DNA of 64,000 nt from the NCBI GenBank assembly GCA_964343575.1, contig CAYFJV010000001.1, forward strand, positions 596,705 through 660,704. The letters run 5' to 3'. The notes below the pieces were generated by a model. The model was not told where the DNA came from, made no database searches, and saw only the letters and a list, made by a program, of their open reading frames with translations. Each line of letters starts with the position of its first letter. Position 1 is the first letter of the stretch. This document shows positions 1 through 64,000 of the stretch, piece after piece. This DNA comes from an uncultured Methanosarcinales archaeon. Lineage in GTDB: Archaea > Nanobdellota > Nanobdellia > Woesearchaeales > GW2011-AR9. Both the position numbers and the translations under genes were made by a program.

Positions 1-216
1 GGAACGATCATAAACCCTTGAGGCAAGTAGGAGTCCTGTTGCTCTTGTTCGTTCTCCGAGGTCTCCCACTTCCCAAGCATCTCTCATGATTTCGCTAAGC
101 GCATCTGTTCGATACCGGGGTCCTAGTGCCAAAGCACCATCCATTCTCTGATTAAGCTCAGATTTTTCTTCCCCTGGAGGATTCATCAAACTAAAAAGAT
201 TTTTCATTTGTTGCAT
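1..216 (-). CDS. hypothetical protein, partial (runs off window start)
   Basis: ATG at 216 with 72 open codons to the edge (MQQMKNLFSLMNPPGEEK...); not in ORF track. Confidence 0.45.
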   Translation of the reverse strand, partial: MQQMKNLFSLMNPPGEEKSELNQRMDGALALGPRYRTDALSEIMRDAWEVGDLGERTRATGLLLASRVYDRS

Positions 217-360
217 CACCTGTTCTCATTAATGACACCACAAAGAATAAACACACCATTTCTTGCAAAAGTTAGTTTCTATTTAAAGCTTGCTTAGAGC
301 TTTTTTTCTTTTGGACAGGTCTGCTACACAGTTTTATCCAAAAAATTTATAAGTGGCTTC

Positions 361-636
361 TTGAGGTTTGGCTGGGCAATGGCACAAACAGCGTATATTG
401 GAAGACGCGGGAATCGTTACACAATACATTTCAGAGCCCCAGGTAAAGAGGAACTTCAAGTTATAACTGGAAGTGATCTTGGTGCAGTTGTGGCACAAAT
501 GGGAAAAGTATCGGGAGGAAAACCTGTTGACATGCTCCCTTTGAAAAGAGAAGGAGATTATCGCCCCCTTGGACTTTTAGAAGAGCTATCTTTACGGTTG
601 ACTTTGTATGCTCAAAGTAGATGGGGAGAAAACTGA
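361..636 (+). CDS. hypothetical protein
   Basis: 91-aa ORF with TTTATAA upstream; true start probably ATG 379. Confidence 0.5.
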   Translation: MRFGWAMAQTAYIGRRGNRYTIHFRAPGKEELQVITGSDLGAVVAQMGKVSGGKPVDMLPLKREGDYRPLGLLEELSLRLTLYAQSRWGEN

Positions 637-729
637 TTTTCTCTTTACCCTACTGTCTAAAATTTCTGAAGAACAAAGTCAAGGGATATATGCTTAAAAT
701 ATTTAAAGAAGCAAATTTGCTACGTTCTC

Positions 730-1707
730 ATGTTCAAAAAGGTGCAAAATATTTCTTTACTCGGAGCACATGATCCTGTAGCTGATATCTTTTTACTCAA
801 AGAGAAGAAGGGAATTCAAGATTATGCCAGCGGAAGTAAGTGGCGCTTTGGACTTCGAGTTGGAGATGCCAGTGCAGAGCTGGATTTAAAGTATTGGGGC
901 AATGAAAACAAAGAGGAAATTGCTGCACTTTATGATGGTCTAGAAGTCGGTGATGTGCTTTTTGTGCAAGGAAGAGTTTCTGAGTTTAATGGAGTGCGTG
1001 AGATTAGTGTGAACCATGGAAGTGGCGCTATTAAGCGGCTGAAAGTAGGAGAGTTTGCTCCAGATGCTTTTTTGAAAAAAGGGAAGAAAGATGCTGAAGC
1101 ACTCTTTGGGAGAGTATTATCTCTTATCGAAGAGATTAAGGATGAAGAATTTAGAAGGATACTTCAAGCCTTCTTTCATAACCAAGAGTTTGCTGCAGCG
1201 TTTAAACTAAGCCCTGCTTCTTTGTTTCGTCACCACAATTATTGTGGAGGTTTGCTTGAACATAGCTTGAGTGTTGCAAAAATCTGTTTAGATGTTTCCT
1301 CTCGAGAGAAACGTTTAGATAAAGAGCTTTTGATTTGTGGAGCTCTTTTGCATGACATTGGAAAAATTCCTTTCTTTAAAGTTCGTGAAAGTATCGAAAT
1401 TTCTAAGCAAGGGCAATTGCTTGGTTCAGTTGTTTTAGGTTTAGAACTCTTCTCTGAGAAAACAAAAGATCTAGGCATAAGCTCTGAGAAAGATATGAAG
1501 CTGCGGCACATTCTAGCCAGTTCTTTGGGTAGGAAAAGTTATGGTGCTGCGAAGCAGCCAGCTAGTAGCGAGGCCTTGCTTATAAGTCATGCTAAGCTCT
1601 TGGATGCGAAGGTGGGCCAGATGCTCGATGTCAAAGAATCTGCACTTGCAGAAGATGCGGAGAAATTTTTCTATCATAAAGATTTTGGGAACATCTTTTT
1701 AGAATAA
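730..1707 (+). CDS. YhaM/Cbf1-like OB-fold + HD-domain protein
   Basis: N-terminal OB-fold pattern (LRVGDASAELDLKYW...VQGRVSEFNG), HHNYCGGLLEHS and LLHDIGK. Confidence 0.85.
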   Translation: MFKKVQNISLLGAHDPVADIFLLKEKKGIQDYASGSKWRFGLRVGDASAELDLKYWGNENKEEIAALYDGLEVGDVLFVQGRVSEFNGVREISVNHGSGAIKRLKVGEFAPDAFLKKGKKDAEALFGRVLSLIEEIKDEEFRRILQAFFHNQEFAAAFKLSPASLFRHHNYCGGLLEHSLSVAKICLDVSSREKRLDKELLICGALLHDIGKIPFFKVRESIEISKQGQLLGSVVLGLELFSEKTKDLGISSEKDMKLRHILASSLGRKSYGAAKQPASSEALLISHAKLLDAKVGQMLDVKESALAEDAEKFFYHKDFGNIFLE

Positions 1708-1723
1708 AGATTTGGCTGAAGGA

Positions 1724-2719
1724 TTAGATCCAAAGTGCAGGAGCATTTCCTTCCTTTTGTTCTACGTCCCAAAAGTATTCATTATTGTAATACATCCAGG
1801 TCTCTTCCACTGGGAAAGGAACAAACTTGAAGTACTGGTAAGGAACATCTTGAGCTTGGTGCAGTGTTCTCGTTGTTTCATCGTAATAAGCTCCGGCTGT
1901 TGCATCAATTGGAAACCAGATGCCATCTTCATAAATTTCTACCCAAGCATGGCCTCCAATTTCTCCTCCAAAGTCAACTAGGCCGAGGGTTACTCGTACA
2001 TGTTTAGGATCCATGCCATCAGCGATGAGCACAGAAGCAAGAGTGTTTGCCTGCTCAGAACAATCACTGGCAATACTTCCAGGCGCAGGATTGCTGTTAA
2101 GATCGGGAGTTAAGGTGAGAAAAGCTTGTGGGCGATACCAAAACTCAATTACTCCATTAAGCGTTTGCTCAGAGACCCAGACCCATTGCAAAGCTTCGTC
2201 ATAAGCTTGCTGAACACCATTAATGTTTTTTGCAATATCATTTACTGCAGGAGCGTTTGGTGTGACATAAAGTTGGTAAGGAGAAATTACTTTTGGGTCC
2301 TCATCATAATCAATGTTTTCCTCTTCTAAGTACTCAGTAACTCCCTCTTCATCTGAAATATCTTGATACTGGATACTCTTTTTTGCTTCATGCTCTTCTA
2401 CAAATGCTTGTAAGTCTTCTTGTAAGTCTTCGCTTAAAGAGGGAAGAATCTCTTCAAGCTGCTGCGTTGTTGCAATTCTTCGCACACACTCATTTTCTCT
2501 TAGTGCAAGAAACTCTTCTTGATTTGCTGTTGTCTGGATAATTGTTGTCTCTTTAAAGATAATTTCTGTGTCTATTGGCCTTGTGATTATTTCATGGAAG
2601 TTACAATTGCTCTCAAACTGAATAACTATGGACATGGTTGGCAGCACAGTTGTACAAGAGAGAATGAACAGACTTAGAAGGGTAAGAAGAAAAATCTTGA
2701 AGAGTTTTGCTCTTAGCAT
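1724..2719 (-). CDS. transglutaminase-like exported/lipoprotein
   Basis: signal/lipobox-like ILSC; catalytic-triad motifs SDCSEQA, GHAWVE, WFPIDAT. Confidence 0.8.
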   Translation of the reverse strand: MLRAKLFKIFLLTLLSLFILSCTTVLPTMSIVIQFESNCNFHEIITRPIDTEIIFKETTIIQTTANQEEFLALRENECVRRIATTQQLEEILPSLSEDLQEDLQAFVEEHEAKKSIQYQDISDEEGVTEYLEEENIDYDEDPKVISPYQLYVTPNAPAVNDIAKNINGVQQAYDEALQWVWVSEQTLNGVIEFWYRPQAFLTLTPDLNSNPAPGSIASDCSEQANTLASVLIADGMDPKHVRVTLGLVDFGGEIGGHAWVEIYEDGIWFPIDATAGAYYDETTRTLHQAQDVPYQYFKFVPFPVEETWMYYNNEYFWDVEQKEGNAPALWI

Positions 2720-2966
2720 GAAGAACGGTGTAAGATATGCTTCTTTAAATTATTTGCTTTTCTTTAGGAAGTTCTCAGAGAGAGAAGAAGCCACAGAAAA
2801 CTATTTTGTAAAAGGTAGAAAAAGGTAGAAATATCAAAAGAGTGGCAAAAGAAAGAAAAAGCATTTAAATAAAACCAGTCTCTTTTCAGAGTTATAAGGT
2901 GTTCTGTCTTTCTTAGAGCAAGTCAAAGATGAGTACCAAGAGAGGATAGGAGAGGAATAGTAAAGA

Positions 2967-3929
2967 ATGGTGTTTGAGGTTGTGTGCATTGGTTCGTCCA
3001 CAGTAGATAATTTTGTTTCTATGCAGGGCTCTTTTTCTACAATTAAGAGGGGTGTTAAAATTCTGGCAAGCGATTATATGCGCCATAGTGGTGGTGGAGC
3101 TAGCAATGTTGCAGCAGCTCTTTCCAAGCAGGGCTTTAAAGTTGGCTTAATTACAAAATTGGGAAATGATGAAGATGCTGATTTTCTCCTCGATGAGTGT
3201 GAAAAATTTAAGGTGAAGGTACTTAACAAGAAAAGAAGTAAGCACCACACAGACAACAGCACCATTGTCTGTTCTAAAAAAGATAAAGATCGTATTATTT
3301 TTGTACACAAAGAGGCTTCTTCTGATCTGAACGAGCAAGACATAAGTAAAACCGCACTTAAGCAAGCCAAATGGGTCTACCTCTCTTCTCTGATGGGCGA
3401 TTCAGAGAAGGTTATGAAAAAATTTATGCCTTATTTTAGGAAAAATAAAATCAATCTTTTTTTTAACCCTTCACTCTACCTTGCAAAACAGGGTGCACGC
3501 AAGCTAAAGCCCTTTCTTTCTGTTGCCAAAGTGTTAGTGCTCAACAAAGAGGAGGCACAGGCCTTACTTAAAGATAAGAGGAGTAGTGAAGAGAGATTAT
3601 GTAAAAAGCTTCACAAGTTAGGTCCAGAATTGGTGGTTATTACTAATTGTTCTCGCAAAGCTTTTGCTTACGATGGTATGTGTATGTACTCTTTTCTTCC
3701 TCCCAAAGTGAAGGTAAAAGAACTTACTGGAGCAGGAGATGCTTTTAATTCTGGTGTTCTTGCTGGTGTATTACAAGGAAAAGGAGTTGAGGAGTCATTG
3801 TTACTTGGGCAAGCTCTTGCTAGCTCAGTTATTCAGTTTCGAGGAACAAAGCATCGCTTACTTTCTCAAAGGCAAGCCAAGCAGGCAGTGAAAAAGTTGC
3901 GTTGTAAGGTACAACGAAAACAATGTTAG
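2967..3929 (+). CDS. PfkB-family carbohydrate kinase
   Basis: SGGGASNVA and ELTGAGDAFNSG signatures. Confidence 0.9.
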   Translation: MVFEVVCIGSSTVDNFVSMQGSFSTIKRGVKILASDYMRHSGGGASNVAAALSKQGFKVGLITKLGNDEDADFLLDECEKFKVKVLNKKRSKHHTDNSTIVCSKKDKDRIIFVHKEASSDLNEQDISKTALKQAKWVYLSSLMGDSEKVMKKFMPYFRKNKINLFFNPSLYLAKQGARKLKPFLSVAKVLVLNKEEAQALLKDKRSSEERLCKKLHKLGPELVVITNCSRKAFAYDGMCMYSFLPPKVKVKELTGAGDAFNSGVLAGVLQGKGVEESLLLGQALASSVIQFRGTKHRLLSQRQAKQAVKKLRCKVQRKQC

Positions 3930-4843
3930 CTGATACCAAAAAGCTTTTACTGCGTGCTCAGCGCGGAAGATATGCACTTGGACACTTTAACATCAATAAT
4001 ATGGAAGCGGTGCAGGCAGTAGTTGCAGCCGCCAACAAAACTCGTTCTCCAATCATTCTCGCTACAACTGAAGGAGCAGTTAAGTACGCAGGCATGGAAT
4101 ATTTGCATTGCTTGGTGGAAACTGCAGCTGCAAGGGCGAAAGTTCCTGTTGCCTTACATCTTGATCATGGCAGAAGCATGGATACTGTTCGAAAAGCCTT
4201 GAAATTAGGATATTCCTCAGTAATGATTGATGCATCACATGAAAGCTTTGAGAAGAATATTCGTTTGACTAAAAAAGTGGTGGGACTTGCTGCTCGCAAA
4301 GGTATTGCTGTGGAGGCAGAGCTTGGCACCATTGGTGGCGTAGAAGATACCGTTCGCTCCCGAAAAATAGTTCTTACTGATCCTTCACTTGCAAAAGAGT
4401 TTGTTGAACGCAGTGGTTGTGATTTTCTGGCAGTGGCAATTGGAACTTCACATGGAGCGTACAAGTTTGTAGGGCGCTCTTCACTTCGAGTTGATATCCT
4501 TGAAGAGATTCGTAAACAAGTTAAGATTCCTTTGGTTTTACATGGTGCAAGTGCAGTGCCTAAAAAATGGGTGAAGCTTGCTGAAAAATACGGAGCAGAA
4601 CTCTCTGGAGTGCAGGGTGTTTCTGGAGTTCAAGTCAAGAAAGCTATTGCTCATGGGATTACTAAAATTAATACCGATACCGATTTGCGTATCTCTTTTG
4701 ATGCAGGGGTTCGTAAGTTTTTGGCAGAAAAGCCAAAAGACTTTGATCCACGGCATATATTGGGGCCTGCAAGGACGTTTATGCAGCAAGTTGCTGAAGA
4801 GAGGATGAAGCTTTTTGGCTGTGTCGGGAAGGGAAAGAGATAG
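3923..4843 (+). CDS. fba: class II fructose-1,6-bisphosphate aldolase
   Basis: HLDHG, SSVMIDAS, EAELG, AIGTSHG, VLHGAS, KINTDT motifs. Confidence 0.95.
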   Translation: MLADTKKLLLRAQRGRYALGHFNINNMEAVQAVVAAANKTRSPIILATTEGAVKYAGMEYLHCLVETAAARAKVPVALHLDHGRSMDTVRKALKLGYSSVMIDASHESFEKNIRLTKKVVGLAARKGIAVEAELGTIGGVEDTVRSRKIVLTDPSLAKEFVERSGCDFLAVAIGTSHGAYKFVGRSSLRVDILEEIRKQVKIPLVLHGASAVPKKWVKLAEKYGAELSGVQGVSGVQVKKAIAHGITKINTDTDLRISFDAGVRKFLAEKPKDFDPRHILGPARTFMQQVAEERMKLFGCVGKGKR

Positions 4844-4869
4844 AATTAGAAAAAGAAGGTGAAAGGTGG

Positions 4870-5475
4870 ATGGTGCTTAGAAAAGTAAAAAGTGTGTTTG
4901 GAGGAAACTTCGGTAGAGAGAGAAAGGGAAGTCTTAGAAAAGTGTACCTTGCTTCTGATCACGGAGGCTTTCGCTACAAAAAAGAGCTTTTTGCTTATCT
5001 TCTCAAGAAAGGATATCTTGTTGAAGATTTAGGACATAATATTTTTGATAGAGGAGATGATTATGTTGATTATGTGCTTCCTCTTGGCGAGAAGGTTGCT
5101 TCTTATGGCCCTAAAGAAGGAGCTAGGGGCATTGTCCTTTGTCGTAACGGGCAAGGAGTTTGTATTGCTGCAAACAAAGTGCCGGGAATTCGCTGCGCTA
5201 CAGGCTTTTCTCTGAAAATGATCAAAAGTACCCGAGAGGATGATGATAGTAATGTGCTTGCAATTCCGAGCGATTATGTTTCTTTAAGCCTGGTGAAAAA
5301 AATGGTGCTTTTGTGGCTTGAAACGCCTTTCTCTGGTGAGCAAAGACATAAGCGACGTTTGAAGAAGTTGGGAAATTATGAGACAAAGAAAAAGCTTCCA
5401 AGGCTAGGAAAGTCCATGGTGAGAAAAGCAAGTAAGAGAAAGGCAAAGAAAGTTGGGAAGGTTAAAAAAAACTAA
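4870..5475 (+). CDS. rpiB: ribose-5-phosphate isomerase B
   Basis: ASDHGG, DDYVDY, GIVLCRNGQG, AANKVPGIRCA, RHKRR. Confidence 0.9.
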   Translation: MVLRKVKSVFGGNFGRERKGSLRKVYLASDHGGFRYKKELFAYLLKKGYLVEDLGHNIFDRGDDYVDYVLPLGEKVASYGPKEGARGIVLCRNGQGVCIAANKVPGIRCATGFSLKMIKSTREDDDSNVLAIPSDYVSLSLVKKMVLLWLETPFSGEQRHKRRLKKLGNYETKKKLPRLGKSMVRKASKRKAKKVGKVKKN

Positions 5476-5490
5476 GGGGAAGAAAAAGAG

Positions 5491-6141
5491 ATGAAAAGCA
5501 GCAAACAAATCTTACCTTCTGTCATGGCTAAAAATCAAGCGGAATTGAATGCTTTGTTCAAGAAATTGGAAGGGAGCGCGAACTTTCTTCATTTAGATGT
5601 TTCTGATGGTAAATTTGTAAAAAGTAAAGTTATGGATTTTGATTTTCGTTTGAGTTCCAAGTTTTCCTATGGGGTTCATTTGATGGTGAAAGATGCTAGA
5701 AAGTACATTGAGCGTTTGGAGCGAAAAAAAAAGATAAAGTATTTTGTTGCTTCTTGGGAAAGCTTTTCAAGCAAGAAGAAGAGAAGAGAGTTTATTTCTT
5801 GGCTGCAGAAAAAAAAGATGTTGGTAGCTTTTGCAATTAAGCCAGGAACAAAAGTTATTGAACTTAAAGAAGATCTAAGGGAGATTGATATGGTCTTGGT
5901 GTTGACAGTTCATCCAGGACGTTATGGGGCGCGTTTTTTGAAAAGTCCCCTTAAGAAAGTTAGTCAGCTTAAGAAGTTAAAAGAAAGCTTAACTGTTGTT
6001 GTTGATGGGGGGATGAAACCCTCTACTATTGCTCTTGCAGGACACGCAGGAGCAGATTATTTTGTTTCTGGATCTTTTGTAAGCAGATCCTCCTCTCCAA
6101 AGAAAGCAGTCAAAGAACTGGAGAGAGCACTTTTTCTTTAG
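5491..6141 (+). CDS. rpe: ribulose-phosphate 3-epimerase
   Basis: HLDVSDGKFV, VHLMV, TVHPG, VDGG, VSGS. Confidence 0.9.
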   Translation: MKSSKQILPSVMAKNQAELNALFKKLEGSANFLHLDVSDGKFVKSKVMDFDFRLSSKFSYGVHLMVKDARKYIERLERKKKIKYFVASWESFSSKKKRREFISWLQKKKMLVAFAIKPGTKVIELKEDLREIDMVLVLTVHPGRYGARFLKSPLKKVSQLKKLKESLTVVVDGGMKPSTIALAGHAGADYFVSGSFVSRSSSPKKAVKELERALFL

Positions 6142-6173
6142 AGTACCCAAACATTAGATTTTTTAGATATAAA

Positions 6174-6863
6174 TTAGATATACCAACTTAGGACAATGAG
6201 GATGGCATAAAAAAGAAAACCAAAGATGAAGTAGCTTGGCTCTCCTTTTTCTCTGTAAGGCACATGGTGCCTTGTAATACTATACAAGAGGACTCCTGTT
6301 ACAATTCCCAGTAAGATAAAATAAGTGAGTTGGGGAATGAAGTTATAGAAAAGCAAAGTGAAGAGTACCCCAAGAAGTGTCGAGCTTGCATTAAGCACAG
6401 AATCAAGAGGAGATTCATGAGGTTGTGTAGTTAGACTATTTACTAATGTAAAAGCAACAATTGGAAAAAAGAAAAGTGCTCCTTCAACAACATTGTTACT
6501 CAGGAAAAAAACCAAAAGGATACCAACCACAAAATGGTAAGCAAAGTTAAAGATGTTCTCCTCAATACTTAAGAGACGGATGAGCTCGTGTTTGGTGTGG
6601 TGATGTCTATAAATGTTCTTCTCAATGAGATGGTGAACAATAAAGCCAAAGAGTACAGTAAGGAAGAGCAGTTTACTTACACTAAGGGCTTGTGCAGTAA
6701 AGGTAGGAAAGAGCTCTAAAATAAGATAAGTTATAGAAATTCCTGCAGAAAGTGAGACGATTTTAGCGTGATAGCTCTTATTTCTAATATCAAACTGGTT
6801 AGCAAAGTGGTACACAAAACCCAAAAGCGTTGCCAGAACAATGACAATCGGTTCTAGAAACAT
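6174..6863 (-). CDS. polytopic membrane protein (possibly ZIP-like)
   Basis: multiple hydrophobic segments, SLSAGISITYLILELFP, His-rich loop. Confidence 0.55.
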   Translation of the reverse strand: MFLEPIVIVLATLLGFVYHFANQFDIRNKSYHAKIVSLSAGISITYLILELFPTFTAQALSVSKLLFLTVLFGFIVHHLIEKNIYRHHHTKHELIRLLSIEENIFNFAYHFVVGILLVFFLSNNVVEGALFFFPIVAFTLVNSLTTQPHESPLDSVLNASSTLLGVLFTLLFYNFIPQLTYFILLGIVTGVLLYSITRHHVPYREKGEPSYFIFGFLFYAILIVLSWYI

Positions 6864-6991
6864 GGTGTTGAAGAAATATTTTTCCTTTAATAGTCTTTCT
6901 GTTGTGTATTTTGAAGGTGGCCAAGAGGTTAACTTTATATAAGAAACGCTCTTTTCTAAGGGTAAATTACATTATGAGAGGTTGAATTATT

Positions 6992-7525
6992 ATGAAAATG
7001 AAAACCCTACTATTACTGCTTGTCGTGCTTTCTGCAGCACTTCTTCTTTTTGCTTGTACTGCTTCTGAAGATGCTGCTCCTGAAGATGTACCAGCAGCCG
7101 ATGACGGAGTAGATACTACTTTACCTGAAGTAGAACCAGAAGTAGAAGTGGCACCCTCAGCTCCAGTTGAACCACGAGTTGATACCGAAGTTGATACAAG
7201 TGCAGCGGCGACAATTTATGTTCGTGGTGCAGATGGATACAGCCCAGATGCTGTGACAGTTCAAGTTGGACAGTCTGTGCAGTTTATCAATGATAACGAT
7301 CCTGAAGCGAACAGAGGAGACAGACACTTATCTCTTTTGATCGAACACGTTGCTAAGAAAGATGCAGCTTCAATCACTGATGCTTCCACATCTTATTCAA
7401 CTGTTGAACTCCCAGAGTTTGATGTTGGTGAGTTTCACACGCACACCTTTGAAGAAGCTGGAACTTACGAAGTTTGGACCTTACGTTATTACGACTCTCC
7501 AAGAGCTGTGATTACTGTAGAATAA
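6992..7525 (+). CDS. cupredoxin-fold lipoprotein lacking type-1 Cu ligands
   Basis: lipobox LFAC, acidic linker, YSPDAVTVQVGQSVQF and HTFEEAGTY, no C/H/M ligand loop. Confidence 0.65.
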   Translation: MKMKTLLLLLVVLSAALLLFACTASEDAAPEDVPAADDGVDTTLPEVEPEVEVAPSAPVEPRVDTEVDTSAAATIYVRGADGYSPDAVTVQVGQSVQFINDNDPEANRGDRHLSLLIEHVAKKDAASITDASTSYSTVELPEFDVGEFHTHTFEEAGTYEVWTLRYYDSPRAVITVE

Positions 7526-7598
7526 ACTTTACTTTTTTCTTATTTTTCTTAACTTTGTGTTTAGGTAGATTTTTATGATTTCTCGGAGGTTTAATACT

Positions 7599-8150
7599 AT
7601 GAAAAAAATATTTGTTATTATTTCCATTCTTTGCTTAGCTCTTTTTCTCTTTGCTTGCAGTGAGGAAAGCGCAGTAGTGGATGAAGCTGCAGATGTTGTT
7701 GATGCAGTTGGAGAAGTGGTTGAAGAGGCCAAAGAAAGCGCAGAAACACTTGTAGAAGAGATTGATGAAGTGGTTGCTCCGCAGAGCGAAGATGATACCG
7801 AAGAAGTGGAAAGTGAATCTGATTCCATGGAAGGAGAAATGGAAGAAGAAGATCTAGAAGAAGCTGCTTCTGAACCAGTTGTTATTGAAACTAATGGACT
7901 TATCTTCACCCCAGATACCGTAACCATTTCTGTTGGTGAGAGTGTTACTTTTGATCTTGGCTCAACTCACAATGCAGTGGAAGTGAGTCAGGAAGACTGG
8001 GAAGCTAATCAAAATGTTGCTCTTGAAGGCGGTTTTGAAGTTGGTTTTGGAGCTACAGAAGAAGTTAGTTTTTCTGAAGCAGGAACTTACTATTACATTT
8101 GCCAGCCCCACATTGGTATGGGCATGAAAGGAATGATTGTAGTAGAATAA
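7599..8150 (+). CDS. halocyanin/plastocyanin-like blue copper lipoprotein
   Basis: lipobox LFAC; HNAV and YYICQPHIGMGMKG ligand loop; ATG 7599 preferred. Confidence 0.9.
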   Translation: MKKIFVIISILCLALFLFACSEESAVVDEAADVVDAVGEVVEEAKESAETLVEEIDEVVAPQSEDDTEEVESESDSMEGEMEEEDLEEAASEPVVIETNGLIFTPDTVTISVGESVTFDLGSTHNAVEVSQEDWEANQNVALEGGFEVGFGATEEVSFSEAGTYYYICQPHIGMGMKGMIVVE

Positions 8151-8256
8151 TTTTTTTCTTTTCTCTTTTATTTTGTTCTTTGTCTTCTTAGAGCAGTGTC
8201 AGTGCGGCAGCTTATACTTAAAAAGCTTTAAAAAAGAGGCTTGAATAAGGAGATTT

Positions 8257-8997
8257 ATGGCAGAAAACAAAGATTCTGCTAAGGCAGTAGCTTCTAGCAC
8301 TGAAACCTTAACAGAAGAAAAACAGTATGTCGTAGAAAATCCAGATCTGGAAGGGAATCTCCAGGAACCTTTTGTTCTGGAAAGAAACGATGGAGAGACA
8401 CAAACATTTCTCGTAGGAAGAGAAGTTTTAGCGCAAGCTAATGCTTCAGCAAACAAAGAAAAGAAGAGGAAGGCTGCGGTTAAAGCAATCTTTAGTGAAA
8501 CACGAGTGATTACCGAATCCAGTGACGATGCTCGTGAATTGTATCACCACTCTCGCTTTGGATCTTTAATTGAAAATGGGAAATTAGAGCTTTCTTTGCT
8601 TGAAGGACTCTATCTTTTTGAGAAAGGGAAAATCGATATGCGAAGTCAGGCTAATCGAAAGATGAAGTTTGATAGCTTTGTGAAAAAGGCGCGTAAAGTT
8701 GAGCCAAATTTTTGGATTCGTTACTGTGTCTACAAAGACATTCGAAATCGGGGTTATATCATTAAAACTGCGCTAAAGTTTGGTGCGGATTTTCGAGTTT
8801 ATGATAGAGGAATCAAACCCGGAGAGGACCATGCTCGCTGGATCATTTATCCCGTACATGAAGGAAGTACCCTTACCTGGTATGAATTTGCAGCAAAAAA
8901 TAGGGTTGCGCACAGCACTAAGAAGAGACTTCTCATGGGTATTGTAGATGATGAAGGAGATGTAACTTACTACGAAATTCGTTGGATGAAACCCTAA
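8257..8997 (+). CDS. endA: tRNA-intron endonuclease
   Basis: LSLLEGLYL, VYKDIRNRGY, LKFGADFRVY, HARW, RVAHSTKK. Confidence 0.92.
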   Translation: MAENKDSAKAVASSTETLTEEKQYVVENPDLEGNLQEPFVLERNDGETQTFLVGREVLAQANASANKEKKRKAAVKAIFSETRVITESSDDARELYHHSRFGSLIENGKLELSLLEGLYLFEKGKIDMRSQANRKMKFDSFVKKARKVEPNFWIRYCVYKDIRNRGYIIKTALKFGADFRVYDRGIKPGEDHARWIIYPVHEGSTLTWYEFAAKNRVAHSTKKRLLMGIVDDEGDVTYYEIRWMKP

Positions 8998-9079
8998 CAC
9001 TGGGCCTTGCACTATGCTTGGACCATTGTGGTAATAGGGTTACAAAAAGTATTTAAAGCAGATTTTGCACTTCTTTTCC

Positions 9080-10555
9080 ATGCTTGCTGAGGATAAAATT
9101 CTTAATTACCTTAAATTTAATGGGCCCAGTTTAGCTATTAACGTTGCAAAAGGGATTGGTGAACAAAATTTACTTGCTTCAGCTTTTCTCTCCGAACTTG
9201 CTTCTCGAAAAAAGGTAAGGATATCTCACCTTAAAATTGGAAGTTCTCCTTTGTATTTTTTGCCTGGACAGGAACCACAATTACTCAACTACAGTAAAGA
9301 TTTGAAAGCAAAGGATCAAGAAATCTTGGCAAAACTAGGTCATGAAAAAATTCTGCGAGAAAAAGAACTGGAACTCCTTGAGAAAGTTGTCCTACGGGCC
9401 TTGAAGGATTTTGCAGTGCCTCTTCAAGTTACTTTTGCTGGTCAAAAAGAACTCTTTTGGAAGTGGTACCTCTTGGATGCAGCGGAAGCCAACAATCGTA
9501 TTGCTCTTATCTTAAGTCCAGAAGTGCTTGCGCCTGAGCAAGAGAAAGAAGCTGCTGAAGAGAAGGTGGAAAAGAAAGTTGAAGAAGCTAAGAAAAGGAC
9601 AGAACAAGTAGAGAAAAAACAAGAGCTTGTTGAGGAGAAAGAAAAGTTGCTTGCAAAAGAAGAAGCTTCCGTACTTACTGAAAAGGGAGGGGTTTTGAAG
9701 AAAGAGAAAGAAAGTGTTCAAGCGTATCCTCCAAACACCACAGTAAAAGCTGAGGAAGAAGAGAAACAAGCTTATCCACCGGTTACTGCAAAGACCATTA
9801 AGAAAACTTCTGCGAGGGAAGAGGGAAGAGAAGAGAAAAGCTCCGAGCTTGAAGAAGACCAAGCGGAGAAGGAAGCTTTAGCTAAAAAGAAAAGAAAGAG
9901 AGTGAAGTTGGAGAAGGCCAAAGCCAAGCGTAAGAAAGTCAAGAAAAAGAAACAGGTGGCTGGAGCTCAGAAGAAAAAAGAAGAGCAAGTAACCTTGGTT
10001 GAAGCTCCAAAAGAAGAATTGGCCCCAAAGGCTGTTGAAGTTAAGGAAGAAAGTAAAGAGCTTGTTGAGCAGGAAGAAAAAGAAGTAGAAGTTACTCCTC
10101 TTGAAAAGGAGATTAGTGAAGAAACTCCTGAGAAAGTAGAAGCAAAAGAGGATTCTGCCCCTAAACAGTCGCTTGTAGGTAAACTTAAGGAGAAATTAAT
10201 TGGTAAGCGTAGAAAAAAAGTGAACGATGAGTTCTTACCTGTTGTACAAGCCTATCTTGATAAGATGAACATCGAACTTGTTGAGCATGATATTGTACGT
10301 AAGAATGCTGAGATTAATTTAACTATTAAAGTCTCTTCTGTAGTTGGCACTATGACCTATTTTTGTAAGGCAAAGAACAAGAAACGTTGTGATGAGCGTG
10401 ATCTAAGCGCCGCCTACATGGAAGCACAGATGAAAAAAATGCCTTTATTATTTTTGTACCCTGAAGGGATGACCAAGCGAGCAGAAGAGTTCTTGGCCTC
10501 GGGAGCTTTTGACAATTTGATGGCCAAGAAGATGGATGTTGAGAAAAAAGAGTGA
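9080..10555 (+). CDS. hypothetical protein: globular N-term, long K/E-rich linker, globular C-term
   Basis: long ORF abutting fen; TATTTAAA upstream. Confidence 0.7.
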   Translation: MLAEDKILNYLKFNGPSLAINVAKGIGEQNLLASAFLSELASRKKVRISHLKIGSSPLYFLPGQEPQLLNYSKDLKAKDQEILAKLGHEKILREKELELLEKVVLRALKDFAVPLQVTFAGQKELFWKWYLLDAAEANNRIALILSPEVLAPEQEKEAAEEKVEKKVEEAKKRTEQVEKKQELVEEKEKLLAKEEASVLTEKGGVLKKEKESVQAYPPNTTVKAEEEEKQAYPPVTAKTIKKTSAREEGREEKSSELEEDQAEKEALAKKKRKRVKLEKAKAKRKKVKKKKQVAGAQKKKEEQVTLVEAPKEELAPKAVEVKEESKELVEQEEKEVEVTPLEKEISEETPEKVEAKEDSAPKQSLVGKLKEKLIGKRRKKVNDEFLPVVQAYLDKMNIELVEHDIVRKNAEINLTIKVSSVVGTMTYFCKAKNKKRCDERDLSAAYMEAQMKKMPLLFLYPEGMTKRAEEFLASGAFDNLMAKKMDVEKKE

Positions 10556-11607
10556 TAGAGTTCTTTGAAATGGGATTAAAATTCAAACCAATTGTGGTCA
10601 AAAAAGAGATCAGTATTGCTGATTTGCACGGCAAAGTTTTGGCTGTCGATTCTATGAACATTTTGTACCAATTCTTGACAACTATTCGTCAGGCAGACGG
10701 CTCAGCTTTGACCAATTCTAAGGGAGAAGTAACTTCTCACTTGATTGGTTTGTTTAATCGAACGACATCACTTATGGAAGAAGGTGTAAAACTGGTCTTT
10801 GTTTTTGATGGGAAGGCTCCTGAGTTAAAGGAAATTACTCGGCAAAAGCGTAAGGCAATTAAAGAAGAAGCAAGCTTACTTTTGAAGCAAGCTGAGGAAG
10901 CAGGAGATGTTGAGGGCATGAGAAAATATGCTTCGCGTACTGTTCGCTTGACTTCTGAGATGATTGAAGATGCGAAAAAATTGGTAGGCTTGTTAGGGCT
11001 CCCTGTTGTTCAAGCGCCAAGTGAGGGTGAAGCGCAAACTGCTTACATGTCTGCTCGTGGGGATGTCTACGCCGCAGTAAGTCAAGATTATGATAACCTT
11101 ATTTTTGGTTGCTCACTTTTGGTGAAGAATTTATCTATTGCTGGACGTAAGAAGCGAGCTGGAAAGTTCGCTTACGATACTATCAAACCAGAGATTTTGT
11201 CTTTGGAAGAGAATCTTTCTGAGCTTGGTTTGGATAGAGATCAGCTTATTGTCCTTGCTATTCTTGTGGGAACTGATTATAACCCTGCAGGAATCAAAGG
11301 TATCGGTCCTAAGAAAGGATTGAAACTGCTTGAGAAGTTTGACCATGACTTTGATGCTGTGTTTGCTGAGGTAAATTGGGAAGAAAGTTATCCTGAAGTT
11401 TCCTGGAAAGAGATCTTTTCTGTGATTAAAGATATGCCAGTAACTGATGAGTATTCTTTGGATTGGGGAGATGTTGATGTTGATGGTTTGTATTCTTTTT
11501 TGATTGAAGAAAAAGAGTTTTCTGAAGGTCGTGTGAAATCAAAGGTTGGTAAGTTGCTTGAGAAGTTGAAAAAAGGAAAGCAAAAGGGCCTGGGTGAGTT
11601 TTTTTAG
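10552..11607 (+). CDS. fen: flap endonuclease 1
   Basis: YQFLTTIRQ, FVFDG, APSEGEAQ, SQDYD, GTDYN, C-terminal PIP box QKGLGEFF; likely start ATG 10570. Confidence 0.97.
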   Translation: MIEFFEMGLKFKPIVVKKEISIADLHGKVLAVDSMNILYQFLTTIRQADGSALTNSKGEVTSHLIGLFNRTTSLMEEGVKLVFVFDGKAPELKEITRQKRKAIKEEASLLLKQAEEAGDVEGMRKYASRTVRLTSEMIEDAKKLVGLLGLPVVQAPSEGEAQTAYMSARGDVYAAVSQDYDNLIFGCSLLVKNLSIAGRKKRAGKFAYDTIKPEILSLEENLSELGLDRDQLIVLAILVGTDYNPAGIKGIGPKKGLKLLEKFDHDFDAVFAEVNWEESYPEVSWKEIFSVIKDMPVTDEYSLDWGDVDVDGLYSFLIEEKEFSEGRVKSKVGKLLEKLKKGKQKGLGEFF

Positions 11608-11984
11608 TCTGCACAGTAGGAAGGGTCTTCTCTAAAATTTTTATTTCCACAATTATAGAAAACTTTTTCCTTGGTGGATCCAATTAATAATAAGTCTTGA
11701 AGCCCATCTGAGTTTCTATCTTCTACCTTTCTCACTTCAGTTGGCTCAGAGTTTGGAGAATCCAGATAGTCATGTGCAAAATAACCGGCCCCAACTAAAG
11801 CGCCGGCAAAAAAACCAAGCCCAATTGTTCTTGTTAAACAACCAGGAATTCCCTCTCCAAGATCTTTTAGAAGAAAATAAGGTAGTAAATGGGGCAACGC
11901 GCCGATTGGTACTTTTTCTCTCTCGTCCATATGGTGACTCCAGAGAAGGTTTTTCATAAAGATAAAGGACTCTCTTAAGGACAA
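11604..11984 (-). CDS. hypothetical membrane-anchored protein
   Basis: one TM segment, DRNSDGLQDL Ca-binding-like motif. Confidence 0.5.
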   Translation of the reverse strand: MSLRESFIFMKNLLWSHHMDEREKVPIGALPHLLPYFLLKDLGEGIPGCLTRTIGLGFFAGALVGAGYFAHDYLDSPNSEPTEVRKVEDRNSDGLQDLLLIGSTKEKVFYNCGNKNFREDPSYCAD

Positions 11985-11991
11985 CTAGCTC

Positions 11992-12747
11992 CTATTTCTC
12001 ATTTGCTTTCTCCCACATTTCCAAAAACTGATCTTTAAGCATAGAAGCAAAGGCAGGAGACTCAATCCAAAAAGTAAGATAGTCTTCTTCTTTTTCTATT
12101 TGGGGTTTACCAACAGTTACTCTGGCAATCTTGTTATCTATACTTGAGAAACGTATGCTCTTTTGTTTTGCTTTTGGATGAAAACGTATTTTTACTCCAA
12201 CCTTACGCCACTTTTTGTAAACTTCTTCTCTTTTAGAGTCTTTGTGGATCAGAAAACGAATATCAATTCCACGCCTCACAGCTTTTGTTACAAGTCTTGC
12301 ACTCTTTGCTCCCCAAATCAAAGAGCCGCCAAAAGAATATTGGTATTCTTCAAACTTTGGAGTTTGCTCTCCTAGTTTTGCAATAATATTTTTCTTTCCT
12401 TTAAGCACTGTTGCAATATCTTGGATGTCGGGGCGTTTTGCAGAAATACTTCTTTCAAGATTTGAAAGAGAACTTTTTATCTCCCTGATCTCTTTTTCTT
12501 GTTTTTCAACTAACTCTCTTAGTTTTTCTATTCCTGTTACTTTGTAAAACTTTGGTGTAAGGTCTAAACTAGAAACAAATCCTTGCTGAGCCAACTTAAT
12601 GAGGGACTCATAGACCTTATTACTTGGTACAGAGGATGCTCTAGATATTACTGAGGCCTTAGAAGGTCCAAGCCTTACAAGAGTGAGATAAATTTTAGTT
12701 TCATAATCTGTAAAACCTAATTTTTTGAGGAGTTTTTTGTGATCCAT
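11992..12747 (-). CDS. TrmB-family transcriptional regulator
   Basis: LGFTDYETKIYLTL...VPSNKVYESL HTH plus C-terminal effector-type domain. Confidence 0.9.
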   Translation of the reverse strand: MDHKKLLKKLGFTDYETKIYLTLVRLGPSKASVISRASSVPSNKVYESLIKLAQQGFVSSLDLTPKFYKVTGIEKLRELVEKQEKEIREIKSSLSNLERSISAKRPDIQDIATVLKGKKNIIAKLGEQTPKFEEYQYSFGGSLIWGAKSARLVTKAVRRGIDIRFLIHKDSKREEVYKKWRKVGVKIRFHPKAKQKSIRFSSIDNKIARVTVGKPQIEKEEDYLTFWIESPAFASMLKDQFLEMWEKANEK

Positions 12748-12815
12748 TTTTTAGTACCTTTAGTACTGAAAAGAGTCCTTTATTTTTAACTGCTTCTCTT
12801 GAAATTGCTTTTTTC

Positions 12816-13610
12816 ATGAAGATTATGAAAAGTTATGATGAAATCCTCGATGAATTAGATCAACAATCCTATTGCACAGTTTCTTTTCCCTTAAGTACCG
12901 CTTACCTTCAGGATGTTGCAGATTCTTTTTTGCGTTTTTTAGAAGGAGATGAGAAAGAACGCTTTGCTGCAATTCATCTTGACCCAGACAATAGAGGAAC
13001 AAGTGTTGGCTATGTAATAAAACAAAGAGAATTTGGTGACCTTGACAACAAAGAGTACTTCCATTATAATGAGTTCCTTGAAGAATTGTTTGCAGAGGAG
13101 CTTGCTTCTTGTGGGGAGCTCGCAAAAGAATTTATTGCTAAGGCTCGTAAAGTCTACCGAATTGCTAAAGGAAAACTAGAAGAAATTGTTGGGATCCTTG
13201 AGAGAGAACATCCTGGAGTTCAAGAACGTTTTTTTCCTCCTGGGAAAAAGCCCTTCTTGTATCTTCGCTTTTTGAAGTACAAAAGTAATACAGACCGTTT
13301 TCTAGCAAAGGCTCACTTTGATAGAGGCACTTGCACACTTGCACTTGCAGAAAGCGCTCCAGGTCTGCGTATTGGAAGGGGTCCCGAAAGTTTGCAAAAA
13401 GTTGATCACCAGGAATACAGTGCACTCTTCTTTCCCTCAGCTACTTTCCCAGAGGAAGTCTCAGGGAATTTTCATCCTGCCTGGCATGATGTAAAGCAGC
13501 GAGAAGGAGTACAGTATAGTGAAGAAGTCACTAGGTGGGCCATCGTTTTATTTGCAGACATGCAAGATACACGCAACATTAGTTTTGAGGAAGCTCATCG
13601 CTTGGCATAG
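12816..13610 (+). CDS. 2OG-Fe(II) oxygenase-family protein
   Basis: LRFLKY, HFD (HxD), PGL, distal H (AWHDV), RWAIVLF. Confidence 0.75.
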   Translation: MKIMKSYDEILDELDQQSYCTVSFPLSTAYLQDVADSFLRFLEGDEKERFAAIHLDPDNRGTSVGYVIKQREFGDLDNKEYFHYNEFLEELFAEELASCGELAKEFIAKARKVYRIAKGKLEEIVGILEREHPGVQERFFPPGKKPFLYLRFLKYKSNTDRFLAKAHFDRGTCTLALAESAPGLRIGRGPESLQKVDHQEYSALFFPSATFPEEVSGNFHPAWHDVKQREGVQYSEEVTRWAIVLFADMQDTRNISFEEAHRLA

Positions 13611-14473
13611 CCTTTGCTCACTTGCTCCGACCAGAAACTCGGCAAGGGGTTTTTCATAAAGCCCCTGAACTTGTCTGCATAGACATAAGTAAGCCCGTGT
13701 TCATGTTCTTCTTGCAATTCTTCAAACTCTTCTTTGATCTCTGCATAAATGTCCTTGATCTTTTTTCGCTCAAAATCTACTTGAAGCAGAGAACTAGGTT
13801 TTAGTAAGAGGAAATCTGCTTGACGCAATGCATTAATTTCTAAATTGGATGAATTTTGCGTGATGAATAATACGCTGAGATCTTTGTGCCTGGCAATGAA
13901 AAGAATCTCTGAGAGCAGCTTGTTTGCATTGCTCATACTGCTCCTGCTGCTAAACTCAATGCCACCTTCATCGACGAGCAAGATTGCGTCATTTTGCGCC
14001 TCATCAAGTCTTTTAATCACTTGTACCCATTCTGGCAAGGAATCTTGTTTAAAACCCATAGCATAGATGTGTTTTTCAGTTTGCGCTGCAAAGTTCTCTA
14101 AAAGATGCATACCAAGTGCGCTTTTTCCCGTACCTCTTGCTCCAAGAATGATACCAATACTGCTTTTGTTTTTGTGAAGGAGGGAGGTGAATTTTTCTAA
14201 ACTTCCTTTATGTTTTCTAATTTGTTCTGGCTCTTGAAACTTTGCTTTTGTTTTTCTTGTAATTTTGAGTTTTTCAGCACGCTTTGCTTCTTTTTTTTGT
14301 AACTTGTTTTCTTTTGCCTTCTGAGAGGAAGATTTTATTTTTTTGTAGGTGAGCGAGCCCAGTTTCCCAATACCTTTTGCAGTTGCTTTTGTTGCTCTCC
14401 ATCCAGTGAGCCCTAAGAATCTAAACGCCTTTTTTGTGTTCTTTTTGATCTTCTTTTTGCTGCTCTTTTTCAT
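13595..14473 (-). CDS. P-loop ATPase with basic N-terminus
   Basis: Walker A GARGTGKS, Walker B LLVDE, ARHK...ITQ. Confidence 0.75.
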   Translation of the reverse strand: MKKSSKKKIKKNTKKAFRFLGLTGWRATKATAKGIGKLGSLTYKKIKSSSQKAKENKLQKKEAKRAEKLKITRKTKAKFQEPEQIRKHKGSLEKFTSLLHKNKSSIGIILGARGTGKSALGMHLLENFAAQTEKHIYAMGFKQDSLPEWVQVIKRLDEAQNDAILLVDEGGIEFSSRSSMSNANKLLSEILFIARHKDLSVLFITQNSSNLEINALRQADFLLLKPSSLLQVDFERKKIKDIYAEIKEEFEELQEEHEHGLTYVYADKFRGFMKNPLPSFWSEQVSKGYAKR

Positions 14474-14534
14474 AGCTTTTTAGGGCTTGCATAGCTTTAT
14501 AAATCCTTGCTCTTTGAGGAGAAAAGTAAGAAAT

Positions 14535-15644
14535 ATGGTATGGGCAGCAAAGGTAGCATTGCGAGATGCACAGGAAGTGAAGAAGTATTTGCTAGAGAAA
14601 TCTCTAATGGATTTGAGTCGCAAGAGCGTTCGTGAAGGAGACTTTTTATACTTTGCTTTACCTGAGAAGATTAGTAGCGTTTCTGATTCAGTTAGTTTTG
14701 AAGTTGTTGAGAAAGAGCTTCCTTTGAAGGAGAAGAAAAAAACAATTGAGAGTTTGCTCTCTTCTGTTTTGAGTGCCGATGAATTAAAACTTGTACCACG
14801 CAGCCAAGAAGTAGTTGGTGATATCTTGATCCTTGAGATTCCAGAAGAACTGATGGGCTTTGAGAAAGAAATTGCAGAGGCCTATTTAGAGCTGCACAAG
14901 AATGTTAAAGTTGTTGTGAAGAAAACAGAAATTCATTCTGGTGTCTTTCGCACTCGTGGGGTAGAAGTCATTGCTGGAGAGAACAGAAAGGAGACCGTGC
15001 ATTTAGAAAGTGGCGTGCGTATTAAGTTAAATTTGGAAGAGAGTTATTTCTCTGCACGTTTGGGTCATGAGCGTTTGCGTATCGCAGAACAGGTTGCGGA
15101 TGGTGAGAGGGTGCTTGCGATGTTCTCTGGATCTGGACCTTATCCTCTTGTTCTTGCTCGGCATTCGCAAGCTTCTTTTATTCTTGGTGTTGAAATTAAT
15201 CCAAAGGCACATGCTTTTGCTCTTGAGAATCTGGAGTTGAACAAAGTTAATTATTACTGGGAGCGTGATGATGAAAATAACAAAAAGAAGAGGCGAGCGC
15301 TTCCTGCGGGGAAGGAGCGTGTGCGCTTGATCAATGGTGATGTTCGTGAAGTATTGCCAAAGCTTGTTAGTGAAGGTATCGAGAAGTTTGATCGTGTGCT
15401 TATGCCACTTCCAAAGACCAGTGAAGAATTTCTAGATGTTGCACTACCGATGGTCAAAGTAGGTGGAGTGATTAACTTGTATGCTTTTTTGAATGAAAAG
15501 GATATTGCAGCCGAAGGTGAGCGAGTTGTTAAGATTTGTAAAGAACTTGGCTACGTTGTTGAGATTGAGCGAGCAGTAAAGTGTGGCCAGCACGCACCTT
15601 ATGTGTATAGGGTTTGTTATGATATCAAAGTTGTAAGCGCCTGA
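14535..15644 (+). CDS. trm5: Trm5/TYW2-family tRNA methyltransferase
   Basis: VVGDI, YFSARLGHER, MFSGSGPY, EINP, DRVLMPLP. Confidence 0.85.
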   Translation: MVWAAKVALRDAQEVKKYLLEKSLMDLSRKSVREGDFLYFALPEKISSVSDSVSFEVVEKELPLKEKKKTIESLLSSVLSADELKLVPRSQEVVGDILILEIPEELMGFEKEIAEAYLELHKNVKVVVKKTEIHSGVFRTRGVEVIAGENRKETVHLESGVRIKLNLEESYFSARLGHERLRIAEQVADGERVLAMFSGSGPYPLVLARHSQASFILGVEINPKAHAFALENLELNKVNYYWERDDENNKKKRRALPAGKERVRLINGDVREVLPKLVSEGIEKFDRVLMPLPKTSEEFLDVALPMVKVGGVINLYAFLNEKDIAAEGERVVKICKELGYVVEIERAVKCGQHAPYVYRVCYDIKVVSA

Positions 15645-16809
15645 GATTGCTAATTCTATCCAATACTTGAGCGTCCCTACAGTTTGCGTGTAATCTTCTT
15701 AATCTTTCATCAGTAATTGCGTTTGGATCTTCTGGGTCAAGACAATTAATTGCGATCAATCTTTCATCCAAAGCTGTTCTTGGCAATCTCCCCGGACTGG
15801 TTGGATCAATAGTCAAAGTTATTTCTGGGTTATCATACACTGGGTGACCAAAGAAAGGGGTTGAGAAACGTGCAACGTTTGGACCCCCTGTTGCCGCAGG
15901 ATTGACTACACGGTGAATCACACTTCTAAGGAGACCTCCTGTTGATTCTTGAAGCATATCTCCCACATTCTCTACCACGCAATCCAAATCTTTTGGTATC
16001 TCTGCATCAATCCAAACACCACCACTTTCATAGCGACCGCCTAAGAGTAAATTGCTTACTCTTTTAACATCTGGTTCTGGAATGTGTGTTTCTGCCCAAT
16101 TAGATACTCTTTCCGAGTCTTGCCTTCTTAGCAAACTTTCTAACTCCCTAATCGCATCACTACCCACTCCAACTAATGGTGCAAGAATTTGCAAACCTGG
16201 CTCCCATTTTTTTGCTGCCAGAGTAGTGTTCATATTAATATCACCATGTGCACCCGCCCTAAAAGCAGAGGGGGTTCCTTTAACAGGAGGATAATGTATT
16301 GCACGAATGAGGCTATCTCCTCCTCGACACATTTTGTCAAAATATCTTTCAGGAATGTCAAGACCAACTGCCACTGCACTTAAAATGTCTAAAGAAAACT
16401 CTTCCATTGCAAGATACACTTGTCCTAGTGCATCCCATTCTTCAATGCCCTCTGGAACTAGGTTAGAACCATAAGAAGAAGGTTTTGTTGGATGCCTTGC
16501 TTGCCAAAACTCTTTGAGGTCATGTTCCTTTGCTCCCGCTGCAATCTCAACACCTAAAGAAGTGTATCCTACTTGTCTTCCTAATTCTGGACGTTCATAT
16601 TGCCTTTTAAATTCTGAAGACCTTGCAAAGAATCTTTGAATTGCTCGGTGCATAGCACCCATACGATCTTCGGGGAGACCGTGATGCTTTATTGCAACAA
16701 AACCAACTGCCCTATACGCAGTGATCAAAGTGTCAACAAACCTTGCTCTTTCTGGAGGAGCGCCATCTCGAAATTCTCTCATATCTAAGACAGGAATTGA
16801 ATAGATCAC
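15625..16809 (-). CDS. isopenicillin-N-synthase-like 2OG-Fe(II) oxygenase
   Basis: IPVLD, GFVAIKHHG, DLKEF, RAIHYPP, AHGD, NVGDML, HRVVNP, RFSTPFF. Confidence 0.88.
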   Translation of the reverse strand: MIYSIPVLDMREFRDGAPPERARFVDTLITAYRAVGFVAIKHHGLPEDRMGAMHRAIQRFFARSSEFKRQYERPELGRQVGYTSLGVEIAAGAKEHDLKEFWQARHPTKPSSYGSNLVPEGIEEWDALGQVYLAMEEFSLDILSAVAVGLDIPERYFDKMCRGGDSLIRAIHYPPVKGTPSAFRAGAHGDINMNTTLAAKKWEPGLQILAPLVGVGSDAIRELESLLRRQDSERVSNWAETHIPEPDVKRVSNLLLGGRYESGGVWIDAEIPKDLDCVVENVGDMLQESTGGLLRSVIHRVVNPAATGGPNVARFSTPFFGHPVYDNPEITLTIDPTSPGRLPRTALDERLIAINCLDPEDPNAITDERLRRLHANCRDAQVLDRISNLRRLQL

Positions 16810-16956
16810 AAAACTTGTCTTTCTTTTATCATTTAAATCGTTTTATATGACAGAATGTACAAATGTTTTTATCTCCCATGGCCTTTTCTCCTACTTTTCT
16901 TTCGGCATTAGTTCTGAAGCAGTAGCTTTATATAAGCACAAGAGTTTGTGGATTTT

Positions 16957-17886
16957 ATGAAGCAACGAGTGGTCCCACACCAAATATTCTGTATCTACAA
17001 AGATCCAAAAGGAAGGCGTTTGTACACAAAATCCTTACTTAAGCCCGCTCAAAGTCACTTCGGTGAACGACTTGTAAAAGAAGGTGGAGAGGTCTATCGT
17101 GAGTGGGAAGCAAAACGAAGCAAGCTTGCTGCAACCGTAATGAATGGCTGCTCTAACACCGGAATTCGTGAAGGGTCAACAGTTCTCTATTTAGGAGCAT
17201 CTCATGGATTTACTCCTAGCTTTGTTTCTGATATGATCGGTCGTGAGGGCTTTATGTTTGCTCTTGATTTTTCTCCAGAAGTTACTCGAGATCTTGTTTT
17301 TTTGGCTGAAGAGAGGGAAAACATCGCACCAATTTTGGGTGATGCAAATCAGCCGGAGAGCTATGCTGATAAAGTGAGCCAAGTTGATGTGGTCTTTCAA
17401 GATGTTGCTCAAAAAAACCAGGCAGAGATCTTTTTGAAAAACTGCAGGCTGTTCTTGAAAGAAGGTGGCTTTGGTTTGCTCGCAATTAAAGCGCGTAGCA
17501 TTGATATTAAACGTAAAGCAAAAGAAATCTGTCAGGAAGTGCGTGACCTTGTTGAGAAGGAGTTTATGGTGGTAGATTTTCGTGATCTTGCTCCACATGA
17601 GAAGGAGCATTACATGCTTGTGATCAAAAAACGTCCTCCTGTTGAAGAAGTTAAGAAGGCTAACGCTAAGAAAAATGCTGGAAGAGTAAAGGGAGTTGAC
17701 TTTACTCACCGACGTGAAGGGAAGAAATTTGAGAGAAGAGAGAGAAAATCCGGACCTGGGAGTAGAGATGGTTCTGAAAGATCTGATCGGCGAAGAAGTG
17801 AGAGCCGAGGAAGAAATTCTACTAGTCAAAAAAGGGGCCAGAAGTCACGAAGTCCTGCACCAAAGTTTGTGCGAAAGAAGAGATAG
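16957..17886 (+). CDS. flpA: fibrillarin-like rRNA/tRNA 2'-O-methyltransferase
   Basis: YREW..KRSKLAA, VLYLGASHG, NIAPILGDANQP, FQDVAQKNQ, KARSID. Confidence 0.93.
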   Translation: MKQRVVPHQIFCIYKDPKGRRLYTKSLLKPAQSHFGERLVKEGGEVYREWEAKRSKLAATVMNGCSNTGIREGSTVLYLGASHGFTPSFVSDMIGREGFMFALDFSPEVTRDLVFLAEERENIAPILGDANQPESYADKVSQVDVVFQDVAQKNQAEIFLKNCRLFLKEGGFGLLAIKARSIDIKRKAKEICQEVRDLVEKEFMVVDFRDLAPHEKEHYMLVIKKRPPVEEVKKANAKKNAGRVKGVDFTHRREGKKFERRERKSGPGSRDGSERSDRRRSESRGRNSTSQKRGQKSRSPAPKFVRKKR

Positions 17887-17903
17887 TTTTGGAGGGCTAA
17901 GAA

Positions 17904-18305
17904 ATGAAGCTTTATAGGGGGATAAAAGAAGACTTCATCTTCCTTGATGAAAAGGCCCAGGAGCAGAATAAACAGATTTGGAAAAAGATCCTTGAATTGA
18001 GATCTAAAGGAGATTTTAGTTATCCTCAAGAAACAAATTCTGAAATCCTTACTCTTCGTAAACAAGAACGCTTGGCTCTGCAAAACTTTACAGATAATAA
18101 AAAAATTGCAGAGCGTTATGCGCGCCAAGAAAAAGGTTTTATTGTCGAGATTGATGTTCCAAAAAAAGAGATTCTCTCCCTCTTTCGTATTGAGTTTCAG
18201 AACTTTTCAAAACGCAAAGAAAAATTTGAACTAGTGTATGTGGTGAGTGGAGAAAACCTTCATAAGTTTGCGAAAAAGTGGAAATTAAAAATTAGAAAAA
18301 GGTAA
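17904..18305 (+). CDS. hypothetical protein, possible ADP-ribosyltransferase-like fold
   Basis: KLYRG ... NFTDNKKIAERYA ... IVEIDVP ... FEL pattern. Confidence 0.4.
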   Translation: MKLYRGIKEDFIFLDEKAQEQNKQIWKKILELRSKGDFSYPQETNSEILTLRKQERLALQNFTDNKKIAERYARQEKGFIVEIDVPKKEILSLFRIEFQNFSKRKEKFELVYVVSGENLHKFAKKWKLKIRKR

Positions 18306-18315
18306 AGAGGATCTT

Positions 18316-18549
18316 CTAGTTCTCTTCAACCTTAATGATTTGCACAGGACAGACCTGCTCAGCTTCTTGATTCTCTGCCTTTGCTTCAAATGTAGAGAAT
18401 TCTTTTTCCCAGTGGTCTTCTTTTTGGGTCGCTCCCTTTAGTTGAGCTAAACCTTCTTCATCCATTTCCCAATACTTTGGAGCAATTGCTGCGCAGGCGC
18501 CGCAACTAATACAATCTTTCTTGTGATGAATTACTTTGAATTTGGTCAT
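18316..18549 (-). CDS. ferredoxin
   Basis: CISCGAC ... VCPVQII. Confidence 0.9.
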   Translation of the reverse strand: MTKFKVIHHKKDCISCGACAAIAPKYWEMDEEGLAQLKGATQKEDHWEKEFSTFEAKAENQEAEQVCPVQIIKVEEN

Positions 18550-18681
18550 TTTTTGTTTAAACTTTGAATTGACTTCAGATTTGAAGAGGAAGGAGGGGTT
18601 TCTTCTTTGTTTTTTAAAGATTATGGGGAGAATTACGAAGAAAAATGAGAAGAAAAAGAAAAAAAGGTTTGTCTAGAAGAC

Positions 18682-19077
18682 TTAGCCAGACTCCCAGACG
18701 CAATCTGTCTTTGCTGCCAAGGTTGTAAAGGTTTGAACTCCTGTAGTCCTTGATCCGTCAGCAAAAATCCAGGTCGGATAGGCTTGCACTCCTGCAGCAG
18801 CGCAAAGTTCCTGCTCTTGACTACACTCAATGTAAGGTAATGCGTCTTGAGCTGAACCGAACTGTTCTTTTTGTGTTTCACAATAATAACAAGTGTAAGC
18901 GCCATACATTTTTGCTCCTGATTCCTCAAGGCAAGTTGCAAGCGCCAAAAGTTCTTCATGGTTCTCACTAATTACTGGTTCTGACTGACAAGCGCTTAAG
19001 AGTAAAGCAAATGCTGCAAGAAAAGTTACCAGCAGTAAGGTTGTTCTTCTCATTTTATTTCTCCCTCTGTTCTCCAT
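18682..19077 (-). CDS. thioredoxin/glutaredoxin-like lipoprotein
   Basis: lipobox LSAC; MYGAYTCYYC, YIEC, YPTW. Confidence 0.8.
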   Translation of the reverse strand: MENRGRNKMRRTTLLLVTFLAAFALLLSACQSEPVISENHEELLALATCLEESGAKMYGAYTCYYCETQKEQFGSAQDALPYIECSQEQELCAAAGVQAYPTWIFADGSRTTGVQTFTTLAAKTDCVWESG

Positions 19078-19107
19078 TTGTTTTCTTTATTATTTGTGTC
19101 TTTATTT

Positions 19108-20043
19108 CTACTCTTCGTCATGTTCTGCTAAGAAACGTTCAACTTCAATTGCTGCCATACAACCGGTTCCCGCTGCAGTGATTGCCTGACGGTAAGTACT
19201 GTCTTGCACATCTCCGCAAGCAAAAACGCCAGTGACATTAGTTGCCGTTGATTTTGCGTTGGTTATGATGTATCCTTTCTCATCGGTTTTGATAGCTTCT
19301 CCAAACAATTTTGTGTTTGGGATATGGCCAATAGCAACAAAAAAACCTTGACAACTCAATTCTTCTATTTCATTGCTTTTTGTATTTTTGATCTTTACAC
19401 CAGTTACTTTCTTCTGTTCTGGGTCAAGCACTTCTTCGACAACGTAAGGTGTTTTGATCTCTATTTTTTCGTGTGCCTTTGCTCGGCTTAGCATAATTTT
19501 TGATGCACGAAATTCGTCTCTCCTATGGATAATGGTCACCTTGCTTGCAAATTTGGTAAGAAAAAGTGCTTCCTCCATTGCCGAATCTCCACCGCCAATG
19601 ACCACTACTTCTTTTCCTTTGTAAAAAGCACCATCACAAGTTGCGCAACTAGTAACTCCTCTTCCCATAAGCGCCTGCTCACTTTCAAGATTGAGCCATC
19701 TTGCACTTGCCCCCGTGGAAATAACTAGAGTCTTTGCTTTGTATTCTTGCCCTTCTACTTCAACTGTAAAAGGTCGTTTGGTGAGATCAACTTTGCTTAC
19801 ATCTTTGGTAACAATCTCTGCCCCAAAACGACTTGCTTGCTTATGCATCTCTTCAATAAGTTTTGGCCCCATGATACCATTCTCAAAACCAGGAAAATTT
19901 TCTACCTCACTTGTGAGCATTAACTGCCCGCCTGCTTGATATCCTTCAAAGACTAAAGGTTTAAGCTCTGCTCGCGCAGCGTAGAGTGCTGCAGTAAGTC
20001 CTGCTGGACCACCGCCAATGATAATTAAGTTTCTTGTTTCCAT
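19108..20043 (-). CDS. trxB: thioredoxin reductase
   Basis: GGGPAG, CATCDG, GGGDSAMEEA, FACGDVQD..YRQAITAAG. Confidence 0.97.
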   Translation of the reverse strand: METRNLIIIGGGPAGLTAALYAARAELKPLVFEGYQAGGQLMLTSEVENFPGFENGIMGPKLIEEMHKQASRFGAEIVTKDVSKVDLTKRPFTVEVEGQEYKAKTLVISTGASARWLNLESEQALMGRGVTSCATCDGAFYKGKEVVVIGGGDSAMEEALFLTKFASKVTIIHRRDEFRASKIMLSRAKAHEKIEIKTPYVVEEVLDPEQKKVTGVKIKNTKSNEIEELSCQGFFVAIGHIPNTKLFGEAIKTDEKGYIITNAKSTATNVTGVFACGDVQDSTYRQAITAAGTGCMAAIEVERFLAEHDEE

Positions 20044-20095
20044 AAGAAAAGAAGGGCCCTAGAAGGTATAAAAAGTTTTCTTTTAGGAGAAAAAA

Positions 20096-20350
20096 CTATT
20101 CTCTAAGATTGTAGTTGCTGCTTCCAAAATACTCATTATATGTTGCCCCAGCAAGAAGCCCAGCAAGACCAAGATGAGTAACAGCTAAGGTTGCCGACTC
20201 TGCAGAAGCAACATGGGGCATTTCTGAAACCGCTTGGAGTGCCTCATAGCCCCCAAGTGTGGTGAGAAGCCCAACTAAACCAGCTTGTCCAGTAAGATAA
20301 AGAAGATCTCCGGCCACATTTTTTCTTTTTGGAAAACCAGCGCTTATCAT
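20096..20350 (-). CDS. small hypothetical membrane protein
   Basis: 84-aa ORF with two hydrophobic segments, TTTAAATA upstream. Confidence 0.45.
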   Translation of the reverse strand: MISAGFPKRKNVAGDLLYLTGQAGLVGLLTTLGGYEALQAVSEMPHVASAESATLAVTHLGLAGLLAGATYNEYFGSSNYNLRE

Positions 20351-20478
20351 GATAATTCTTGAGTAGAGGCTCCTATTTAAACTTTGTTTAGCTTCCTTGT
20401 AGGAGCGTCTCTATTTTCTTAAACAGGTGATGAAACATAAAGATTAATAAAGAGAAAATGACTCTTTATAAATTGGCT

Positions 20479-21282
20479 ATGCAATTTAAAATCCAGAAAA
20501 AAGATGATGATAACTTACAACGTTATCCTACAGAAGACCTTCGCACGGCAAGAGTTTTTGCCAAAAAGCTTCGCGAAGAGCTTCAAGATTTTGTAGTTGC
20601 AGTGATTCTTTTTGGAAGTACGGCTCGGAAACAGAGCACAGAAAAGAGCGATATTGATATCTTGGTTGTTGGAGATGATATCGATTTTAAAACCACTAAA
20701 GCATTCATTGAAACTTACCGCATTATTATGGAAAAGGTGATTGCGACCACTTCCTCTCGTTTGCATGTAACTTCTATGACCTTAAGCTCTTTTTGGGAGT
20801 ATGCTCGTGTTGGTGATCCGGTAGTCTATAACATTTTACGTGACGGTGTTTCCTTATATGATGAAGGCTTCTTTCGTCCGCTTCAGAAGCTTCTTCGAAC
20901 GGGAAGAGTTCGTCCTACTGAAGAGAGTGTTTGGCGTTATTATGCGCGAGCACCAAAAACACTCACTAACTCTCGTTGGCACGTGATGCAAGCAACACTT
21001 GATTTGTATTGGGCAGTGATTGATAGTGCCCATGCAGCGCTTATGAAACATGGACATGTCCCTCCTTCTCCTGATCACATGGCAAGCATGCTCGATAAGG
21101 CTTTCGTTAAAAAAAGAAAATTGGAAAAAGAATATGTTGAGACCATGCGACGTTTCTACAAATTAAGCAAAATGATCACTCACAGAGAGATCAAAGAAAT
21201 CAAAGGAAAAGAGTTTGAGGCTTACTTCAAAGAAGCTGAAGATTTTGTCAAGCGTATGCGCAAGCTGATTATGCATGGTTGA
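20479..21282 (+). CDS. minimal nucleotidyltransferase (MNT)-HEPN-like fusion
   Basis: LFGSTAR...SDIDILV; helical C-term LYWAVIDSAHAALM...EAEDFVKRM. Confidence 0.8.
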   Translation: MQFKIQKKDDDNLQRYPTEDLRTARVFAKKLREELQDFVVAVILFGSTARKQSTEKSDIDILVVGDDIDFKTTKAFIETYRIIMEKVIATTSSRLHVTSMTLSSFWEYARVGDPVVYNILRDGVSLYDEGFFRPLQKLLRTGRVRPTEESVWRYYARAPKTLTNSRWHVMQATLDLYWAVIDSAHAALMKHGHVPPSPDHMASMLDKAFVKKRKLEKEYVETMRRFYKLSKMITHREIKEIKGKEFEAYFKEAEDFVKRMRKLIMHG

Positions 21283-21322
21283 TGTTGTGTTTTTGTTAAG
21301 GAAGGATACTCATCAATAACAA

Positions 21323-21484
21323 CTGTGTCCTAAGAAACAAAAAGCACCTGCCGGGCGACGCCTTATGTATTCCTGTCCACCCCCAGATTTTTCTCCTTCC
21401 AGTCCAAAAATGGCTCCCAGGAAGATCACTTCTTGGTTTTGCTGTGGTCGCAATAAGGCAGGAGTGCACTCTCTTAGGACACAG
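21323..21484 (-). ncRNA. candidate structured ncRNA (possibly reduced SRP-like)
   Basis: perfect 13-bp terminal stem CTGTGTCCTAAGA/TCTTAGGACACAG, nested helices, two apical hairpins, TTATTAAA ~25 nt upstream on minus strand. Confidence 0.5.
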
Positions 21485-21533
21485 CCATCAACAACAAAAA
21501 CCTTTAATAATCACTAGTTCTTCGTCTTTCTTG

Positions 21534-23267
21534 ATGAAAGAAATTATTTGGCCTCACGTGCTCAAAAATGCTGCTGCTTTTGGTGGAAAAGCAAATATCA
21601 AAGTGGTTCTTGGGTTTGTTTTGCGGGCACACCCTGAGTTGAAAAAAGATGTTGGTGCGGTGCTCAAAACAATTTCTGAGCTCTCTGGAGACGTTGAAAA
21701 GATGTCTCTTGAAGAGATTAAAGCTGAGCTAAAGAAACAAGGAGCGCACCTAGAGAAGGATGGGAAAAAGGAAGAGGCCAGTGGGAAGAGAAAAAGTGCT
21801 ACTGTTAAAGGTCCGCTCAAAGCTCTAAAGAATGCTGAGGTTGGAAAAGTAAAAGTGCGTATGGCGCCAAGCCCTAGCGGACCCTTACACATTGGTCATG
21901 CTTATGGCGCACTCATTAACGCGCTTTACGCCGAGATGTATAAAGGAAGTTTGCTTCTTCGCATTGAAGATACCAACGCCGAAAACATTTACCCTCCTGC
22001 TTACGAACTTATCGAAGAAGATACCCGCTGGTTAGTTGGAGATATCCTCAAAGAAGTGGTAGTGCAAAGTTCTCGACTTGATCGTTATTATCTGCATGCT
22101 AAAAAACTCGTTGAAATTGCTAAGGCTTATGTTTGTACTTGTGATAATGATGAGTGGCGTTCACTTAAGGCAAAGGGAAAAGCTTGCCCTTGCCGAGAGT
22201 TGGAGGCAAAGGAGCAACTTGAACGTTACGAAAAATTGTTTGACGGCTATGCTGAAGGAGAAGCGGTGCTTCGTTTGAAAACAGATATTGCTCACAAAAA
22301 CCCTGCAATGCGTGATTTTGGTATTATGCGTATTGTAGAGAAAAAGCATCCTAAGACCGGGAGCAAGAATCGCGTGTGGCCACTTATGGTTTTCTCAGTT
22401 GCAATTGATGATCATGAACTTGGCGTGACTCACGTGCTTAATGGAAAAGATCATGAAGATAACGGAAGAAAAGAGGCTTTGATTATGAGTTATCTTGGTT
22501 GGAAAGCTCCAGAATACCAACATTGGGGAAGAATCAACTTTGAAGGTTTTAAACTGAGCACGAGTAAGACGCGCCTAGCTATCGAACAAGGAGAGTATGA
22601 TGGTTGGGACGATATTCGTCTTGCTACCTTAGGTGCTCTTCGTCGTCGAGGTTATGCAGTTGAAGCATTCAGAAGGTTTGCTATGGAGATTGGCCTCAGC
22701 AAGAACGACAAAACAGTAAGTTGGAAAGAGTTTTGGAAAATGGTTAACGCCTTTGATCGAGAGGTTAACGAAGAGAAGGCTAATCGTTATTTTTTTGTTG
22801 CTGATCCTGTGGAAATTGTTATGCAAGGGTTTTCTGGAAAAGAAGTTGCACTTGATTTACACCCTGATTTTCCTGATCGAGGCAGTAGAAAGTTGCTTGC
22901 TCGAGAAGGTTTTTATTTAGCCCGCGAGGACTTTGACAAGCTTGAGGAAGGGAAGGTACATCGTTTGATTGATTGTTTGAATTTTGTTATTGAAGGAGGC
23001 GTTGCTCGTTTTGTTTCCGAGAGTTATGAAGATTATAGTAGGGCGGGGAAAGAGAAAAAAGGAAAAATTATTCACTGGCTAGCGATTGGCGAGAGCAAAG
23101 TTGATGTAGAATTAATGCTTGAAGATCATGGTATTTTGAAAGGGTTTGGAGAGAAAGGGCTTGCTGATCTTAAAGAAGGAGATATTGTGCAATTACAGCG
23201 GGTGGCTTTTGCTCGTATTGATAAGGTAGAAAAAGGAAAAGTTAAAGTATGGTATTTACATAAGTAG
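21534..23267 (+). CDS. gltX: glutamyl-tRNA synthetase (archaeal type)
   Basis: RMAPSPSGPLHIGH, LRIEDT, KLSTSK, GWDDIRL; ATG 21534 follows TTTAATAA. Confidence 0.95.
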   Translation: MKEIIWPHVLKNAAAFGGKANIKVVLGFVLRAHPELKKDVGAVLKTISELSGDVEKMSLEEIKAELKKQGAHLEKDGKKEEASGKRKSATVKGPLKALKNAEVGKVKVRMAPSPSGPLHIGHAYGALINALYAEMYKGSLLLRIEDTNAENIYPPAYELIEEDTRWLVGDILKEVVVQSSRLDRYYLHAKKLVEIAKAYVCTCDNDEWRSLKAKGKACPCRELEAKEQLERYEKLFDGYAEGEAVLRLKTDIAHKNPAMRDFGIMRIVEKKHPKTGSKNRVWPLMVFSVAIDDHELGVTHVLNGKDHEDNGRKEALIMSYLGWKAPEYQHWGRINFEGFKLSTSKTRLAIEQGEYDGWDDIRLATLGALRRRGYAVEAFRRFAMEIGLSKNDKTVSWKEFWKMVNAFDREVNEEKANRYFFVADPVEIVMQGFSGKEVALDLHPDFPDRGSRKLLAREGFYLAREDFDKLEEGKVHRLIDCLNFVIEGGVARFVSESYEDYSRAGKEKKGKIIHWLAIGESKVDVELMLEDHGILKGFGEKGLADLKEGDIVQLQRVAFARIDKVEKGKVKVWYLHK

Positions 23268-23327
23268 AGAGTAAGGGGCTTGCTTAACTTATGGTTTTTA
23301 GTTTTGAAAAGGTAATGGGTGGTTTAT

Positions 23328-23807
23328 ATGGCAAAAATTAGTATTGATACTCCTTTGGCTGAGCTGACACTTCGTCGCTATGAAAAGCCAAGCGCAGATG
23401 ATCGCGACTTAGTTCGACGCCTTTGCTTGTCTCTTGGTCTTTTGCAGCCAGGAGATTCACGAGATGTTATCGTAGATGTCTTCTACGTGCTTTTGAAAGC
23501 TCGGCAGCGTCGCGAAGAGTTACATTCTGAAGAGATTAAGAATTTGGTTATGGCACAGCGAAAAGAGCGTGGTTTGCCTATGCTTGGGGTTGCATCTTCG
23601 AACATTCGTCGTCAGTTGAAAAGGATGAAAGATTTGCATTTGATTGAAACCAATGCTAACTTGTACCGGATCACTGAATTTTCTTCACTTGGAGAGATCT
23701 TTGAAGAGAAAATTGAGAACTTCATTCTGAACTCTGTCTTGAATCGAGTAAAAGATTATCTTGGAAGGATTGATCAAGAGTTTGCCGAGGAGAAAAAAGA
23801 AAGGTAA
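23328..23807 (+). CDS. hypothetical protein, probable winged-helix
   Basis: TLRRYEKP...SLGLLQPGDSRD, SSNIRRQLKRMKDLHLIE. Confidence 0.6.
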   Translation: MAKISIDTPLAELTLRRYEKPSADDRDLVRRLCLSLGLLQPGDSRDVIVDVFYVLLKARQRREELHSEEIKNLVMAQRKERGLPMLGVASSNIRRQLKRMKDLHLIETNANLYRITEFSSLGEIFEEKIENFILNSVLNRVKDYLGRIDQEFAEEKKER

Positions 23808-23942
23808 GAGTTTTTCTTGATCTTGAAATTCTTATCTTTTGGAGAGAGTATTTTCTTTCTGACCTACAATTTGTTTGCAATAGTGTTCTTTGGCCAGCTA
23901 AATGTTTAAATATGCTTTTTCAACTTTGTTAATTGATAAGCT

Positions 23943-25826
23943 ATGAGTATATTTTCTGATGAGAACCACGCAGCCTATATAGATACAAGAAGGGCGGCGT
24001 GGGGAGCACTTGCAAGAGTTGATCCCGTTGAAGGGCTCTCTGTAACTTTTAATGAGCAACGCTTCATTGGGAATAGGGAACGTTGCCTAGAAGATATTTT
24101 AGGAGATTCTCGCATAGTCATTGTTTCTGGGGCTTACTTTGGTGATGAAGCAAAGGGAAAAGTTACCGACAGTATTGCTCGTTTAGAAGATATTGTTGCA
24201 GTTGCACGGGTAAACTCCGGTGCTAACGCGGGACATACTGTTTATGTTGATGGAGTGAAGTATGTCTTCCATATTTTACCTTCTGCAGTGGTCAATGGTG
24301 TGAAGTGCTACATTGGTCCAAATGTTGTTGCAGATCCTGTTTCTCTTATGGACAATGAGATTGGAAAACTCGTTGACAAGGGGATTAGTTATGACAATTT
24401 GATGGTGGGAAATATGTTCATTACCACACCGTATCATAAGATTATGGATGTGCTGGGGAGCAGAACTAACTCTTCTACAGGTGTTGGCATCTCTGGAACC
24501 CACGCTTCTATTGCTACAAAGAGCTGTCCTCGTTTGGATGATTTTTTTCAATCTGAAGGGCATCAGCGAGCTCGCTTTGAGAGAGATATGAAAAAACATT
24601 GGCTTGGCTTTGTTGTGCAGTTGGGTTTGGAGAGAGCACGTGCTCTTGGTATGGCTGGGGTGACAAGTGCTCTTGATGAATATATCTTACGATTAGGGAA
24701 TGAAGCAATTGTAGAACGCTTAGAAGAGATTCGGGCAAGCGGCGCTGGTGGGCAACGTAAAGTTCCAGATCATGTTTTAGAGTTTGCAAAGGCAGAAGAC
24801 AAGTCTGCTTTTCTTATTGATCTTTACCGAGAAAGAGTTGTTGAAGATGAGGCATTTCCAAGACGAGGAGATGTCACTGCTGAGCTTCAAAAAGACCTGA
24901 GAGCAGAAGGAGCGAGAATTCTCTTGGAAAGCCCACAGAGTGTTCTGCTCTCAAGTGCAGTACCACAATTACAAGATACAGGTACATCTGCACAAACACA
25001 CGCAGAAGGAGTTTTAGCAACATCTGGTGTGAACGCATCTGAAGAAGGTTACGTGATCATTAATGTGAATAAATTTCCTGCTCCTTCCCGAGTTGGAATT
25101 GGAGATATTCCTGCTTCTTTTACCACCCAAGATCGTTTTTCCAGCGCAGACATTAGCACTATTGATGATTTGTGTGGTGCTTGCACCGACTTTGATGGGA
25201 TTCAGAGAGCTTATTTTGAAGCAATTGGAGAGAATGGCGTCTTGGCTGCTGTAGAGTACACCGACTCCACTGGAACTTATCTCATTGATGAAGCTATGGC
25301 CATGGCAAGTTGCCAGCAATTTGGAGAAGAAGGGGCCACCACAAGAAAACCAAGAATTACTGGATTGTATGATTGCGTTTTAGGTAGCCTGGTAAATCAA
25401 AGGCAGGGCCCGCACTTAGTGCTTTCTTGTATGGATAGAGGAGACCATTGTGATTATGTTGGCCTTACCATTGCTTATGTGGTGCACCTTAGCGAGAAGG
25501 GAGACTTTTTAGAAGATGGGGACGGAAGGTATGTGGATTCTGGTGGAAGGCGCTATAGAAGTGGAGAGATTATTCGAGCTGGACACGTTGTTCCAGGCCA
25601 TAATGTGCTTAAACATTGTTATTCTATCACTAAAGTGATGGATGGATGGAAAGATAGCCCTATTGGATCGGATACGGGCTTTGTTGCTCACGAAGGAGCA
25701 GAACTTCCTAGAAATGTTGCCAATGTTATTGGAGCAATTGAATTCTATTCTGGTTTTGAGGTGGTGGCTATTGGTAATGGTGTTAACCCAGAAGATCTCA
25801 TTTGGATTGATAGAGAAGCAGCTTGA
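23943..25826 (+). CDS. purA: adenylosuccinate synthetase, long form
   Basis: GAYFGDEAKGK, GANAGHT, HILPS, EEGATTRKPR, IGNG. Confidence 0.92.
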   Translation: MSIFSDENHAAYIDTRRAAWGALARVDPVEGLSVTFNEQRFIGNRERCLEDILGDSRIVIVSGAYFGDEAKGKVTDSIARLEDIVAVARVNSGANAGHTVYVDGVKYVFHILPSAVVNGVKCYIGPNVVADPVSLMDNEIGKLVDKGISYDNLMVGNMFITTPYHKIMDVLGSRTNSSTGVGISGTHASIATKSCPRLDDFFQSEGHQRARFERDMKKHWLGFVVQLGLERARALGMAGVTSALDEYILRLGNEAIVERLEEIRASGAGGQRKVPDHVLEFAKAEDKSAFLIDLYRERVVEDEAFPRRGDVTAELQKDLRAEGARILLESPQSVLLSSAVPQLQDTGTSAQTHAEGVLATSGVNASEEGYVIINVNKFPAPSRVGIGDIPASFTTQDRFSSADISTIDDLCGACTDFDGIQRAYFEAIGENGVLAAVEYTDSTGTYLIDEAMAMASCQQFGEEGATTRKPRITGLYDCVLGSLVNQRQGPHLVLSCMDRGDHCDYVGLTIAYVVHLSEKGDFLEDGDGRYVDSGGRRYRSGEIIRAGHVVPGHNVLKHCYSITKVMDGWKDSPIGSDTGFVAHEGAELPRNVANVIGAIEFYSGFEVVAIGNGVNPEDLIWIDREAA

Positions 25827-25894
25827 AAGTGAGAGAAGAGAGTAAGAAAAGTTGCAAAAGTAAAATAAGAGAAAGTAAAGAAATAATTGACAAG

Positions 25895-26155
25895 CTAAAT
25901 AATATCTTCTTCTGCTACAACGATGAAATCGCCAGTAGCGATTACAGCAGAAAATGGAATGAGAATCTGTCCTTCTCGGTTCTGCTCAAGTTCCATACGA
26001 TCAGTATAAGAAGTTGGATTTCTTAAGACCAAGTGAATCAGCTCGCCTGAGCCCACCTCAAAGACAAGGTCGCCCACATCACCAAACTTTTTTCCTGATT
26101 TAGAAACGATAGTTTTCCCTAGAAGTTCTCTAGAATAATTTTTCTCTTTTTCCAT
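25895..26155 (-). CDS. PRC-barrel domain protein
   Basis: LLGKTIVSKSGKKFGDVGDLVFE...IPFSAVIATGDFIVV. Confidence 0.85.
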   Translation of the reverse strand: MEKEKNYSRELLGKTIVSKSGKKFGDVGDLVFEVGSGELIHLVLRNPTSYTDRMELEQNREGQILIPFSAVIATGDFIVVAEEDII

Positions 26156-26316
26156 TGCTCTACCCCCTCACAGAGTTATCTCTTAACGACAATAAGTTGT
26201 AAGAAAAACTAGGGCCAAAAGCGTATTTAAACTTTTTGGTGAAGAAAAGGTTACAAAAAAGAAGTGAGGAAAGAAAAAAAGTGAAGAAAAAAGAAAGAAA
26301 AAACCAGTTCCCTGGC

Positions 26317-28590
26317 TTATCTTTTAGTTCCGCCTACCAGCAAAGCTAGCAAAAATACTAACAATGCAAAGACTACCAAAATCGCAGCTACTAACCAAGC
26401 TACTGCTCGGATGTTCTCCCAAGCAAACTCTCCATTCTCAGTAGTAAAAGTTACTGGAAGACTAGGAGTATTTGTTTCTGCGCCAGGCAAGACAGTGATT
26501 TCAACTTCGTCGTCATCATCGTCAGCACTGGTTGTGGTAGTTGTAGTGGTGGTTGTAGTAGTTGGAGGAGTGTAAGGTGTTGCAGCTTCTCCATCTCCAC
26601 GGTATCCAGCACCATAGGTAAGCACATCTGAGATGTCATCTAAAAGCTCATCGATGTCATCAAGAAGGTCTTCTAGACGCTCTTCAAGCTCTTCTTGCAA
26701 GTCTTCATCAAGGTCGTCATCGTCCTTGATCTCATCAAGAAGGTCTTCTGTATCGTCTTTAAGAGTTTCTACATCTTCTTCGATGTCTTCAATGTTCTCT
26801 TCAGCATCTTCGATGTCACGATCATCATCGTCACGCTCAGCGTCTTCAAGCTCGTCTTCTTCGTCCTTGAATTCATCTTCAAGGGTTTCAAAGCGCTCTT
26901 CAAGATCTACAACAGACTGCTCTTCATCACTCAAGTCTTCAGCTACAGTGATAGTAAAGCTTTGAGTTGTACTTGCGCCAGTTGCATCGCTAAAGGTTAA
27001 GCTTACGATGTGCTCGCCAAGATCACCAGTTACAGGAGTCCAATCAAGTTCATAGTTACCAGGTGTGGTGGTTGATTCAGAAAAGATGCTTGTATCATCT
27101 AAATCAAGGGAACTTGTAGCAGAACTACAAGCAGCACAGGTAACTGACCATGAATCAAAAGTTACAGCTTCATCTTCAGGATCTTCTACTTGAATGGTAT
27201 CGGTCACTGATCCACCAATAACTACTGTTTGGTCCTGTGTAGAAATTACAGGAGCATCGTTTACATTACTTACAGTAATAGTAAAGTCAGCAGTCACAGT
27301 AGCAATGCTATCTTGTACAGTTACAGTAATGGTATGTACGCCAACATCGTTGTTTGCTGGAGTCCAACTTAGTTCATAGTTCCCTGCACCATCATCGCTA
27401 AGAGCGTGAGCAGTAGCAAAGGAACTAGTGGTGCTGTAATCTCCTACAAAAGCAACACTTTCGCTTGCAGTTACAGTGAGAGCATCTCCATCAACATCAG
27501 TTGCAGTGAAGCTTACAGTAACAGTACTATCTTCGTTTACAGGATAATCTGCATCAAAGCCAGCAAGTACAGGTTCAGTGTTCTCGAAAAGAGAAAGATC
27601 GAAACTAGTGCTTACTTCTTCCAAAGCCAAGTCAGTTACAGTTACAGTTACGGTGTAAACATCACCAGCTGCAGCATCTCCTGCTCCAGGAGTCCAGGTC
27701 AAAAGACCGGTTGCGTCGATTTCAAAATCAACAGCAGGGGCAGGAGTTACCTCTACGGTGTAAGTAAGCACGTCACTTGCCAGAGCAATATCTACATCGC
27801 TTGCTTCTACTTGATAACTGAAGTCTACACCAGTTAGGCTATCATAATCTGCAATTTGGTCTTCGATTGCAGTAATAGTAGGTGCATCATTCACGTTTTC
27901 TACAGTAATGGTAAAGCTAATACTAGTAGCATCGTCGCTTACAGCGCCATCTACATCCTGAGCTCTCACAGTCACAGTGTGTACACCAACATCTTCGTTA
28001 GTTGGAGTCCAGAAAATTTCTGCAGTTCCGTCAAAGTTGTCAGTAAGTGCTTCAGTGATGGTGCTTCCAGAAAAGTCGTCCTCTACGCTAAAAGTAAGCG
28101 TGGTTGCATCAGATTCTTCATCGGTTGCACTGAAAGTTCGGTAAAATGGAGTTACGGTCTCTTCAGCAACAACAGCATCAGCATCGCTCCCAGAAACAAC
28201 TGGAAGGTCGTTGAATTCTTCTACAGTCACAGTAAAAGTATACTCAATGCTTTCTACATCAGCATCTTCTACAGTAGTTGTAAAAGTATGGGTTCCAACG
28301 TCGCTTTCAATTGGAGTCCAAGTAATTGTCGCTGTTCCATCTCCATTATCAACAAAGTGAGTTGCGGAGTCAAAAGTAGTTCCAGCAAAATCATCTGTTG
28401 GTTCACTAATGGTAACATCTGTTCCATCAGCATCGTCAGTAAGAATGTTCAAAACAAGTTCGTGATCTTCAGTAGCAGTTGCAGCGTCACTTCCAGTATC
28501 CAACGTTGCGGTCGGATCAACAGCAAGTACCACGGCAGAACCCACTAACAAAAAGAGCACAAAAATTGCCATCATTTGTTTTAAGTTCAT
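26317..28590 (-). CDS. cell-surface protein with tandem cadherin/Ig-like repeats
   Basis: signal peptide, five WTP..DVG.HT.TV-type repeats with NVNDAP linkers, acidic coiled coil, Thr run, C-terminal TM. Confidence 0.85.
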   Translation of the reverse strand: MNLKQMMAIFVLFLLVGSAVVLAVDPTATLDTGSDAATATEDHELVLNILTDDADGTDVTISEPTDDFAGTTFDSATHFVDNGDGTATITWTPIESDVGTHTFTTTVEDADVESIEYTFTVTVEEFNDLPVVSGSDADAVVAEETVTPFYRTFSATDEESDATTLTFSVEDDFSGSTITEALTDNFDGTAEIFWTPTNEDVGVHTVTVRAQDVDGAVSDDATSISFTITVENVNDAPTITAIEDQIADYDSLTGVDFSYQVEASDVDIALASDVLTYTVEVTPAPAVDFEIDATGLLTWTPGAGDAAAGDVYTVTVTVTDLALEEVSTSFDLSLFENTEPVLAGFDADYPVNEDSTVTVSFTATDVDGDALTVTASESVAFVGDYSTTSSFATAHALSDDGAGNYELSWTPANNDVGVHTITVTVQDSIATVTADFTITVSNVNDAPVISTQDQTVVIGGSVTDTIQVEDPEDEAVTFDSWSVTCAACSSATSSLDLDDTSIFSESTTTPGNYELDWTPVTGDLGEHIVSLTFSDATGASTTQSFTITVAEDLSDEEQSVVDLEERFETLEDEFKDEEDELEDAERDDDDRDIEDAEENIEDIEEDVETLKDDTEDLLDEIKDDDDLDEDLQEELEERLEDLLDDIDELLDDISDVLTYGAGYRGDGEAATPYTPPTTTTTTTTTTTSADDDDDEVEITVLPGAETNTPSLPVTFTTENGEFAWENIRAVAWLVAAILVVFALLVFLLALLVGGTKR

Positions 28591-28688
28591 TTTGTTTTTA
28601 CCTCGGTAAAGTATATTCTACCAACACATGTGTAATACTGTCTTAGAACGTGATTCATTTATAAATGTTTCGTTACTAAGGAGTGGTT

Positions 28689-28714
28689 ATAACGCATTTT
28701 CTAAAAACCGTTAT
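28689..28714. repeat. imperfect palindrome at host/virus junction
   Basis: ATAACGCATTTT-CT-AAAAACCGTTAT, 10 of 12 arm positions complementary. Confidence 0.5.
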
Positions 28715-28786
28715 TCAGTCACCAAGCAGTAAAGACGCTGAAAGTGCTGAATTTTGTGCTTACGGCCTCTGTACTTCTTGAACTGC

Positions 28787-28842
28787 CAAAGGCATGAGAT
28801 AGCCTGTAGACTTGTCATTACAGGCTCTCAAGGCGTGCTTTG
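28787..28842 (+). other. stem-loop in leader of first viral gene
   Basis: AGCCTGTA/TACAGGCT core, flanked by TGAG/CTCA and CAAAGGCATG/CGTGCTTTG. Confidence 0.5.
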
Positions 28843-28883
28843 CGAGCGGATGAGACCGATTGAGTTAAGCGAGGTGAACCACC

Positions 28884-29129
28884 ATGAAAGACATGCAAAC
28901 GGTCGAGAAATACCGGCAAAGCCAAGATGAGAAATGGGCAAAAAAAGACAAAGATATCCACCTACAAGTCTGCTTCAAAAAAGCAGTAGATGTGGAAATA
29001 CACCTGATTCAGGGCGCACAAGCACTGAATGAGGCAGAGATTACTGCCAGAATTCTCCAACGCACAGAAGCCTATTTTCTCGGCTATGAGCAGCTCAAGG
29101 CCAAACTCATCGAAGGAGGCCAAGAATGA
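28884..29129 (+). CDS. viral hypothetical protein
   Basis: GAGGTGA SD upstream; 81 aa. Confidence 0.7.
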   Translation: MKDMQTVEKYRQSQDEKWAKKDKDIHLQVCFKKAVDVEIHLIQGAQALNEAEITARILQRTEAYFLGYEQLKAKLIEGGQE

Positions 29130-29305
29130 GCCACGCAGATGAGATCCGCCAAGAGCTTGAGAAAAAGAACAGACAAGCACGGCAGAACGTCAAACGAGAG
29201 AAAGACAACCAAGAATTCCAGGAATACCTAGATGACTTGGGCATAGACAGAATTGACAACCCTACAAAGGATAAGACCCAAAGCGGTCGGAGGTCTAGAA
29301 AATGA
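29126..29305 (+). CDS. viral small hypothetical protein (59 aa)
   Basis: ATGA overlaps at both ends, GGAGG SD; MSHADEIRQELEKKNRQ...; not in track. Confidence 0.6.
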   Translation: MSHADEIRQELEKKNRQARQNVKREKDNQEFQEYLDDLGIDRIDNPTKDKTQSGRRSRK

Positions 29306-29784
29306 AAATGGAAGTATCAGATAAAGTAGCAGTGCCTCAAAGGAGGCCACACATCAAGAAAGGATTCTACCATGCCAGGCTGGTAGAAGTACGTCCAAAG
29401 AAGGCAGAAAGCAAGTACGGCAAAAAAGTCGTGCTCTTATTTGACATCTTGAATGATGCCTTCAAAAAAGAAGGAAAATACTTGCAGCTGGCAACAGAAA
29501 CGTACAGCGAGTACAAGCAAGAGAATGGCTCGTACAGAACAGCAGTAACGCCAAACTCTCGGATAACAAAGATTTTCCAAGCGCTTGGCTGGACGTTTAC
29601 AACGCAAGGTCTTGACACGAATGATTTCATTGGTGCTGAGGCAAAAGTTCTGGTTGATGACTACGACTACGAGTTCACAGACCCTAACACAAACAAGAAA
29701 GAGACACTGAAAGGGTCAACCATTAACGACGTGAACAAGTGGGAAGAAGCACAGCCAGAAGTCAAGGAAGAAGTGGTGAGGTAA
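29302..29784 (+). CDS. putative phage-type ssDNA-binding protein (DUF669-like)
   Basis: KGFYHARLVEV...KVVLLFDI...FIGAEAKVLV pattern, position before helicase. Confidence 0.55.
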   Translation: MKMEVSDKVAVPQRRPHIKKGFYHARLVEVRPKKAESKYGKKVVLLFDILNDAFKKEGKYLQLATETYSEYKQENGSYRTAVTPNSRITKIFQALGWTFTTQGLDTNDFIGAEAKVLVDDYDYEFTDPNTNKKETLKGSTINDVNKWEEAQPEVKEEVVR

Positions 29785-29799
29785 GAGGATTGTTACTAT

Positions 29800-29896
29800 G
29801 AGGTACTACCACTCTGAAATCGGGAACAACACACACAGTAAATCACTTAGTAAAATTAAACGCATAGTTATTCCCGTTTTTTCAACGGTAGTGCTC
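29800..29896. other. imperfect inverted repeat around AT-rich core, candidate replication origin
   Basis: GTACTACC/GGTAGTGC and CGGGAACAAC/GTTATTCCCG arms, upstream of MCM-like gene. Confidence 0.4.
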
Positions 29897-29978
29897 CTTA
29901 GTAATTAATCACGTGAAATGGTGGAGCCTCGTCAACATAGCGAGAGCTTTACAACAAACAACGGAGGTGAAATGAAGA

Positions 29979-32021
29979 ATGAATGAAGATATATTCATGA
30001 GCTTTGCAAGGTTCAAAAAACTTACTCATGTAGATGAACAAGTACGTAAAGCATTAGATGAGAAATGGCTGCAAGCATCATATCAACTCAAACCAGCAAC
30101 AACCCAGAAAAACATCAAAAACAACATTACAGTACTTGAAGAACTACGAGAATTTATACAAAAACAATGTGATAAACATGATCTTGACTTTCCAGATATC
30201 TTCAACTTTATTGACGCCTACAAAAACTCTTCTATAGTCTGCACTAAAACTGTTGAGAAAAGCGATGTTCCAACTGCTATACTCAAATCGTTTAGGAGTA
30301 AGTATAGTCAGAGTAGTATCATTAAGCTTGCTCAGGAATTCAATTATCAACAACTTCGAACTATTACGAAAGAATTGTTTGAGAGAAATAATGCTCTGAT
30401 TTTTCCTATTCCTCAGACTGAAGAGGTTGAGGGTAAGGTTATTGGTGAGGTTGAGCAAAGAAGAATTAAGATTCCTGTTGCCTGGCTTATTGAAATTAAG
30501 ACCAAAGAAGAGTCACTCTTTGTTCCGTACATTTTTGGTGAGAATCTGCCACGAAGAGCAAAAGTTGTTGATGAACTCACTGGAGAGTTTTATCTGTATA
30601 GGTTTTTGACTAAAGATAGCAAAGAGTTTGCTTTGGTGAGTATTGATAAACTCAAGCTTGATGATTATACTGTTAAAGGGTTAGCAATTGATGTCGAAGA
30701 TTCTAAGATTTTAGGAGATGCATATAGACTTTTGAGTAAGTATCCTGTGTTTTTTATTCATACTGCACAAAGCCATATCTGTGAGTTGAAGAATCATGAT
30801 GAGTTGTTTGCGAAGGCTGATGAGTTAAAACTAACTGGCAATAAGTTGTATCAGTACTTATGTAGTTACAAGAAAGATAAAAAGGTACAGTTGCTTGAGC
30901 ATCCAAAATGGTTTTTGAAACTAACAGCAGCATTCTTATTTCACAGCAAGAAAGGAAATATTTGTCCGTATCCTTTGCATTTGTTATGGATTTCTGATCG
31001 TGGAGCAGGCAAAACCACCTACATGGAAAGCTTGCATCAGAAAAGTGGTGAGGCTCAGGAAATTATTGCGGGCAGTTCTTCTACGATCAAATACTTGATT
31101 CCTAGTTTTAAGGAGACAAACAGGCCAGAGATGGGTGCGTTAGCAAAAGCATCACGAATGGTATTTGTGGACGAGTTCTTTAGAATTGTTAGGGTCAATA
31201 ACAAGGATAAGGAAAGTGAATGCGGTCGGATGAATGATTTGCTTGAACATAAAGATCGATTGGCGGGCAGTGGGCAAGGAAGGATTAGAACCAGTATGAC
31301 AGCTCGTTTACTAGCAAGCACGAATCCTATTGCTGGGACTAATACGATTACGAATTTGATTGAGAAATTTGATGATGCATTTCTGAGCAGGTTTTTGATT
31401 TATTATCAAACAGACGATCATGTTAAACTTATTCACAGAAAAAAGAAAGAACCAAAACAATACACAAAAGATTGGATAGAAGTTAATGATTTACTCAGTG
31501 TTCAGGATTACTTGCAGAGTTTTGATGCTTCTTACGAATTGAAACGTTTAGTTGAGATTTATGATAAGTTCTTAGTGTTGATGAGTGAGAAAGTTAAGGG
31601 CGTGTATGAAGCTCGGTACTTGCATCACATGGAATGCCTTATTGACGGTATTATCAAAACAAGATGCTTAACCACCAGAGATAAAACATTCAAAGCGATT
31701 GATGAGGATTACCAAGACCTTGAAGCTATCTGGACGACCATGATTCAAGGATGGTACAAAGAAAAAGTTGACGAGGTCTTGCGTGACCCTACCATTTCTG
31801 TAGAAGCCAAGTATAACATCCTTCCTGAGGAAGCCATGTTTATTCTCAGAAAATTAGCTTCAATGGGTTATAAGGTGAAGTCTCGCGAGTTGCATGAGGC
31901 TTGCAAGAAAGAGATGCGTGGTGGTATGATTTCTATTCAGATGTCGTTACTGAAAGAAGCTGGTTTTGTACGAGATGATGGCGAGTATGTGATCCATCAT
32001 GAGTGGGAGGTGGGATCATGA
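29979..32021 (+). CDS. MCM-like AAA+ replicative helicase
   Basis: HLLWISDRGAGKTT, GALAKA, FVDEF, LASTNP, FLSRF arginine finger. Confidence 0.8.
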   Translation: MNEDIFMSFARFKKLTHVDEQVRKALDEKWLQASYQLKPATTQKNIKNNITVLEELREFIQKQCDKHDLDFPDIFNFIDAYKNSSIVCTKTVEKSDVPTAILKSFRSKYSQSSIIKLAQEFNYQQLRTITKELFERNNALIFPIPQTEEVEGKVIGEVEQRRIKIPVAWLIEIKTKEESLFVPYIFGENLPRRAKVVDELTGEFYLYRFLTKDSKEFALVSIDKLKLDDYTVKGLAIDVEDSKILGDAYRLLSKYPVFFIHTAQSHICELKNHDELFAKADELKLTGNKLYQYLCSYKKDKKVQLLEHPKWFLKLTAAFLFHSKKGNICPYPLHLLWISDRGAGKTTYMESLHQKSGEAQEIIAGSSSTIKYLIPSFKETNRPEMGALAKASRMVFVDEFFRIVRVNNKDKESECGRMNDLLEHKDRLAGSGQGRIRTSMTARLLASTNPIAGTNTITNLIEKFDDAFLSRFLIYYQTDDHVKLIHRKKKEPKQYTKDWIEVNDLLSVQDYLQSFDASYELKRLVEIYDKFLVLMSEKVKGVYEARYLHHMECLIDGIIKTRCLTTRDKTFKAIDEDYQDLEAIWTTMIQGWYKEKVDEVLRDPTISVEAKYNILPEEAMFILRKLASMGYKVKSRELHEACKKEMRGGMISIQMSLLKEAGFVRDDGEYVIHHEWEVGS

Positions 32022-33139
32022 GACTTTTCTGTACTCGTGTAGAACAAGAATGGTGGCAAGGCGAACCCATCTATGAAGAAAACCAATCAGTAGGATTTCA
32101 TCGTTTGTGGTTCTTGGATGTACTAGCTCAAACTACTGATTTCATGGTAAGCCTGCAGAGTAAGGAGGGTTACTTTACTAAACGTGAGTCGTGGAGTAGT
32201 ATGCATCATGAGAAACAACTCAATGCATACACAATTCATAGAACATTGTTGAACAATGAGTTTGTGCTTGATTTTGACGAGCCAGAATATTATCAGAACG
32301 TGTACAGCTTCAAAGTAGTTTACTCCCTACTGCATAAGTTAGGATATGTTCCGTACATCTATTTTTCAGGTAACAAAGGCCTGCATGCTCACTTCTATTT
32401 AGATTACAAAATCCTTGCAGATAAACTTGACATGAAATTACAGAAGAGAATTGTACGACATTTTGCCAGAAAAGAAACGTTCATCAAACGACTCACTGCA
32501 TTTATTGTCAAGAAACTGCAGTACATCTTTCCATCGTATGGTATTGATGGCAGTTTAGTGCATACTAATCATTTGATTCGTTCAGAAGCAAGTTTAAACA
32601 AGCTGGGTTTCAAAACATTTCTTGGTCACACTCCTGAAGATGTTCCAAGTATTGCTCCGATTTACAATCAGGAGAATGGAGTGTACCCTAAATTGCCGTT
32701 TCATCATTACTGCTACTCTGATGCAAAGATCAAATACTCTGTGCCAGTTGATCTGGTAAAATTATGCGAGGAATTTGTACTTACGAAAAATATTGGTGTT
32801 GAGAAAGAAGAAACACGATCACTTAAAGATTTCATGCTGCCAGTCTCAACTACTGAGAAAAGTAAACCTTGCATTCAATTCTTTGAAAGCCCAGCGTTTA
32901 GTCAATGTTCTGAGGGTAGGAAAAGAGCGTTGTTTGTTTTGGCGTCGCATTATTATGATAATCCTGATCAGGTTCGTATCTTGCGAGACTGGAACACCAA
33001 CATTCTCAGTGGTTACTTGCGTGATGATACGATTCTTGCTGCAGCACGAAGCACTACAGGAAAAGTCGGATGCAGATACGTGACATCATTGCTTCATTCT
33101 CTTGGTCAATATGATGTGTGTAAGGGGTGTCAGAAATGA
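32018..33139 (+). CDS. archaeo-eukaryotic primase with PriL-like Cys-rich C-terminus
   Basis: VLDFD, YFSGNKGLHAH, HLIRSEASLN; C-term KPCI...EGRKRALFVLA...GC...CKGC. Confidence 0.8.
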   Translation: MRLFCTRVEQEWWQGEPIYEENQSVGFHRLWFLDVLAQTTDFMVSLQSKEGYFTKRESWSSMHHEKQLNAYTIHRTLLNNEFVLDFDEPEYYQNVYSFKVVYSLLHKLGYVPYIYFSGNKGLHAHFYLDYKILADKLDMKLQKRIVRHFARKETFIKRLTAFIVKKLQYIFPSYGIDGSLVHTNHLIRSEASLNKLGFKTFLGHTPEDVPSIAPIYNQENGVYPKLPFHHYCYSDAKIKYSVPVDLVKLCEEFVLTKNIGVEKEETRSLKDFMLPVSTTEKSKPCIQFFESPAFSQCSEGRKRALFVLASHYYDNPDQVRILRDWNTNILSGYLRDDTILAAARSTTGKVGCRYVTSLLHSLGQYDVCKGCQK

Positions 33140-33348
33140 AAGGAGTGCAACAAACATTAGGCAATTTTGAGAAGTCAAAGAAACAACAACGAAAAACAGT
33201 ACGGTTCATCAAAGCAGTGCCAAGCTTTGTCGATCTTGACCTCAAAGTGTTGGGACCTTTTGAGCCAGGAGATATTCTTACGACGCATATTGACATTGCT
33301 AACTTGCTCATCCTCAAAGGAAGGGCAAAGGAGTTTGATATAGATTAG
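33136..33348 (+). CDS. stand-alone GINS B-domain-like protein
   Basis: VRFIKAVPSFVDLDLKVLGPFEPGDILT...IANLLILKGRAKE matches the recalled C-terminal B-domain pattern of archaeal Gins51. Confidence 0.72.
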   Translation: MKGVQQTLGNFEKSKKQQRKTVRFIKAVPSFVDLDLKVLGPFEPGDILTTHIDIANLLILKGRAKEFDID

Positions 33349-33362
33349 GAGGTAGAACAAAA

Positions 33363-33533
33363 ATGGGAGAAGCCAAACAATTGAGACATAAAATTTTGAT
33401 GGACATCAACGCCATGAAGCAAGACAATGCATCATGGAAGAGACAAATAACTGAGAATGAGCTGAGAATTATCCAGCTCGAAAAGATTGCAAACGCACTC
33501 AAATCACTGTGCGATGGAGGTGGACAAGAATGA
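33363..33533 (+). CDS. viral small coiled-coil protein (56 aa)
   Basis: AGGAGG SD; MGEAKQLRHKILMDINAMK...; ATGA overlap with next gene; not in track. Confidence 0.6.
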   Translation: MGEAKQLRHKILMDINAMKQDNASWKRQITENELRIIQLEKIANALKSLCDGGGQE

Positions 33534-33694
33534 AATCGCTCAAACGAAGATATGTGTATGAAGAAACCTATGAAGAAGTCATGCAATGGGCTCGGCAGCA
33601 TGATGTGAGAGCTCCAAATAACAAAAACAACTTTCCTTACTACTTAGCTGAGTATGTGAAAGCGTTGAGGTGTAACGATGTGGCGAGGATATGA
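33530..33694 (+). CDS. viral small hypothetical protein
   Basis: GGAGGTG SD, ATGA overlap. Confidence 0.55.
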   Translation: MKSLKRRYVYEETYEEVMQWARQHDVRAPNNKNNFPYYLAEYVKALRCNDVARI

Positions 33695-34625
33695 AGCACT
33701 CCCCAGCTACTTTGGAGGAAAAAGAAAACTAGCCAGGAAAATCTTAAGCTATGCTAAAGGAGAGGTTTTCATTGACGCTTTTCTTGGCGGTGGCAGTGTT
33801 TCTTTACTTGCTAAAGCAAAAGGGTACAGAGTTATCTGTAATGATATTGCTGAACGATCACGAATAGTAGGCAAAGCAATCATTGAAAACAAGAATACAA
33901 AACTTTCTGATTACGATGTGTATTCTTTATTCAAGAAAACAGAGAATAAATTCATTAGAGATACCTTTCCTAATCTTGCGTTGGAAAAAGATATCCAGTT
34001 CTTGGACAATGCTTTTGCCAATGCTAAGACTGACTTGCAGAAATTATTGTTAATCAAATTCTTGTTCAAATACAAACCCTTTAGCATGCTTTCAAACAAA
34101 GTACCTCGAGACTTGTCTGATTGCAATCTCAAAGTTATTCAACCTCACTTGAAGTACATGTTTAAACCCATAAGGACCCTAAAGCAATTACAGCAGAAGA
34201 TCAATTATGGTATTTTTGATAATGGAAAACAGAACGAGTTTCATCAAAAAGATGTCTTTGAATTCTTGCGAAGCGTGAAAGGAGATACGGTGTACTTTGA
34301 TCCACCGTACGCTGGAAGTCAAAGTTATGAAGAATTCTACAATATCTTAGACAGTATCTTGATGCAGAAAAAGATTCCCGTTACTAAAAGCAAGTTCAAT
34401 TCTAAAGATGCTGAACAATTTCTTCACAAACTTTTGGAAGAGTCAATGCATATTCCTCGAGTTATCTTTAGTTTTGGCGGGCCTAAAATTGACGGCCAGC
34501 ATTTATTGAGGATTGTGCAGGAACATCGCCCAGCTGAACTGCATGAGATTAAGCATAAGTGGGCGATAACTGCAAGTAAGGAGGATATGCAGACGGCAAC
34601 AGAAATATTGGTGGTGACAAAATGA
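33678..34625 (+). CDS. DNA adenine methyltransferase (D12/Dam-like)
   Basis: YFGGKRKL, DAFLGGGSVS, NDI, YFDPPY. Confidence 0.9.
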   Translation: MWRGYEALPSYFGGKRKLARKILSYAKGEVFIDAFLGGGSVSLLAKAKGYRVICNDIAERSRIVGKAIIENKNTKLSDYDVYSLFKKTENKFIRDTFPNLALEKDIQFLDNAFANAKTDLQKLLLIKFLFKYKPFSMLSNKVPRDLSDCNLKVIQPHLKYMFKPIRTLKQLQQKINYGIFDNGKQNEFHQKDVFEFLRSVKGDTVYFDPPYAGSQSYEEFYNILDSILMQKKIPVTKSKFNSKDAEQFLHKLLEESMHIPRVIFSFGGPKIDGQHLLRIVQEHRPAELHEIKHKWAITASKEDMQTATEILVVTK

Positions 34626-35263
34626 AAACAGAAAAAATACAGATGGAACTCATTACAGAAAATGAGTACAACCCAAACGAGATGGATGAAAACAAGTTCA
34701 AAAAATTAGTTCAGAACATTAAGAGAAAAGGATTTCGAAAACCTATCGAAGTTCGTAAGGTAGGTGAGAAATATGTGATTATTGATGGTGCTCACCGCTT
34801 CAAAGCATGCAAACAACTCGGCTACACAGAAGTAGAATGCATTATTGACAATGTGGATGAGATTGAAGCAATGGTTGATACATTGAATGCAAACATTCAC
34901 GGCTCACATAACCCATACAAAGAAGCGCAGATGTTCAAACACATCCATGAACGGTATGCCTTGAAAGATATTGAAAAACTTACGGTGTTTGGCCAGTCTG
35001 AAATTAAAGATAGAATGGAATTACTAAACTTATCTCCTTCTATTCAAAAAGAGTTAGAAAAGCAAGAATTGCAGGAATCAAAAGATGCACCAGTTGTACT
35101 GACATTTATGATTAAGGAGGCTGAGAAGCAAGTGGTCATGAATGCTCTTGGCAGGTGTGAAAGTTCTGATAAGAATAAGGCATTGATTGAGGTATGTCAA
35201 AAATCAATAGAGTGGGGTGAAGGAAGCAATGAGCTTAGAGGAAAGCCGCAGTCAAACAAGTAG
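34622..35263 (+). CDS. ParB/Srx N-terminal domain protein
   Basis: YNPNEM...GFRKPIEV...IIDGAHRFKA. Confidence 0.85.
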   Translation: MKTEKIQMELITENEYNPNEMDENKFKKLVQNIKRKGFRKPIEVRKVGEKYVIIDGAHRFKACKQLGYTEVECIIDNVDEIEAMVDTLNANIHGSHNPYKEAQMFKHIHERYALKDIEKLTVFGQSEIKDRMELLNLSPSIQKELEKQELQESKDAPVVLTFMIKEAEKQVVMNALGRCESSDKNKALIEVCQKSIEWGEGSNELRGKPQSNK

Positions 35264-35825
35264 TCGAAAAAGCAGACTGGACAACTTTGGAGATAAACTG
35301 CACACACTTACTGAAGCAGATCGTGCTAAAGGAAGAAAGGTCAAGTCAGCTAATCGATCACGGGCTAGTGCTTTCAATGCCATGAAAACAGGAAGGTACT
35401 CCAAGCGAGTTCCGCACTGTCATACCTGTATGTTTCGTAGTCAATGCAGTGCGTATGATCCTAAAGACCCCAAAGCAGCATGCAAAGTCATCAATATCCC
35501 TAACTATTTTCATTTGATGTCTGCCTTGACATTTGAGACAGAGGAAGATTTTGATAACTTTGTCAATAAATTAGTGCAGCGGATGTATATTAAGAATTTG
35601 ACGCAGGATGATTGGGAGAAACTCAAAGACTTCCTACTGATTTTCTTGCGTGTGAAAGATACTAAATTTCGCAGGCCACAAGATCAAACAGTCAATGTGC
35701 AAATCAATAATTTTCATACGGAGTTTCAATTGTTTAAGGATGCAACACTTACGGTGTTGAAAAAACATCCTGAAGTGTTAAAGGAATGGAGGTGTGCTCT
35801 TGAATCTGCTAAACAATCCGATTGA
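35229..35825 (+). CDS. putative terminase small subunit
   Basis: NAMKTG (NAxKHG-like), CxxC...C...C cluster, directly upstream of TerL. Confidence 0.6.
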   Translation: MSLEESRSQTSSRKSRLDNFGDKLHTLTEADRAKGRKVKSANRSRASAFNAMKTGRYSKRVPHCHTCMFRSQCSAYDPKDPKAACKVINIPNYFHLMSALTFETEEDFDNFVNKLVQRMYIKNLTQDDWEKLKDFLLIFLRVKDTKFRRPQDQTVNVQINNFHTEFQLFKDATLTVLKKHPEVLKEWRCALESAKQSD

Positions 35826-37263
35826 GGCAGCACTCTTTGAAAGCTTCAAAGAACCAACCTATGACAACTTCATAGGATTTGTCAAGAGATACTTAGCTCC
35901 TCACATGGAACAAGTCTTTGTCGAAGAAGAATATTATAACGAATGGTTTTGTTTAGAACAAAGTAATCAATATAATGCTATTGAAGCTCCCAGAGGCCAT
36001 AGCAAAAGTGAAATATTCACTGTCTGGCTTACTATCTACTATGCTATCTATGACATCAGGCATGAACAAATTGTTTCTTCAGTAAGCGGTGATCAAACTA
36101 ATGAATTATTTGATCGAATAAAATTCTTCTTTTACGTTAGTCCTTATTTGAATCAGCATTTCAAACCTGAAGGAGCAGATAAGAATGTCAGTTTAAGTTC
36201 GTGGAATTCTAAAAAGGTTGTCTTGAAAAATGATTCTATCGTACATGCCAGAAGTATTGCAGGCAAATGGAGAGGACTGCATGTTGACAGAATAGTATGC
36301 GATGATATTATCACTGAAGACAGCACCTTAAGTGATAAGCAGACTATTAACAAATTCTATTCAGCTGTGTTTAACTGTTCTACTGCAAAGAAAGGAACGA
36401 TAACTGTTATCGGAACTCCTTTACGGTTCACTGATATTCTGTATGATTTGAAAGCTAACACACAATTTTCATTTAATGCCTATCCAGCAATTCTTGATTT
36501 TGAAAAGAAGAAAGTGTTATCTCCTCTCAGAAAATCGTTTGAAGAATTAATACGAATCAAAGAAACCATTGGTTCTCTGAGATTTCAGTGCGAGTACATG
36601 CTCAATCCTATTGATGATCATAGTTCAATCTTCAAACGAGACTGGTTACGAAGAGCACAAGATGCAAGTTTAGATTTGATTAAGAATAGAAGTGAGCTAG
36701 ATCGTTTTGAGGTTAGTAATGTGATGTGCGGTGCAGACTTTGCCTTCTCCGAGAGAAAAGGAGCAAATTACTCGGTTTTCTTAACACTTGCTAGACTGCA
36801 CGATGGTCGTTTGTTGCTATGTGATTTTTTCAGAAGAAAAGGAATGACAGGCCAGCAACAAATCGACAAACTCAAAGAATTACATGCCGTCTATGATTAT
36901 GACACGATGGCTTTAGAAGAAAACAGCATCATGGCCATCAGTAAAGATATCCAACGCATTGGTCTGCCTATTAAGACTTTGCGAACAGGAAGCAGAGATA
37001 CAAATAATTCTCTTTCAAAAACAAACGCAATCCTTCGTATGACGACATGGTTTGAGAACAATCAAGTTATCATTCCGTATGCAAGTGATGAAGCTAAAGA
37101 AAAGTACGAGCTCTTGGAACAAGAGTTTCTGAGTTTTGCATTGGAAGATGGGAAGATCATAGAGATTGGTGTACATCCTGATATTCCTATTGCGTTTGTG
37201 TTTGCTGGAGAGGCTGCAAAGAAAGCATCAGCTGATGGTTTTGTAACAAGCATTGTACGATAA
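35794..37263 (+). CDS. terminase large subunit
   Basis: APRGHSKS Walker A, RGLHVDRIVCDD Walker B, IGTP, FQCEY, GADFA, HPD nuclease motifs. Confidence 0.92.
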   Translation: MLLNLLNNPIEAALFESFKEPTYDNFIGFVKRYLAPHMEQVFVEEEYYNEWFCLEQSNQYNAIEAPRGHSKSEIFTVWLTIYYAIYDIRHEQIVSSVSGDQTNELFDRIKFFFYVSPYLNQHFKPEGADKNVSLSSWNSKKVVLKNDSIVHARSIAGKWRGLHVDRIVCDDIITEDSTLSDKQTINKFYSAVFNCSTAKKGTITVIGTPLRFTDILYDLKANTQFSFNAYPAILDFEKKKVLSPLRKSFEELIRIKETIGSLRFQCEYMLNPIDDHSSIFKRDWLRRAQDASLDLIKNRSELDRFEVSNVMCGADFAFSERKGANYSVFLTLARLHDGRLLLCDFFRRKGMTGQQQIDKLKELHAVYDYDTMALEENSIMAISKDIQRIGLPIKTLRTGSRDTNNSLSKTNAILRMTTWFENNQVIIPYASDEAKEKYELLEQEFLSFALEDGKIIEIGVHPDIPIAFVFAGEAAKKASADGFVTSIVR

Positions 37264-37279
37264 AAAGGAGGTGATTATC

Positions 37280-37642
37280 ATGAAGTTTGACCCAAACACA
37301 TTAAACAGGCGGGATTCAAAAATACTCAAAGCATTGCTGTATTTTTATCCTCGAAAGAAAAGTGCAGCACAGATGTACACGTACATCTCAAAGTACTCTC
37401 AGAAGACTGGACTTAAAGGAGCAAAAGCACTAGGACATATTCTTGTTAGGTTTCCTGTAAAGTCGGAACTGACAGTGGCCAGTAGCATGACAAAGAACAG
37501 GATCGTTAATTGCAGGTATGTTCGCCTGTATGTACTAAAGGATTCGTTTGTGAAGAAATATTATAAAGAAAAAAATGACTTGATCAAATTGGGGAAAAGG
37601 AAGTCTAAAAATGTCAAAAGAAAAAAGTCCTCCAGAAAGTAA
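37280..37642 (+). CDS. viral basic hypothetical protein
   Basis: AGGAGGTGA SD before ATG 37280. Confidence 0.6.
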   Translation: MKFDPNTLNRRDSKILKALLYFYPRKKSAAQMYTYISKYSQKTGLKGAKALGHILVRFPVKSELTVASSMTKNRIVNCRYVRLYVLKDSFVKKYYKEKNDLIKLGKRKSKNVKRKKSSRK

Positions 37643-39674
37643 ACCCTTGATGATTCTCTCGCAAGTCAATGAAGGGGTTAGGCAAACAGCGATCACCATA
37701 GATTATTCTAGTGTTAATTATGGGAAGCTTGAAAGTATTTACAAGACGGAGCAGATGGTCTTTCAAGCAGTCAACATCATCAGCACCTTTGCCATATCAA
37801 AAGGATATGAATACATTGTGAGTGAGAATACTGATGAACAGTTAGAAATGCGTGATCAGATATCTTCGTTTGATGCAAAAGTTGGGCTTTCTAAATTATT
37901 GACTGATGTTGTTCGTCACTTACACATTTACGGCAATGCGTATCTTGAGATTGTGTATTCTAAAACTGACCAGAAGAAAGTTGTCGGATTAGTGTTAATT
38001 GACCCTAAGACAATTATGTTTAAGAAAAAGTCTACTGGTGAAATTGATTTTGATGAAAGCGGAAGCATAAAAGGCTACGTGCAAACAGTTAATGCCAAGA
38101 AAGTGGATTTAAATCCTGAACAAATCATACATTTTAGAATAAATACGATTGCTGATTCTTTAACTGGCACTGGCATTATTGAACCGTTAGTGAAAGTTAT
38201 CGAGGCAAAACGTAATATTGAGTTAGGTTTAGCTGAAGCAGTGTATCGTCATGGGTTTCCACAATTTCATGTTAAGCTGGGTGATGTTGATCATCAACCA
38301 ACAGCTGATCAAGTAACTGAAGAGAGTGAGAAATACAAGCGCATTAATTCAAAATCAGAATTTGTCACACCATACTATTATGACATCAAAGTTTTAGAAG
38401 CTCCATCATTAAAAGGCGGCGAGAATTACTTGAAATATTTCATTGATCAGATCGTGTCTGGTACTGGCGTTCCCCAATCCATTCTGTTAGGTTCTGGTGA
38501 AGGAAGTAACAGAGCAACATCTTTTACTCAACAGCAGAATTTCTTTTTGTATATTGGTGGCGTGCAGATGCTACTTGCTGAAACATTGCAGAAGTGTTTG
38601 TTTACTAAAGTGCTTGGTGTTGAGGAAAGCCCTGTGTCTATGATGTTTAATTCTTTGCAAACCAAAACTGACCTTGAGTTAGCGGAAGAAAGGGAAATCT
38701 ATCTGCAAAACGGTGTTTTGACTCCTGATGAGGTCAGGCAAGAGATGGGATTGGAACCTATTTCTCCACCCCCAACGGATGAGTCCATCTCTGGTTCATC
38801 AGGAGCTTTTCTTTTTTCAGAAAAAGAATTCCTCAATGATGCAGAATTAATGCTTGATGCGGATGAAGATTTTCAAGCAAGGGAGTATTCTTTGAAAGAA
38901 GAAGAGTTTGGAGGTGTACTGAAGGAATTGAGCAGACCAATACGTTCACGCTTTATACGAGACCAACAAATTCTCACTCACAGATTGAATAAAATTATGA
39001 ATAGGTCTATGACTAAGGTATTGAAAGAGATTGATGACAAGCTTAGTGATGAACAAACACTTGCAGCTGAAGACATACTTGTTGACGCTGAACTTCTTGC
39101 TCCTGAACGAGATGCTCTTGTGGCAGCAGTCTTTATCGACTCTAAGAAAAAGTTTAAACAAGGCATCAAACTTGGAGAGGATTTCATAAAGAAGAAACAT
39201 CCAGTGGTTGCAGGAATTAAAGTAAAAAGCACTGTAAATGAACAAGCAGTCAGAGCTCTTGACTTACGATCATCTCAACTGGCTAAATCCTTACACGATG
39301 ATTTATTGAGTGCAACACAAACAGCCATACGTGAAGGATTGCAAGCACGAAAAGGAGCAAAGCAACTCAAAGAAGACATCGAGAAAGTCTTTGAAAAGTT
39401 TGGAGGAACTTCTGGACGATTTAACAGAGTAGGCACACGAGCCGAACTCATAGCAAGAACAGAACTGCACCGAGCATTTATTGAAGGCAACCTGCAAAGC
39501 TTCAAAGAACTAAAAGTTGAGAAGTTACGAATGATTATTAACGTTGGAGCGTGTGAAGAGTGTATTGATGTTGCAGCTGATAGCCAAGCAGTACCAGTGC
39601 AATTATCAGAAGGAATTATCCCAGTTCATCCACGATGCAGGTGTGGTTGGGTTGCTGCGAAGATTGGTGAATAA
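37611..39674 (+). CDS. portal protein fused to Mu gpF-like head morphogenesis domain
   Basis: YGNAY, IIHFR, GVPQSILLG, GVLTPDEVRQEMGLEP; C-term RAELIARTE...CEEC...PVHPRCRC. Confidence 0.88.
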   Translation: MSKEKSPPESKPLMILSQVNEGVRQTAITIDYSSVNYGKLESIYKTEQMVFQAVNIISTFAISKGYEYIVSENTDEQLEMRDQISSFDAKVGLSKLLTDVVRHLHIYGNAYLEIVYSKTDQKKVVGLVLIDPKTIMFKKKSTGEIDFDESGSIKGYVQTVNAKKVDLNPEQIIHFRINTIADSLTGTGIIEPLVKVIEAKRNIELGLAEAVYRHGFPQFHVKLGDVDHQPTADQVTEESEKYKRINSKSEFVTPYYYDIKVLEAPSLKGGENYLKYFIDQIVSGTGVPQSILLGSGEGSNRATSFTQQQNFFLYIGGVQMLLAETLQKCLFTKVLGVEESPVSMMFNSLQTKTDLELAEEREIYLQNGVLTPDEVRQEMGLEPISPPPTDESISGSSGAFLFSEKEFLNDAELMLDADEDFQAREYSLKEEEFGGVLKELSRPIRSRFIRDQQILTHRLNKIMNRSMTKVLKEIDDKLSDEQTLAAEDILVDAELLAPERDALVAAVFIDSKKKFKQGIKLGEDFIKKKHPVVAGIKVKSTVNEQAVRALDLRSSQLAKSLHDDLLSATQTAIREGLQARKGAKQLKEDIEKVFEKFGGTSGRFNRVGTRAELIARTELHRAFIEGNLQSFKELKVEKLRMIINVGACEECIDVAADSQAVPVQLSEGIIPVHPRCRCGWVAAKIGE

Positions 39675-39761
39675 GTCAAGAATAAATATTCACTTGACAG
39701 TAGCAACTAAATAGAAAGCTTTATAAGTGACTTCCTCTTTTTCTTAGTAAATCCTTTATAA

Positions 39762-40496
39762 ATGAAGGGCTCATTTGTAGGTTCAAAAATGGAAAATAAA
39801 GCTGCTGAAGGGTATTATCAGGAATTAGCAAGGGCATATGATCACGAATTTCAGGCTTGGGTTCCTCAAGCACAGGACATGGTCAATACTTTGGTCAATC
39901 TCGTTAGGTTAAAGAATCCTGACAGTATGCTTGATATTGGACCTGGTACATCATACATTGAAAGGAGACTGATGGAAGAACTCCCGAATATGCATCTTGA
40001 TCTGGTTGAAGCTTCTGAGCCAATGTTCCAAAGAACAAAACAAGTTATGCAACCATACGGAGACCGAGTAAGAGTATTTCCAGTTGAATTAAAGGACTAT
40101 GAACCAGATACCACCTATGATGCAGTTTTTACAAATCTCGTATTGCACAATATTGGAAAGCACACAGAAGGTAAGCAAACCAGAGATAAAAAGAAAATTG
40201 AACAATTAGAGAGAATTCATAGTTGGCTAAATACTGGCAGTGTATTGATTTGGGGTGACTTAATCAAATATGAGGATCCTCAACTTATGGATTACTTGTA
40301 TGATTTTAGAGTTTCTATTGCACGGGAGAGAGGCACGAGAGAAGAATTTGTCGCTGAGAATGTTAAGAAAGAGCGTACTCAAGATAATCCTTGGACAATT
40401 GAAGAAACATTAGATAACGCAAGATTAGCGGGGTTTAGTAGCGCACATAATGTTTGGACTCACGATACATTTGGTATCTTTTATCTGAGGAAGTAG
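39762..40496 (+). CDS. class I SAM-dependent methyltransferase (cargo)
   Basis: MLDIGPGT, VEASEPM, YDAVFTNLVLHNI. Confidence 0.85.
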   Translation: MKGSFVGSKMENKAAEGYYQELARAYDHEFQAWVPQAQDMVNTLVNLVRLKNPDSMLDIGPGTSYIERRLMEELPNMHLDLVEASEPMFQRTKQVMQPYGDRVRVFPVELKDYEPDTTYDAVFTNLVLHNIGKHTEGKQTRDKKKIEQLERIHSWLNTGSVLIWGDLIKYEDPQLMDYLYDFRVSIARERGTREEFVAENVKKERTQDNPWTIEETLDNARLAGFSSAHNVWTHDTFGIFYLRK

Positions 40497-40497
40497 A

Positions 40498-41427
40498 ATG
40501 GTTGAAGAAAAACTAAGCATTTCAGAGGTCGGAGAAATCGCAAGAGAAGTAACGAAAGGTTACGACCCTCTAGATGAACCTTGCTTAGAAGACATTACAT
40601 GGGCATTTCCTATTGGTGAAAGAGATGGGTGTTATCTGGTTGATAAAGGATATATGCAGAGAATTCCAAATACCCAAGAATATGCTGCTATGATGCAACT
40701 TATGTTATTCAGGAATTTTCACAATGTTTTAACATATTTAACAGAAGAAAGAACAGTCGGTAGAGGCATTATTCCACATCATACCTGCGCATTTCAAGAT
40801 GCGGACGATATGTGTCATGTAGAAGGACGGTACTGGCGTAAGCTTCCCGATGAAGTCAAGAAAGCAAAAGTTCCGCATGTGTTAGATGTAGAACGAAGAA
40901 AAGGCCCTAGAGAAAAAGTTTATTTTTGGGAGAATCTTCCTGAAGAACTTGCAAGAATAGTATTAAGAACCCATGGTATTGGTCTGTATGGATTAGTGGA
41001 CGAGTGGGGCTTTGGATGTGGTGAAGGAGCACGTAAATACAAGAACCCTGCATTAGTAAAAGAATATTTAGAAAACATGAGATCTGCCGTTGAACTTGGG
41101 CGAAACTACTTGTCTCATATCGCCCAAAACAAAGCACAAGCAGCGCGGTATCCTCAATTAGTTTTGGATAATAACGTACAACAGTGGAAGAAAGGAGATG
41201 AGTTCCAACTTGCTTACTTCAAGAGAAGCGGAGGAATTGATTTTCGATCAGGAAGGGTAACTTCTAATGATGGGCGGTCCATTGAAATGGAATTTTACAT
41301 GCCTATTTGGGCAGATACTCGTACATTTGAACCTTGGAGAGAAACACACCCCGTAAGTGTGTTCAAAGAGGACTTTTTAAGAGAATCATTATGGAAAATA
41401 GTCCCTCCAACAGGTGAGGAAAAATGA
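40498..41427 (+). CDS. cargo hypothetical protein
   Basis: 309-aa ORF in coupled operon. Confidence 0.7.
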   Translation: MVEEKLSISEVGEIAREVTKGYDPLDEPCLEDITWAFPIGERDGCYLVDKGYMQRIPNTQEYAAMMQLMLFRNFHNVLTYLTEERTVGRGIIPHHTCAFQDADDMCHVEGRYWRKLPDEVKKAKVPHVLDVERRKGPREKVYFWENLPEELARIVLRTHGIGLYGLVDEWGFGCGEGARKYKNPALVKEYLENMRSAVELGRNYLSHIAQNKAQAARYPQLVLDNNVQQWKKGDEFQLAYFKRSGGIDFRSGRVTSNDGRSIEMEFYMPIWADTRTFEPWRETHPVSVFKEDFLRESLWKIVPPTGEEK

Positions 41428-42242
41428 CTGAAGAACAAAAGAATCAAAAAAATCTTTCAGCAAGATTATGTGAAGAACGTAATCTGCCACCATTAAGCTA
41501 TGGTATAAAGGATGAACGTACAATGTATTGCAATGAATCACCTGGAGAACGAAGAGTAAGGGAGGCAAGAGAAGAACGAGAACGTTTAGAACGCAAAATT
41601 ACTCCAGAACTTTTATCTATTTTTGATGAGAATGACGCTTTTGCGTTAGTCCAGTATTTCAATCGTACTCCGTCAATTACCACATGCCAAATAGATGGGA
41701 AATATGACTTAAATAGATTGAGCGATCCTGTGAAAGAATTTCTTACGAAAGAACTACATGACAAGAGAATAATTGAACTAGGAAATAAAGGGTGGAAATC
41801 AGCATCAAGCATGGACGAACTGTTTGGAAGTAGTATAAGATTAAACCCAAAAGGTGAGATTGCGTTCCAAGTACTTCGTTTCGGAGCAAGAAGTTATGAA
41901 GGATGTGATCCAAAGTACAATGAAGACGGCCTTAGCTATCTGATGCGACAAGCAGACGAATCGGCAATTGTATGTAGTTTCGGTGTTTTAGAAGATGGTG
42001 TGCTCTATGGACCGCCAAGTATGAGCAACTTAAGAAGATACAGTGCAGAATTAGCAAAACAAATCTATCGTGTCACGCCAAAAGGAGCGATCACATTCCA
42101 CGGATTAGAATACACACGTGACTTAGAAGAAGCAGGATTCACTTTTGATGATATTGCTCCAGGAGAATTACGGCAAACTCACACTCAAAATCAGATGTCT
42201 TTTGGTAGATTGGTGGTCATGCGGAGAAAAGAAAATGACTGA
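41424..42242 (+). CDS. cargo hypothetical protein (possible degenerate MTase fold)
   Basis: 272 aa; KRIIELG, YEGCDP, IYRVTPKGAITFH. Confidence 0.65.
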   Translation: MTEEQKNQKNLSARLCEERNLPPLSYGIKDERTMYCNESPGERRVREAREERERLERKITPELLSIFDENDAFALVQYFNRTPSITTCQIDGKYDLNRLSDPVKEFLTKELHDKRIIELGNKGWKSASSMDELFGSSIRLNPKGEIAFQVLRFGARSYEGCDPKYNEDGLSYLMRQADESAIVCSFGVLEDGVLYGPPSMSNLRRYSAELAKQIYRVTPKGAITFHGLEYTRDLEEAGFTFDDIAPGELRQTHTQNQMSFGRLVVMRRKEND

Positions 42243-42810
42243 GACAAAACATATCACATCAAAAGAGAGCATTTGGAGCTTCATAAAAAAACAGCATGAA
42301 AACTTCGAACAATCTAGAAAGCAATATGAAGAAATGATCGCAACTGCAGAAGACCTTGTAAAAAATAAAAAACAGTATAATGTTAATTTATACAATAAAT
42401 CAAAAAGAAAACTTGCATTTCATGATCATCTAAATGAAGCATTAAAATTCAAAGAATTAAATCTTCAGTTTGAGAACGAATATCGAGAACTCATTCAAGA
42501 GTTTATCTGGAATAATATCCGCCACATTGACGATATTGAAACAATGCACTGGGATGATGTACCTAAAGCATTCAGAACAGCTATAAAGGAAATCGACAAA
42601 CATAAAGAATTTCAAATCGTAACATATCCATTTATAGATATTTTCAAATATTATCTTAAGTATACCACCGGTGCCGAAACTGATAAAATAAAAAGTGAAC
42701 AGGTTATGAAAGCATATGAAAAATTGACAAAGCTGAAAAGTTTCAGAGAGATAAAAGTACATGTTTCTGAATCTGAAGAGAAATTAAAAGTGGGAGGTAC
42801 AGAAAAATGA
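42235..42810 (+). CDS. cargo hypothetical protein
   Basis: ATG 42235 overlaps previous stop; AT-rich. Confidence 0.65.
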   Translation: MTETKHITSKESIWSFIKKQHENFEQSRKQYEEMIATAEDLVKNKKQYNVNLYNKSKRKLAFHDHLNEALKFKELNLQFENEYRELIQEFIWNNIRHIDDIETMHWDDVPKAFRTAIKEIDKHKEFQIVTYPFIDIFKYYLKYTTGAETDKIKSEQVMKAYEKLTKLKSFREIKVHVSESEEKLKVGGTEK

Positions 42811-43616
42811 CAAGTTTTAATCTAAATCAAGGATTTTCACAGATCCCTCCTAGAGACGAGTATGTTCTTTCGTTAGCTCCTAACAAAGAAAGAATCAAGG
42901 CAATAGTTGGAGCTCTTAAACACAGAAATAATTTAGATATTATTGTTAAAAATTGGAGCAGATATCTTTCTCCATTAGAAGAATATGGCACTATAGCCAA
43001 CCTTGGTGGAAATGACGAAGTAAGATGGGCTGAAACTGCAGCCACAGGGACGAGAGGACACCCCTCACCTGTAAACTGGGTATTGAAGGAAGGAGATCAG
43101 TATTTGGCAGAGGGTTTAATTCCTGAACAGAGAGTAGGTTTATTAATTGGAGCAGATGTTTTTGGAGCTTTGGAAACTATTGTTGGTAAGGATAACCTAA
43201 CTGAGAAAATATGTGATTTCTTTTCAAGTTATGCTAGAAAAACTTTTAGCCGTCCAAAAACAGAATGCCCGTTGTCAGGATACAACTTCTTATTACCAAA
43301 GCACATTCATTCATTGAACCGCGATATTTATAATCCGCCAATTAGATTAGCAGCGTATCACCGAGATAACCCTCCAGACTCGCCAGTAATCTTTCCAGAT
43401 TCTAAATTTGTTATTCCTGGTTTAGACAGAAAAACTATACAAGTTACATCAATTAGAGAAAAACAAGATGTTGATGATGTAAGTTCTTATACGCCATTGA
43501 ACAAAGGTGAAAAACTATGTGTAGTAAATGCGATTGCTTCAGGATTTTTATTGTCTATAAAGCCTGAAATGGATGCGATGCTGAGGGAGCAATATGGAGG
43601 CAATGTGATAGAATAG
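42807..43616 (+). CDS. cargo hypothetical protein
   Basis: GGAGG SD, ATGA overlap; 269 aa. Confidence 0.7.
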   Translation: MTSFNLNQGFSQIPPRDEYVLSLAPNKERIKAIVGALKHRNNLDIIVKNWSRYLSPLEEYGTIANLGGNDEVRWAETAATGTRGHPSPVNWVLKEGDQYLAEGLIPEQRVGLLIGADVFGALETIVGKDNLTEKICDFFSSYARKTFSRPKTECPLSGYNFLLPKHIHSLNRDIYNPPIRLAAYHRDNPPDSPVIFPDSKFVIPGLDRKTIQVTSIREKQDVDDVSSYTPLNKGEKLCVVNAIASGFLLSIKPEMDAMLREQYGGNVIE

Positions 43617-43619
43617 AAA

Positions 43620-44435
43620 ATGGCACTTGATATAACTATCTTAAAAGTTTCACACTCTGGTGCTGATGAAGCAAAAAAGCTTGTTCCGTATATTCAGCAA
43701 TGTGATGTGTATGCTCCAGAAGCTGCATTTGGGACCGAGTATGGGGCAAAGTTTGCAGAGCGAGAATGGATTACCGCCCTTTCTGATGACAAGATGTACA
43801 GAAAGGCTATGCAAAACTTAGTTAGTCGCGCACAATCTTTGGAGTGTGAGTTGCTTGATCAAGCATATGCTTTGAAGGAACAAGTTATTTTATTACGTGA
43901 ACGTAAGCCAAAATGGCATGTTGAACGGTTTTCTTCAAGAATGAAAATTAGTCCTCTGACTGACAAATATAGGGGGCTTTTTGTGGCTGCTGCTCGTTCA
44001 TTCGATGCACTACGAAAAGGTGATGTAAATGCATATGTGCAGTGGATGTACGAAGCAACAAAAGCTAAAGTAGAAGTTGTTGATGAGCGTGATCGTCATA
44101 TAGCAAATCAGCTATTACAATGTGAAGAAGGCATAAGGGAGACATATCCGCATATTGAAGATGACTTGATCAAACTTACTATAAGGGTAGGAGCATTGCA
44201 TAGACCAGAATATTATCTGGAGGGACCGGTACAAGTGGTTTCTTTAACTGAGCCAGATGAAAGAGAACCTTACTCTTTAGCAATAAGAGATGGAGCTTCG
44301 CCTCAAGAAGTGAGACGACAAATTCTTATTTATGGGGTGGGAACGTTACAAAGTGAGCAAGAAGATTTAGTTTGTGATCTTGAAAGGATGAATATTGAGG
44401 AATTAGAAAAAATCATCGGGAGGCAGACTGAATGA
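43620..44435 (+). CDS. cargo hypothetical protein (possible TraB/ChaN-like H-E-R-H fold)
   Basis: KVSH, YAPE, ERDRHIA, RVGALH spacing. Confidence 0.55.
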   Translation: MALDITILKVSHSGADEAKKLVPYIQQCDVYAPEAAFGTEYGAKFAEREWITALSDDKMYRKAMQNLVSRAQSLECELLDQAYALKEQVILLRERKPKWHVERFSSRMKISPLTDKYRGLFVAAARSFDALRKGDVNAYVQWMYEATKAKVEVVDERDRHIANQLLQCEEGIRETYPHIEDDLIKLTIRVGALHRPEYYLEGPVQVVSLTEPDEREPYSLAIRDGASPQEVRRQILIYGVGTLQSEQEDLVCDLERMNIEELEKIIGRQTE

Positions 44436-45094
44436 AACTAATGGGAACAAATTACGATAGAATTCCTCAAGGTAGATTTTGTGCTCTCGATGATCCCAAA
44501 GATCAAAGAAGAGCAACTGTAAGGTGGATTATTGAATTAGGTACACAGTTAGCTGAAGAGCATCCAGAAATTGCCAGCTTCTACCGAGATACAGAAAATG
44601 TACATACTTACCTTGATATTGCTCATCAGTATATTCCTACTATTGCAGAACAATATCCTGCTGCTGCGAGCAAAGCCATAGGGCATGCAATGAGGACACT
44701 CATTCCAGAAGAAGAACAAAGAGAACTAACTGCGCTTAAAAGATCACAAACACTTGAGGATACCATCGGTGATCGAAACTCAGAAGAATGGAGACAAGCA
44801 TGCAGTGAAGCATCAAGAAGAAGACATGAACTACATGAAGTAGATACTGATGCAATGATTTTAGCACGAGGTAGAACACCTTGGACAGAGGAAGAAAAAC
44901 TATACGCTTTAGAATTGTCAATGAATACATCTTATCAACACCAAACTGGACAACATAAAGGAAGACCTCACTATGCATTGATTGCCTCTGCATTAAATAT
45001 CACATACCATAATGGCGATGAAATAAGATATATAAATAGTGTTGCAAGTTTTATTAAAGATATGAGAAGGAAGGAGAAACAAAAAAATGGTTGA
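44432..45094 (+). CDS. cargo hypothetical protein with C-terminal Myb/SANT-like helix motif
   Basis: PWTEEEK...YALIASALN...R. Confidence 0.55.
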   Translation: MKLMGTNYDRIPQGRFCALDDPKDQRRATVRWIIELGTQLAEEHPEIASFYRDTENVHTYLDIAHQYIPTIAEQYPAAASKAIGHAMRTLIPEEEQRELTALKRSQTLEDTIGDRNSEEWRQACSEASRRRHELHEVDTDAMILARGRTPWTEEEKLYALELSMNTSYQHQTGQHKGRPHYALIASALNITYHNGDEIRYINSVASFIKDMRRKEKQKNG

Positions 45095-45434
45095 AGCATA
45101 TCTTGTGCAAATAGAGAGAGCATATGGTAGCAGAAATTCAGATTTAGGTTTAACAGGAAAGTACAATTATTTCTATTTACCAAATCGTAACATAGCAATA
45201 CAACTTCGTAGCAACATATCTCTTAACTCAGCAGAAACAACAATCCAAGACTTTGGAGGGCTATCATCAGGAAGGATCATGGACGCCAATCATAGTCCTG
45301 ACTTATTGAAAGATATTCAAAGATTTGTCGATACAAAACAATTTGATAAAAGAAAGGCAAAAATGATTCAAGCAGAACGAATAGAAATAGACGCCCAATC
45401 TCTCGAAAAACTATTAAATCAACGTCGTGAATAA
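45087..45434 (+). CDS. cargo hypothetical protein
   Basis: 115-aa ORF, overlap-coupled. Confidence 0.6.
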   Translation: MVEAYLVQIERAYGSRNSDLGLTGKYNYFYLPNRNIAIQLRSNISLNSAETTIQDFGGLSSGRIMDANHSPDLLKDIQRFVDTKQFDKRKAKMIQAERIEIDAQSLEKLLNQRRE

Positions 45435-45443
45435 TACTAAAAA

Positions 45444-46175
45444 ATGGCAGATTTATCAAAAAATGAAATAAATATATCCAAGTTAAGAAGTCAGCTTATT
45501 CAAATATATGAATCCTATTTGGGAAATCCTAATGATGCTAAACTGAAACGTAAAGCAAAAGAGATACATAATGAATTTCTTAATGCACTCCCTCTCTTTG
45601 ATAAGGCTCTTCAACATGCAATAAATCTGTTGGTGGATATCGCATTTGACTTACCAAGTCCACCAAAACCTTCAAAAGAAACAGTTGAGAAACTCATAGA
45701 AGATTTACGTAATTATACTGCCGCTGTTGAATTAAGTAAATTTCTTGTTAAAGCTAAAATATCTACCTATGCAAGTCAAGGAGAACAAGATGAACAGATA
45801 CTCGATGATGAATGTAAGCAGTTAAGTTTCTCAGATGAAGATTTTACATATCGTGATAGATACTATGGGTTTAATCCATTTATCGGTGAAGAAATAGTGT
45901 GGAGAAATAAGAAGATTATTTGGGGAATGAATTACTTTGGGAAGATTGTGTCAAAAGTCATTCCCGAAAAACAAGTGTACAAGTTCCTTCAGACAGCTAT
46001 GAGGCAAGTAATGGAAGACAGACCATTTAGAGGACCTAGTAGATTTAAACAAGGTGATTTGGAATACCTTGATAAATCAGAAGGAGATATCAACCAATTT
46101 AAAGGAACTGAGAGAATATTATATCAAGGAAAAGAAATTTACAAATTAGAATATCATGGTGGATTGATGAATTAA
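45444..46175 (+). CDS. cargo protein with C-terminal DUF5680-like domain
   Basis: FLVKAKISTYA, YRDRYYG..PFIGEEIV, WGMNYFG, PFRGP, YHGG. Confidence 0.7.
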   Translation: MADLSKNEINISKLRSQLIQIYESYLGNPNDAKLKRKAKEIHNEFLNALPLFDKALQHAINLLVDIAFDLPSPPKPSKETVEKLIEDLRNYTAAVELSKFLVKAKISTYASQGEQDEQILDDECKQLSFSDEDFTYRDRYYGFNPFIGEEIVWRNKKIIWGMNYFGKIVSKVIPEKQVYKFLQTAMRQVMEDRPFRGPSRFKQGDLEYLDKSEGDINQFKGTERILYQGKEIYKLEYHGGLMN

Positions 46176-46214
46176 TCTTGAAAAACACTTATTTCTAAAG
46201 GATTCATTCTGCTA

Positions 46215-46236
46215 AAATAATATTAAGAAAGAAATA
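46215..46236 (+). promoter_or_regulatory. viral promoter-like motif copy 1
   Basis: AAATAATATTAAGAAAGAAATA starting 35 nt before ATG 46250. Confidence 0.7.
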
Positions 46237-46249
46237 CATTTCTTGATGT

Positions 46250-47164
46250 ATGACTAGCCAGCTTGTTGAAGAGATTAATAGTTTTATCAGCACTCTTGAT
46301 GAAACACCTGAAGCCTTGAATTCTAAGTATTTGATAGACCATTACATTGCCTGCAATGATACAACAGTTCAAGAGATTAATCAATTCATTGAAGCTATTC
46401 ACGATTTTGAAGACGATGAAGAGCAAGCAAAAGAAGAAGAGAAACTCGGTGAGCTTTGGGAAGAAACAGAAAACGAAATTGTTTGCTTACTTGAGGAACC
46501 TTCTTCATTTCTTGGAAACACAATCAAGAGGAGAAGTTTAGGCAATGGCATCTCCATTGTTTTAGGAGTTCTAAAAGAGAGTGTTGCTCCTCGTCTTGCG
46601 ATTCAAGGATTTCGTTTCAAAAAAGATGAACCTTACAACTGGACAATTGATAGAGCCAGGGCATGGGTTGAGGGAAGAAACGTTTCTGAAAACCAAAAGC
46701 TCAGTAAAAACTTGCAGTACGTTAAGCTCAAAGATGTTAAGATTAAGCAAGTCTTGCAGGAAGGAACTCAGCTAAGAATAGCCGGTATTGCTATTAGTGA
46801 AGGGGCATGGAATAATATTTTTTATCCTGCCAAAGAGTTAGAGCGAGCTTACAAAACACTAGAGGGTAAGCCGTTACGTATTGATCATTCGTCGAGTTCA
46901 CGTGATATTGTTGGTAAAGTCATCAAGTCAACATACAACCGTAAACAGAAGTGGATTGAGTTTGAAGCAATCGTTACTGACAAGGATATTGCGCAGAAGT
47001 TGCTTGATGGACTGATTGATTCGGTAAGTGTTGGCGTGCTTATTGACAAGGAAGAGAAAGATGGCATTGATGTTGCTCATAATTTGGAATTTAAGGAATT
47101 GAGTTTGGTAGATGATCCTGCATGTAAAGATGCAAAAGTAAATCCACTAAAGAGGAGGAGATGA
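46250..47164 (+). CDS. prohead maturation protease
   Basis: GKPLRIDH, IVGKV, DSVSVG, FKELSLVDDPAC; position before scaffold/MCP. Confidence 0.8.
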   Translation: MTSQLVEEINSFISTLDETPEALNSKYLIDHYIACNDTTVQEINQFIEAIHDFEDDEEQAKEEEKLGELWEETENEIVCLLEEPSSFLGNTIKRRSLGNGISIVLGVLKESVAPRLAIQGFRFKKDEPYNWTIDRARAWVEGRNVSENQKLSKNLQYVKLKDVKIKQVLQEGTQLRIAGIAISEGAWNNIFYPAKELERAYKTLEGKPLRIDHSSSSRDIVGKVIKSTYNRKQKWIEFEAIVTDKDIAQKLLDGLIDSVSVGVLIDKEEKDGIDVAHNLEFKELSLVDDPACKDAKVNPLKRRR

Positions 47165-47171
47165 TCGTAAA

Positions 47172-47633
47172 ATGGACGAACCAAAAGAAATGAAACAAGC
47201 AAAATCTCTTTTGAAGAAAGCCTCTGACGAACTTGCCGCTAAAAACAAAGAGATCTCGCAATTAGCAGAAGAGGTTACTGCTAAAGACAAGTTGATCTCA
47301 GATTTGACAGCCAAGCAAGAACAACTCAGTAAAGAGTTTGAGGCAGTCTCAAAAGAGTTGAAACATATTAAACAAGCAGCAAGAGACGTTGTTCTCAACA
47401 AACAAATCGAAGCTGAGGAAAAGCTTGGTATTCTTGAAGTGTCAAAAGAAGAACGACTCAAAGAATTGCAAGCTTTGGATGAAGCTGGAGGCTTTGACTT
47501 GTACGCAAAACAAACCAATAAGATGCTTGAACTGCACCAAAGTATTGGTGATAGAAAAACGCTAGTGAACAACTCCAACCAATCACTAGACAGAAAGCAG
47601 GAGATTGCACAAGCGTTGGGGATGGCATTGTAG
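47172..47633 (+). CDS. capsid scaffolding protein (coiled coil)
   Basis: heptad K/E-rich helix; position. Confidence 0.6.
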   Translation: MDEPKEMKQAKSLLKKASDELAAKNKEISQLAEEVTAKDKLISDLTAKQEQLSKEFEAVSKELKHIKQAARDVVLNKQIEAEEKLGILEVSKEERLKELQALDEAGGFDLYAKQTNKMLELHQSIGDRKTLVNNSNQSLDRKQEIAQALGMAL

Positions 47634-47646
47634 AGGTGAAACAAAA

Positions 47647-48021
47647 ATGGTGTACGATATCATGATTGATGACGGAAGAAATCCAAGTATGCTCGTTGCA
47701 GCAGCAGATCTGAAAAAAGGAGAGTTTGTAGGCTTAGACCTGCAACCAGCACTCGCCCAAGCAGATGTTTTGGGAGTGTGTTTGAGAGATTCAGATCAAA
47801 ACCAATCAATATCACTTGGAGCGTTAGGAACATTCTACCTTGACGTAGAAGTTGCAGCAAGTGCAACTCTTAACGTTGGTGATGAGTTGGAAGTCAAAGA
47901 CGCAAGCACGTTGCAGGCAAAAACCACAGGAGTAGTCGTAGCAAAAGCATACGAGAAAGTTGACAACAGTGCCGGAGGCAGTGCGGTTACCAAAAAAATT
48001 CCTGTGAAAATAATCAAGTAA
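47647..48021 (+). CDS. capsid decoration/cement protein (DUF2190-like)
   Basis: AAADLKKGEFVG...VLGV...LNVGDEL...VAKAYE; GAGGTGA SD. Confidence 0.6.
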   Translation: MVYDIMIDDGRNPSMLVAAADLKKGEFVGLDLQPALAQADVLGVCLRDSDQNQSISLGALGTFYLDVEVAASATLNVGDELEVKDASTLQAKTTGVVVAKAYEKVDNSAGGSAVTKKIPVKIIK

Positions 48022-48039
48022 AATGGAGGAGAGAGAACA

Positions 48040-48846
48040 ATGAAATCAATGCAAGAACTGTTTTCCACACAAGATGCCGCACCTCTCATCAAGGAAGTCA
48101 TTGACTCCAACGTGTTCAAAGTAGCAACGAGAGAACGAGTGGGCAGAAAGTTTGTAAGAGTGATCACTCTTAATGAGGGTTCAGCCTTAAAAATTCCCAA
48201 GATGGGAGAAGGACAAGCCTACGTCATCCCAGAACTAGGTCAAATTCCATTGGATGTAAGCGACTTCACTGAAGTTGTCGTTACACCATTCAAGATAGGG
48301 AAAGCCTTTGCTGTAGCAAAAGAATCAATTGAAGACTCGGCATTTGACGTGGTAAGACTCAAAGCTGATATGGCTGCAGAAGATGTAGCAAGAAAAGAAG
48401 ATAAGGAAATCTTCAGAGTATTAGAAAACACTACAAATACAGTCAGTCCAAAAACACCAGGAGAATTCGTGCAAGAAGACGTCGTCACGTTAAGAAATGC
48501 TGTGAACAAGAATAACTACAAAGCCAAATGGCTTATTGCACACCCTGATGACTTGGCACGTCTAGAAAAGGACCTTATTGGCAAAGGCTACAAGGCATTT
48601 GACAGGCTTGATGAGGAAGGAATCCTTGGCAATGTAGCTGGCTTACAAGTCCTTGAAACCACTGCACTTAACCCAGGAACGATCCTTGCTCTTGACAGTA
48701 GAGCTGTGGTGTTAGTGGAGAGACGTCCGCTCTCTATTGAGAATTTCACTGACCCGTTGAGAGATTTGGCAGGGGGAGTGACCATCACAGAGAGAGTAGC
48801 ACCAGCCGTATTAGACGATAATGCTGTCGCAAAGATGACCTTGTAA
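48040..48846 (+). CDS. major capsid protein (HK97 fold)
   Basis: IPELGQIP, VTPFKIG, KESIEDS, ARKEDKEIF, WLIAHP, G.VAGLQV. Confidence 0.85.
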   Translation: MKSMQELFSTQDAAPLIKEVIDSNVFKVATRERVGRKFVRVITLNEGSALKIPKMGEGQAYVIPELGQIPLDVSDFTEVVVTPFKIGKAFAVAKESIEDSAFDVVRLKADMAAEDVARKEDKEIFRVLENTTNTVSPKTPGEFVQEDVVTLRNAVNKNNYKAKWLIAHPDDLARLEKDLIGKGYKAFDRLDEEGILGNVAGLQVLETTALNPGTILALDSRAVVLVERRPLSIENFTDPLRDLAGGVTITERVAPAVLDDNAVAKMTL

Positions 48847-48874
48847 AGCTAAGCACAGCAAGGAGGAAGGATTA

Positions 48875-49621
48875 ATGGACATCAGTAGCTTGAAGACTCA
48901 GATAATCACAGAATCGAACAAATTCAGGTTAGCTCCGAAGCTCCTCCAACTGCAGAAAGTATCCGAAGGTGCGGCCACAAAAGTCACCAAAATCAAGAAT
49001 GTGAATGGTGCAGTAGTTCCTACTTTAGGATCTGCTCCCATTTCTCTTTTTGATGCAGATTCAGTTATTGTATTTTTTCTTACTCTTAAACTTCCGATCA
49101 TGTTTTCTGCTGAAGAATTTGAAGACAACGCTCTTAATGAGGTTCTTCAAAAATCATTCAAACAAACATTCCATTTAGCAAATACTGAAAACAGGCTCGT
49201 AGTTGATTCATTAATTGCTGGTGCTGGCAAAACTATTACCTCCCAAAGCAAACCTGATATAAGGGAGACTCCCGTTCTCGATAATTTTCTTGCTGCCATG
49301 AAGTTTATTGAAGAGAATGGGTACTCTCCCACTACAATTTTAGTGAACGCTGGTATTGCAGAATCATTACGGCAACGAGAAGAGTTAAAAGAAAAACTTG
49401 TCTCGTATGCTACTGAAGTTATCATTAACGTTGCAGTTCCAGATGATACAGTGATTATTCTTGATAGCAATCATGCAGGTCTTTTCTTAGAGAGAGTTCC
49501 TCTTGAGATTAATGACTTTGCAGATCACTGGAACGGCAAGAAAGGATTCATCTTGAGGGAACGAGTAGCTCCTGTTATCACTGATGGAAATGCTGTGGCG
49601 GTGATCAAGAATGGGTCTTGA
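48875..49621 (+). CDS. second HK97-fold capsid protein paralogue
   Basis: C-term LDS...LERVPLEINDFAD...LRERVAPVITDGNAVA aligns with MCP C-term. Confidence 0.75.
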   Translation: MDISSLKTQIITESNKFRLAPKLLQLQKVSEGAATKVTKIKNVNGAVVPTLGSAPISLFDADSVIVFFLTLKLPIMFSAEEFEDNALNEVLQKSFKQTFHLANTENRLVVDSLIAGAGKTITSQSKPDIRETPVLDNFLAAMKFIEENGYSPTTILVNAGIAESLRQREELKEKLVSYATEVIINVAVPDDTVIILDSNHAGLFLERVPLEINDFADHWNGKKGFILRERVAPVITDGNAVAVIKNGS

Positions 49622-50399
49622 GATTGAATACCTAGAACAATTGAAAGCAGCTTCAGATGCAATCAAAGCAGTAGCTGAAGCCATCACAGTTCAAGGAGAT
49701 GGAAGTCTTAATGTCAATACTCAAAATCCAGTCGATATAGTAGCTATTAAAGACGGAGCTGATGATAATAAGAAAGCTCAAGTAAATGCAGCAGGCAGAC
49801 TTCTTGTTGAAACTGAACAACAAGGTACAAATGATACTATTATAGTCGATCCAGATGATAACAATAAGAAAGCAAAAGTTGATGCTAATGGCAGACTTTT
49901 AGTAACAAGTGATGGTGGCGGAACTTCAGGATCAGTAACAATAGAAGATGCCAATGATTCGAATAAGAAAGTATTTGTTGATGCTTCAGGAAGATTGCTT
50001 GTAGCTTTACCTCCTCCTTCTCCTCCAGTCGGAACAACTGAAGTGAAGCAGACAAAGTTTGACGACGTTAATGGAAACAGTGCTGATTATGATTACTATG
50101 TTATTCCAAGTGGAGAAACTGTTCGTATTCAGAAACTTCTTGGATCATCTGAAGATAGGGGCAAGGATACGTATGTAGCGTTATGGTTAGACAATAACGG
50201 TGATACTCCTACTGGAAGTCAACGTGATGGACATCCAAACTGGGTTCTTATTGCAATGGCATTCACCAATATTAGCAATGTGAATTTTGATTTGAATGAA
50301 GAGATCATTGGAGATGGGACAAAAAGAGTAGTGTTGCATCGTCGAAGAATGGAAGCAGGAAGACGATTAGTATTTGCGAGGTGGCAAGGGTATTACTAA
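49611..50399 (+). CDS. putative head fibre / virion structural protein with internal repeats
   Basis: three copies of I.D..D.NKK..V.A.GRLLV. Confidence 0.55.
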   Translation: MGLEIEYLEQLKAASDAIKAVAEAITVQGDGSLNVNTQNPVDIVAIKDGADDNKKAQVNAAGRLLVETEQQGTNDTIIVDPDDNNKKAKVDANGRLLVTSDGGGTSGSVTIEDANDSNKKVFVDASGRLLVALPPPSPPVGTTEVKQTKFDDVNGNSADYDYYVIPSGETVRIQKLLGSSEDRGKDTYVALWLDNNGDTPTGSQRDGHPNWVLIAMAFTNISNVNFDLNEEIIGDGTKRVVLHRRRMEAGRRLVFARWQGYY

Positions 50400-50400
50400 C

Positions 50401-50793
50401 ATGACAGCAGAAAAATACAAAGGAAAAGTAGAACTCTATGGACCGAACAATCCAATCAACCTCCCAACAAGCTACACCACAATCTTTGATATTATAGGAG
50501 AGGGTTTTATTGACATGCTCAAACTTTCTTTCACTAGCATTTCAAGAGTTTGGGTCAAAGTAACTATCGACAGTAATGTCTATTATGAGTTTGATCTTGC
50601 AGATCTGAGAAATAAAGTCAATCTCTCTCGTGACGAACAAGACACATATCTAAGTACTGCAAGAAATTCATTTGCAGATTCGTATCCTGTCCCCTTATTC
50701 TTTGAAGACTCTCTCAAAGTTGAAGTCAAAAAATCATCGGGTAACAGGAAGATCAAAGGAGGAATTATCAGGTATAGAATGAGGGGAGCGTAA
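50401..50793 (+). CDS. viral beta-rich hypothetical protein
   Basis: ATG 50401 directly after previous stop. Confidence 0.6.
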   Translation: MTAEKYKGKVELYGPNNPINLPTSYTTIFDIIGEGFIDMLKLSFTSISRVWVKVTIDSNVYYEFDLADLRNKVNLSRDEQDTYLSTARNSFADSYPVPLFFEDSLKVEVKKSSGNRKIKGGIIRYRMRGA

Positions 50794-51030
50794 ATGGTAA
50801 CTGTACAAGAAAAAATGGATACAATTGAAGCAGGGCCTAATTACGTCAGTGGTTCATTGATCATCAAAAGCAGTGATGATAGAGGAGTTGTCTTGAAATG
50901 GCTTGAACAATCCAATGGAGTTGCTGAAAGAAAAGAGCATTTCATCCAATTAGATGAAGATGAATCAAACTTACCATTAGAAGAACGAACAGCAATCAAT
51001 GATATTGAAATAGAACCGCCAAGTGGGTGA
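50794..51030 (+). CDS. viral hypothetical protein
   Basis: 78 aa, coupled. Confidence 0.55.
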   Translation: MVTVQEKMDTIEAGPNYVSGSLIIKSSDDRGVVLKWLEQSNGVAERKEHFIQLDEDESNLPLEERTAINDIEIEPPSG

Positions 51031-51036
51031 ACAACA

Positions 51037-51195
51037 GTGAGTAATTGGCAATACAAAGTGATCAGTAAACGAGTTAAGAATATTTCAGAGAAAGCACTCG
51101 ATAAACTAGGCAATAATGGATGGGAGCTCATATTCATGACCCAGCTTTGGAATGGCAAAGTTATTGCGGTCTTCAAAAGAGAAATTACGAGGTGA
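51037..51195 (+). CDS. DUF4177-like small protein (52 aa)
   Basis: NWQYKV...LDKLGNNGWELI...VFKR; GGTGA SD, GTG start; not in track. Confidence 0.65.
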   Translation: MSNWQYKVISKRVKNISEKALDKLGNNGWELIFMTQLWNGKVIAVFKREITR

Positions 51196-51198
51196 ACT

Positions 51199-51423
51199 GT
51201 GGCAAGTAAGAACCAACCAGAGTATGACCCAAAGACAAGGGTAAAAGCTGCAGCTAAGCGATTCTTGAAAGGATTGCTCGCTACGCTTCTCGTTGCAGGA
51301 GTGCAATATGCAGCAGAGTTTGTGCAAGCAAGTGCAGACTTATTCCCTGCAGAATCAGCTTTGACAGGACTTGTTGTGTCTGTTCTCTTAGCATTAGAGA
51401 AGGGCCTACAAAAAGCAAAATGA
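51199..51423 (+). CDS. holin-like two-TM protein
   Basis: KRFLKGLLATLLVAG / ALTGLVVSVLLALEK, GAGGTGA SD. Confidence 0.55.
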   Translation: MASKNQPEYDPKTRVKAAAKRFLKGLLATLLVAGVQYAAEFVQASADLFPAESALTGLVVSVLLALEKGLQKAK

Positions 51424-51499
51424 AACTGAGGGAGAGAATGTCGATTGAGTTTATGGTCTTAATTGGATGGATCATGATGAAATACAAACAAGTGAAAAA

Positions 51500-51988
51500 A
51501 TGGCTCAAACAGAATATACAACGGTAGCTATTGCGAAAGCAAGAGTTGGAGAGAATAATGTTAGCTCTGACATTCAGGACAGTGAGATCACTCAATGGAT
51601 TCAAGAAGCCAGCAACTTCATAGATTTATGTACGAAGAAAATAGGGAACAGCTGGCAACCAACTGATACATTATATCCAACAGTGCAACAGATTGTTACA
51701 GATCTGGTTGTGATCAAACTGCTTCTGAGAATGAGCGGTGCTGGAAGCGGAACAACATCAGGACTCTCTTATAGAGTTGGTGATTTTTCAGTGGACAAGA
51801 AGAATGTGGACTCATCTTCAGTAAAGGAAATCGCTATCTATGAGAAGAGTGCAAAAAATAGTTTAGCTGAATTGAAAGATCATCTCAGCGTTGATAAGAC
51901 TACAAATTTTATCGGTGCTTCTGTAATTGAAGGTGACCCGTCCCCTCAAACCAACTTCGGAAGCAATGCTCCACAACGTGAGGAATAA
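51500..51988 (+). CDS. head-tail adaptor
   Basis: YTTVA...DSEITQWIQEASNFID...SYRVGDFSV; position. Confidence 0.7.
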   Translation: MAQTEYTTVAIAKARVGENNVSSDIQDSEITQWIQEASNFIDLCTKKIGNSWQPTDTLYPTVQQIVTDLVVIKLLLRMSGAGSGTTSGLSYRVGDFSVDKKNVDSSSVKEIAIYEKSAKNSLAELKDHLSVDKTTNFIGASVIEGDPSPQTNFGSNAPQREE

Positions 51989-52362
51989 TGGAAATCACTG
52001 GACAGGACTTTGAGAAAATAGTAGACCTGGACATCGGAATAGATGTAACTCTGCGAAGAAAGACTCAAACCATTGATCCAGATTATGGCAGTTTGATATC
52101 CGACTCATTCCAAGATCACACTATTAAATTGGTGTGGCAAGAGGTTACAGGAGAAGTGGAGAATTTCAGGCCAGAAGGGGAATTTAAGATAGGAGACATC
52201 AAAGCGTATGCCAAACAATCGTATGATGGAGGATCACTCATTCCCGATAGCAAAACAGATGTCATTCTTAAAGATGGAACGGAATATAAGATTGTAAAGA
52301 TCACCACTAAAACTGCAGGCTCTGAAGTAATCTATAAGTTGCTACAGTTGAGAATAAATTAA
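51988..52362 (+). CDS. head closure protein
   Basis: VTLRRKT...GDIKAY...DVILKDGTEYKIV; position. Confidence 0.65.
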   Translation: MEITGQDFEKIVDLDIGIDVTLRRKTQTIDPDYGSLISDSFQDHTIKLVWQEVTGEVENFRPEGEFKIGDIKAYAKQSYDGGSLIPDSKTDVILKDGTEYKIVKITTKTAGSEVIYKLLQLRIN

Positions 52363-52363
52363 T

Positions 52364-53125
52364 TTACACTTGCTTGAAGAATTCTGATGAAACCCATTTA
52401 CCAAAAGTGTCTAGAATTGAAATAGCACTTTTTCTATCAGGAGATTTACTTTTTGCAATTTTCAAAACAGCATTTATTTCTTTTTTCTTTTCAGGATAAT
52501 GTTTAACGAAAATGTTTGTCATTTCATTAAGACCAGTCGTCCAGTAATTTTCTTTTTCCATTACAATACTAAAAGCTGTTCTGATAATCTTTTTCATAAT
52601 TGATTTTATATGTAAGTTTGCATCATCTTCATCTGCAGATTTGATCTTTCTTCTTGCTTCCTTAATGTTTTTATCAATATCTGAGTGTAGATTTCTAGCT
52701 AATTTTTTTGTTGGACTAAACTTTATTGCCTTCTGATAAAGAGTCTCACCAAAGATTTTAACACTTAGAATAGTGAGGAAAAATCTCCAACCATATGATT
52801 CTTTACCACGTAAAACTTCATTCTTATGTGTAACAGCGAAACCAACTTCCCTGAACGTTCTTTGATATTTTTGCGAAAGAGATTTTTCTAATTGTTTCAA
52901 TTGATCTTTTAATCTTGTCGTTGGCTTTAATTTTAGAACAACCACAATATCTAAATCAGAAGTTGGAGATTTTGCCTGTCCTGTTGCAACACTTCCATAC
53001 AAGTAAATACTGTGAATCTTATCAGAATATTTTAGCAACTCTGACTTAACATCTTTCAAGATTGGTCGATATTTTGCTGCAATTTTCTTGAGCGAGACCT
53101 CTTTTTTGATGTAAACAGATTTCAT
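52364..53125 (-). CDS. nucleotidyltransferase (MNT-like) cargo gene
   Basis: YLYGSVATG...SDLDIVVV; antisense, AT-rich, inside neck module. Confidence 0.8.
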   Translation of the reverse strand: MKSVYIKKEVSLKKIAAKYRPILKDVKSELLKYSDKIHSIYLYGSVATGQAKSPTSDLDIVVVLKLKPTTRLKDQLKQLEKSLSQKYQRTFREVGFAVTHKNEVLRGKESYGWRFFLTILSVKIFGETLYQKAIKFSPTKKLARNLHSDIDKNIKEARRKIKSADEDDANLHIKSIMKKIIRTAFSIVMEKENYWTTGLNEMTNIFVKHYPEKKKEINAVLKIAKSKSPDRKSAISILDTFGKWVSSEFFKQV

Positions 53126-53163
53126 ACATTGAAAGTACAACTTGGAATATATAAAAGCTCCTG

Positions 53164-53185
53164 AAATAATATTAAGAAAAAAATA
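53164..53185 (+). promoter_or_regulatory. viral promoter-like motif copy 2
   Basis: AAATAATATTAAGAAAAAAATA starting 35 nt before ATG 53199. Confidence 0.7.
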
Positions 53186-53198
53186 CAGTCCTCATTCT

Positions 53199-53561
53199 AT
53201 GGTCAAGATAAGGGTAATTAGCCCTGACCTCAAGAAGCTAAAGAAGAAAGTAGATGCGTATGGTGACAAGGGCTTCAAGGAAGACGTGCATGAATCCATA
53301 AGGAAAGTGCTCCCGAAGATTCATGGAGATGCAGTGGTCAATGCTCCTGCTAAAACAGGGTTGTTGAAAGCATCGTTGCATGTTGGATTTGAAGATGACC
53401 TCACAGGCTTCATAGCTGATGGGGTATTTTACGGTGTCTTCCAGGAGGAAGGGACTCGGACAATACCGCCAAAGCATTTCATGAGAAATGCTGTCAATAA
53501 ACATTTCCCAAGTGTGGGAGATGCAGTCAAAGTAAGCGTGCAAAAAAGATTCAATCAATAG
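53199..53561 (+). CDS. HK97 gp10-like tail completion protein
   Basis: NAPAKTGLLKASL, YGVFQEEGTRTIPPKHFMRNA. Confidence 0.85.
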   Translation: MVKIRVISPDLKKLKKKVDAYGDKGFKEDVHESIRKVLPKIHGDAVVNAPAKTGLLKASLHVGFEDDLTGFIADGVFYGVFQEEGTRTIPPKHFMRNAVNKHFPSVGDAVKVSVQKRFNQ

Positions 53562-53604
53562 AATCTTAGCAAGCGTCTCTTCAAGAGTGAGGAGGGCTAA
53601 AGGA

Positions 53605-54066
53605 ATGGAAAAAGAACCAATAATCATAGTCCAAGATTTGCTACGGGCAGAACTCTACGACTATAATACAAGTAGAACTGGAGAATGGATTTATCCAGAC
53701 TTCCCAAAAGTAAACTTAGGAAATCCTTCTTACCCTCGGGTATCTGTTACAGATGCCGATGAGCCTGCTTCTAAGATAACTGTTGGAACAAAAGATGAAA
53801 TGCAAACCATTGACATTGATATCAATGTATGGGTTAAGTCAGGAATCATCTATGAAAGAGACTCCGAACAGTTTGAAGGTACAAAGTTGCGAGATGCTAT
53901 CGCCAGAGAGATAGTAGAACTATTGAGAACAAAGCAACTGGATTTAGATGCGCTAGGCTTGAGAAATTATCAGAGACTTGGGATGAAGCCCATTAATACG
54001 GAAGTTGCTGAAGGCGTTGTAAGAAAACAGATCACTGTCAGATTCCAAAGATCAGTGAAGCATTAG
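53605..54066 (+). CDS. tail terminator protein
   Basis: YPRVSV, IDINVW; position before tail tube. Confidence 0.6.
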   Translation: MEKEPIIIVQDLLRAELYDYNTSRTGEWIYPDFPKVNLGNPSYPRVSVTDADEPASKITVGTKDEMQTIDIDINVWVKSGIIYERDSEQFEGTKLRDAIAREIVELLRTKQLDLDALGLRNYQRLGMKPINTEVAEGVVRKQITVRFQRSVKH

Positions 54067-54124
54067 GTTGTGGTGAATTGAGTTGAAACCAAAACAAAAT
54101 CAAAACAACGGAGGATGATTAACC

Positions 54125-54592
54125 ATGACCTTATTTTTCGGAACACAAGGAAGCGTCGAGATTGACACAGTTCAATCCGAAAACATTACAGAGTGGAGTT
54201 TATCCACAAGTGCAGACATTGAGCAAATTAAGACCATTGGAAATTTCACCATCTTTGATGAAAAACCACTGGACTTAGTTGAAGGGAGTTTGAGTATCAT
54301 TACTGATGATCCTGGCTTTGTTGGAAAGCTATTCGGTAATGTTGTGACTCAAGCAGACACTCCAGCTGCAGGAGATACTACAACAACCATTACTCTTGGA
54401 ACTACAAGAACCAAGTTTAATGCAACATTCGATTACACTGATGCTGACGGTAATCAGTTTAAGATCGATTGTGTTGACTGCGTGGCCACTGATCACGAGT
54501 TTAGCAACGAAGCTGAAGGAATCTTTGAGGAGAGCTTCAGTTTCAATGTGAAACCTGAGAACATAACCATCACGCATGTCAAAAAGGCATAA
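54125..54592 (+). CDS. major tail tube protein
   Basis: FGTQGSVEID...ITEWSLS...EESFSF beta-rich; position. Confidence 0.7.
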   Translation: MTLFFGTQGSVEIDTVQSENITEWSLSTSADIEQIKTIGNFTIFDEKPLDLVEGSLSIITDDPGFVGKLFGNVVTQADTPAAGDTTTTITLGTTRTKFNATFDYTDADGNQFKIDCVDCVATDHEFSNEAEGIFEESFSFNVKPENITITHVKKA

Positions 54593-54627
54593 GCCTATTG
54601 ACTAAACAATTAGGCGGGATCAGACTC

Positions 54628-54984
54628 ATGGAAGAACAACAAAAACCTAAAGAGGAAACAGAAAGCAAAGAAACGCCAAAAGAGAAGATGGAACAGCAAG
54701 AGTTCCGAAACATAACCATATACCACATGCATAAGGATGTGGTTACGGAATTCAAGCAATGGTGTAAAATCCATGCTGGTAACAAATTCCCTGCTGGCAT
54801 CGATCTTTTGCTTTCTAGGGCTAAAATGTATGACTCTCTCACACAAGTTGAGACGAGACTCGCTGCTGTAGAGCAGCAACTTGCCATGCTTCTGCCTGGT
54901 AAGAAGAGTGCCGAGGAGCATTCAGAAAAAACAGAAGTTAAGACCATAGGAGGTGCACAGCATGGCAAACAGACACAAGCTTAG
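54628..54984 (+). CDS. possible ribbon-helix-helix + coiled-coil protein
   Basis: ITIY-HMHKDVVTEFKQWC-FPAGIDLLL then heptads. Confidence 0.45.
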   Translation: MEEQQKPKEETESKETPKEKMEQQEFRNITIYHMHKDVVTEFKQWCKIHAGNKFPAGIDLLLSRAKMYDSLTQVETRLAAVEQQLAMLLPGKKSAEEHSEKTEVKTIGGAQHGKQTQA

Positions 54985-55294
54985 AGATTTGTTGGCAAAG
55001 TCAAACGAAAAGAAAACTATCGAAGTTCCCTACAACGATGATGTTGTGGAAGTGGAGATCACTCCAGTAACCTTTGGAACAGTAATGTCCAAAGGAGGAG
55101 GCAAAGACCCAAGTGATAAGGAGATGACACGAGAGATCATCAAAGCAGCCACTGGCCTGTCAGATGAAGAAGTGAATAAGCTACCACTGGACTTTGTTCC
55201 TGCATTAGGAGATGCCATTTCCAAAGAATCAGGACTGGACAAATTGGCTCAAAGGCGAGCTGAACGTTTTCCAAGTCCTCAGAAGGGAGAGTAA
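54962..55294 (+). CDS. tail assembly chaperone (gpG-like)
   Basis: position before TMP; GLSDEEVNKLP...ISKESGL; AGGAGGTG SD. Confidence 0.7.
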   Translation: MANRHKLRDLLAKSNEKKTIEVPYNDDVVEVEITPVTFGTVMSKGGGKDPSDKEMTREIIKAATGLSDEEVNKLPLDFVPALGDAISKESGLDKLAQRRAERFPSPQKGE

Positions 55295-55443
55295 TCTACA
55301 TCCTTCTGAGGTACTACGGATTAACGTGGGATCAGGTAGCGAAGCTGACCATGCCACAAGTTCACTTCATGCTCACTGCATATAACGAGGAGATCAAAGA
55401 AAAGAACAAGCAAATGAAGCGAGCAAGAAGAAGAAAGCGATAG
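55267..55443 (+). CDS. -1 frame extension of tail assembly chaperone (gpT-like)
   Basis: open -1 frame ...YYGLTWDQVAKLTMPQVHFML...RRRKR-stop; hairpin 55277-55311. Confidence 0.65.
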   Translation, partial: FSKSSEGRVIYILLRYYGLTWDQVAKLTMPQVHFMLTAYNEEIKEKNKQMKRARRRKR

Positions 55444-55483
55444 CTTCCTGCGAGGACAGGTGAAACACAATGGGATGTAAGCA

Positions 55484-58400
55484 ATGGTTGAATCAGTACG
55501 CATCAAGTTTAAAGGAGAAGACAAGGTATCACCTGCACTTAACAAGATCAATGCAGGCGTTGGTAGATTAACCTCTAAACTTGAAGGCACTGGCCGTATA
55601 TTCTCAAGTGTCAATAAGAAACTTCTCATTGGATTAGGTGCTATCGGTGCTGCTTTTACAGCACTAGGAGTCAAAGCTATCAAGAGCTTCGGTGAATTCG
55701 ATAGACAGATTAAAAGAGTTCAAGTTCTTGCAGGTGGTACTCAGAAAGACTTTGAAAGACTTGCTGATACTGCTTTCAAACTTGGATCAAGCACTGCTTT
55801 CTCAGCACAAGAAGTAGCAGAAGCATTTGAAGAATTTGCTAAAGCAGGTTTTAATGTTAATCAAATTCTGGAAGCATCAGAATCTACACTGGGTCTTGCT
55901 ACTGCAGGAAATCTCTCTTTATCGGAAGCAGTTAATATCGCTGTTGCTGCTTTGAATGCATTTGGAAGAGAGGCATCAGACACCAATAGTGTAGCTACTG
56001 TCTTAACAACCACGTTTACAAATTCTGCTCTTACTTTGCAGGATTTAGGTCAGTCATTAAAGTTCGTTGCTCCTTTAGCAGCTAATTTAGGAATTAGTTT
56101 AGAAGAGGTTAGCGCATCTCTTGGAACTCTTGCACAGGTTGGGATTCGTGGAAGCATTGCAGGTACAAGTTTAAACCAGGCAATGCTTCGATTACTGAAG
56201 CCCAGCGAGAAAGCAGCTGAAGTAACAGAAGATTTGGGAGTGAATTTCTTTACACTTAATGAATCTGCACAAGCAGCACAAGCAACAATTCAAGCTACAA
56301 AAGATCAGTTCAATGTTCTTAGAGAAGAAGTCAGACAAAGCGATATAGAAGTTGCTAATCTCGGTGCTCAACTTGCATCAGCTAAAAGAGAGTTGAAAGC
56401 ATTTGGCAAAGAATCAGATTCAACAGAGGGTGTATCAAAAAGTGTTAGCGGATTGCAGACATTATTTGATGATGCAAGATTAAGAAATCAAGAGTTACGA
56501 GAATCTCTTGAAGCTCAAGAAAAAGAGTTTGACGCATTGCGAAGACAAGTAAGAGAGGGTTCTCAGGACTTTGTTGGATTGCGAGATGCTACCAGGCAAC
56601 TTAACGATGCTTTTGCTGAGGTAAATGCTTCTACTGTCCAGAAAGCTACTGCTCTTGTAGAGATATTTGGGGTTAGAGGTGCACGTTCTGTTCTGACGCT
56701 TACTAAGGAGTTGGGCGAGTTTGATAAATTATTCAATTTGATTACAGCAACAGAATTACGGACAGAACTTGTTGATGAATCGTCATTGCGTGCTGCACTT
56801 TCAGCACAAGATAGTTTCGCAAGAGAGTTCGGCATTACATTTGAGGATCTCATTAAAGATATCGAGAAAGTTCCAGAGGGTGTAGATAAGGCATTAAGAG
56901 ATTCTGCTTTGGATGAGCGTGCAAGAGGTATCTTTAGAAATTTAAGAAGAGAAGTACAAGACCTTGGCCTTGATGCTGAATCAATAGAAGCAGTATTAGC
57001 AGACTTCTTGCCTCTTGACTCTGTTAAAGATTTTAGGAAGATTATCCAGAGTACTGATGAAGATTTTGAAACATTTTTATCTAACATTAATGCAGCTAAT
57101 CAAGACGCTCAAACGTTAAACAAAACTCTTCTTAACAACTTAGGAAGTGCATTAGAAGAATTGCAAGATACTATTACAACAACATTTATCCGAATTGGTG
57201 GAGCTATTGCTCAACGATTAGACTTAACTAATGTTGTAAGGAATATCCAGCAAAGCATAGAGGATTTCTCAACAGGTGGAGGCGTTGAACAACTTGCAGA
57301 TAGACTTGTGAAAGTGTTTAGGGTAATAGGCAGTTTCTTCAGAGGAATTGGAAAAGGTTTCAAAGAAGTATTCACTCCTGATATTGTTATTGAACTTCGA
57401 GAAGCATTTGTAAGAAACTTTGGTGTGATCAAAGATGAAGCAACAGGTTTCGGCACTGTGCTTGGCAGAGTTCTTGGCAGCATTGTTAAGGGAGCTGCAC
57501 AACTGATCACCAGAATATTAAACACGAACTTAATTGAGAATGCCAGTAGTGCATTTAAGAAACTTGGAAGAATTTTAGAAAAGATATCTCCCGCTATTGG
57601 TGCATTCGGAGCAGCATTCATTATTCTTTCACCAATCTTAGGGCCTTTGCTTTTCATTCTGAGTAAGATCGTTGGAGTTGCTGGTCTTTTCATTAGAGGC
57701 ATTCTTGGAGCTGGAAGAGCGGTGAGCGGTCTTTTAGGTGGAGCAAGCAAACTTACTACTGCACTTGGCGGAGTTGTTGGAAAAGTCACTGGAGTAGGTG
57801 CTGCTGCTTCTGGAGCTGCTACAACAAGCACAGGATTTTTAGCCAAACTCGGCGCTATAGGAGGAAGCATAAAAGCTATCTTCGCAGCAATAGGCAGTGC
57901 TATCGGAGTATCTGCTGGTGCTGCAGCTGCTATTGTTGTGGCTATAATTGGAACAGTTATCGGATTCATCAATCAAGTCAGACAGAACTTCTTAGGATTA
58001 GGAGACGACTTCAAAGTTATCTTTGGAGCTGTGGTCGGGATATTCAAGGCAGTAGGGTCTGCAATACTTGAGAATCTTAGAGATGTTGGCCAGCTGATCA
58101 AGCCGATATGGGAAGGTGTCAAAGAAACATTCAACGCATTGGGGAAGATACTTGCCAGTTTGGTTGCCATTGTCATTAAACCATTTGCTAATGGCTTACG
58201 AGAAGCAGGAGAGCAAGGCATCTCTGCATTTGATATTATCAAGGGATTGGTAACCGCACTATTTGTCCCCCTAAGAATAACTCTTACAGTTCTTGGCAGT
58301 GTTTTGAAAGCTGTTGGAGCAATCGTTAATTTTGTGGCAGAGATCATCGCTGGAATAGTTGAGTTTGGTTTTGTTGTTGCAGAAGCATTCAAGAAGTTTA

Positions 58401-59602
58401 GAACAGAAGGATTTTCAGCATTTAAAGAAGTTGGAGAAGTAGCAAAGAGAATAGGAATCTCTATCTTGAAATCATTTATTGGAGCAATTGATTCTATGAT
58501 CAATATCTTCATTGATCTCATTAATGAACTGATCAATGTCGCAAAGAAAATTCCTCTCCTTAACAAACTCATCGGAGATAACTTCAAAATTGATAGAAAT
58601 GTTCTGAGTAGTTTACTTGGTTTTGCTAAAGATGCTGAAAAAGCGGTTACTCCTCAAGTGCAAGCAGCACAACAAACTGGCACATCGTTCTTTAGTGCTG
58701 CGAAGACAACACTCGGAACAGAAGGTCAGACTGTAGTAGATGCAGCTGCTGATCCATTTAGACAAGTTACTCAAGAAGCAGCACAACTAGGTGCTCAAAC
58801 AGCATCTAACTTTGTGCAACCATTCACTGACCCAGTAAACATTGCACAATCTCAAGCATCTGTAAGATCAATATTTCCATCAAATGAAGAAGCACATCAA
58901 ATGGGTAGGAACTTTGGTGCCGCTTTCTTTACTGGCCTTGCCGAAGGAGCTCAGGAATTAGTAGAGATTTTCAACTCAAACATTAAGCCAGTTTTCACGA
59001 CGATGAATGATGCACTAAAAGAGTTTATTACTCTTTTCTTGAGAAGCTTGTTTAGCTTAAAGATTGTACCTATTTTCTTGGATAGTTTAGCAAGAAGAAT
59101 GTTTGACATCTTTGTTGGAGGATGGCGAACCATGTTTATCGCAGTGATTGATGTTACTGAGCAATCAGTTAATACTATGCTTGATAATCTCGAGAAGTTC
59201 TTCAATCAACTTGTGTCAGTTGTGAATAGGCTTATTGCTGAATACAACAGAGCAGCTGATGTTCTTGCGAGAGACATTACCAGGACAAGAACCAGAAGAG
59301 TTAGGAGGAGAACAAAGTCTGGTAAAGTTAGGACGAGAACTATCAGAACAAAAGAGATTCTTTTCAAAGGGGTGAATATTCCAAAACTTGCTCAGTTTAG
59401 TCCTGTTGATCTTCAATCTTTGCAGTTTCAGAGACCTGCTGTTCCAGCTCAATTACCTTCTCAACTTTCTACTGTTGAAGCTGGAGGCTTCACTGTAAAT
59501 ATTGAGAACTTTAATGCTTCGTCTGAAGCTGATAAGCAGAAACTCTTCGCAGAGATTGACGCTTTTATTGCTAAGAAACTTGGAGAGTTGGTGAGATTAT
59601 GA
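55484..59602 (+). CDS. tape measure protein (TP901-type)
   Basis: 1372 aa; LGSSTAFSAQEVAEA...AGF, GIRGSIAGTSL, Ala/Gly-rich amphipathic repeats. Confidence 0.93.
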   Translation: MVESVRIKFKGEDKVSPALNKINAGVGRLTSKLEGTGRIFSSVNKKLLIGLGAIGAAFTALGVKAIKSFGEFDRQIKRVQVLAGGTQKDFERLADTAFKLGSSTAFSAQEVAEAFEEFAKAGFNVNQILEASESTLGLATAGNLSLSEAVNIAVAALNAFGREASDTNSVATVLTTTFTNSALTLQDLGQSLKFVAPLAANLGISLEEVSASLGTLAQVGIRGSIAGTSLNQAMLRLLKPSEKAAEVTEDLGVNFFTLNESAQAAQATIQATKDQFNVLREEVRQSDIEVANLGAQLASAKRELKAFGKESDSTEGVSKSVSGLQTLFDDARLRNQELRESLEAQEKEFDALRRQVREGSQDFVGLRDATRQLNDAFAEVNASTVQKATALVEIFGVRGARSVLTLTKELGEFDKLFNLITATELRTELVDESSLRAALSAQDSFAREFGITFEDLIKDIEKVPEGVDKALRDSALDERARGIFRNLRREVQDLGLDAESIEAVLADFLPLDSVKDFRKIIQSTDEDFETFLSNINAANQDAQTLNKTLLNNLGSALEELQDTITTTFIRIGGAIAQRLDLTNVVRNIQQSIEDFSTGGGVEQLADRLVKVFRVIGSFFRGIGKGFKEVFTPDIVIELREAFVRNFGVIKDEATGFGTVLGRVLGSIVKGAAQLITRILNTNLIENASSAFKKLGRILEKISPAIGAFGAAFIILSPILGPLLFILSKIVGVAGLFIRGILGAGRAVSGLLGGASKLTTALGGVVGKVTGVGAAASGAATTSTGFLAKLGAIGGSIKAIFAAIGSAIGVSAGAAAAIVVAIIGTVIGFINQVRQNFLGLGDDFKVIFGAVVGIFKAVGSAILENLRDVGQLIKPIWEGVKETFNALGKILASLVAIVIKPFANGLREAGEQGISAFDIIKGLVTALFVPLRITLTVLGSVLKAVGAIVNFVAEIIAGIVEFGFVVAEAFKKFRTEGFSAFKEVGEVAKRIGISILKSFIGAIDSMINIFIDLINELINVAKKIPLLNKLIGDNFKIDRNVLSSLLGFAKDAEKAVTPQVQAAQQTGTSFFSAAKTTLGTEGQTVVDAAADPFRQVTQEAAQLGAQTASNFVQPFTDPVNIAQSQASVRSIFPSNEEAHQMGRNFGAAFFTGLAEGAQELVEIFNSNIKPVFTTMNDALKEFITLFLRSLFSLKIVPIFLDSLARRMFDIFVGGWRTMFIAVIDVTEQSVNTMLDNLEKFFNQLVSVVNRLIAEYNRAADVLARDITRTRTRRVRRRTKSGKVRTRTIRTKEILFKGVNIPKLAQFSPVDLQSLQFQRPAVPAQLPSQLSTVEAGGFTVNIENFNASSEADKQKLFAEIDAFIAKKLGELVRL

Positions 59603-59982
59603 AATTAACAGATGAAAATCAAACATCGGACTTGTTTGTGTTCAATGATACTAATAAGGCCATCACAACTTTAGAAACTAAAGATAAAATCATTTGGATA
59701 GAGCATGACATTCCAAACAAAACAGGAAACATAAGGCATTTTATGGGAACAGGCGATAACGATGTTGTTCTAACAGGACGATTATTTGGTGATCAATCAA
59801 GCAAAGCAACTAACAAAGGAACGCTTAGAAGTTTGGCACTAAATGGAACGATACTCTATCTTGACACAGAAGGTTACGAGGACGATCTAAATGGAAAGTA
59901 CGTTATCACAGAGATCGAAATTCCTGAACGTGGAGGAGAGGCGTGGGAATTTACGATTGTGCTTACACAATTCAATAATTGA
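59599..59982 (+). CDS. distal tail protein-like
   Basis: 127 aa after TMP; HFMG...LTG...GKYVITEI...WEFTIVL. Confidence 0.6.
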   Translation: MKLTDENQTSDLFVFNDTNKAITTLETKDKIIWIEHDIPNKTGNIRHFMGTGDNDVVLTGRLFGDQSSKATNKGTLRSLALNGTILYLDTEGYEDDLNGKYVITEIEIPERGGEAWEFTIVLTQFNN

Positions 59983-59984
59983 AA

Positions 59985-62540
59985 ATGGCAGAACCGCACA
60001 TACCTGTATTCAAAGTAAGTATAGACAACGGAGAAGGATTTCAACAGATTTCAAACCAGGTTATTAAATGGGATGCTAATGTAGCGGTAACTTCCAGAAC
60101 AAATACTGCTTCTCTTGATATTAATTATGATGCATTACAACAAATACAAGACTTTGATACTTCTGCTAGGTTGAAGATTGAAGCAGGATATGATGAAAAC
60201 AATTTGAAGCTTATCTTTGATGGATTAATTCGCAACATTAGGAAAGGAAATACTGATGAGAGTTTTGATGTTGAAGCTGATGACTATTCTGTTTACATGC
60301 TTGATCGTTTTATCACTGGTGCTTTTATTCAAACAAAAGCAGTAGACATTATTAAAGATATTATTCAGGATCAAATTCCAGAGTACACTTTTGATGAAAA
60401 TTCTTTTGATGATCATGAGTTTATTGTAGAGAACTATGCTTTTGAAGACAAGCCAATTAGTGATGTTATTGAATATCTCACTGATCTTATAGGTTTTAAT
60501 TTTTGGGTGGAGAGCGATGGTGCTAATGAGATTAAATTCTTCTGCAAGTTAAGAAAGAGTGTAAATTCAAATTTTGTGCTGGAACGTGGAAAGAACTTGA
60601 AGAATTTGATATTTATCGAAGATAAGTCTCAAATGTTCAATAGGGTTATCATTGAGGGTGACAAAAGAGAGTTTAATACTGAGGAAGGATTTCTCGGAGA
60701 TGGTTCAGGCAAAGAATTTACTGTGCGTTTCAAACCACGAAACGTGAGAATAACTATTGATGGTAATCAACTGCATGGTGGTATTGAAGGAGCTGCTACA
60801 AGTCCTGATTTCTTTGTTGATTTCTTCAATAGAAAGATAACTTTTGTTAATACTCCTGCCAATTTGGCAAATATAATTGTCACTTACAGTTATGATATCC
60901 CTATCAAAGTTGAGGCTACAGATTTCGCTTCCATTGCTCGTTATGGAGAGAAAGTCCAACTTATCAAAAATAAAAATATCAAAGAGAAATCAGAAGCAAG
61001 AAAGTATGCAAGAGAATACATCAAGCAATATGGTAAACCTCTTAACATTGCAGAAGCAGATGCACCAGCAAGCGTAGATTTTGATGTTGGCAATGTCATT
61101 ACAGTTATTGACTCTAATAAAGGAATTAACAGCAAGATGCAAGTGTTGGAATGCACTTACACTTTTTCAAAAAGAGATGGCTTTACTACTGTATTAAAAC
61201 TTGCTCAGACAGCGCAGACAGGATCATCAGTTCTCAAAGATATCATTCTGAGATTAAAACAAGTAGAAGAATTATTGAGGGGAGACGTTGAAATTGTTAC
61301 TAAGTTATCAACATTTGAAGAAACTATCACAATTAGAATTAAGAGAATTACTGCAAAGAAAAGAGAATTGCTTAAAGGATTCACTTACAGCAGAGAAGGG
61401 GTATGGAATAAGAAAGATTGGGGAGTTGAAAACCTTGCAGCATTTGAAACATTCTTTGAATTTGGTGATAAAGATGTTTTGCATACCGACACTGTAATCT
61501 TCCAAGAAGAGGAACTGAAAGTTGAAGTATTATTTAGCCCAGAACTTGACAAAGTTCTTGTCTGGAGTTTAGGCGAGTGGACTCAAGATTCATGGAGCGG
61601 AGAAACAGTGTTTGCCATCCCAACTCCAACTATTGAGAAGACTATCCTTGATGAATTGAAATCTGATCTTGAGAGAACTTCATTCCATCTCTCAGTGCAT
61701 CCAGACTTCAGCAACGCAACACTTTGGAGTCTGAATGGAGCAAGTCCTCCGCTATGGTCTAAGATAGGCTTTACCAAAACTCCTGTGCCTGGTGCTCCAA
61801 CCCCAATAACCCAAGAGAAAGAAGCAATTGACTTACTGTCCACTGCTGAAAGAGAGAGCATAGAACTAACGCTTGATCCTCAACTAGACACAAAGAACAA
61901 GTTATGGAGTTTCAACTATGTCTGGAGCGAAACAGGAGAAGAAATTCCTCTCATTGAACCTACGCATATCAAAGATGTAACTAATGATCTCTTGTCCAGT
62001 GAGCATATCTCTATGGAGTTTGAATTGCCTAGCTTCATGGATGATGAACTTGTTTACAGCAGGTCTCGGTGGAGCAAGAGTCCTACGATTGAGTTTACGC
62101 CAACCGCAAATATTATCTTGAAAGAAATAGATGAAGATATTGTCACAGGGGAAACTGTCTCCTTTAGACTCAATGAGTTGGAGGATGGATTCTTCTGGGG
62201 AATCAGAGCCTGGAGCACTGATGATTGGGGAAATATCCCTAAGAGTCTCGCTCAGCAGGACATACAGAACAGAATAGTACAGGATGATTTGGTTTCTGGA
62301 GAGGACGCCAGATTGGAGGTGTCATTTGAATCAGTCTTTAGAGGATGGGGCATAAAGCTCTGGAATCAAGACGGATGGGTGAAATTTGAACAACCAGCAG
62401 AACAGCCAGCCACTCACGATAAGTTTGAGGAAGAACTCCTAGTTGTTTCCGAAAGAGTAGGCTTCCAAAGCATCAATTCGCTTAATCAGCTGACGGATTT
62501 CATCAACTCAAAATCAAAATGGAGTGAAGCAGCATGGTAA
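59985..62540 (+). CDS. baseplate hub / tail tip protein with Trp-rich C-terminal repeats
   Basis: IEAGY...IFDGLI, NRVIIEG, SIARYG, DVGNVITV hub motifs. Confidence 0.75.
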   Translation: MAEPHIPVFKVSIDNGEGFQQISNQVIKWDANVAVTSRTNTASLDINYDALQQIQDFDTSARLKIEAGYDENNLKLIFDGLIRNIRKGNTDESFDVEADDYSVYMLDRFITGAFIQTKAVDIIKDIIQDQIPEYTFDENSFDDHEFIVENYAFEDKPISDVIEYLTDLIGFNFWVESDGANEIKFFCKLRKSVNSNFVLERGKNLKNLIFIEDKSQMFNRVIIEGDKREFNTEEGFLGDGSGKEFTVRFKPRNVRITIDGNQLHGGIEGAATSPDFFVDFFNRKITFVNTPANLANIIVTYSYDIPIKVEATDFASIARYGEKVQLIKNKNIKEKSEARKYAREYIKQYGKPLNIAEADAPASVDFDVGNVITVIDSNKGINSKMQVLECTYTFSKRDGFTTVLKLAQTAQTGSSVLKDIILRLKQVEELLRGDVEIVTKLSTFEETITIRIKRITAKKRELLKGFTYSREGVWNKKDWGVENLAAFETFFEFGDKDVLHTDTVIFQEEELKVEVLFSPELDKVLVWSLGEWTQDSWSGETVFAIPTPTIEKTILDELKSDLERTSFHLSVHPDFSNATLWSLNGASPPLWSKIGFTKTPVPGAPTPITQEKEAIDLLSTAERESIELTLDPQLDTKNKLWSFNYVWSETGEEIPLIEPTHIKDVTNDLLSSEHISMEFELPSFMDDELVYSRSRWSKSPTIEFTPTANIILKEIDEDIVTGETVSFRLNELEDGFFWGIRAWSTDDWGNIPKSLAQQDIQNRIVQDDLVSGEDARLEVSFESVFRGWGIKLWNQDGWVKFEQPAEQPATHDKFEEELLVVSERVGFQSINSLNQLTDFINSKSKWSEAAW

Positions 62541-63001
62541 TGGAACAAAAAAAAGATACACTCAAAGCAATCGGAACTGTAAACATGCAGGTTATCGATA
62601 AAGAAGGAAAAGTCATTGAGAGCATGACTGAAAACAAAGTCGTTGATACAGGCATCCAAGCAATGCTAAAACACATCAACGGGCAGGAAACCAGCACTAT
62701 CAGTTATTTCAAGATAGGAACTGGGACAACACAACCAACTGGAGCAGATATTGGAATGGAAATACCAGTTGACTTCGCTGTGGCAATTCCAACGAAGGTA
62801 TTTGACAGCGTTGTATTTCCCTCTCTAAGGGAAATGAAGTACCAACTGACAGTGGACTTCACCGAGGGCAACGGAAACACTCTTAGCGAAATTGGATTGT
62901 TCTTTGCAAATAACACCTTGTTCTCAAGGTTCTTGCATCAGGGAATCAACAAGACCAGCTTCATCAAAATAGTGTTTCAATACACCATAAAGATTGAATA
63001 A
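62534..63001 (+). CDS. tail fibre/baseplate attachment-type protein
   Basis: NKVVDTG...YFKIGTGTTQP...EGNGNTLSEIGLF. Confidence 0.6.
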   Translation: MVMEQKKDTLKAIGTVNMQVIDKEGKVIESMTENKVVDTGIQAMLKHINGQETSTISYFKIGTGTTQPTGADIGMEIPVDFAVAIPTKVFDSVVFPSLREMKYQLTVDFTEGNGNTLSEIGLFFANNTLFSRFLHQGINKTSFIKIVFQYTIKIE

Positions 63002-63014
63002 GGAGGATTAAATC

Positions 63015-63362
63015 ATGGCAATAACTAAAGTTGGAAGACAGCAACTTCTTCAAGCTTTGAATAGTCAGATCACTCATTTTGCTTTGGGAACAGCTCAAGA
63101 CACCGATAATGAGTTTGCTACTTCACTCGGTGCTGAACAGTTTAGAAAACCAGTTACAGCCAAAACTGTTGAAGAAGACACTAATAGCATTGATGTTGAA
63201 TGCTTCATCGGATCAACTGAAGGAAACGGTAATGATTTCAGCGAGTTAGGACTGCTTGATGCACCTAGCGGAGGGAGCCTGTTTGTGATCACGAACTTCC
63301 CTCCAGAGACCAAATCATCGCTCTTAGAGTGGTTGATAGATGTCGTGATTGAAATAAAATAA
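63015..63362 (+). CDS. paralogue of preceding tail protein
   Basis: ITKVGR...THFALGT...EGNGNDFSELGLL. Confidence 0.6.
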   Translation: MAITKVGRQQLLQALNSQITHFALGTAQDTDNEFATSLGAEQFRKPVTAKTVEEDTNSIDVECFIGSTEGNGNDFSELGLLDAPSGGSLFVITNFPPETKSSLLEWLIDVVIEIK

Positions 63363-63378
63363 TATTAAGAAAAAAATA
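63357..63378 (+). promoter_or_regulatory. viral promoter-like motif copy 3
   Basis: AAATAATATTAAGAAAAAAATA starting 35 nt before ATG 63392. Confidence 0.7.
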
Positions 63379-63391
63379 GGATGGTGATACT

Positions 63392-64000
63392 ATGGCCTAC
63401 GAAATCAAGAATAACGAAATTGCTTTTGCACCTGCTGTTGAGAATATCAACCGAGGACACAGGATTTTTGGAGTGAGTGACGAGAATAGTCATGAAGTTA
63501 TACCTTATCAAGATATGATTCTGCAAATACCTAGTGCTGGTCAGGTATGGATTAATGATGTGAGAAATGTTTGGCTTGATAGCGTTCAGGATAATTTTGA
63601 AGCTGGTGTTAGTGATTGGGAGACTAGCGGTCAATCAGCAGTGAGTGAAGAAATTTCTATCGTTCAAGAAGGAACAAAAGCTATGAAAATGACGTGGACT
63701 CATGATGGTCTTACTCAATTTGATAATCGAATTTTAAAGAAGTACAACACTATAGATTTCAAGTACAGGAATAAGTTAATCTTTTATTTCTATCCAGTTC
63801 TTGCTCTTCAAGATGCATTATATATTAGATACAGGAATAATAACAGCGAGTTTACCCTAGCTCAAGTTAATCCACTTGATGTAACTGCAGGTCAATGGAA
63901 TCTTATTGAGATTGATTTGCCAGCATCTGATGTGCAAAAGAACAAGTTCCAAGAACTTATCTTTGAGTTTGATGGTTTGCAGTGGACTGGTGTAACTCAT
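63392..64000 (+). CDS. putative tail fibre / receptor-binding protein, partial
   Basis: open to window end (MAYEIKNNEIAF...DNFEAGVSDW...EGTKAMKM...GQWNLIEIDL), CBM-like jelly-roll pattern; not in track. Confidence 0.6.
   Translation, partial: MAYEIKNNEIAFAPAVENINRGHRIFGVSDENSHEVIPYQDMILQIPSAGQVWINDVRNVWLDSVQDNFEAGVSDWETSGQSAVSEEISIVQEGTKAMKMTWTHDGLTQFDNRILKKYNTIDFKYRNKLIFYFYPVLALQDALYIRYRNNNSEFTLAQVNPLDVTAGQWNLIEIDLPASDVQKNKFQELIFEFDGLQWTGVTH

Follow-up and report, generated by a model that had tools for sequence, protein, structure and literature searches.

An apparently intact siphovirus-like provirus of the WATPV lineage in the genome of a probable Woesearchaeales archaeon

The DNA stretch of 64,000 nt analysed here (the window) very probably contains the left 35 kb of an intact siphovirus-like Caudoviricetes provirus of about 58.3 kb, which resides in a Woesearchaeales host and belongs to the known lineage of Woesearchaeales tailed proviruses (WATPVs). 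The provirus extends from 28660 to 86924 in the window frame, beyond the right end of the window. Its genes are arranged in the order of replication, packaging, head, neck, non-contractile tail and an XhlA-like protein, followed by variable cargo of about 15 kb that includes an Orc1/Cdc6 gene and, beside attR, by a module of two paralogous XerA-type tyrosine recombinases and a HARE-HTH protein; the replication block is composed of an MCM-fold helicase, an AEP primase, a Gins51 B-domain protein, Dam and ParB (Table 1). An HK97-fold major capsid protein (MCP), a large terminase and a portal, as expected of Caudoviricetes, are all present, and the tape measure protein (TMP), Dit and Tal found by search make the virus siphovirus-like, a character known here from genes alone. 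No tail sheath family is found among the Pfam and PHROG hits of the window or of the remainder of the provirus.

Table 1. Features of the provirus from its left end onwards (window-frame coordinates)
Coordinates	Strand	Feature	Basis or remark
28660..28672	.	attL core TATAAATGTTTCG	left end of provirus
28884-29129, 29126-29305, 29302-29784	+	three small conserved early genes	47-81% identity in G237, G214, G165
29979..32021	+	divergent MCM-like replicative helicase, 680 aa	fold match
32003..33139	+	AEP-superfamily primase-polymerase, 378 aa	homologs, motifs, fold
33127..33348	+	stand-alone Gins51 C-terminal (B) domain protein, 73 aa	Pfam Gins51_C
33678..34625	+	Dam-type N6-adenine DNA methyltransferase	MethyltransfD12 E 1e-19; PADLOC MTase_II E 5e-24
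34622..35263	+	ParB-like nuclease/partition domain protein	ParB_N E 2e-15; phrog_3264 E 1e-19
35217..35825	+	putative small terminase	position directly upstream of TerL; conserved in relatives
35794..37263	+	large terminase subunit TerL	phrog_38 E 8e-48; Terminase_6N
37611..39674	+	portal fused to MuF-like minor head domain	Phage_portal E 5e-19; Phage_Mu_F E 3e-4
39762..46175	+	nine-gene variable island	SAM methyltransferase, seven unknowns, DUF5680 protein
46250..48021	+	prohead protease (46250-47164, C-terminal half), coiled-coil protein, scaffold (47605-48021)	
48040-48846	+	HK97-fold MCP	Phage_capsid E 2e-20; phrog_10 E 4e-24
48875-49621	+	MCP paralog, adjacent	26-28% identical to MCP
51988..52362	+	head closure (Hc1) connector	phrog_161 E 2.6e-6
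52364..53140	-	inserted nucleotidyltransferase gene (moron)	Polbeta/NTP_transf_2; sole - strand gene of virus block
53142-53561	+	Neck1/tail completion	phrog_5 E 2e-16
53587-54066, 54125-54592	+	two tail proteins	homology to QZIT genes
54598-54984, 54953-55294	+	overlapping chaperone-like ORFs	homology to QZIT genes
55484..59602	+	tail length tape measure protein, 1372 aa	PhageMin_Tail E 2e-41; phrog_1533 E 5e-70
59599-59982	+	Dit/GpU-like	Phage_P2_GpU/Dit_like
59979-62540	+	Tal-like	YQBQ/Prophage_tail
62534-63001, 63015-63362	+	two fibre N-terminal proteins	Phage_tail_fib
63392..66031	+	baseplate or receptor-binding candidate, 879 aa (part after 64000 lies beyond window)	weak virion/baseplate PHROG matches

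The three early genes at the left end gave no significant family match; PMC11705971 lists a homolog of the third as 'DNA polymerase phrog_14876' by HHpred, a label that was not reproduced in the family searches here. The 680-aa helicase has no Pfam MCM match, AAA alone being reached at E 8e-4, and its profile finds MCM9 in the PDB at E 0.21. With its AF2 model (pLDDT 86.8), all top Foldseek matches listed are MCM2-7/MCM chains (best E 1.3e-16), those to MCM2-7 being full-length at E 1e-16 to 1e-14, with a probability of 1.00 and a TM of about 0.45. The model thus appears to have the OB, AAA+ and winged-helix architecture of MCM proteins without their Pfam sequence signature; the homolog is called MCM2 by HHpred in the portion of PMC11705971 available, and none of the 43 homologs found is named. 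In the primase-polymerase, the catalytic residues D85/D87 and H123/H125 are invariant and LigD_Prim-Pol is matched by 16 of 18 homologs (best E 8.9e-6), which places it in the AEP superfamily; its structure model (pLDDT 73.7) gives weak Foldseek matches (best E 2.5e-4), nearly all of those listed being RepB', Prim-PolC, LigD pol, CAPP and PriS. The next ORF, the start of which overlaps the end of the primase gene, matches Gins51_C at E 5.2e-7 (29.8 bits, cut-off 27) and has the B domain only, as opposed to the A (Sld5) plus B arrangement of a full GINS protein. Gins51_C has just two matches in the genome, this 73-aa viral ORF and the host Gins51, with residues 233-276 of which the ORF is 41% identical, and the sole match of an Sld5 search of the genome is the host gene. 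The archaeal nature of the replication proteins, put forward in a preliminary description of this DNA, is hence supported for the MCM fold, the AEP primase and Gins51_C alike.

The ORF taken as the putative small terminase, which has no family match, is so named by its position only. The portal-MuF fusion is also matched by portal and head-morphogenesis PHROGs, and the protease (phrog_80, E 4e-5) and scaffold (phrog_673, E 2e-7) have homologs bearing those HHpred labels in the available text of PMC11705971. The MCP paralog is found in all five IMG/VR relatives, and both capsid paralogs of the published provirus QZIT01000006_pro are labelled MCP there (PMC11705971, available text). The tail and chaperone-like ORFs between 53587 and 55294 have no family match here and are 57-77% identical to QZIT genes labelled tail protein or tail assembly chaperone in the same partly available source (PMC11705971). 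The tail-tip genes (59599..63362) match phrog_400, phrog_5417 and phrog_4176, and the 879-aa candidate has full-length counterparts in the relative genomes G237 and G214 (62-72% identical). From 28884 to 64000, the + strand ORF run is gap-poor with one clear exception, the nucleotidyltransferase gene, and with these hallmark matches the more than 35 kb of co-oriented packaging, head, neck and tail genes first described are upheld apart from that gene. Aligned with G237 or G214, core genes have a length coverage of 89% or more, with the exception of four short ORFs (68-81%); protease and TMP come to 50-55% each, in one relative only. The view that the provirus is intact, without evident pseudogenes, agrees with core genes that are full length against two relatives.

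Two slots of the provirus are variable, with cargo that differs per member and consists here of metabolic and regulatory genes. In the nine-gene island, which is missing or replaced in every relative compared, the only family matches are Methyltransf_12 and DUF5680 (E 6e-35), and no defence system is recognised. The nucleotidyltransferase, with weak MntA-antitoxin, ANT and cyclase-like matches, is absent in all relatives, the homology of which restarts at 53161. Between the lysis gene and the integrases lie genes for SDR, isochorismatase, radical SAM, TrmB, MFS, hydrolases, GNAT and AsnC proteins, and Orc1/Cdc6 alone is common to relatives; with so little of it shared, the cargo is only presumably packaged. 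Given the different cargo in the two slots of each member, the lineage may help these small genomes to exchange genes.

The host is very probably a Woesearchaeales (DPANN) archaeon, placed indirectly through G237, a relative of the same order, the genome of whose contig is given as o__Woesearchaeales, p__Nanoarchaeota, in the available text of PMC11705971. Its genome has 1.21 Mb and is 95% complete, and the DPANN host proposed initially is supported by this size and by the order shared with the published genome. Genes for an archaeal tRNA-intron endonuclease, FEN1, fibrillarin, Trm5, GluRS and PurA lie left of 28590, so the viral genes are indeed contiguous with archaeal housekeeping genes, as had been noticed. 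The six best GluRS matches by identity carry three Woesearchaeota and three 'uncultured Methanosarcinales' labels; mcrA was not found in the host genome.

Contig C1 ends at window-frame 68314, and the provirus continues on two further contigs, running from C1 through the reverse complement of C4 to the start of C2. The ends C1_R and C4_R, and C4_L and C2_L, are joined by 55-nt k-mer overlaps, and the path and its junctions are based on such overlaps and comparative evidence only. The C1/C4 join restores a 108-aa XhlA-like ORF (100% coverage against relatives). C2:1-154, which runs on without a break into attR and the host flank, shows homology to the right arm seen in relatives.

A 13-nt direct repeat bounds the provirus on both sides. 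The attL core has a single exact copy in the 1.21 Mb genome, and homology to relatives starts at this core, at 28660; the left coordinate of the preliminary description, 28689, lies 29 nt from it. Two of the 13 positions of attR differ from attL, both in its right half, which fits a host-type attB and a crossover within TATAAAT, decay being an alternative source. The same 13-mer delimits the elements in G237, G214 and G165, and the G237 element measured from it has 51,544 bp (contig positions 210221-261764), equal to the published coordinates as available in PMC11705971. Both recombinase genes are whole (294 and 321 aa, 96-100% coverage against relatives) and sit with the right end about 19-23 kb past the window, on C4 and the start of C2. 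The right end (86924), the integrases and the att repeat that remained to be located when this DNA was first described are thereby found, and its finding that the window itself has neither integrase nor tRNA is correct. ARAGORN searches of the window, of both junctions and of the stretches of four relatives all came back without a tRNA, and an Rfam search of the right junction gave no match; att overlaps no tRNA gene, and no int gene is partitioned by integration in the SSV manner. In G409, a genome of the same family without the element, the left and right flanks are adjacent, with PurA, PRC-barrel and Ig-domain genes followed directly by homologs of those genes that here lie to the right of attR, and the gap between the flanks holds the att-like TATAAACTTTTCG.

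TerL proteins with 79-84% identity occur in four of 400 other sampled genomes of the phylum, in six named MAG contigs (three Woesearchaeota, one 'archaeon', one Aenigmatarchaeota and one Cloacimonadota bacterium) and in five IMG/VR contigs. The lineage is thus present in five of 401 sampled phylum genomes, this one included, from four host families, and public data show it at some 19 distinct sites of insertion. Its members are collinear at about 70% nucleotide identity, and the virus block (28884-68321) has 51 ORFs, with homologs in G237 for 41 of them, at 35-86% identity and mostly near full length. Two WATPVs, QZIT01000006_pro (51,544 bp) and QMQO01000002_pro (55,455 bp), have been published, with MCM, primase, GINS, two MCPs and two XerA-type recombinases annotated and with VC_315_0 as their vConTACT cluster in the available text (Microbiol Spectr 2024, PMC11705971). 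As far as that text describes them, they share with the present provirus the order early genes-MCM-primase-GINS-Dam-ParB-TerL-portal-protease-scaffold-two MCPs-neck-TMP-tail tip-XhlA-like, the following Orc1/Cdc6 and two XerA-type recombinases with HARE-HTH, and the host order; the 13-nt att core is the same, and TerL and MCP are 83-84% and 86% identical, respectively. The collinear core shared with QZIT01000006_pro, the same att core and the two-recombinase terminal module mark the present element as a WATPV. In contrast, the published pair carries Dnd/Pbe and DISARM defence systems as cargo, according to the part of PMC11705971 available. The present provirus has other cargo, a transglutaminase-like gene that precedes the lysis gene and, alone among them, a 6.4-kb island between portal and protease and the nucleotidyltransferase gene; host family and insertion locus differ too, and intergenomic similarity is just 39-40% (VIRIDIC-like). 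With the ICTV convention drawing the line for genera at 70% intergenomic similarity, a value of about 40% makes this provirus, as judged from sequence comparison, a new member of the WATPV lineage and probably a new genus.

DPANN archaea have few known viruses, and to our knowledge there is no cultivated virus for Woesearchaeales. Archaeal tailed viruses (arTVs) are characterized by an HK97-fold MCP, TerL, portal and tape-measure-based tail, and frequently carry MCM, primase and Orc1-type genes, all of which are shared by the provirus. Bacterial temperate siphoviruses such as lambda, HK97 and TP901-1 are organized as TerS-TerL-portal-protease-scaffold-MCP-connectors-tail-chaperones-TMP-Dit-Tal-fibres, and the provirus resembles them in module order and in the use of a tyrosine recombinase with a short att repeat. 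It differs from them in its archaeal or eukaryote-like replication genes, in its two integrase and two MCP paralogs, and in an att that reads as an archaeal BRE/TATA promoter, not as a tRNA or bacterial gene end. The arTVs of Caudoviricetes were reportedly classified by Liu et al. in PLoS Biol in 2021. DPANN virus families, including Zhurongvirus, Houtuvirus and others, were described by Wu, Liu and Ni (2024, Nat Microbiol), as cited in the available text of PMC13573593; they likewise comprise viruses assigned to DPANN hosts, and one of them may correspond to the WATPV lineage. A new virus family, as the preliminary description had suggested, is rejected, since collinear published WATPVs with TerL 79-84% identical share the core gene set. 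PMC11705971 sets the Woesearchaeales proviruses far apart from reference archaeal viruses, in a clade of their own that may comprise separate families. The value of the present provirus lies in a further complete, well-bounded DPANN virus and in evidence of a widespread lineage, together with an exact three-contig map and an integration validated by empty-site comparison.

A provirus complete on paper could nonetheless be cryptic or defective, a fixed island that neither excises nor yields virions, which we regard as unlikely. Circular forms, proposed earlier as a check, did not appear: the right arm is joined in none of the 16 metagenome contigs having core and left arm, and a search of viral contigs gave 0 matches. 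Four of the five IMG/VR relatives are classed 'provirus' (the fifth 'linear'), attR departs from attL at 2/13 positions, and the G165 element, a tail-less derivative without neck and tail genes, indicates that decay does occur in the lineage. However, rare circular forms are seldom captured in bulk metagenome contigs, and the attR mismatches, which resemble the G409 empty site, are confined to the half that attB would be expected to supply. Core ORFs that stay full length against two relatives merely 53-86% identical in protein suggest selection on coding capacity, and at least 19 distinct insertion sites with an identical 13-nt core imply repeated, fairly recent mobility.

The element could also be divided into a tailed virus (28.7-68.3 kb) and, in tandem, a plasmid-like integrative element (68.3-86.9 kb) that owns the integrases, given that no integrase is encoded within the viral block, that the cargo is almost completely different between relatives, that contigs break at both ends of C4, the GC of which is lower (0.364), and that att-like sites with one mismatch occur inside G237 and G165. 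By a rough, uncomputed estimate, such sites are near chance level for a promoter-like 13-mer, though, and no att copy with up to two mismatches lies near 68.3 kb. Moreover, the XhlA-like gene of G237 is followed directly by Orc1/Cdc6, the left end of the virus and the integrase module occupy opposite att sites in four genomes, the tail-less G165 included, and the whole is treated as one provirus in the available text of PMC11705971, which renders the composite improbable. Still further from likely, to the point of being nearly negligible, is an artefact of assembly or binning, in which a free virus or bacterial phage contig would have been misjoined or misbinned with the archaeal chromosome. 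Relatives do occur in bins labelled Cloacimonadota bacterium and Aenigmatarchaeota, but the Cloacimonadota-labelled locus shares att position and left flank with a Woesearchaeota-labelled one, the same att-bounded layout recurs in independent MAGs with different flanks, and the replication genes are archaeal in type. Both junctions are internal to contigs, attL and its host flank in C1 and attR and its host flank in C2, and because the syntenic G409 locus has both flanks adjacent without the element, a chimeric assembly is very unlikely; on the same grounds, the original argument against a bacterial phage contaminant stands.

For the intact WATPV provirus favoured here, the reverse complement of the attL core, CGAAACATTTATA, matches the host BRE+TATA consensus, in which TTTATA, preceded by (C/A)(G/A)AAA, has its maximum between -40 and -21 relative to ORF starts. 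With at most two mismatches, the core is present in 32 of 1020 upstream regions versus 2 of 1020 random 100-mers. Among 19 distinct left flanks, 18 have a leftward ORF whose start is no more than 90 nt away from the core (694/2000 random positions in the control), with an ATG 23-35 nt from the core in 12 of the 18. Read at the level of motifs, the att core looks like a host BRE+TATA promoter with a host gene just downstream, a feature that may be new in the present work.

On this basis, the favoured explanation can be carried further, to the way in which the virus probably integrates and propagates. One recombinase would integrate the circular genome at a short sequence that doubles as a host core promoter, some 23-35 nt ahead of the start codon of a host gene that points leftwards and is probably leaderless. 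The host gene would keep its promoter because the full core is retained in attL, and insertion sites would vary between hosts, since a promoter consensus is targeted instead of a tRNA gene. After excision, replication by its own Orc1/MCM/primase set and host factors would be followed by packaging by TerL and then by lysis via the XhlA-like protein. A bolder scheme for the whole lineage, put forward tentatively and with somewhat less than even confidence, takes the consensus host promoter, kept whole in attL, as its general attachment site, so that insertions would sit immediately ahead of many different leaderless genes in families across the Woesearchaeales. In this scheme, the right arm would supply a BRE-like CGGAAA before the same TATA, and excision would restore a forward promoter directed at the early genes, which would act as an excision-dependent switch. 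Orc1, MCM and AEP primase would constitute a near-complete archaeal initiation set, all virus-borne, and the stand-alone Gins51 B domain may tie the virus to parts of the host replisome. If confirmed, a core-promoter target would explain why the insertion loci vary so much, and how the gene next to the provirus is expressed after integration becomes a question of interest; the 13-nt core itself offers a handle for finding members and for designing attP/attB assays. The TATA-type promoters seen initially hold in part: strict TATA motifs occur in few of the intergenic gaps of the provirus. A TTTATAA lies 42 nt upstream of the nine-gene island.

The element is delimited by a 13-nt direct repeat, TATAAATGTTTCG, which surfaced only through comparison of the junctions of its relatives; a BLAST search of the left junction against the whole genome returned only chance 14-15-mers. 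Each copy of this att core is bordered by conserved element sequence on the inner side and by unrelated sequence on the outer side. The left copy (attL) is the sole exact one in the 1.2-Mb host genome, and the right copy (attR), on contig C2, carries two mismatches, both in the right half of the core; together, the two sites define an element of 58,265 bp. The right end, the integrase and the att repeat, which the preliminary description had left to be found, are all placed, attL inside the window and the others beyond it on contigs C4 and C2. In a relative, the empty site has the sequence TATAAACTTTTCG, and the attR mismatches fit a host-type attB (the empty host site) if crossover took place in the core's left half.

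A chimeric assembly, or a free virus placed in the wrong bin, is judged from the sequence to be very unlikely, given that both junctions lie within contigs. In a genome of the same family that lacks the element (G409), the gene order is FEN1 ... Trm5, fibrillarin, GluRS, PurA, PRC-barrel and Ig-domain protein; the Ig-domain gene directly abuts homologs of those that lie right of attR in the present genome (a 159-aa protein, a locally inverted geranylgeranyl-reductase-like gene and large Ig-domain proteins), and an att-like sequence sits in the gap between the left-flank and right-flank gene groups. This empty site and the contig-internal junctions uphold the earlier reading of a provirus rather than a chimera or contaminant. 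Large secreted Ig-domain proteins (He_PIG/Big_9) are encoded on the minus strand of both host flanks, which places the provirus within a cluster of surface-protein genes and immediately upstream of one of them.

Contig C1, which holds the window, stops 4.3 kb beyond it, and the element continues through the reverse complement of C4 into the start of C2. Neighbouring contig ends share exactly 55 nt (C1 right end with C4 right end, C4 left end with C2 left end), and the C1-C4 join completes a 108-aa XhlA/hemolysin-like ORF that aligns end to end with those of relatives. C4 is an 18.5-kb cargo contig (GC 0.364), separated from its neighbours by the 55-nt overlaps alone. Read in reverse orientation, it encodes SDR, isochorismatase, radical SAM and TrmB proteins, an Orc1/Cdc6 protein with 45% identity to the host's, and further cargo comprising hydrolases, an MFS transporter, CYTH, GNAT, an aldo-keto reductase fusion, AsnC and an Asn-synthase-like gene. 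The end module consists of two tyrosine recombinase genes, 52.5% identical to each other, flanking a HARE-HTH gene. Neither of the breaks at the C4 ends coincides with an att site, and strain-level variation of the cargo within the population sampled may be the cause. Elsewhere in the host genome there are six tyrosine-recombinase matches, two of them strong and XerA-like and several weaker ones clustered at C2:357-361 kb; the genome may hold additional integrated elements.

Within the window, a compact series of plus-strand ORFs forms the virus block, with no sharp shift in GC content along the window. Searches against Pfam and PHROGs identify a Dam-type methyltransferase, ParB, TerL, a portal with a fused MuF domain, prohead protease, scaffold, HK97 capsid protein, head closure, Neck1, a 1372-aa tape measure, and Dit-like, Tal-like and fibre proteins, in agreement with the preliminary description of co-oriented packaging, head, neck and tail genes; all core genes are full length against relatives, as expected of the intact provirus that it proposed. 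No sheath family was matched among the virus genes in Pfam or PHROGs, and a non-contractile tail is thus a reasonable reading. Both capsid paralogs are retained by each of the five IMG/VR relatives and by three related proviruses from same-order genomes (G237, G214 and G165); the two could both contribute to the shell, for instance as hexamer and penton specialists.

Features of the element and its host genome (window numbering unless a contig or locus is named; C1, C2, host contigs; L001, a stretch of C1)
Feature	Position	Strand	Remarks
Host genes	1-28590		Ordinary archaeal genes fill this part: PfkB kinase, class II aldolase, RpiB, Rpe, tRNA-intron endonuclease, FEN1, TrmB, Trm5, fibrillarin, thioredoxin reductase, GluRS, PurA
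Ig-domain surface protein, left flank	26317-28590	-	757 aa
attL	28660-28672		Exact core
Virus ORF series	28884 to 64000	+	
Gins51 B-domain protein	33127-33348		73 aa; start overlaps primase stop; passes Pfam Gins51_C
Portal-protease slot	39655-46200		Nine genes, seven without family match; ends in DUF5680 protein
HK97-type capsid paralogs, adjacent	48040-48846 and 48875-49621		Mutual identity 26-28%
Nucleotidyltransferase	52364-53140	-	Sole clear minus-strand gene of the virus block
Transglutaminase/LapG-like protein	L001:6730-7659 (66730-67659 in window numbering continued past its end)		309 aa; weak transglutaminase-core and LapG-like cysteine peptidase matches, E ~6e-4
attR	C2:155-167		Two mismatches
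Ig-domain protein, other host flank	L007:4143-7757	-	
Further tyrosine-recombinase regions	C2:355611-362489, C2:429646-433038, C2:377243-380518, C1:185665-189147, C2:447882-451364		

The replication proteins called from the sequence alone (MCM, AEP primase, GINS domain) hold up. Sequence-only searches against PDB gave nothing significant for the helicase, the primase or the GINS-like protein. The 680-aa putative helicase has a weak AAA match and 43 homologs, none of them named; its model (pLDDT 86.8), built on 25 of the 43 homologs, matches MCM2-7 chains over the full length, with E-values down to 1e-16. In the 378-aa primase candidate, the DxD and H motifs are invariant, 16 of the 18 family members match LigD_Prim-Pol, weakly, and nearly all listed fold matches are AEP primases, likewise with weak E-values. 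The GINS claim is confirmed by the Pfam match of the 73-aa protein, which lacks the A domain and shares 41% identity with the last 44 residues of the host Gins51, the only other Gins51_C match in the genome. A predicted complex of the 73-aa protein with the sole DHH/RecJ-like protein of the host scored 0.00 ('no answer'), which speaks neither for nor against an interaction.

The host genome (G000) comprises 1.215 Mb in six contigs, with an estimated completeness of 95% and contamination of 0.6%. GluRS relatives (43-59% identity) are labelled Woesearchaeota (n = 3) or 'uncultured Methanosarcinales' (n = 3), the latter label being doubtful for a 1.2-Mb genome in which mcrA had no match. The proposed DPANN host is supported indirectly: G237 is listed in the same order, and the host genome of its element is printed as p__Nanoarchaeota, o__Woesearchaeales (PMC11705971), which points to placement of this host in Woesearchaeales. 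Its tRNA set, called by ARAGORN with intron search, has introns predicted in 21 of 34 genes, one call bearing an implausible 2570-nt 'intron' (C1:160484-163146).

Relatives with 79-84% TerL identity were found in five IMG/VR contigs (four provirus, one linear), in six MAG contigs labelled Woesearchaeota (three), 'archaeon', Aenigmatarchaeota and Cloacimonadota bacterium (one each), and in 4 of a further 400 genomes sampled from the phylum, the 4 representing four families of the same order. They are collinear with the element at ~70% nucleotide identity, and in three long-flanked genomes a single segment has the virus left end on one side and the two-recombinase module on the other. The Woesearchaeota-labelled L057 (JAIPET010000001.1) and the Cloacimonadota-labelled L058 (JAIPIH010000012.1) are alike in att position, in left flank and in gene coordinates, and the second contig is probably mis-binned.

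The suggestion of a new family does not stand, given that the lineage has been described as 'Woesearchaeales tailed proviruses' (PMC11705971, Microbiol Spectr 2024). That paper reports QZIT01000006_pro (51,544 bp, the G237 element), whose published coordinates, 210221-261764, are reproduced exactly by the att-derived boundaries, and QMQO01000002_pro (55,455 bp), and assigns both to a clade remote from the reference archaeal viruses. Its Table S5 includes MCM, primase, GINS, Dam, ParB, TerL, portal, protease and scaffold, together with two MCPs, TMP, XhlA, Cdc6 and two XerA-type recombinases. In a literature search by lineage name and host order, with the Nat Microbiol 2024 DPANN virus paper (Wu et al.) outside its scope, this was the sole description found. 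The present element, with an intergenomic similarity of 39-40% to two relatives, is a new member, probably at genus level; the analysis adds its complete cross-contig map, validation of the insertion site and the resemblance of the att site to a promoter.

It also differs in gene content. Between portal and protease lies a 6.4-kb nine-gene island, in a slot that is hypervariable in all relatives, empty in one from IMG/VR and filled with 1.2-10 kb of unrelated DNA in others. The nucleotidyltransferase gene is missing from every relative compared. It is Polbeta/MNT-like, with weak MntA-antitoxin and cyclase matches. Its insertion point falls exactly between the genes for head closure and Neck1, and neither a partner toxin nor a HEPN gene was seen alongside. 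The transglutaminase/LapG-like gene, just upstream of the XhlA-like gene, is likewise absent from relatives, and its product is possibly a cell-envelope-degrading lysis enzyme. Whereas the published proviruses carry Dnd/Pbe and DISARM (PMC11705971), neither the island nor the cargo has a complete defence system recognizable to PADLOC or NCBIfam, whose only matches were of methyltransferase, weak nucleotidyltransferase/MntA-like and HTH type.

No known ncRNA or tRNA was found as the integration target, and ARAGORN detected no tRNA in the window. A hairpin and T-run at C2:170-230, downstream of attR, suggested a short RNA gene, but this reading was dropped because the structure serves equally well as the terminator of the neighbouring minus-strand gene. 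A common orthologous insertion locus was also rejected, since the relatives' flanks share no genes with those of the present host. On the minus strand, the att core reads CGAAACATTTATA, which matches a BRE+TATA pattern: TTTATA, preceded by (C/A)(G/A)AAA, is concentrated in this genome 21-40 nt upstream of long-ORF starts. With up to two mismatches allowed, 32 of 1020 upstream regions contain the core, versus 2 of 1020 random 100-mers. In G000, G237 and G214, a minus-strand gene has its start 24-70 nt to the left of attL. Among 19 distinct left flanks of at least 280 nt (leaving out four short metagenome loci, locus L060 and duplicates), an ORF of 60 codons or more runs leftward from a start within 90 nt of the core in 18, compared with 694 of 2000 random control positions, and an ATG stands 23-35 nt from the core in 12. 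Position and composition thus suggest that the integrase targets the core promoter of leaderless genes rather than a tRNA.

A 21-nt pattern of core plus left arm, which misses relatives whose left arm starts CTACTAAG, yielded 16 further junctions from metagenome contigs; viral contigs yielded none. The left contexts of the 16 all differ, bar one duplicated pair. The element's right arm, as in a circular form, appeared in none of these 16 contigs, and no attP-type junction (that of the circular form) was present among the junctions examined. The many insertion sites that share an identical core, and the intactness of the genes, speak for present or recent mobility of the lineage; the G165 derivative is without neck and tail genes. 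In G237, an extra exact core copy lies ~800 nt right of its attR (L074:7567, on a G237 stretch) and a one-mismatch copy near the element's right end (L074:1136); these may be additional promoters or remnants left by another insertion.

Follow-up and report, generated by a model that had tools for sequence, protein, structure and literature searches.

A stand-alone Gins51 B-domain coupled to MCM and primase genes in a tailed provirus of a Woesearchaeales-type host: a possible adaptor to host PolD

Background

The closest described systems are two Woesearchaeales tailed proviruses (WATPVs), QMQO01000002_pro and QZIT01000006_pro (PMC11705971), which share the gene order of the provirus analyzed here and whose MCM proteins (L021, L025) are 60% and 58% identical to its own. 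In Table S5 of that study gene 6 of both elements is reported as GINS (HHpred, 7E15_B, 99.6-99.7%); genes 4-5 of QMQO01000002_pro are MCM and primase, giving the order MCM, primase, GINS_B_archaea_Gins51. The word 'GINS' has no occurrence in the main text, where the lone B-domain character is unmentioned. A 159-aa SSB-like gene is labelled 'DNA polymerase' in the table, from a PHROG match, a label ruled out by its size. The first-pass annotation of the present locus knew of no description of the arrangement; this holds for the main text of that study and not for its Table S5, where the genes are already listed. The general strategy, a virus-owned helicase with the rest borrowed, is also already known. 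Compared with the published WATPVs, the provirus is a further member, of 58 kb and with different cargo.

The viral B-domain belongs to the same domain family as Gins51C in the DP1N-Gins51C-GAN complex (PDB 7E15; PMC9023282), and conservation extends over its core and some of the DP1 face. It differs from the 7E15 Gins51 in lacking the A-domain, so that no GINS tetramer is expected, and in having a virus-specific surface and an acidic C-terminal tail; GAN, present in that complex, was not found in this host. The PriS C-terminal domain (PMC2861644) has the same fold and also lies directly after the primase, whereas the viral domain is encoded by a separate gene, follows a fused PriS-PriL and has a Gins51-type sequence. 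Co-linear AEP and PriL-C-like halves are common to the viral primase and the DPANN fused PriS-PriL, as described in PMC3914693; the viral protein is shorter (373 vs 495 aa) and highly divergent, and only 21 of 48 of its homologues have D at the position of the first catalytic Asp. Replication modules based on MCM or on primase/helicase are described for archaeal viruses and for integrated elements in PMC4889955, PMC6563490, bioRxiv 2025.02.15.638363 and PMC12934983; unlike the module with the B-domain reported here, they are presented without the word GINS in the accessible portions of these sources.

Results

Provirus and replication module

The window is the whole analyzed stretch of 64,000 nucleotides. 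Region 29302-33348 is confirmed as the replication module of a tailed provirus of about 58 kb, in a Woesearchaeales-type host. The relevant features are:

28660..28672, + strand: attL core of 13 bp, marking the left provirus end; similarity to relatives starts here and flanks differ
28884..29129, + strand: 81-aa conserved viral ORF, at the same position throughout the close clade, without Pfam family
29126..29305, + strand: 59-aa conserved viral ORF
29302..29784, + strand: 160-aa DUF669-like protein, putative ssDNA-binding protein (Atlas, 0.95 to DUF669 clusters)
29785..29978, no strand: intergenic region of 194 bp and candidate origin; contains an imperfect inverted repeat whose arm positions are conserved in 9 aligned loci
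29979..32021, + strand: 680-aa divergent MCM-family helicase (Foldseek, hhalign, invariant motif residues)
32018..33139, + strand: 373-aa fused AEP primase with PriL-C-terminal-like domain, DPANN type (fold Z, hhalign, residues)
33136..33348, + strand: 70-aa stand-alone Gins51 B-domain (PF22090, profile matches, selection)
33363..33533, + strand: 56-aa coiled-coil-like ORF, next after the B-domain across the clade
33530..33694, + strand: 54-aa conserved ORF
33678..39674, + strand: adenine methylase, ParB-like, TerS-like, ORF, large terminase and portal (PF02086, PF02195, PF03237, PF04860)
46250..64000, + strand: head and tail genes, with major capsid at 48040-48846 and tape measure at 55484-59602

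A variant copy of the attL core is found in the host genome (G000, C2:155), and joining the contigs through 55-bp overlaps (C1-C4(rev)-C2) gives a provirus span of 58,265 bp. The packaging/virion block begins with the genes at 33678..39674; beyond the window, the provirus extends to Cdc6/Orc1 and two tyrosine recombinases (integrases) on contig C4. No tRNA integration site was found within the window, where a relaxed intron scan returned noise. Gene order, head-tail genes and att-bounded integration in a Woesearchaeales-type host identify the provirus as a WATPV member.

All four ORFs of 29302-33348 were recovered on the + strand. The ATGA coupling of MCM, primase and 70-aa gene claimed in the first-pass annotation was verified: stop/start overlaps are located at 32018-32021 (MCM/primase) and 33136-33139 (primase/B-domain). 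The SSB-like gene is uncoupled from MCM, from which it is separated by the 194-bp gap, and its own ATGA overlap is with its upstream ORF. 'SSB-like' is the weakest of the four labels, a language-model match to DUF669 clusters being its sole basis: among 34 homologues no Pfam family scored above cut-off, and a PDB sequence search gave no match. DUF669 is a family which we take to be phage-type SSB; the gene accompanies MCM and primase in both virus clades. A single-strand hairpin in the intergenic region was considered and discarded, its folding energy being no better than that of shuffles (z -0.68).

Helicase and primase

Foldseek returned MCM subunits as top matches for the 680-aa protein (E 1e-16, over more than 600 columns), and hhalign aligned it with the host MCM at 93.6%. 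The fold is that of an MCM, comprising an N-terminal OB domain and an AAA+ domain. Pfam PF00493 (MCM) was unmatched, because the viral protein is too divergent; only AAA was hit, at 20.2 bits, below cut-off. Residues G344, K345, D398, E399, R471 and R546 are invariant in 57/57 sequences and, by alignment to the host MCM, presumably correspond to Walker A/B, arginine finger and sensor 2.

Residues ~6-252 of the primase match the AEP fold with Z of 11-12.8, and residues 273-368 match PriX with a middling Z of 6.4. Both halves were aligned by hhalign with host-lineage fused PriS-PriL proteins (96.8%, E 2.8e-10, residues 63-344), in keeping with the earlier reading of the gene as a DPANN-type fusion. 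D87, H123 and D177 are present in 48/48 homologues; C285, C352, C368 and C371, all four found in this primase, are present in 40, 39, 23 and 37 of the 48. The C-terminal domain thus appears PriL-CTD-like, with four cysteines and putative Fe-S binding. That the virus supplies its own helicase and primase, as initially proposed, is borne out by these matches, and no DNA polymerase could be identified either: of the 65 provirus ORFs scanned (30 + 35; the smallest ORFs only partly covered), none matched a replicative polymerase or a clamp family.

The 70-aa protein is a Gins51 B-domain

The protein matches PF22090 (Gins51_C) along residues 22-66, at 29.9 bits (cut-off 27; E 4.7e-7), and no other Pfam family at E<=0.05. 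A PDB search with the single sequence found nothing, while a B-domain profile (A9) retrieved T. kodakarensis Gins51, as 3ANW (E 9.7e-9) and 5GHR/5GHS/7E15 (E 5.8e-8). The comparison with GINS structures suggested at the outset was therefore positive, and homology to the solved Gins51C is indicated by the profiles. The best cellular matches are the C-termini of Gins51 proteins of ~200-280 aa; identity is 34% to the host's own B-domain and 54% to the best cellular ones.

The helical A-domain is missing, as had been noticed: the 70-aa chain has no PF05916 match. A split GINS, formed with the 56-aa and 54-aa ORFs, was rejected, their hhalign scores against the A-domain profile being 0.2% and 3.3%, the latter the best among neighbours. 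A PCNA-binding motif at the N-terminus was also dropped, the QxTL-like stretch occurring in some copies only.

Distribution, conservation and selection

The B-domain lies directly after the primase in 14/14 close-clade loci, always trailed by the two small conserved ORFs. It is missing from every testable locus of the sister viruses, whose MCM and primase are homologous (0/33); the MCM-primase module can therefore work without it. This dispensability, the provirus Cdc6/Orc1 and the PriS C-terminal fold (PMC2861644) had escaped the first-pass annotation.

Viral-type stand-alone B-domains (33 clusters, 65-80 aa) were compared with 87 cellular domains. Among cellular Gins51 domains the viral copies fall into a single clade (100/98), and pN of 0.07-0.31 vs pS of 0.38-1.07 denotes purifying selection. 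Twelve positions are fixed or near-fixed in viral domains and rare in cellular ones, among them L48 (100% vs 2%), R49 (97% vs 0%), K65 (100% vs 8%) and F67 (100% vs 5%), as expected if a new partner is bound. F31, equivalent to the hot-spot V148 as counted on the B-domain profile alignment, is kept in 33/33 viral copies, together with V28 (94%), P29 (85%), A55 (100%) and L58 (91%). The second hot-spot, V170, aligns with viral D53. The virus has lost Y39 and G33, which 79% and 84% of cellular domains have near the DP1 face; the strand presumed to bind GAN, whose position is inferred, is altered. New with respect to published work is a B-domain fixed in one virus clade, absent in its relatives, under purifying selection and endowed with a virus-specific surface.

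The same helicase-primase-B order occurs in an unrelated small integrative element; in P0060 a B-domain is joined to an MCM AAA+ domain, and a solute-binding-type protein (L161) ends in a B-domain-like stretch at its C-terminus. That stand-alone B-domains exist in other virus groups is suggested by PF22090-containing Atlas clusters of 62-84 aa. Single-sequence scans of viral contigs with MCM and primase gave nothing, alignments being required, and no match to the B protein was found among GenBank phages. Apparent B-domain repeats in P0007, P0008 and other giant proteins proved to be TPR or other repeat artefacts.

Host replisome

A DHH_CID (GAN/Cdc45) protein was found neither in the host genome (95% complete) nor in 24/24 other genomes of its family, vs matches in 11/16 genomes of other families; tblastn of the host with 8 GAN sequences gave partial matches only (E 0.006 and 0.096). 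The family's own replisome seems to run without GAN, judging from these searches. DP1 is present in the host, N-terminal helical domain included. DHH_CID proteins were detected in 3/5 other provirus-bearing bins.

Discussion

For a virus with helicase and primase, no polymerase found and a lone B-domain under selection, recruitment of the host polymerase is the natural reading, and this part of the recruitment originally proposed stands. The other part, recruitment or sequestration of GAN/Cdc45, is unsupported in this host, since its family has no DHH_CID match and the presumed GAN strand is changed.

The favoured reading is that the B-domain is an adaptor tethering host PolD, through the DP1 N-terminus, to the viral primase/helicase, a reading judged to fall slightly short of an even chance and in which every binding step is inferred. 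The excised virus would load its own MCM, probably via its own Cdc6/Orc1, and prime with its own fused primase, while requiring a host polymerase. The stand-alone domain would have been captured once from a cellular Gins51; one face would still bind the DP1 N-terminal domain, and the remodelled face (strand 46-52 and C-terminal K65-D70 tail) would bind a viral partner, most likely the translationally coupled primase. The GINS-GAN bridge would be replaced without the helical A-domain. In favour of the adaptor are the DP1N binding by isolated T. kodakarensis Gins51C (PMC9023282), the scanned ORFs free of polymerase and clamp, the host DP1, the kept F31 and the new fixed positions, and also the placement after the primase both in the clade and in the unrelated element, the P0060 fusion and the single viral clade. 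Against it are the 33/33 sister loci without B-domain, the loss of Y39/G33, the 34% identity to the host domain, and D53, since V170D abolishes binding by T. kodakarensis Gins51; the last objection is softened because D or E occupies this position in 77% of the cellular set and in this host. Complex prediction with primase, host DP1 1-66 and B-domain 12-70 gave 0.28 and 0.23 against a mark of 0.32; as three-chain results on a two-chain calibration with no folded controls, these values count neither for nor against the adaptor.

The fold shared with the PriS C-terminal domain raises the alternative of a primase accessory subunit, packing in trans on the viral primase to stabilise or regulate it with no host partner. 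ATGA coupling agrees with it, as does the fact that in both unrelated elements the gene comes after an AEP gene; the Gins51-type sequence, with Gins51 C-termini as best cellular matches, the retained DP1-face F31 and the homologous primases that function without B-domain in 27 distinct loci make it unlikely. Somewhat less credible is a decoy titrating host PolD (and GAN where present) off host GINS, so that host forks stall and polymerase becomes available to the virus. According to PMC9023282, isolated T. kodakarensis Gins51C suffices for DP1N binding, and co-expression in a two-hybrid test blocked yeast growth; moreover, the viral domain has no A-domain for joining a GINS tetramer. A pure decoy would not need the new conserved surface, which is fixed in the virus, and one-to-one translational coupling to the primase would better fit a stoichiometric partner than a titrating inhibitor; the provirus is, in addition, stably integrated in several genomes.

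It is improbable that the domain works as a mini-GINS, recruiting host GAN/Cdc45 and PolD into a CMG-like helicase built on the viral MCM. Gins51C does bind GAN and DP1N simultaneously, on opposite faces (PMC9023282), and some provirus-bearing bins encode a DHH_CID protein, but the host searches and the changed GAN strand speak against it. Equally poor prospects are assigned to a role outside fork assembly, such as binding of neighbouring small viral proteins or regulation, with the fold as a reusable interaction module: the L161 stretch and the two trailing ORFs would fit, while the Gins51 origin and the location within a replication operon in two independent elements would not.

Returning to the adaptor, a broader and more tentative proposal is that DPANN mobile elements clipped the Gins51 B-domain at least twice, into a minimal primase-/helicase-to-PolD clamp that needs neither a GINS tetramer nor Cdc45/GAN. 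That the whole host family has apparently lost GAN/Cdc45 is interesting in itself. If the adaptor reading is true, a 55-residue domain would suffice to link a foreign helicase/primase with PolD, and this would show by what means the host polymerase is captured by small archaeal viruses; it would also offer a minimal system for GINS B-domain function apart from the tetramer, and a ready peptide-sized tool for probing or inhibiting PolD-GINS coupling.

Replication module and B-domain

An ORF check of the window placed four genes at 29302-33348 (+), as the first-pass annotation had stated, for a 160-aa SSB-like protein, a 680-aa MCM, a 373-aa primase and a 70-aa protein (33136-33348). The proposed ATGA overlaps join MCM to primase and primase to the 70-aa gene, and 194 bp lie between the SSB-like and MCM genes. 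The 70-aa protein is indeed a Gins51 B-domain only: it matches PF22090 (Gins51_C) above cut-off and no other family. Its relatives, described from 150 of 211 matches (E<=0.001) among 50%-identity representatives, are mainly C-termini of Gins51 proteins of 200-280 aa, and a profile built from 37 B-domain sequences matched T. kodakarensis Gins51 in the PDB.

The fold predicted for the 680-aa protein (pLDDT 87) aligns with MCM subunits (E 1e-16). All 57/57 homologues keep its ATPase residues unchanged, and no CxxC zinc motif was seen on sequence inspection. For the 160-aa protein, language-model features alone point to DUF669, and we take its SSB role to be putative. An imperfect inverted repeat at 29785-29978 of the window, whose arms co-vary among relatives, may be an origin. 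The primase (predicted fold pLDDT 87) combines an AEP domain with a C-terminal PriX-like domain (Z 6.4, middling); its residues 63-344 align with the fused PriS-PriL of the host lineage (hhalign, 96.8%), a fusion covered for DPANN in PMC3914693, and the host's own primase is of this type.

Extent and content of the provirus

The source genome, G000 (1.21 Mb, 95% complete), carries a tailed provirus from window position 28660 onward, with terminase, portal, capsid and tape-measure families detected by family scan. A 13-bp core at 28660 marks the start of similarity to relatives, while the flanks differ. Overlaps of 55 bases join contig C1 to reversed C4 and reversed C4 to C2, giving a span of 58,265 bp that ends at a variant core at C2:155. 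The same core bounds three relatives taken at full length (spacing 52-55 kb), all with the Cdc6/Orc1 and two tyrosine recombinases found on C4. No replicative polymerase or clamp family was found among the 65 provirus ORFs scanned, as first claimed for DNA polymerases; a nucleotidyltransferase domain of the Pol-beta type does occur in one cargo ORF. The named homologues come from Woesearchaeota records, and some bins under other labels may be misbinned.

The core (28660-28672; C2:155) opens with a TATA-box-like sequence, and host flanks are different in every genome; promoter-like sites rich in A and T may be what the virus targets. The two recombinases, at the right end, point away from each other. 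Between portal and prohead protease, nine non-viral-looking ORFs occupy a variable cargo site (39762-46175), which is empty in the related locus L004 and holds different cargo in other relatives. Defence cargo (Dnd/Pbe, DISARM-like, restriction-modification) lies between Cdc6 and integrases in L170, L173 and L175-L176, two already published. Capsid-like genes are in tandem at 48040-49621 (268 and 248 aa); both members of a relative's pair are called major capsid proteins in a published table. On the host side, 23943-25826 encodes an adenylosuccinate-synthetase-like protein of 627 aa (usually about 430), under NCBIfam cut-offs.

Distribution of the B-domain

Scanning for MCM yielded 102 loci: 13 viral ones, 9 from genomes and, from metagenomes, the best 80 of 168 matches. 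Of the 102, 19 are close (at least 50% identity) and 83 distant. Loci were counted if the primase was complete and was followed by 250 bases or more; those too short or lacking a recognised primase were excluded. The B-domain occurs in 14/14 close loci (8 distinct primases) and in 0/33 distant ones (27 distinct primases; 25 loci with at least 2 kb downstream). Distant relatives keep MCM and primase, together with a longer SSB-like protein; the B-domain is thus a clade-specific addition and no requirement of the viral helicase-primase pair. In a quick MCM tree, a single clade holds all B-positive rows (SH-aLRT 100), the sole other row being L028, cut inside its primase.

A protein search with the B-domain returned 34 matches, 35-139 aa long, of which 33 are of the viral type and measure 65-80 aa. 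Over 21 pairs of seven B-domain genes, pN was 0.07-0.31 and pS 0.38-1.07. Eleven viral domains group as one clade among 87 cellular domains (support 100/98) in a tree of 59 columns whose bootstrap had not settled.

In the distant clade (e.g. L008, L012, L068), MCM is preceded by an ORF of about 60 aa, presumably Sm-like; many of the MCMs have a short Q-x-x-L/M-F-like tail at the C-terminus, absent from the B-positive clade, and SSB-like proteins bear a tail of about 90 aa. These three features may take the recruiting role there. An intermediate MCM group (L037-L039, 41-48% identity) is followed by TerS-like genes, and no primase was recognised in the vicinity.

PF22090 matches 357/401 genomes of the order, and six listed genomes have more than one match. 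The tally includes 14 genomes that are unpublished; they supply none of those six and enter no other result. Besides G000, the six are three with this provirus, one with a partial duplicate adjoining Gins51, and G017, with a small element:

L167 8204-12769: small integrative element with integrase, AAA+ (405 aa), AEP-like (214 aa), B-domain (60 aa) and two small DNA-binding-type ORFs

Its B-domain scores 23.7 bits, under the PF22090 cut-off. The AAA+ and AEP-like proteins of this element show just a faint resemblance to their viral counterparts (hhalign 52% for the former, 13% for the latter), and its B-domain lies on a long branch outside the viral clade in the tree with 87 cellular domains; the sequences thus suggest an independent capture, in one example. 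Elsewhere, P0060 (408 aa) fuses an N-terminal Gins51 B-domain to MCM AAA+ and lid domains, and L161 (1-1845) encodes a membrane-anchored solute-binding-type protein with a B-domain-like stretch near its C-terminus.

Binding faces and possible partners

T. kodakarensis Gins51C binds DP1N, the N-terminal domain of a PolD subunit, via L1, beta2, beta3 and alpha1, and GAN via beta4; V148D or V170D abolishes DP1N binding (PMC9023282). Counted on the alignment, these positions are F31, invariant in viral B-domains, and D53, which looks unfavourable for DP1N binding, yet D or E stands there in 77% of the cellular set and in the host. Y39 and G33 of cellular domains are absent from the virus. Virus-specific residues (Q18, T21, D33, L48, R49, I52, N56, L60, K65, F67, D68, D70) occur in 85-100% of 33 viral versus 0-21% of 87 cellular domains; residues 46-51 would fall on beta4.

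MCM, DP1 and a full Gins51 are all present in the host. Recruitment or sequestering of host Cdc45, as first proposed, finds no support in this host: DHH_CID, the domain used to detect GAN/Cdc45, had no match in G000 or 24/24 other family members. The sole DHH protein of G000 is a 367-aa type lacking it, and tblastn with 8 GAN queries gave partial weak matches only. DHH_CID is present in 11/16 genomes from other families and in 3/5 other provirus-bearing bins. Across the whole Woesearchaeales-type family (G000 and 24 others), GAN/Cdc45 was not found, and MCM, DP1 and Gins51 with its B-domain are kept.

A mini-GINS recruiting GAN is accordingly improbable for the viral domain, and a decoy is doubtful. 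Retention of the B-domain where GAN is apparently missing suggests that its partners are PolD and a protein of the virus. We tentatively favour an adaptor, inferring all its binding steps: one end would hold host DP1N and the other the viral primase or helicase. That it is a GAN-independent one-domain coupler is possible, with somewhat less confidence. By analogy with the PriS C-terminal domain (PMC2861644), it could instead be a primase accessory, which appears unlikely; some other role is as improbable as the mini-GINS.

Relation to described viruses

The arrangement had been thought undescribed. The gene label already exists: PMC11705971 presents the loci L021 and L025 as tailed proviruses of Woesearchaeales. 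In Table S5 of that paper, gene 6 carries the label GINS in both (hit 7E15_B), whereas the word is absent from the main text. A search of titles and abstract openings, chiefly of openly available papers, found none with a viral stand-alone B-domain as its subject. A term search for GINS gave 0 matches in PMC4889955, PMC6563490, PMC12934983 and bioRxiv 2025.02.15.638363, and 0 in PMC8651126, a weak blank since MCM and primase also gave 0. The module is real and well conserved, and the provirus is a further member of a catalogued group; its lone B-domain is a variant, hitherto undiscussed, of the strategy in which a virus borrows the host's replisome.
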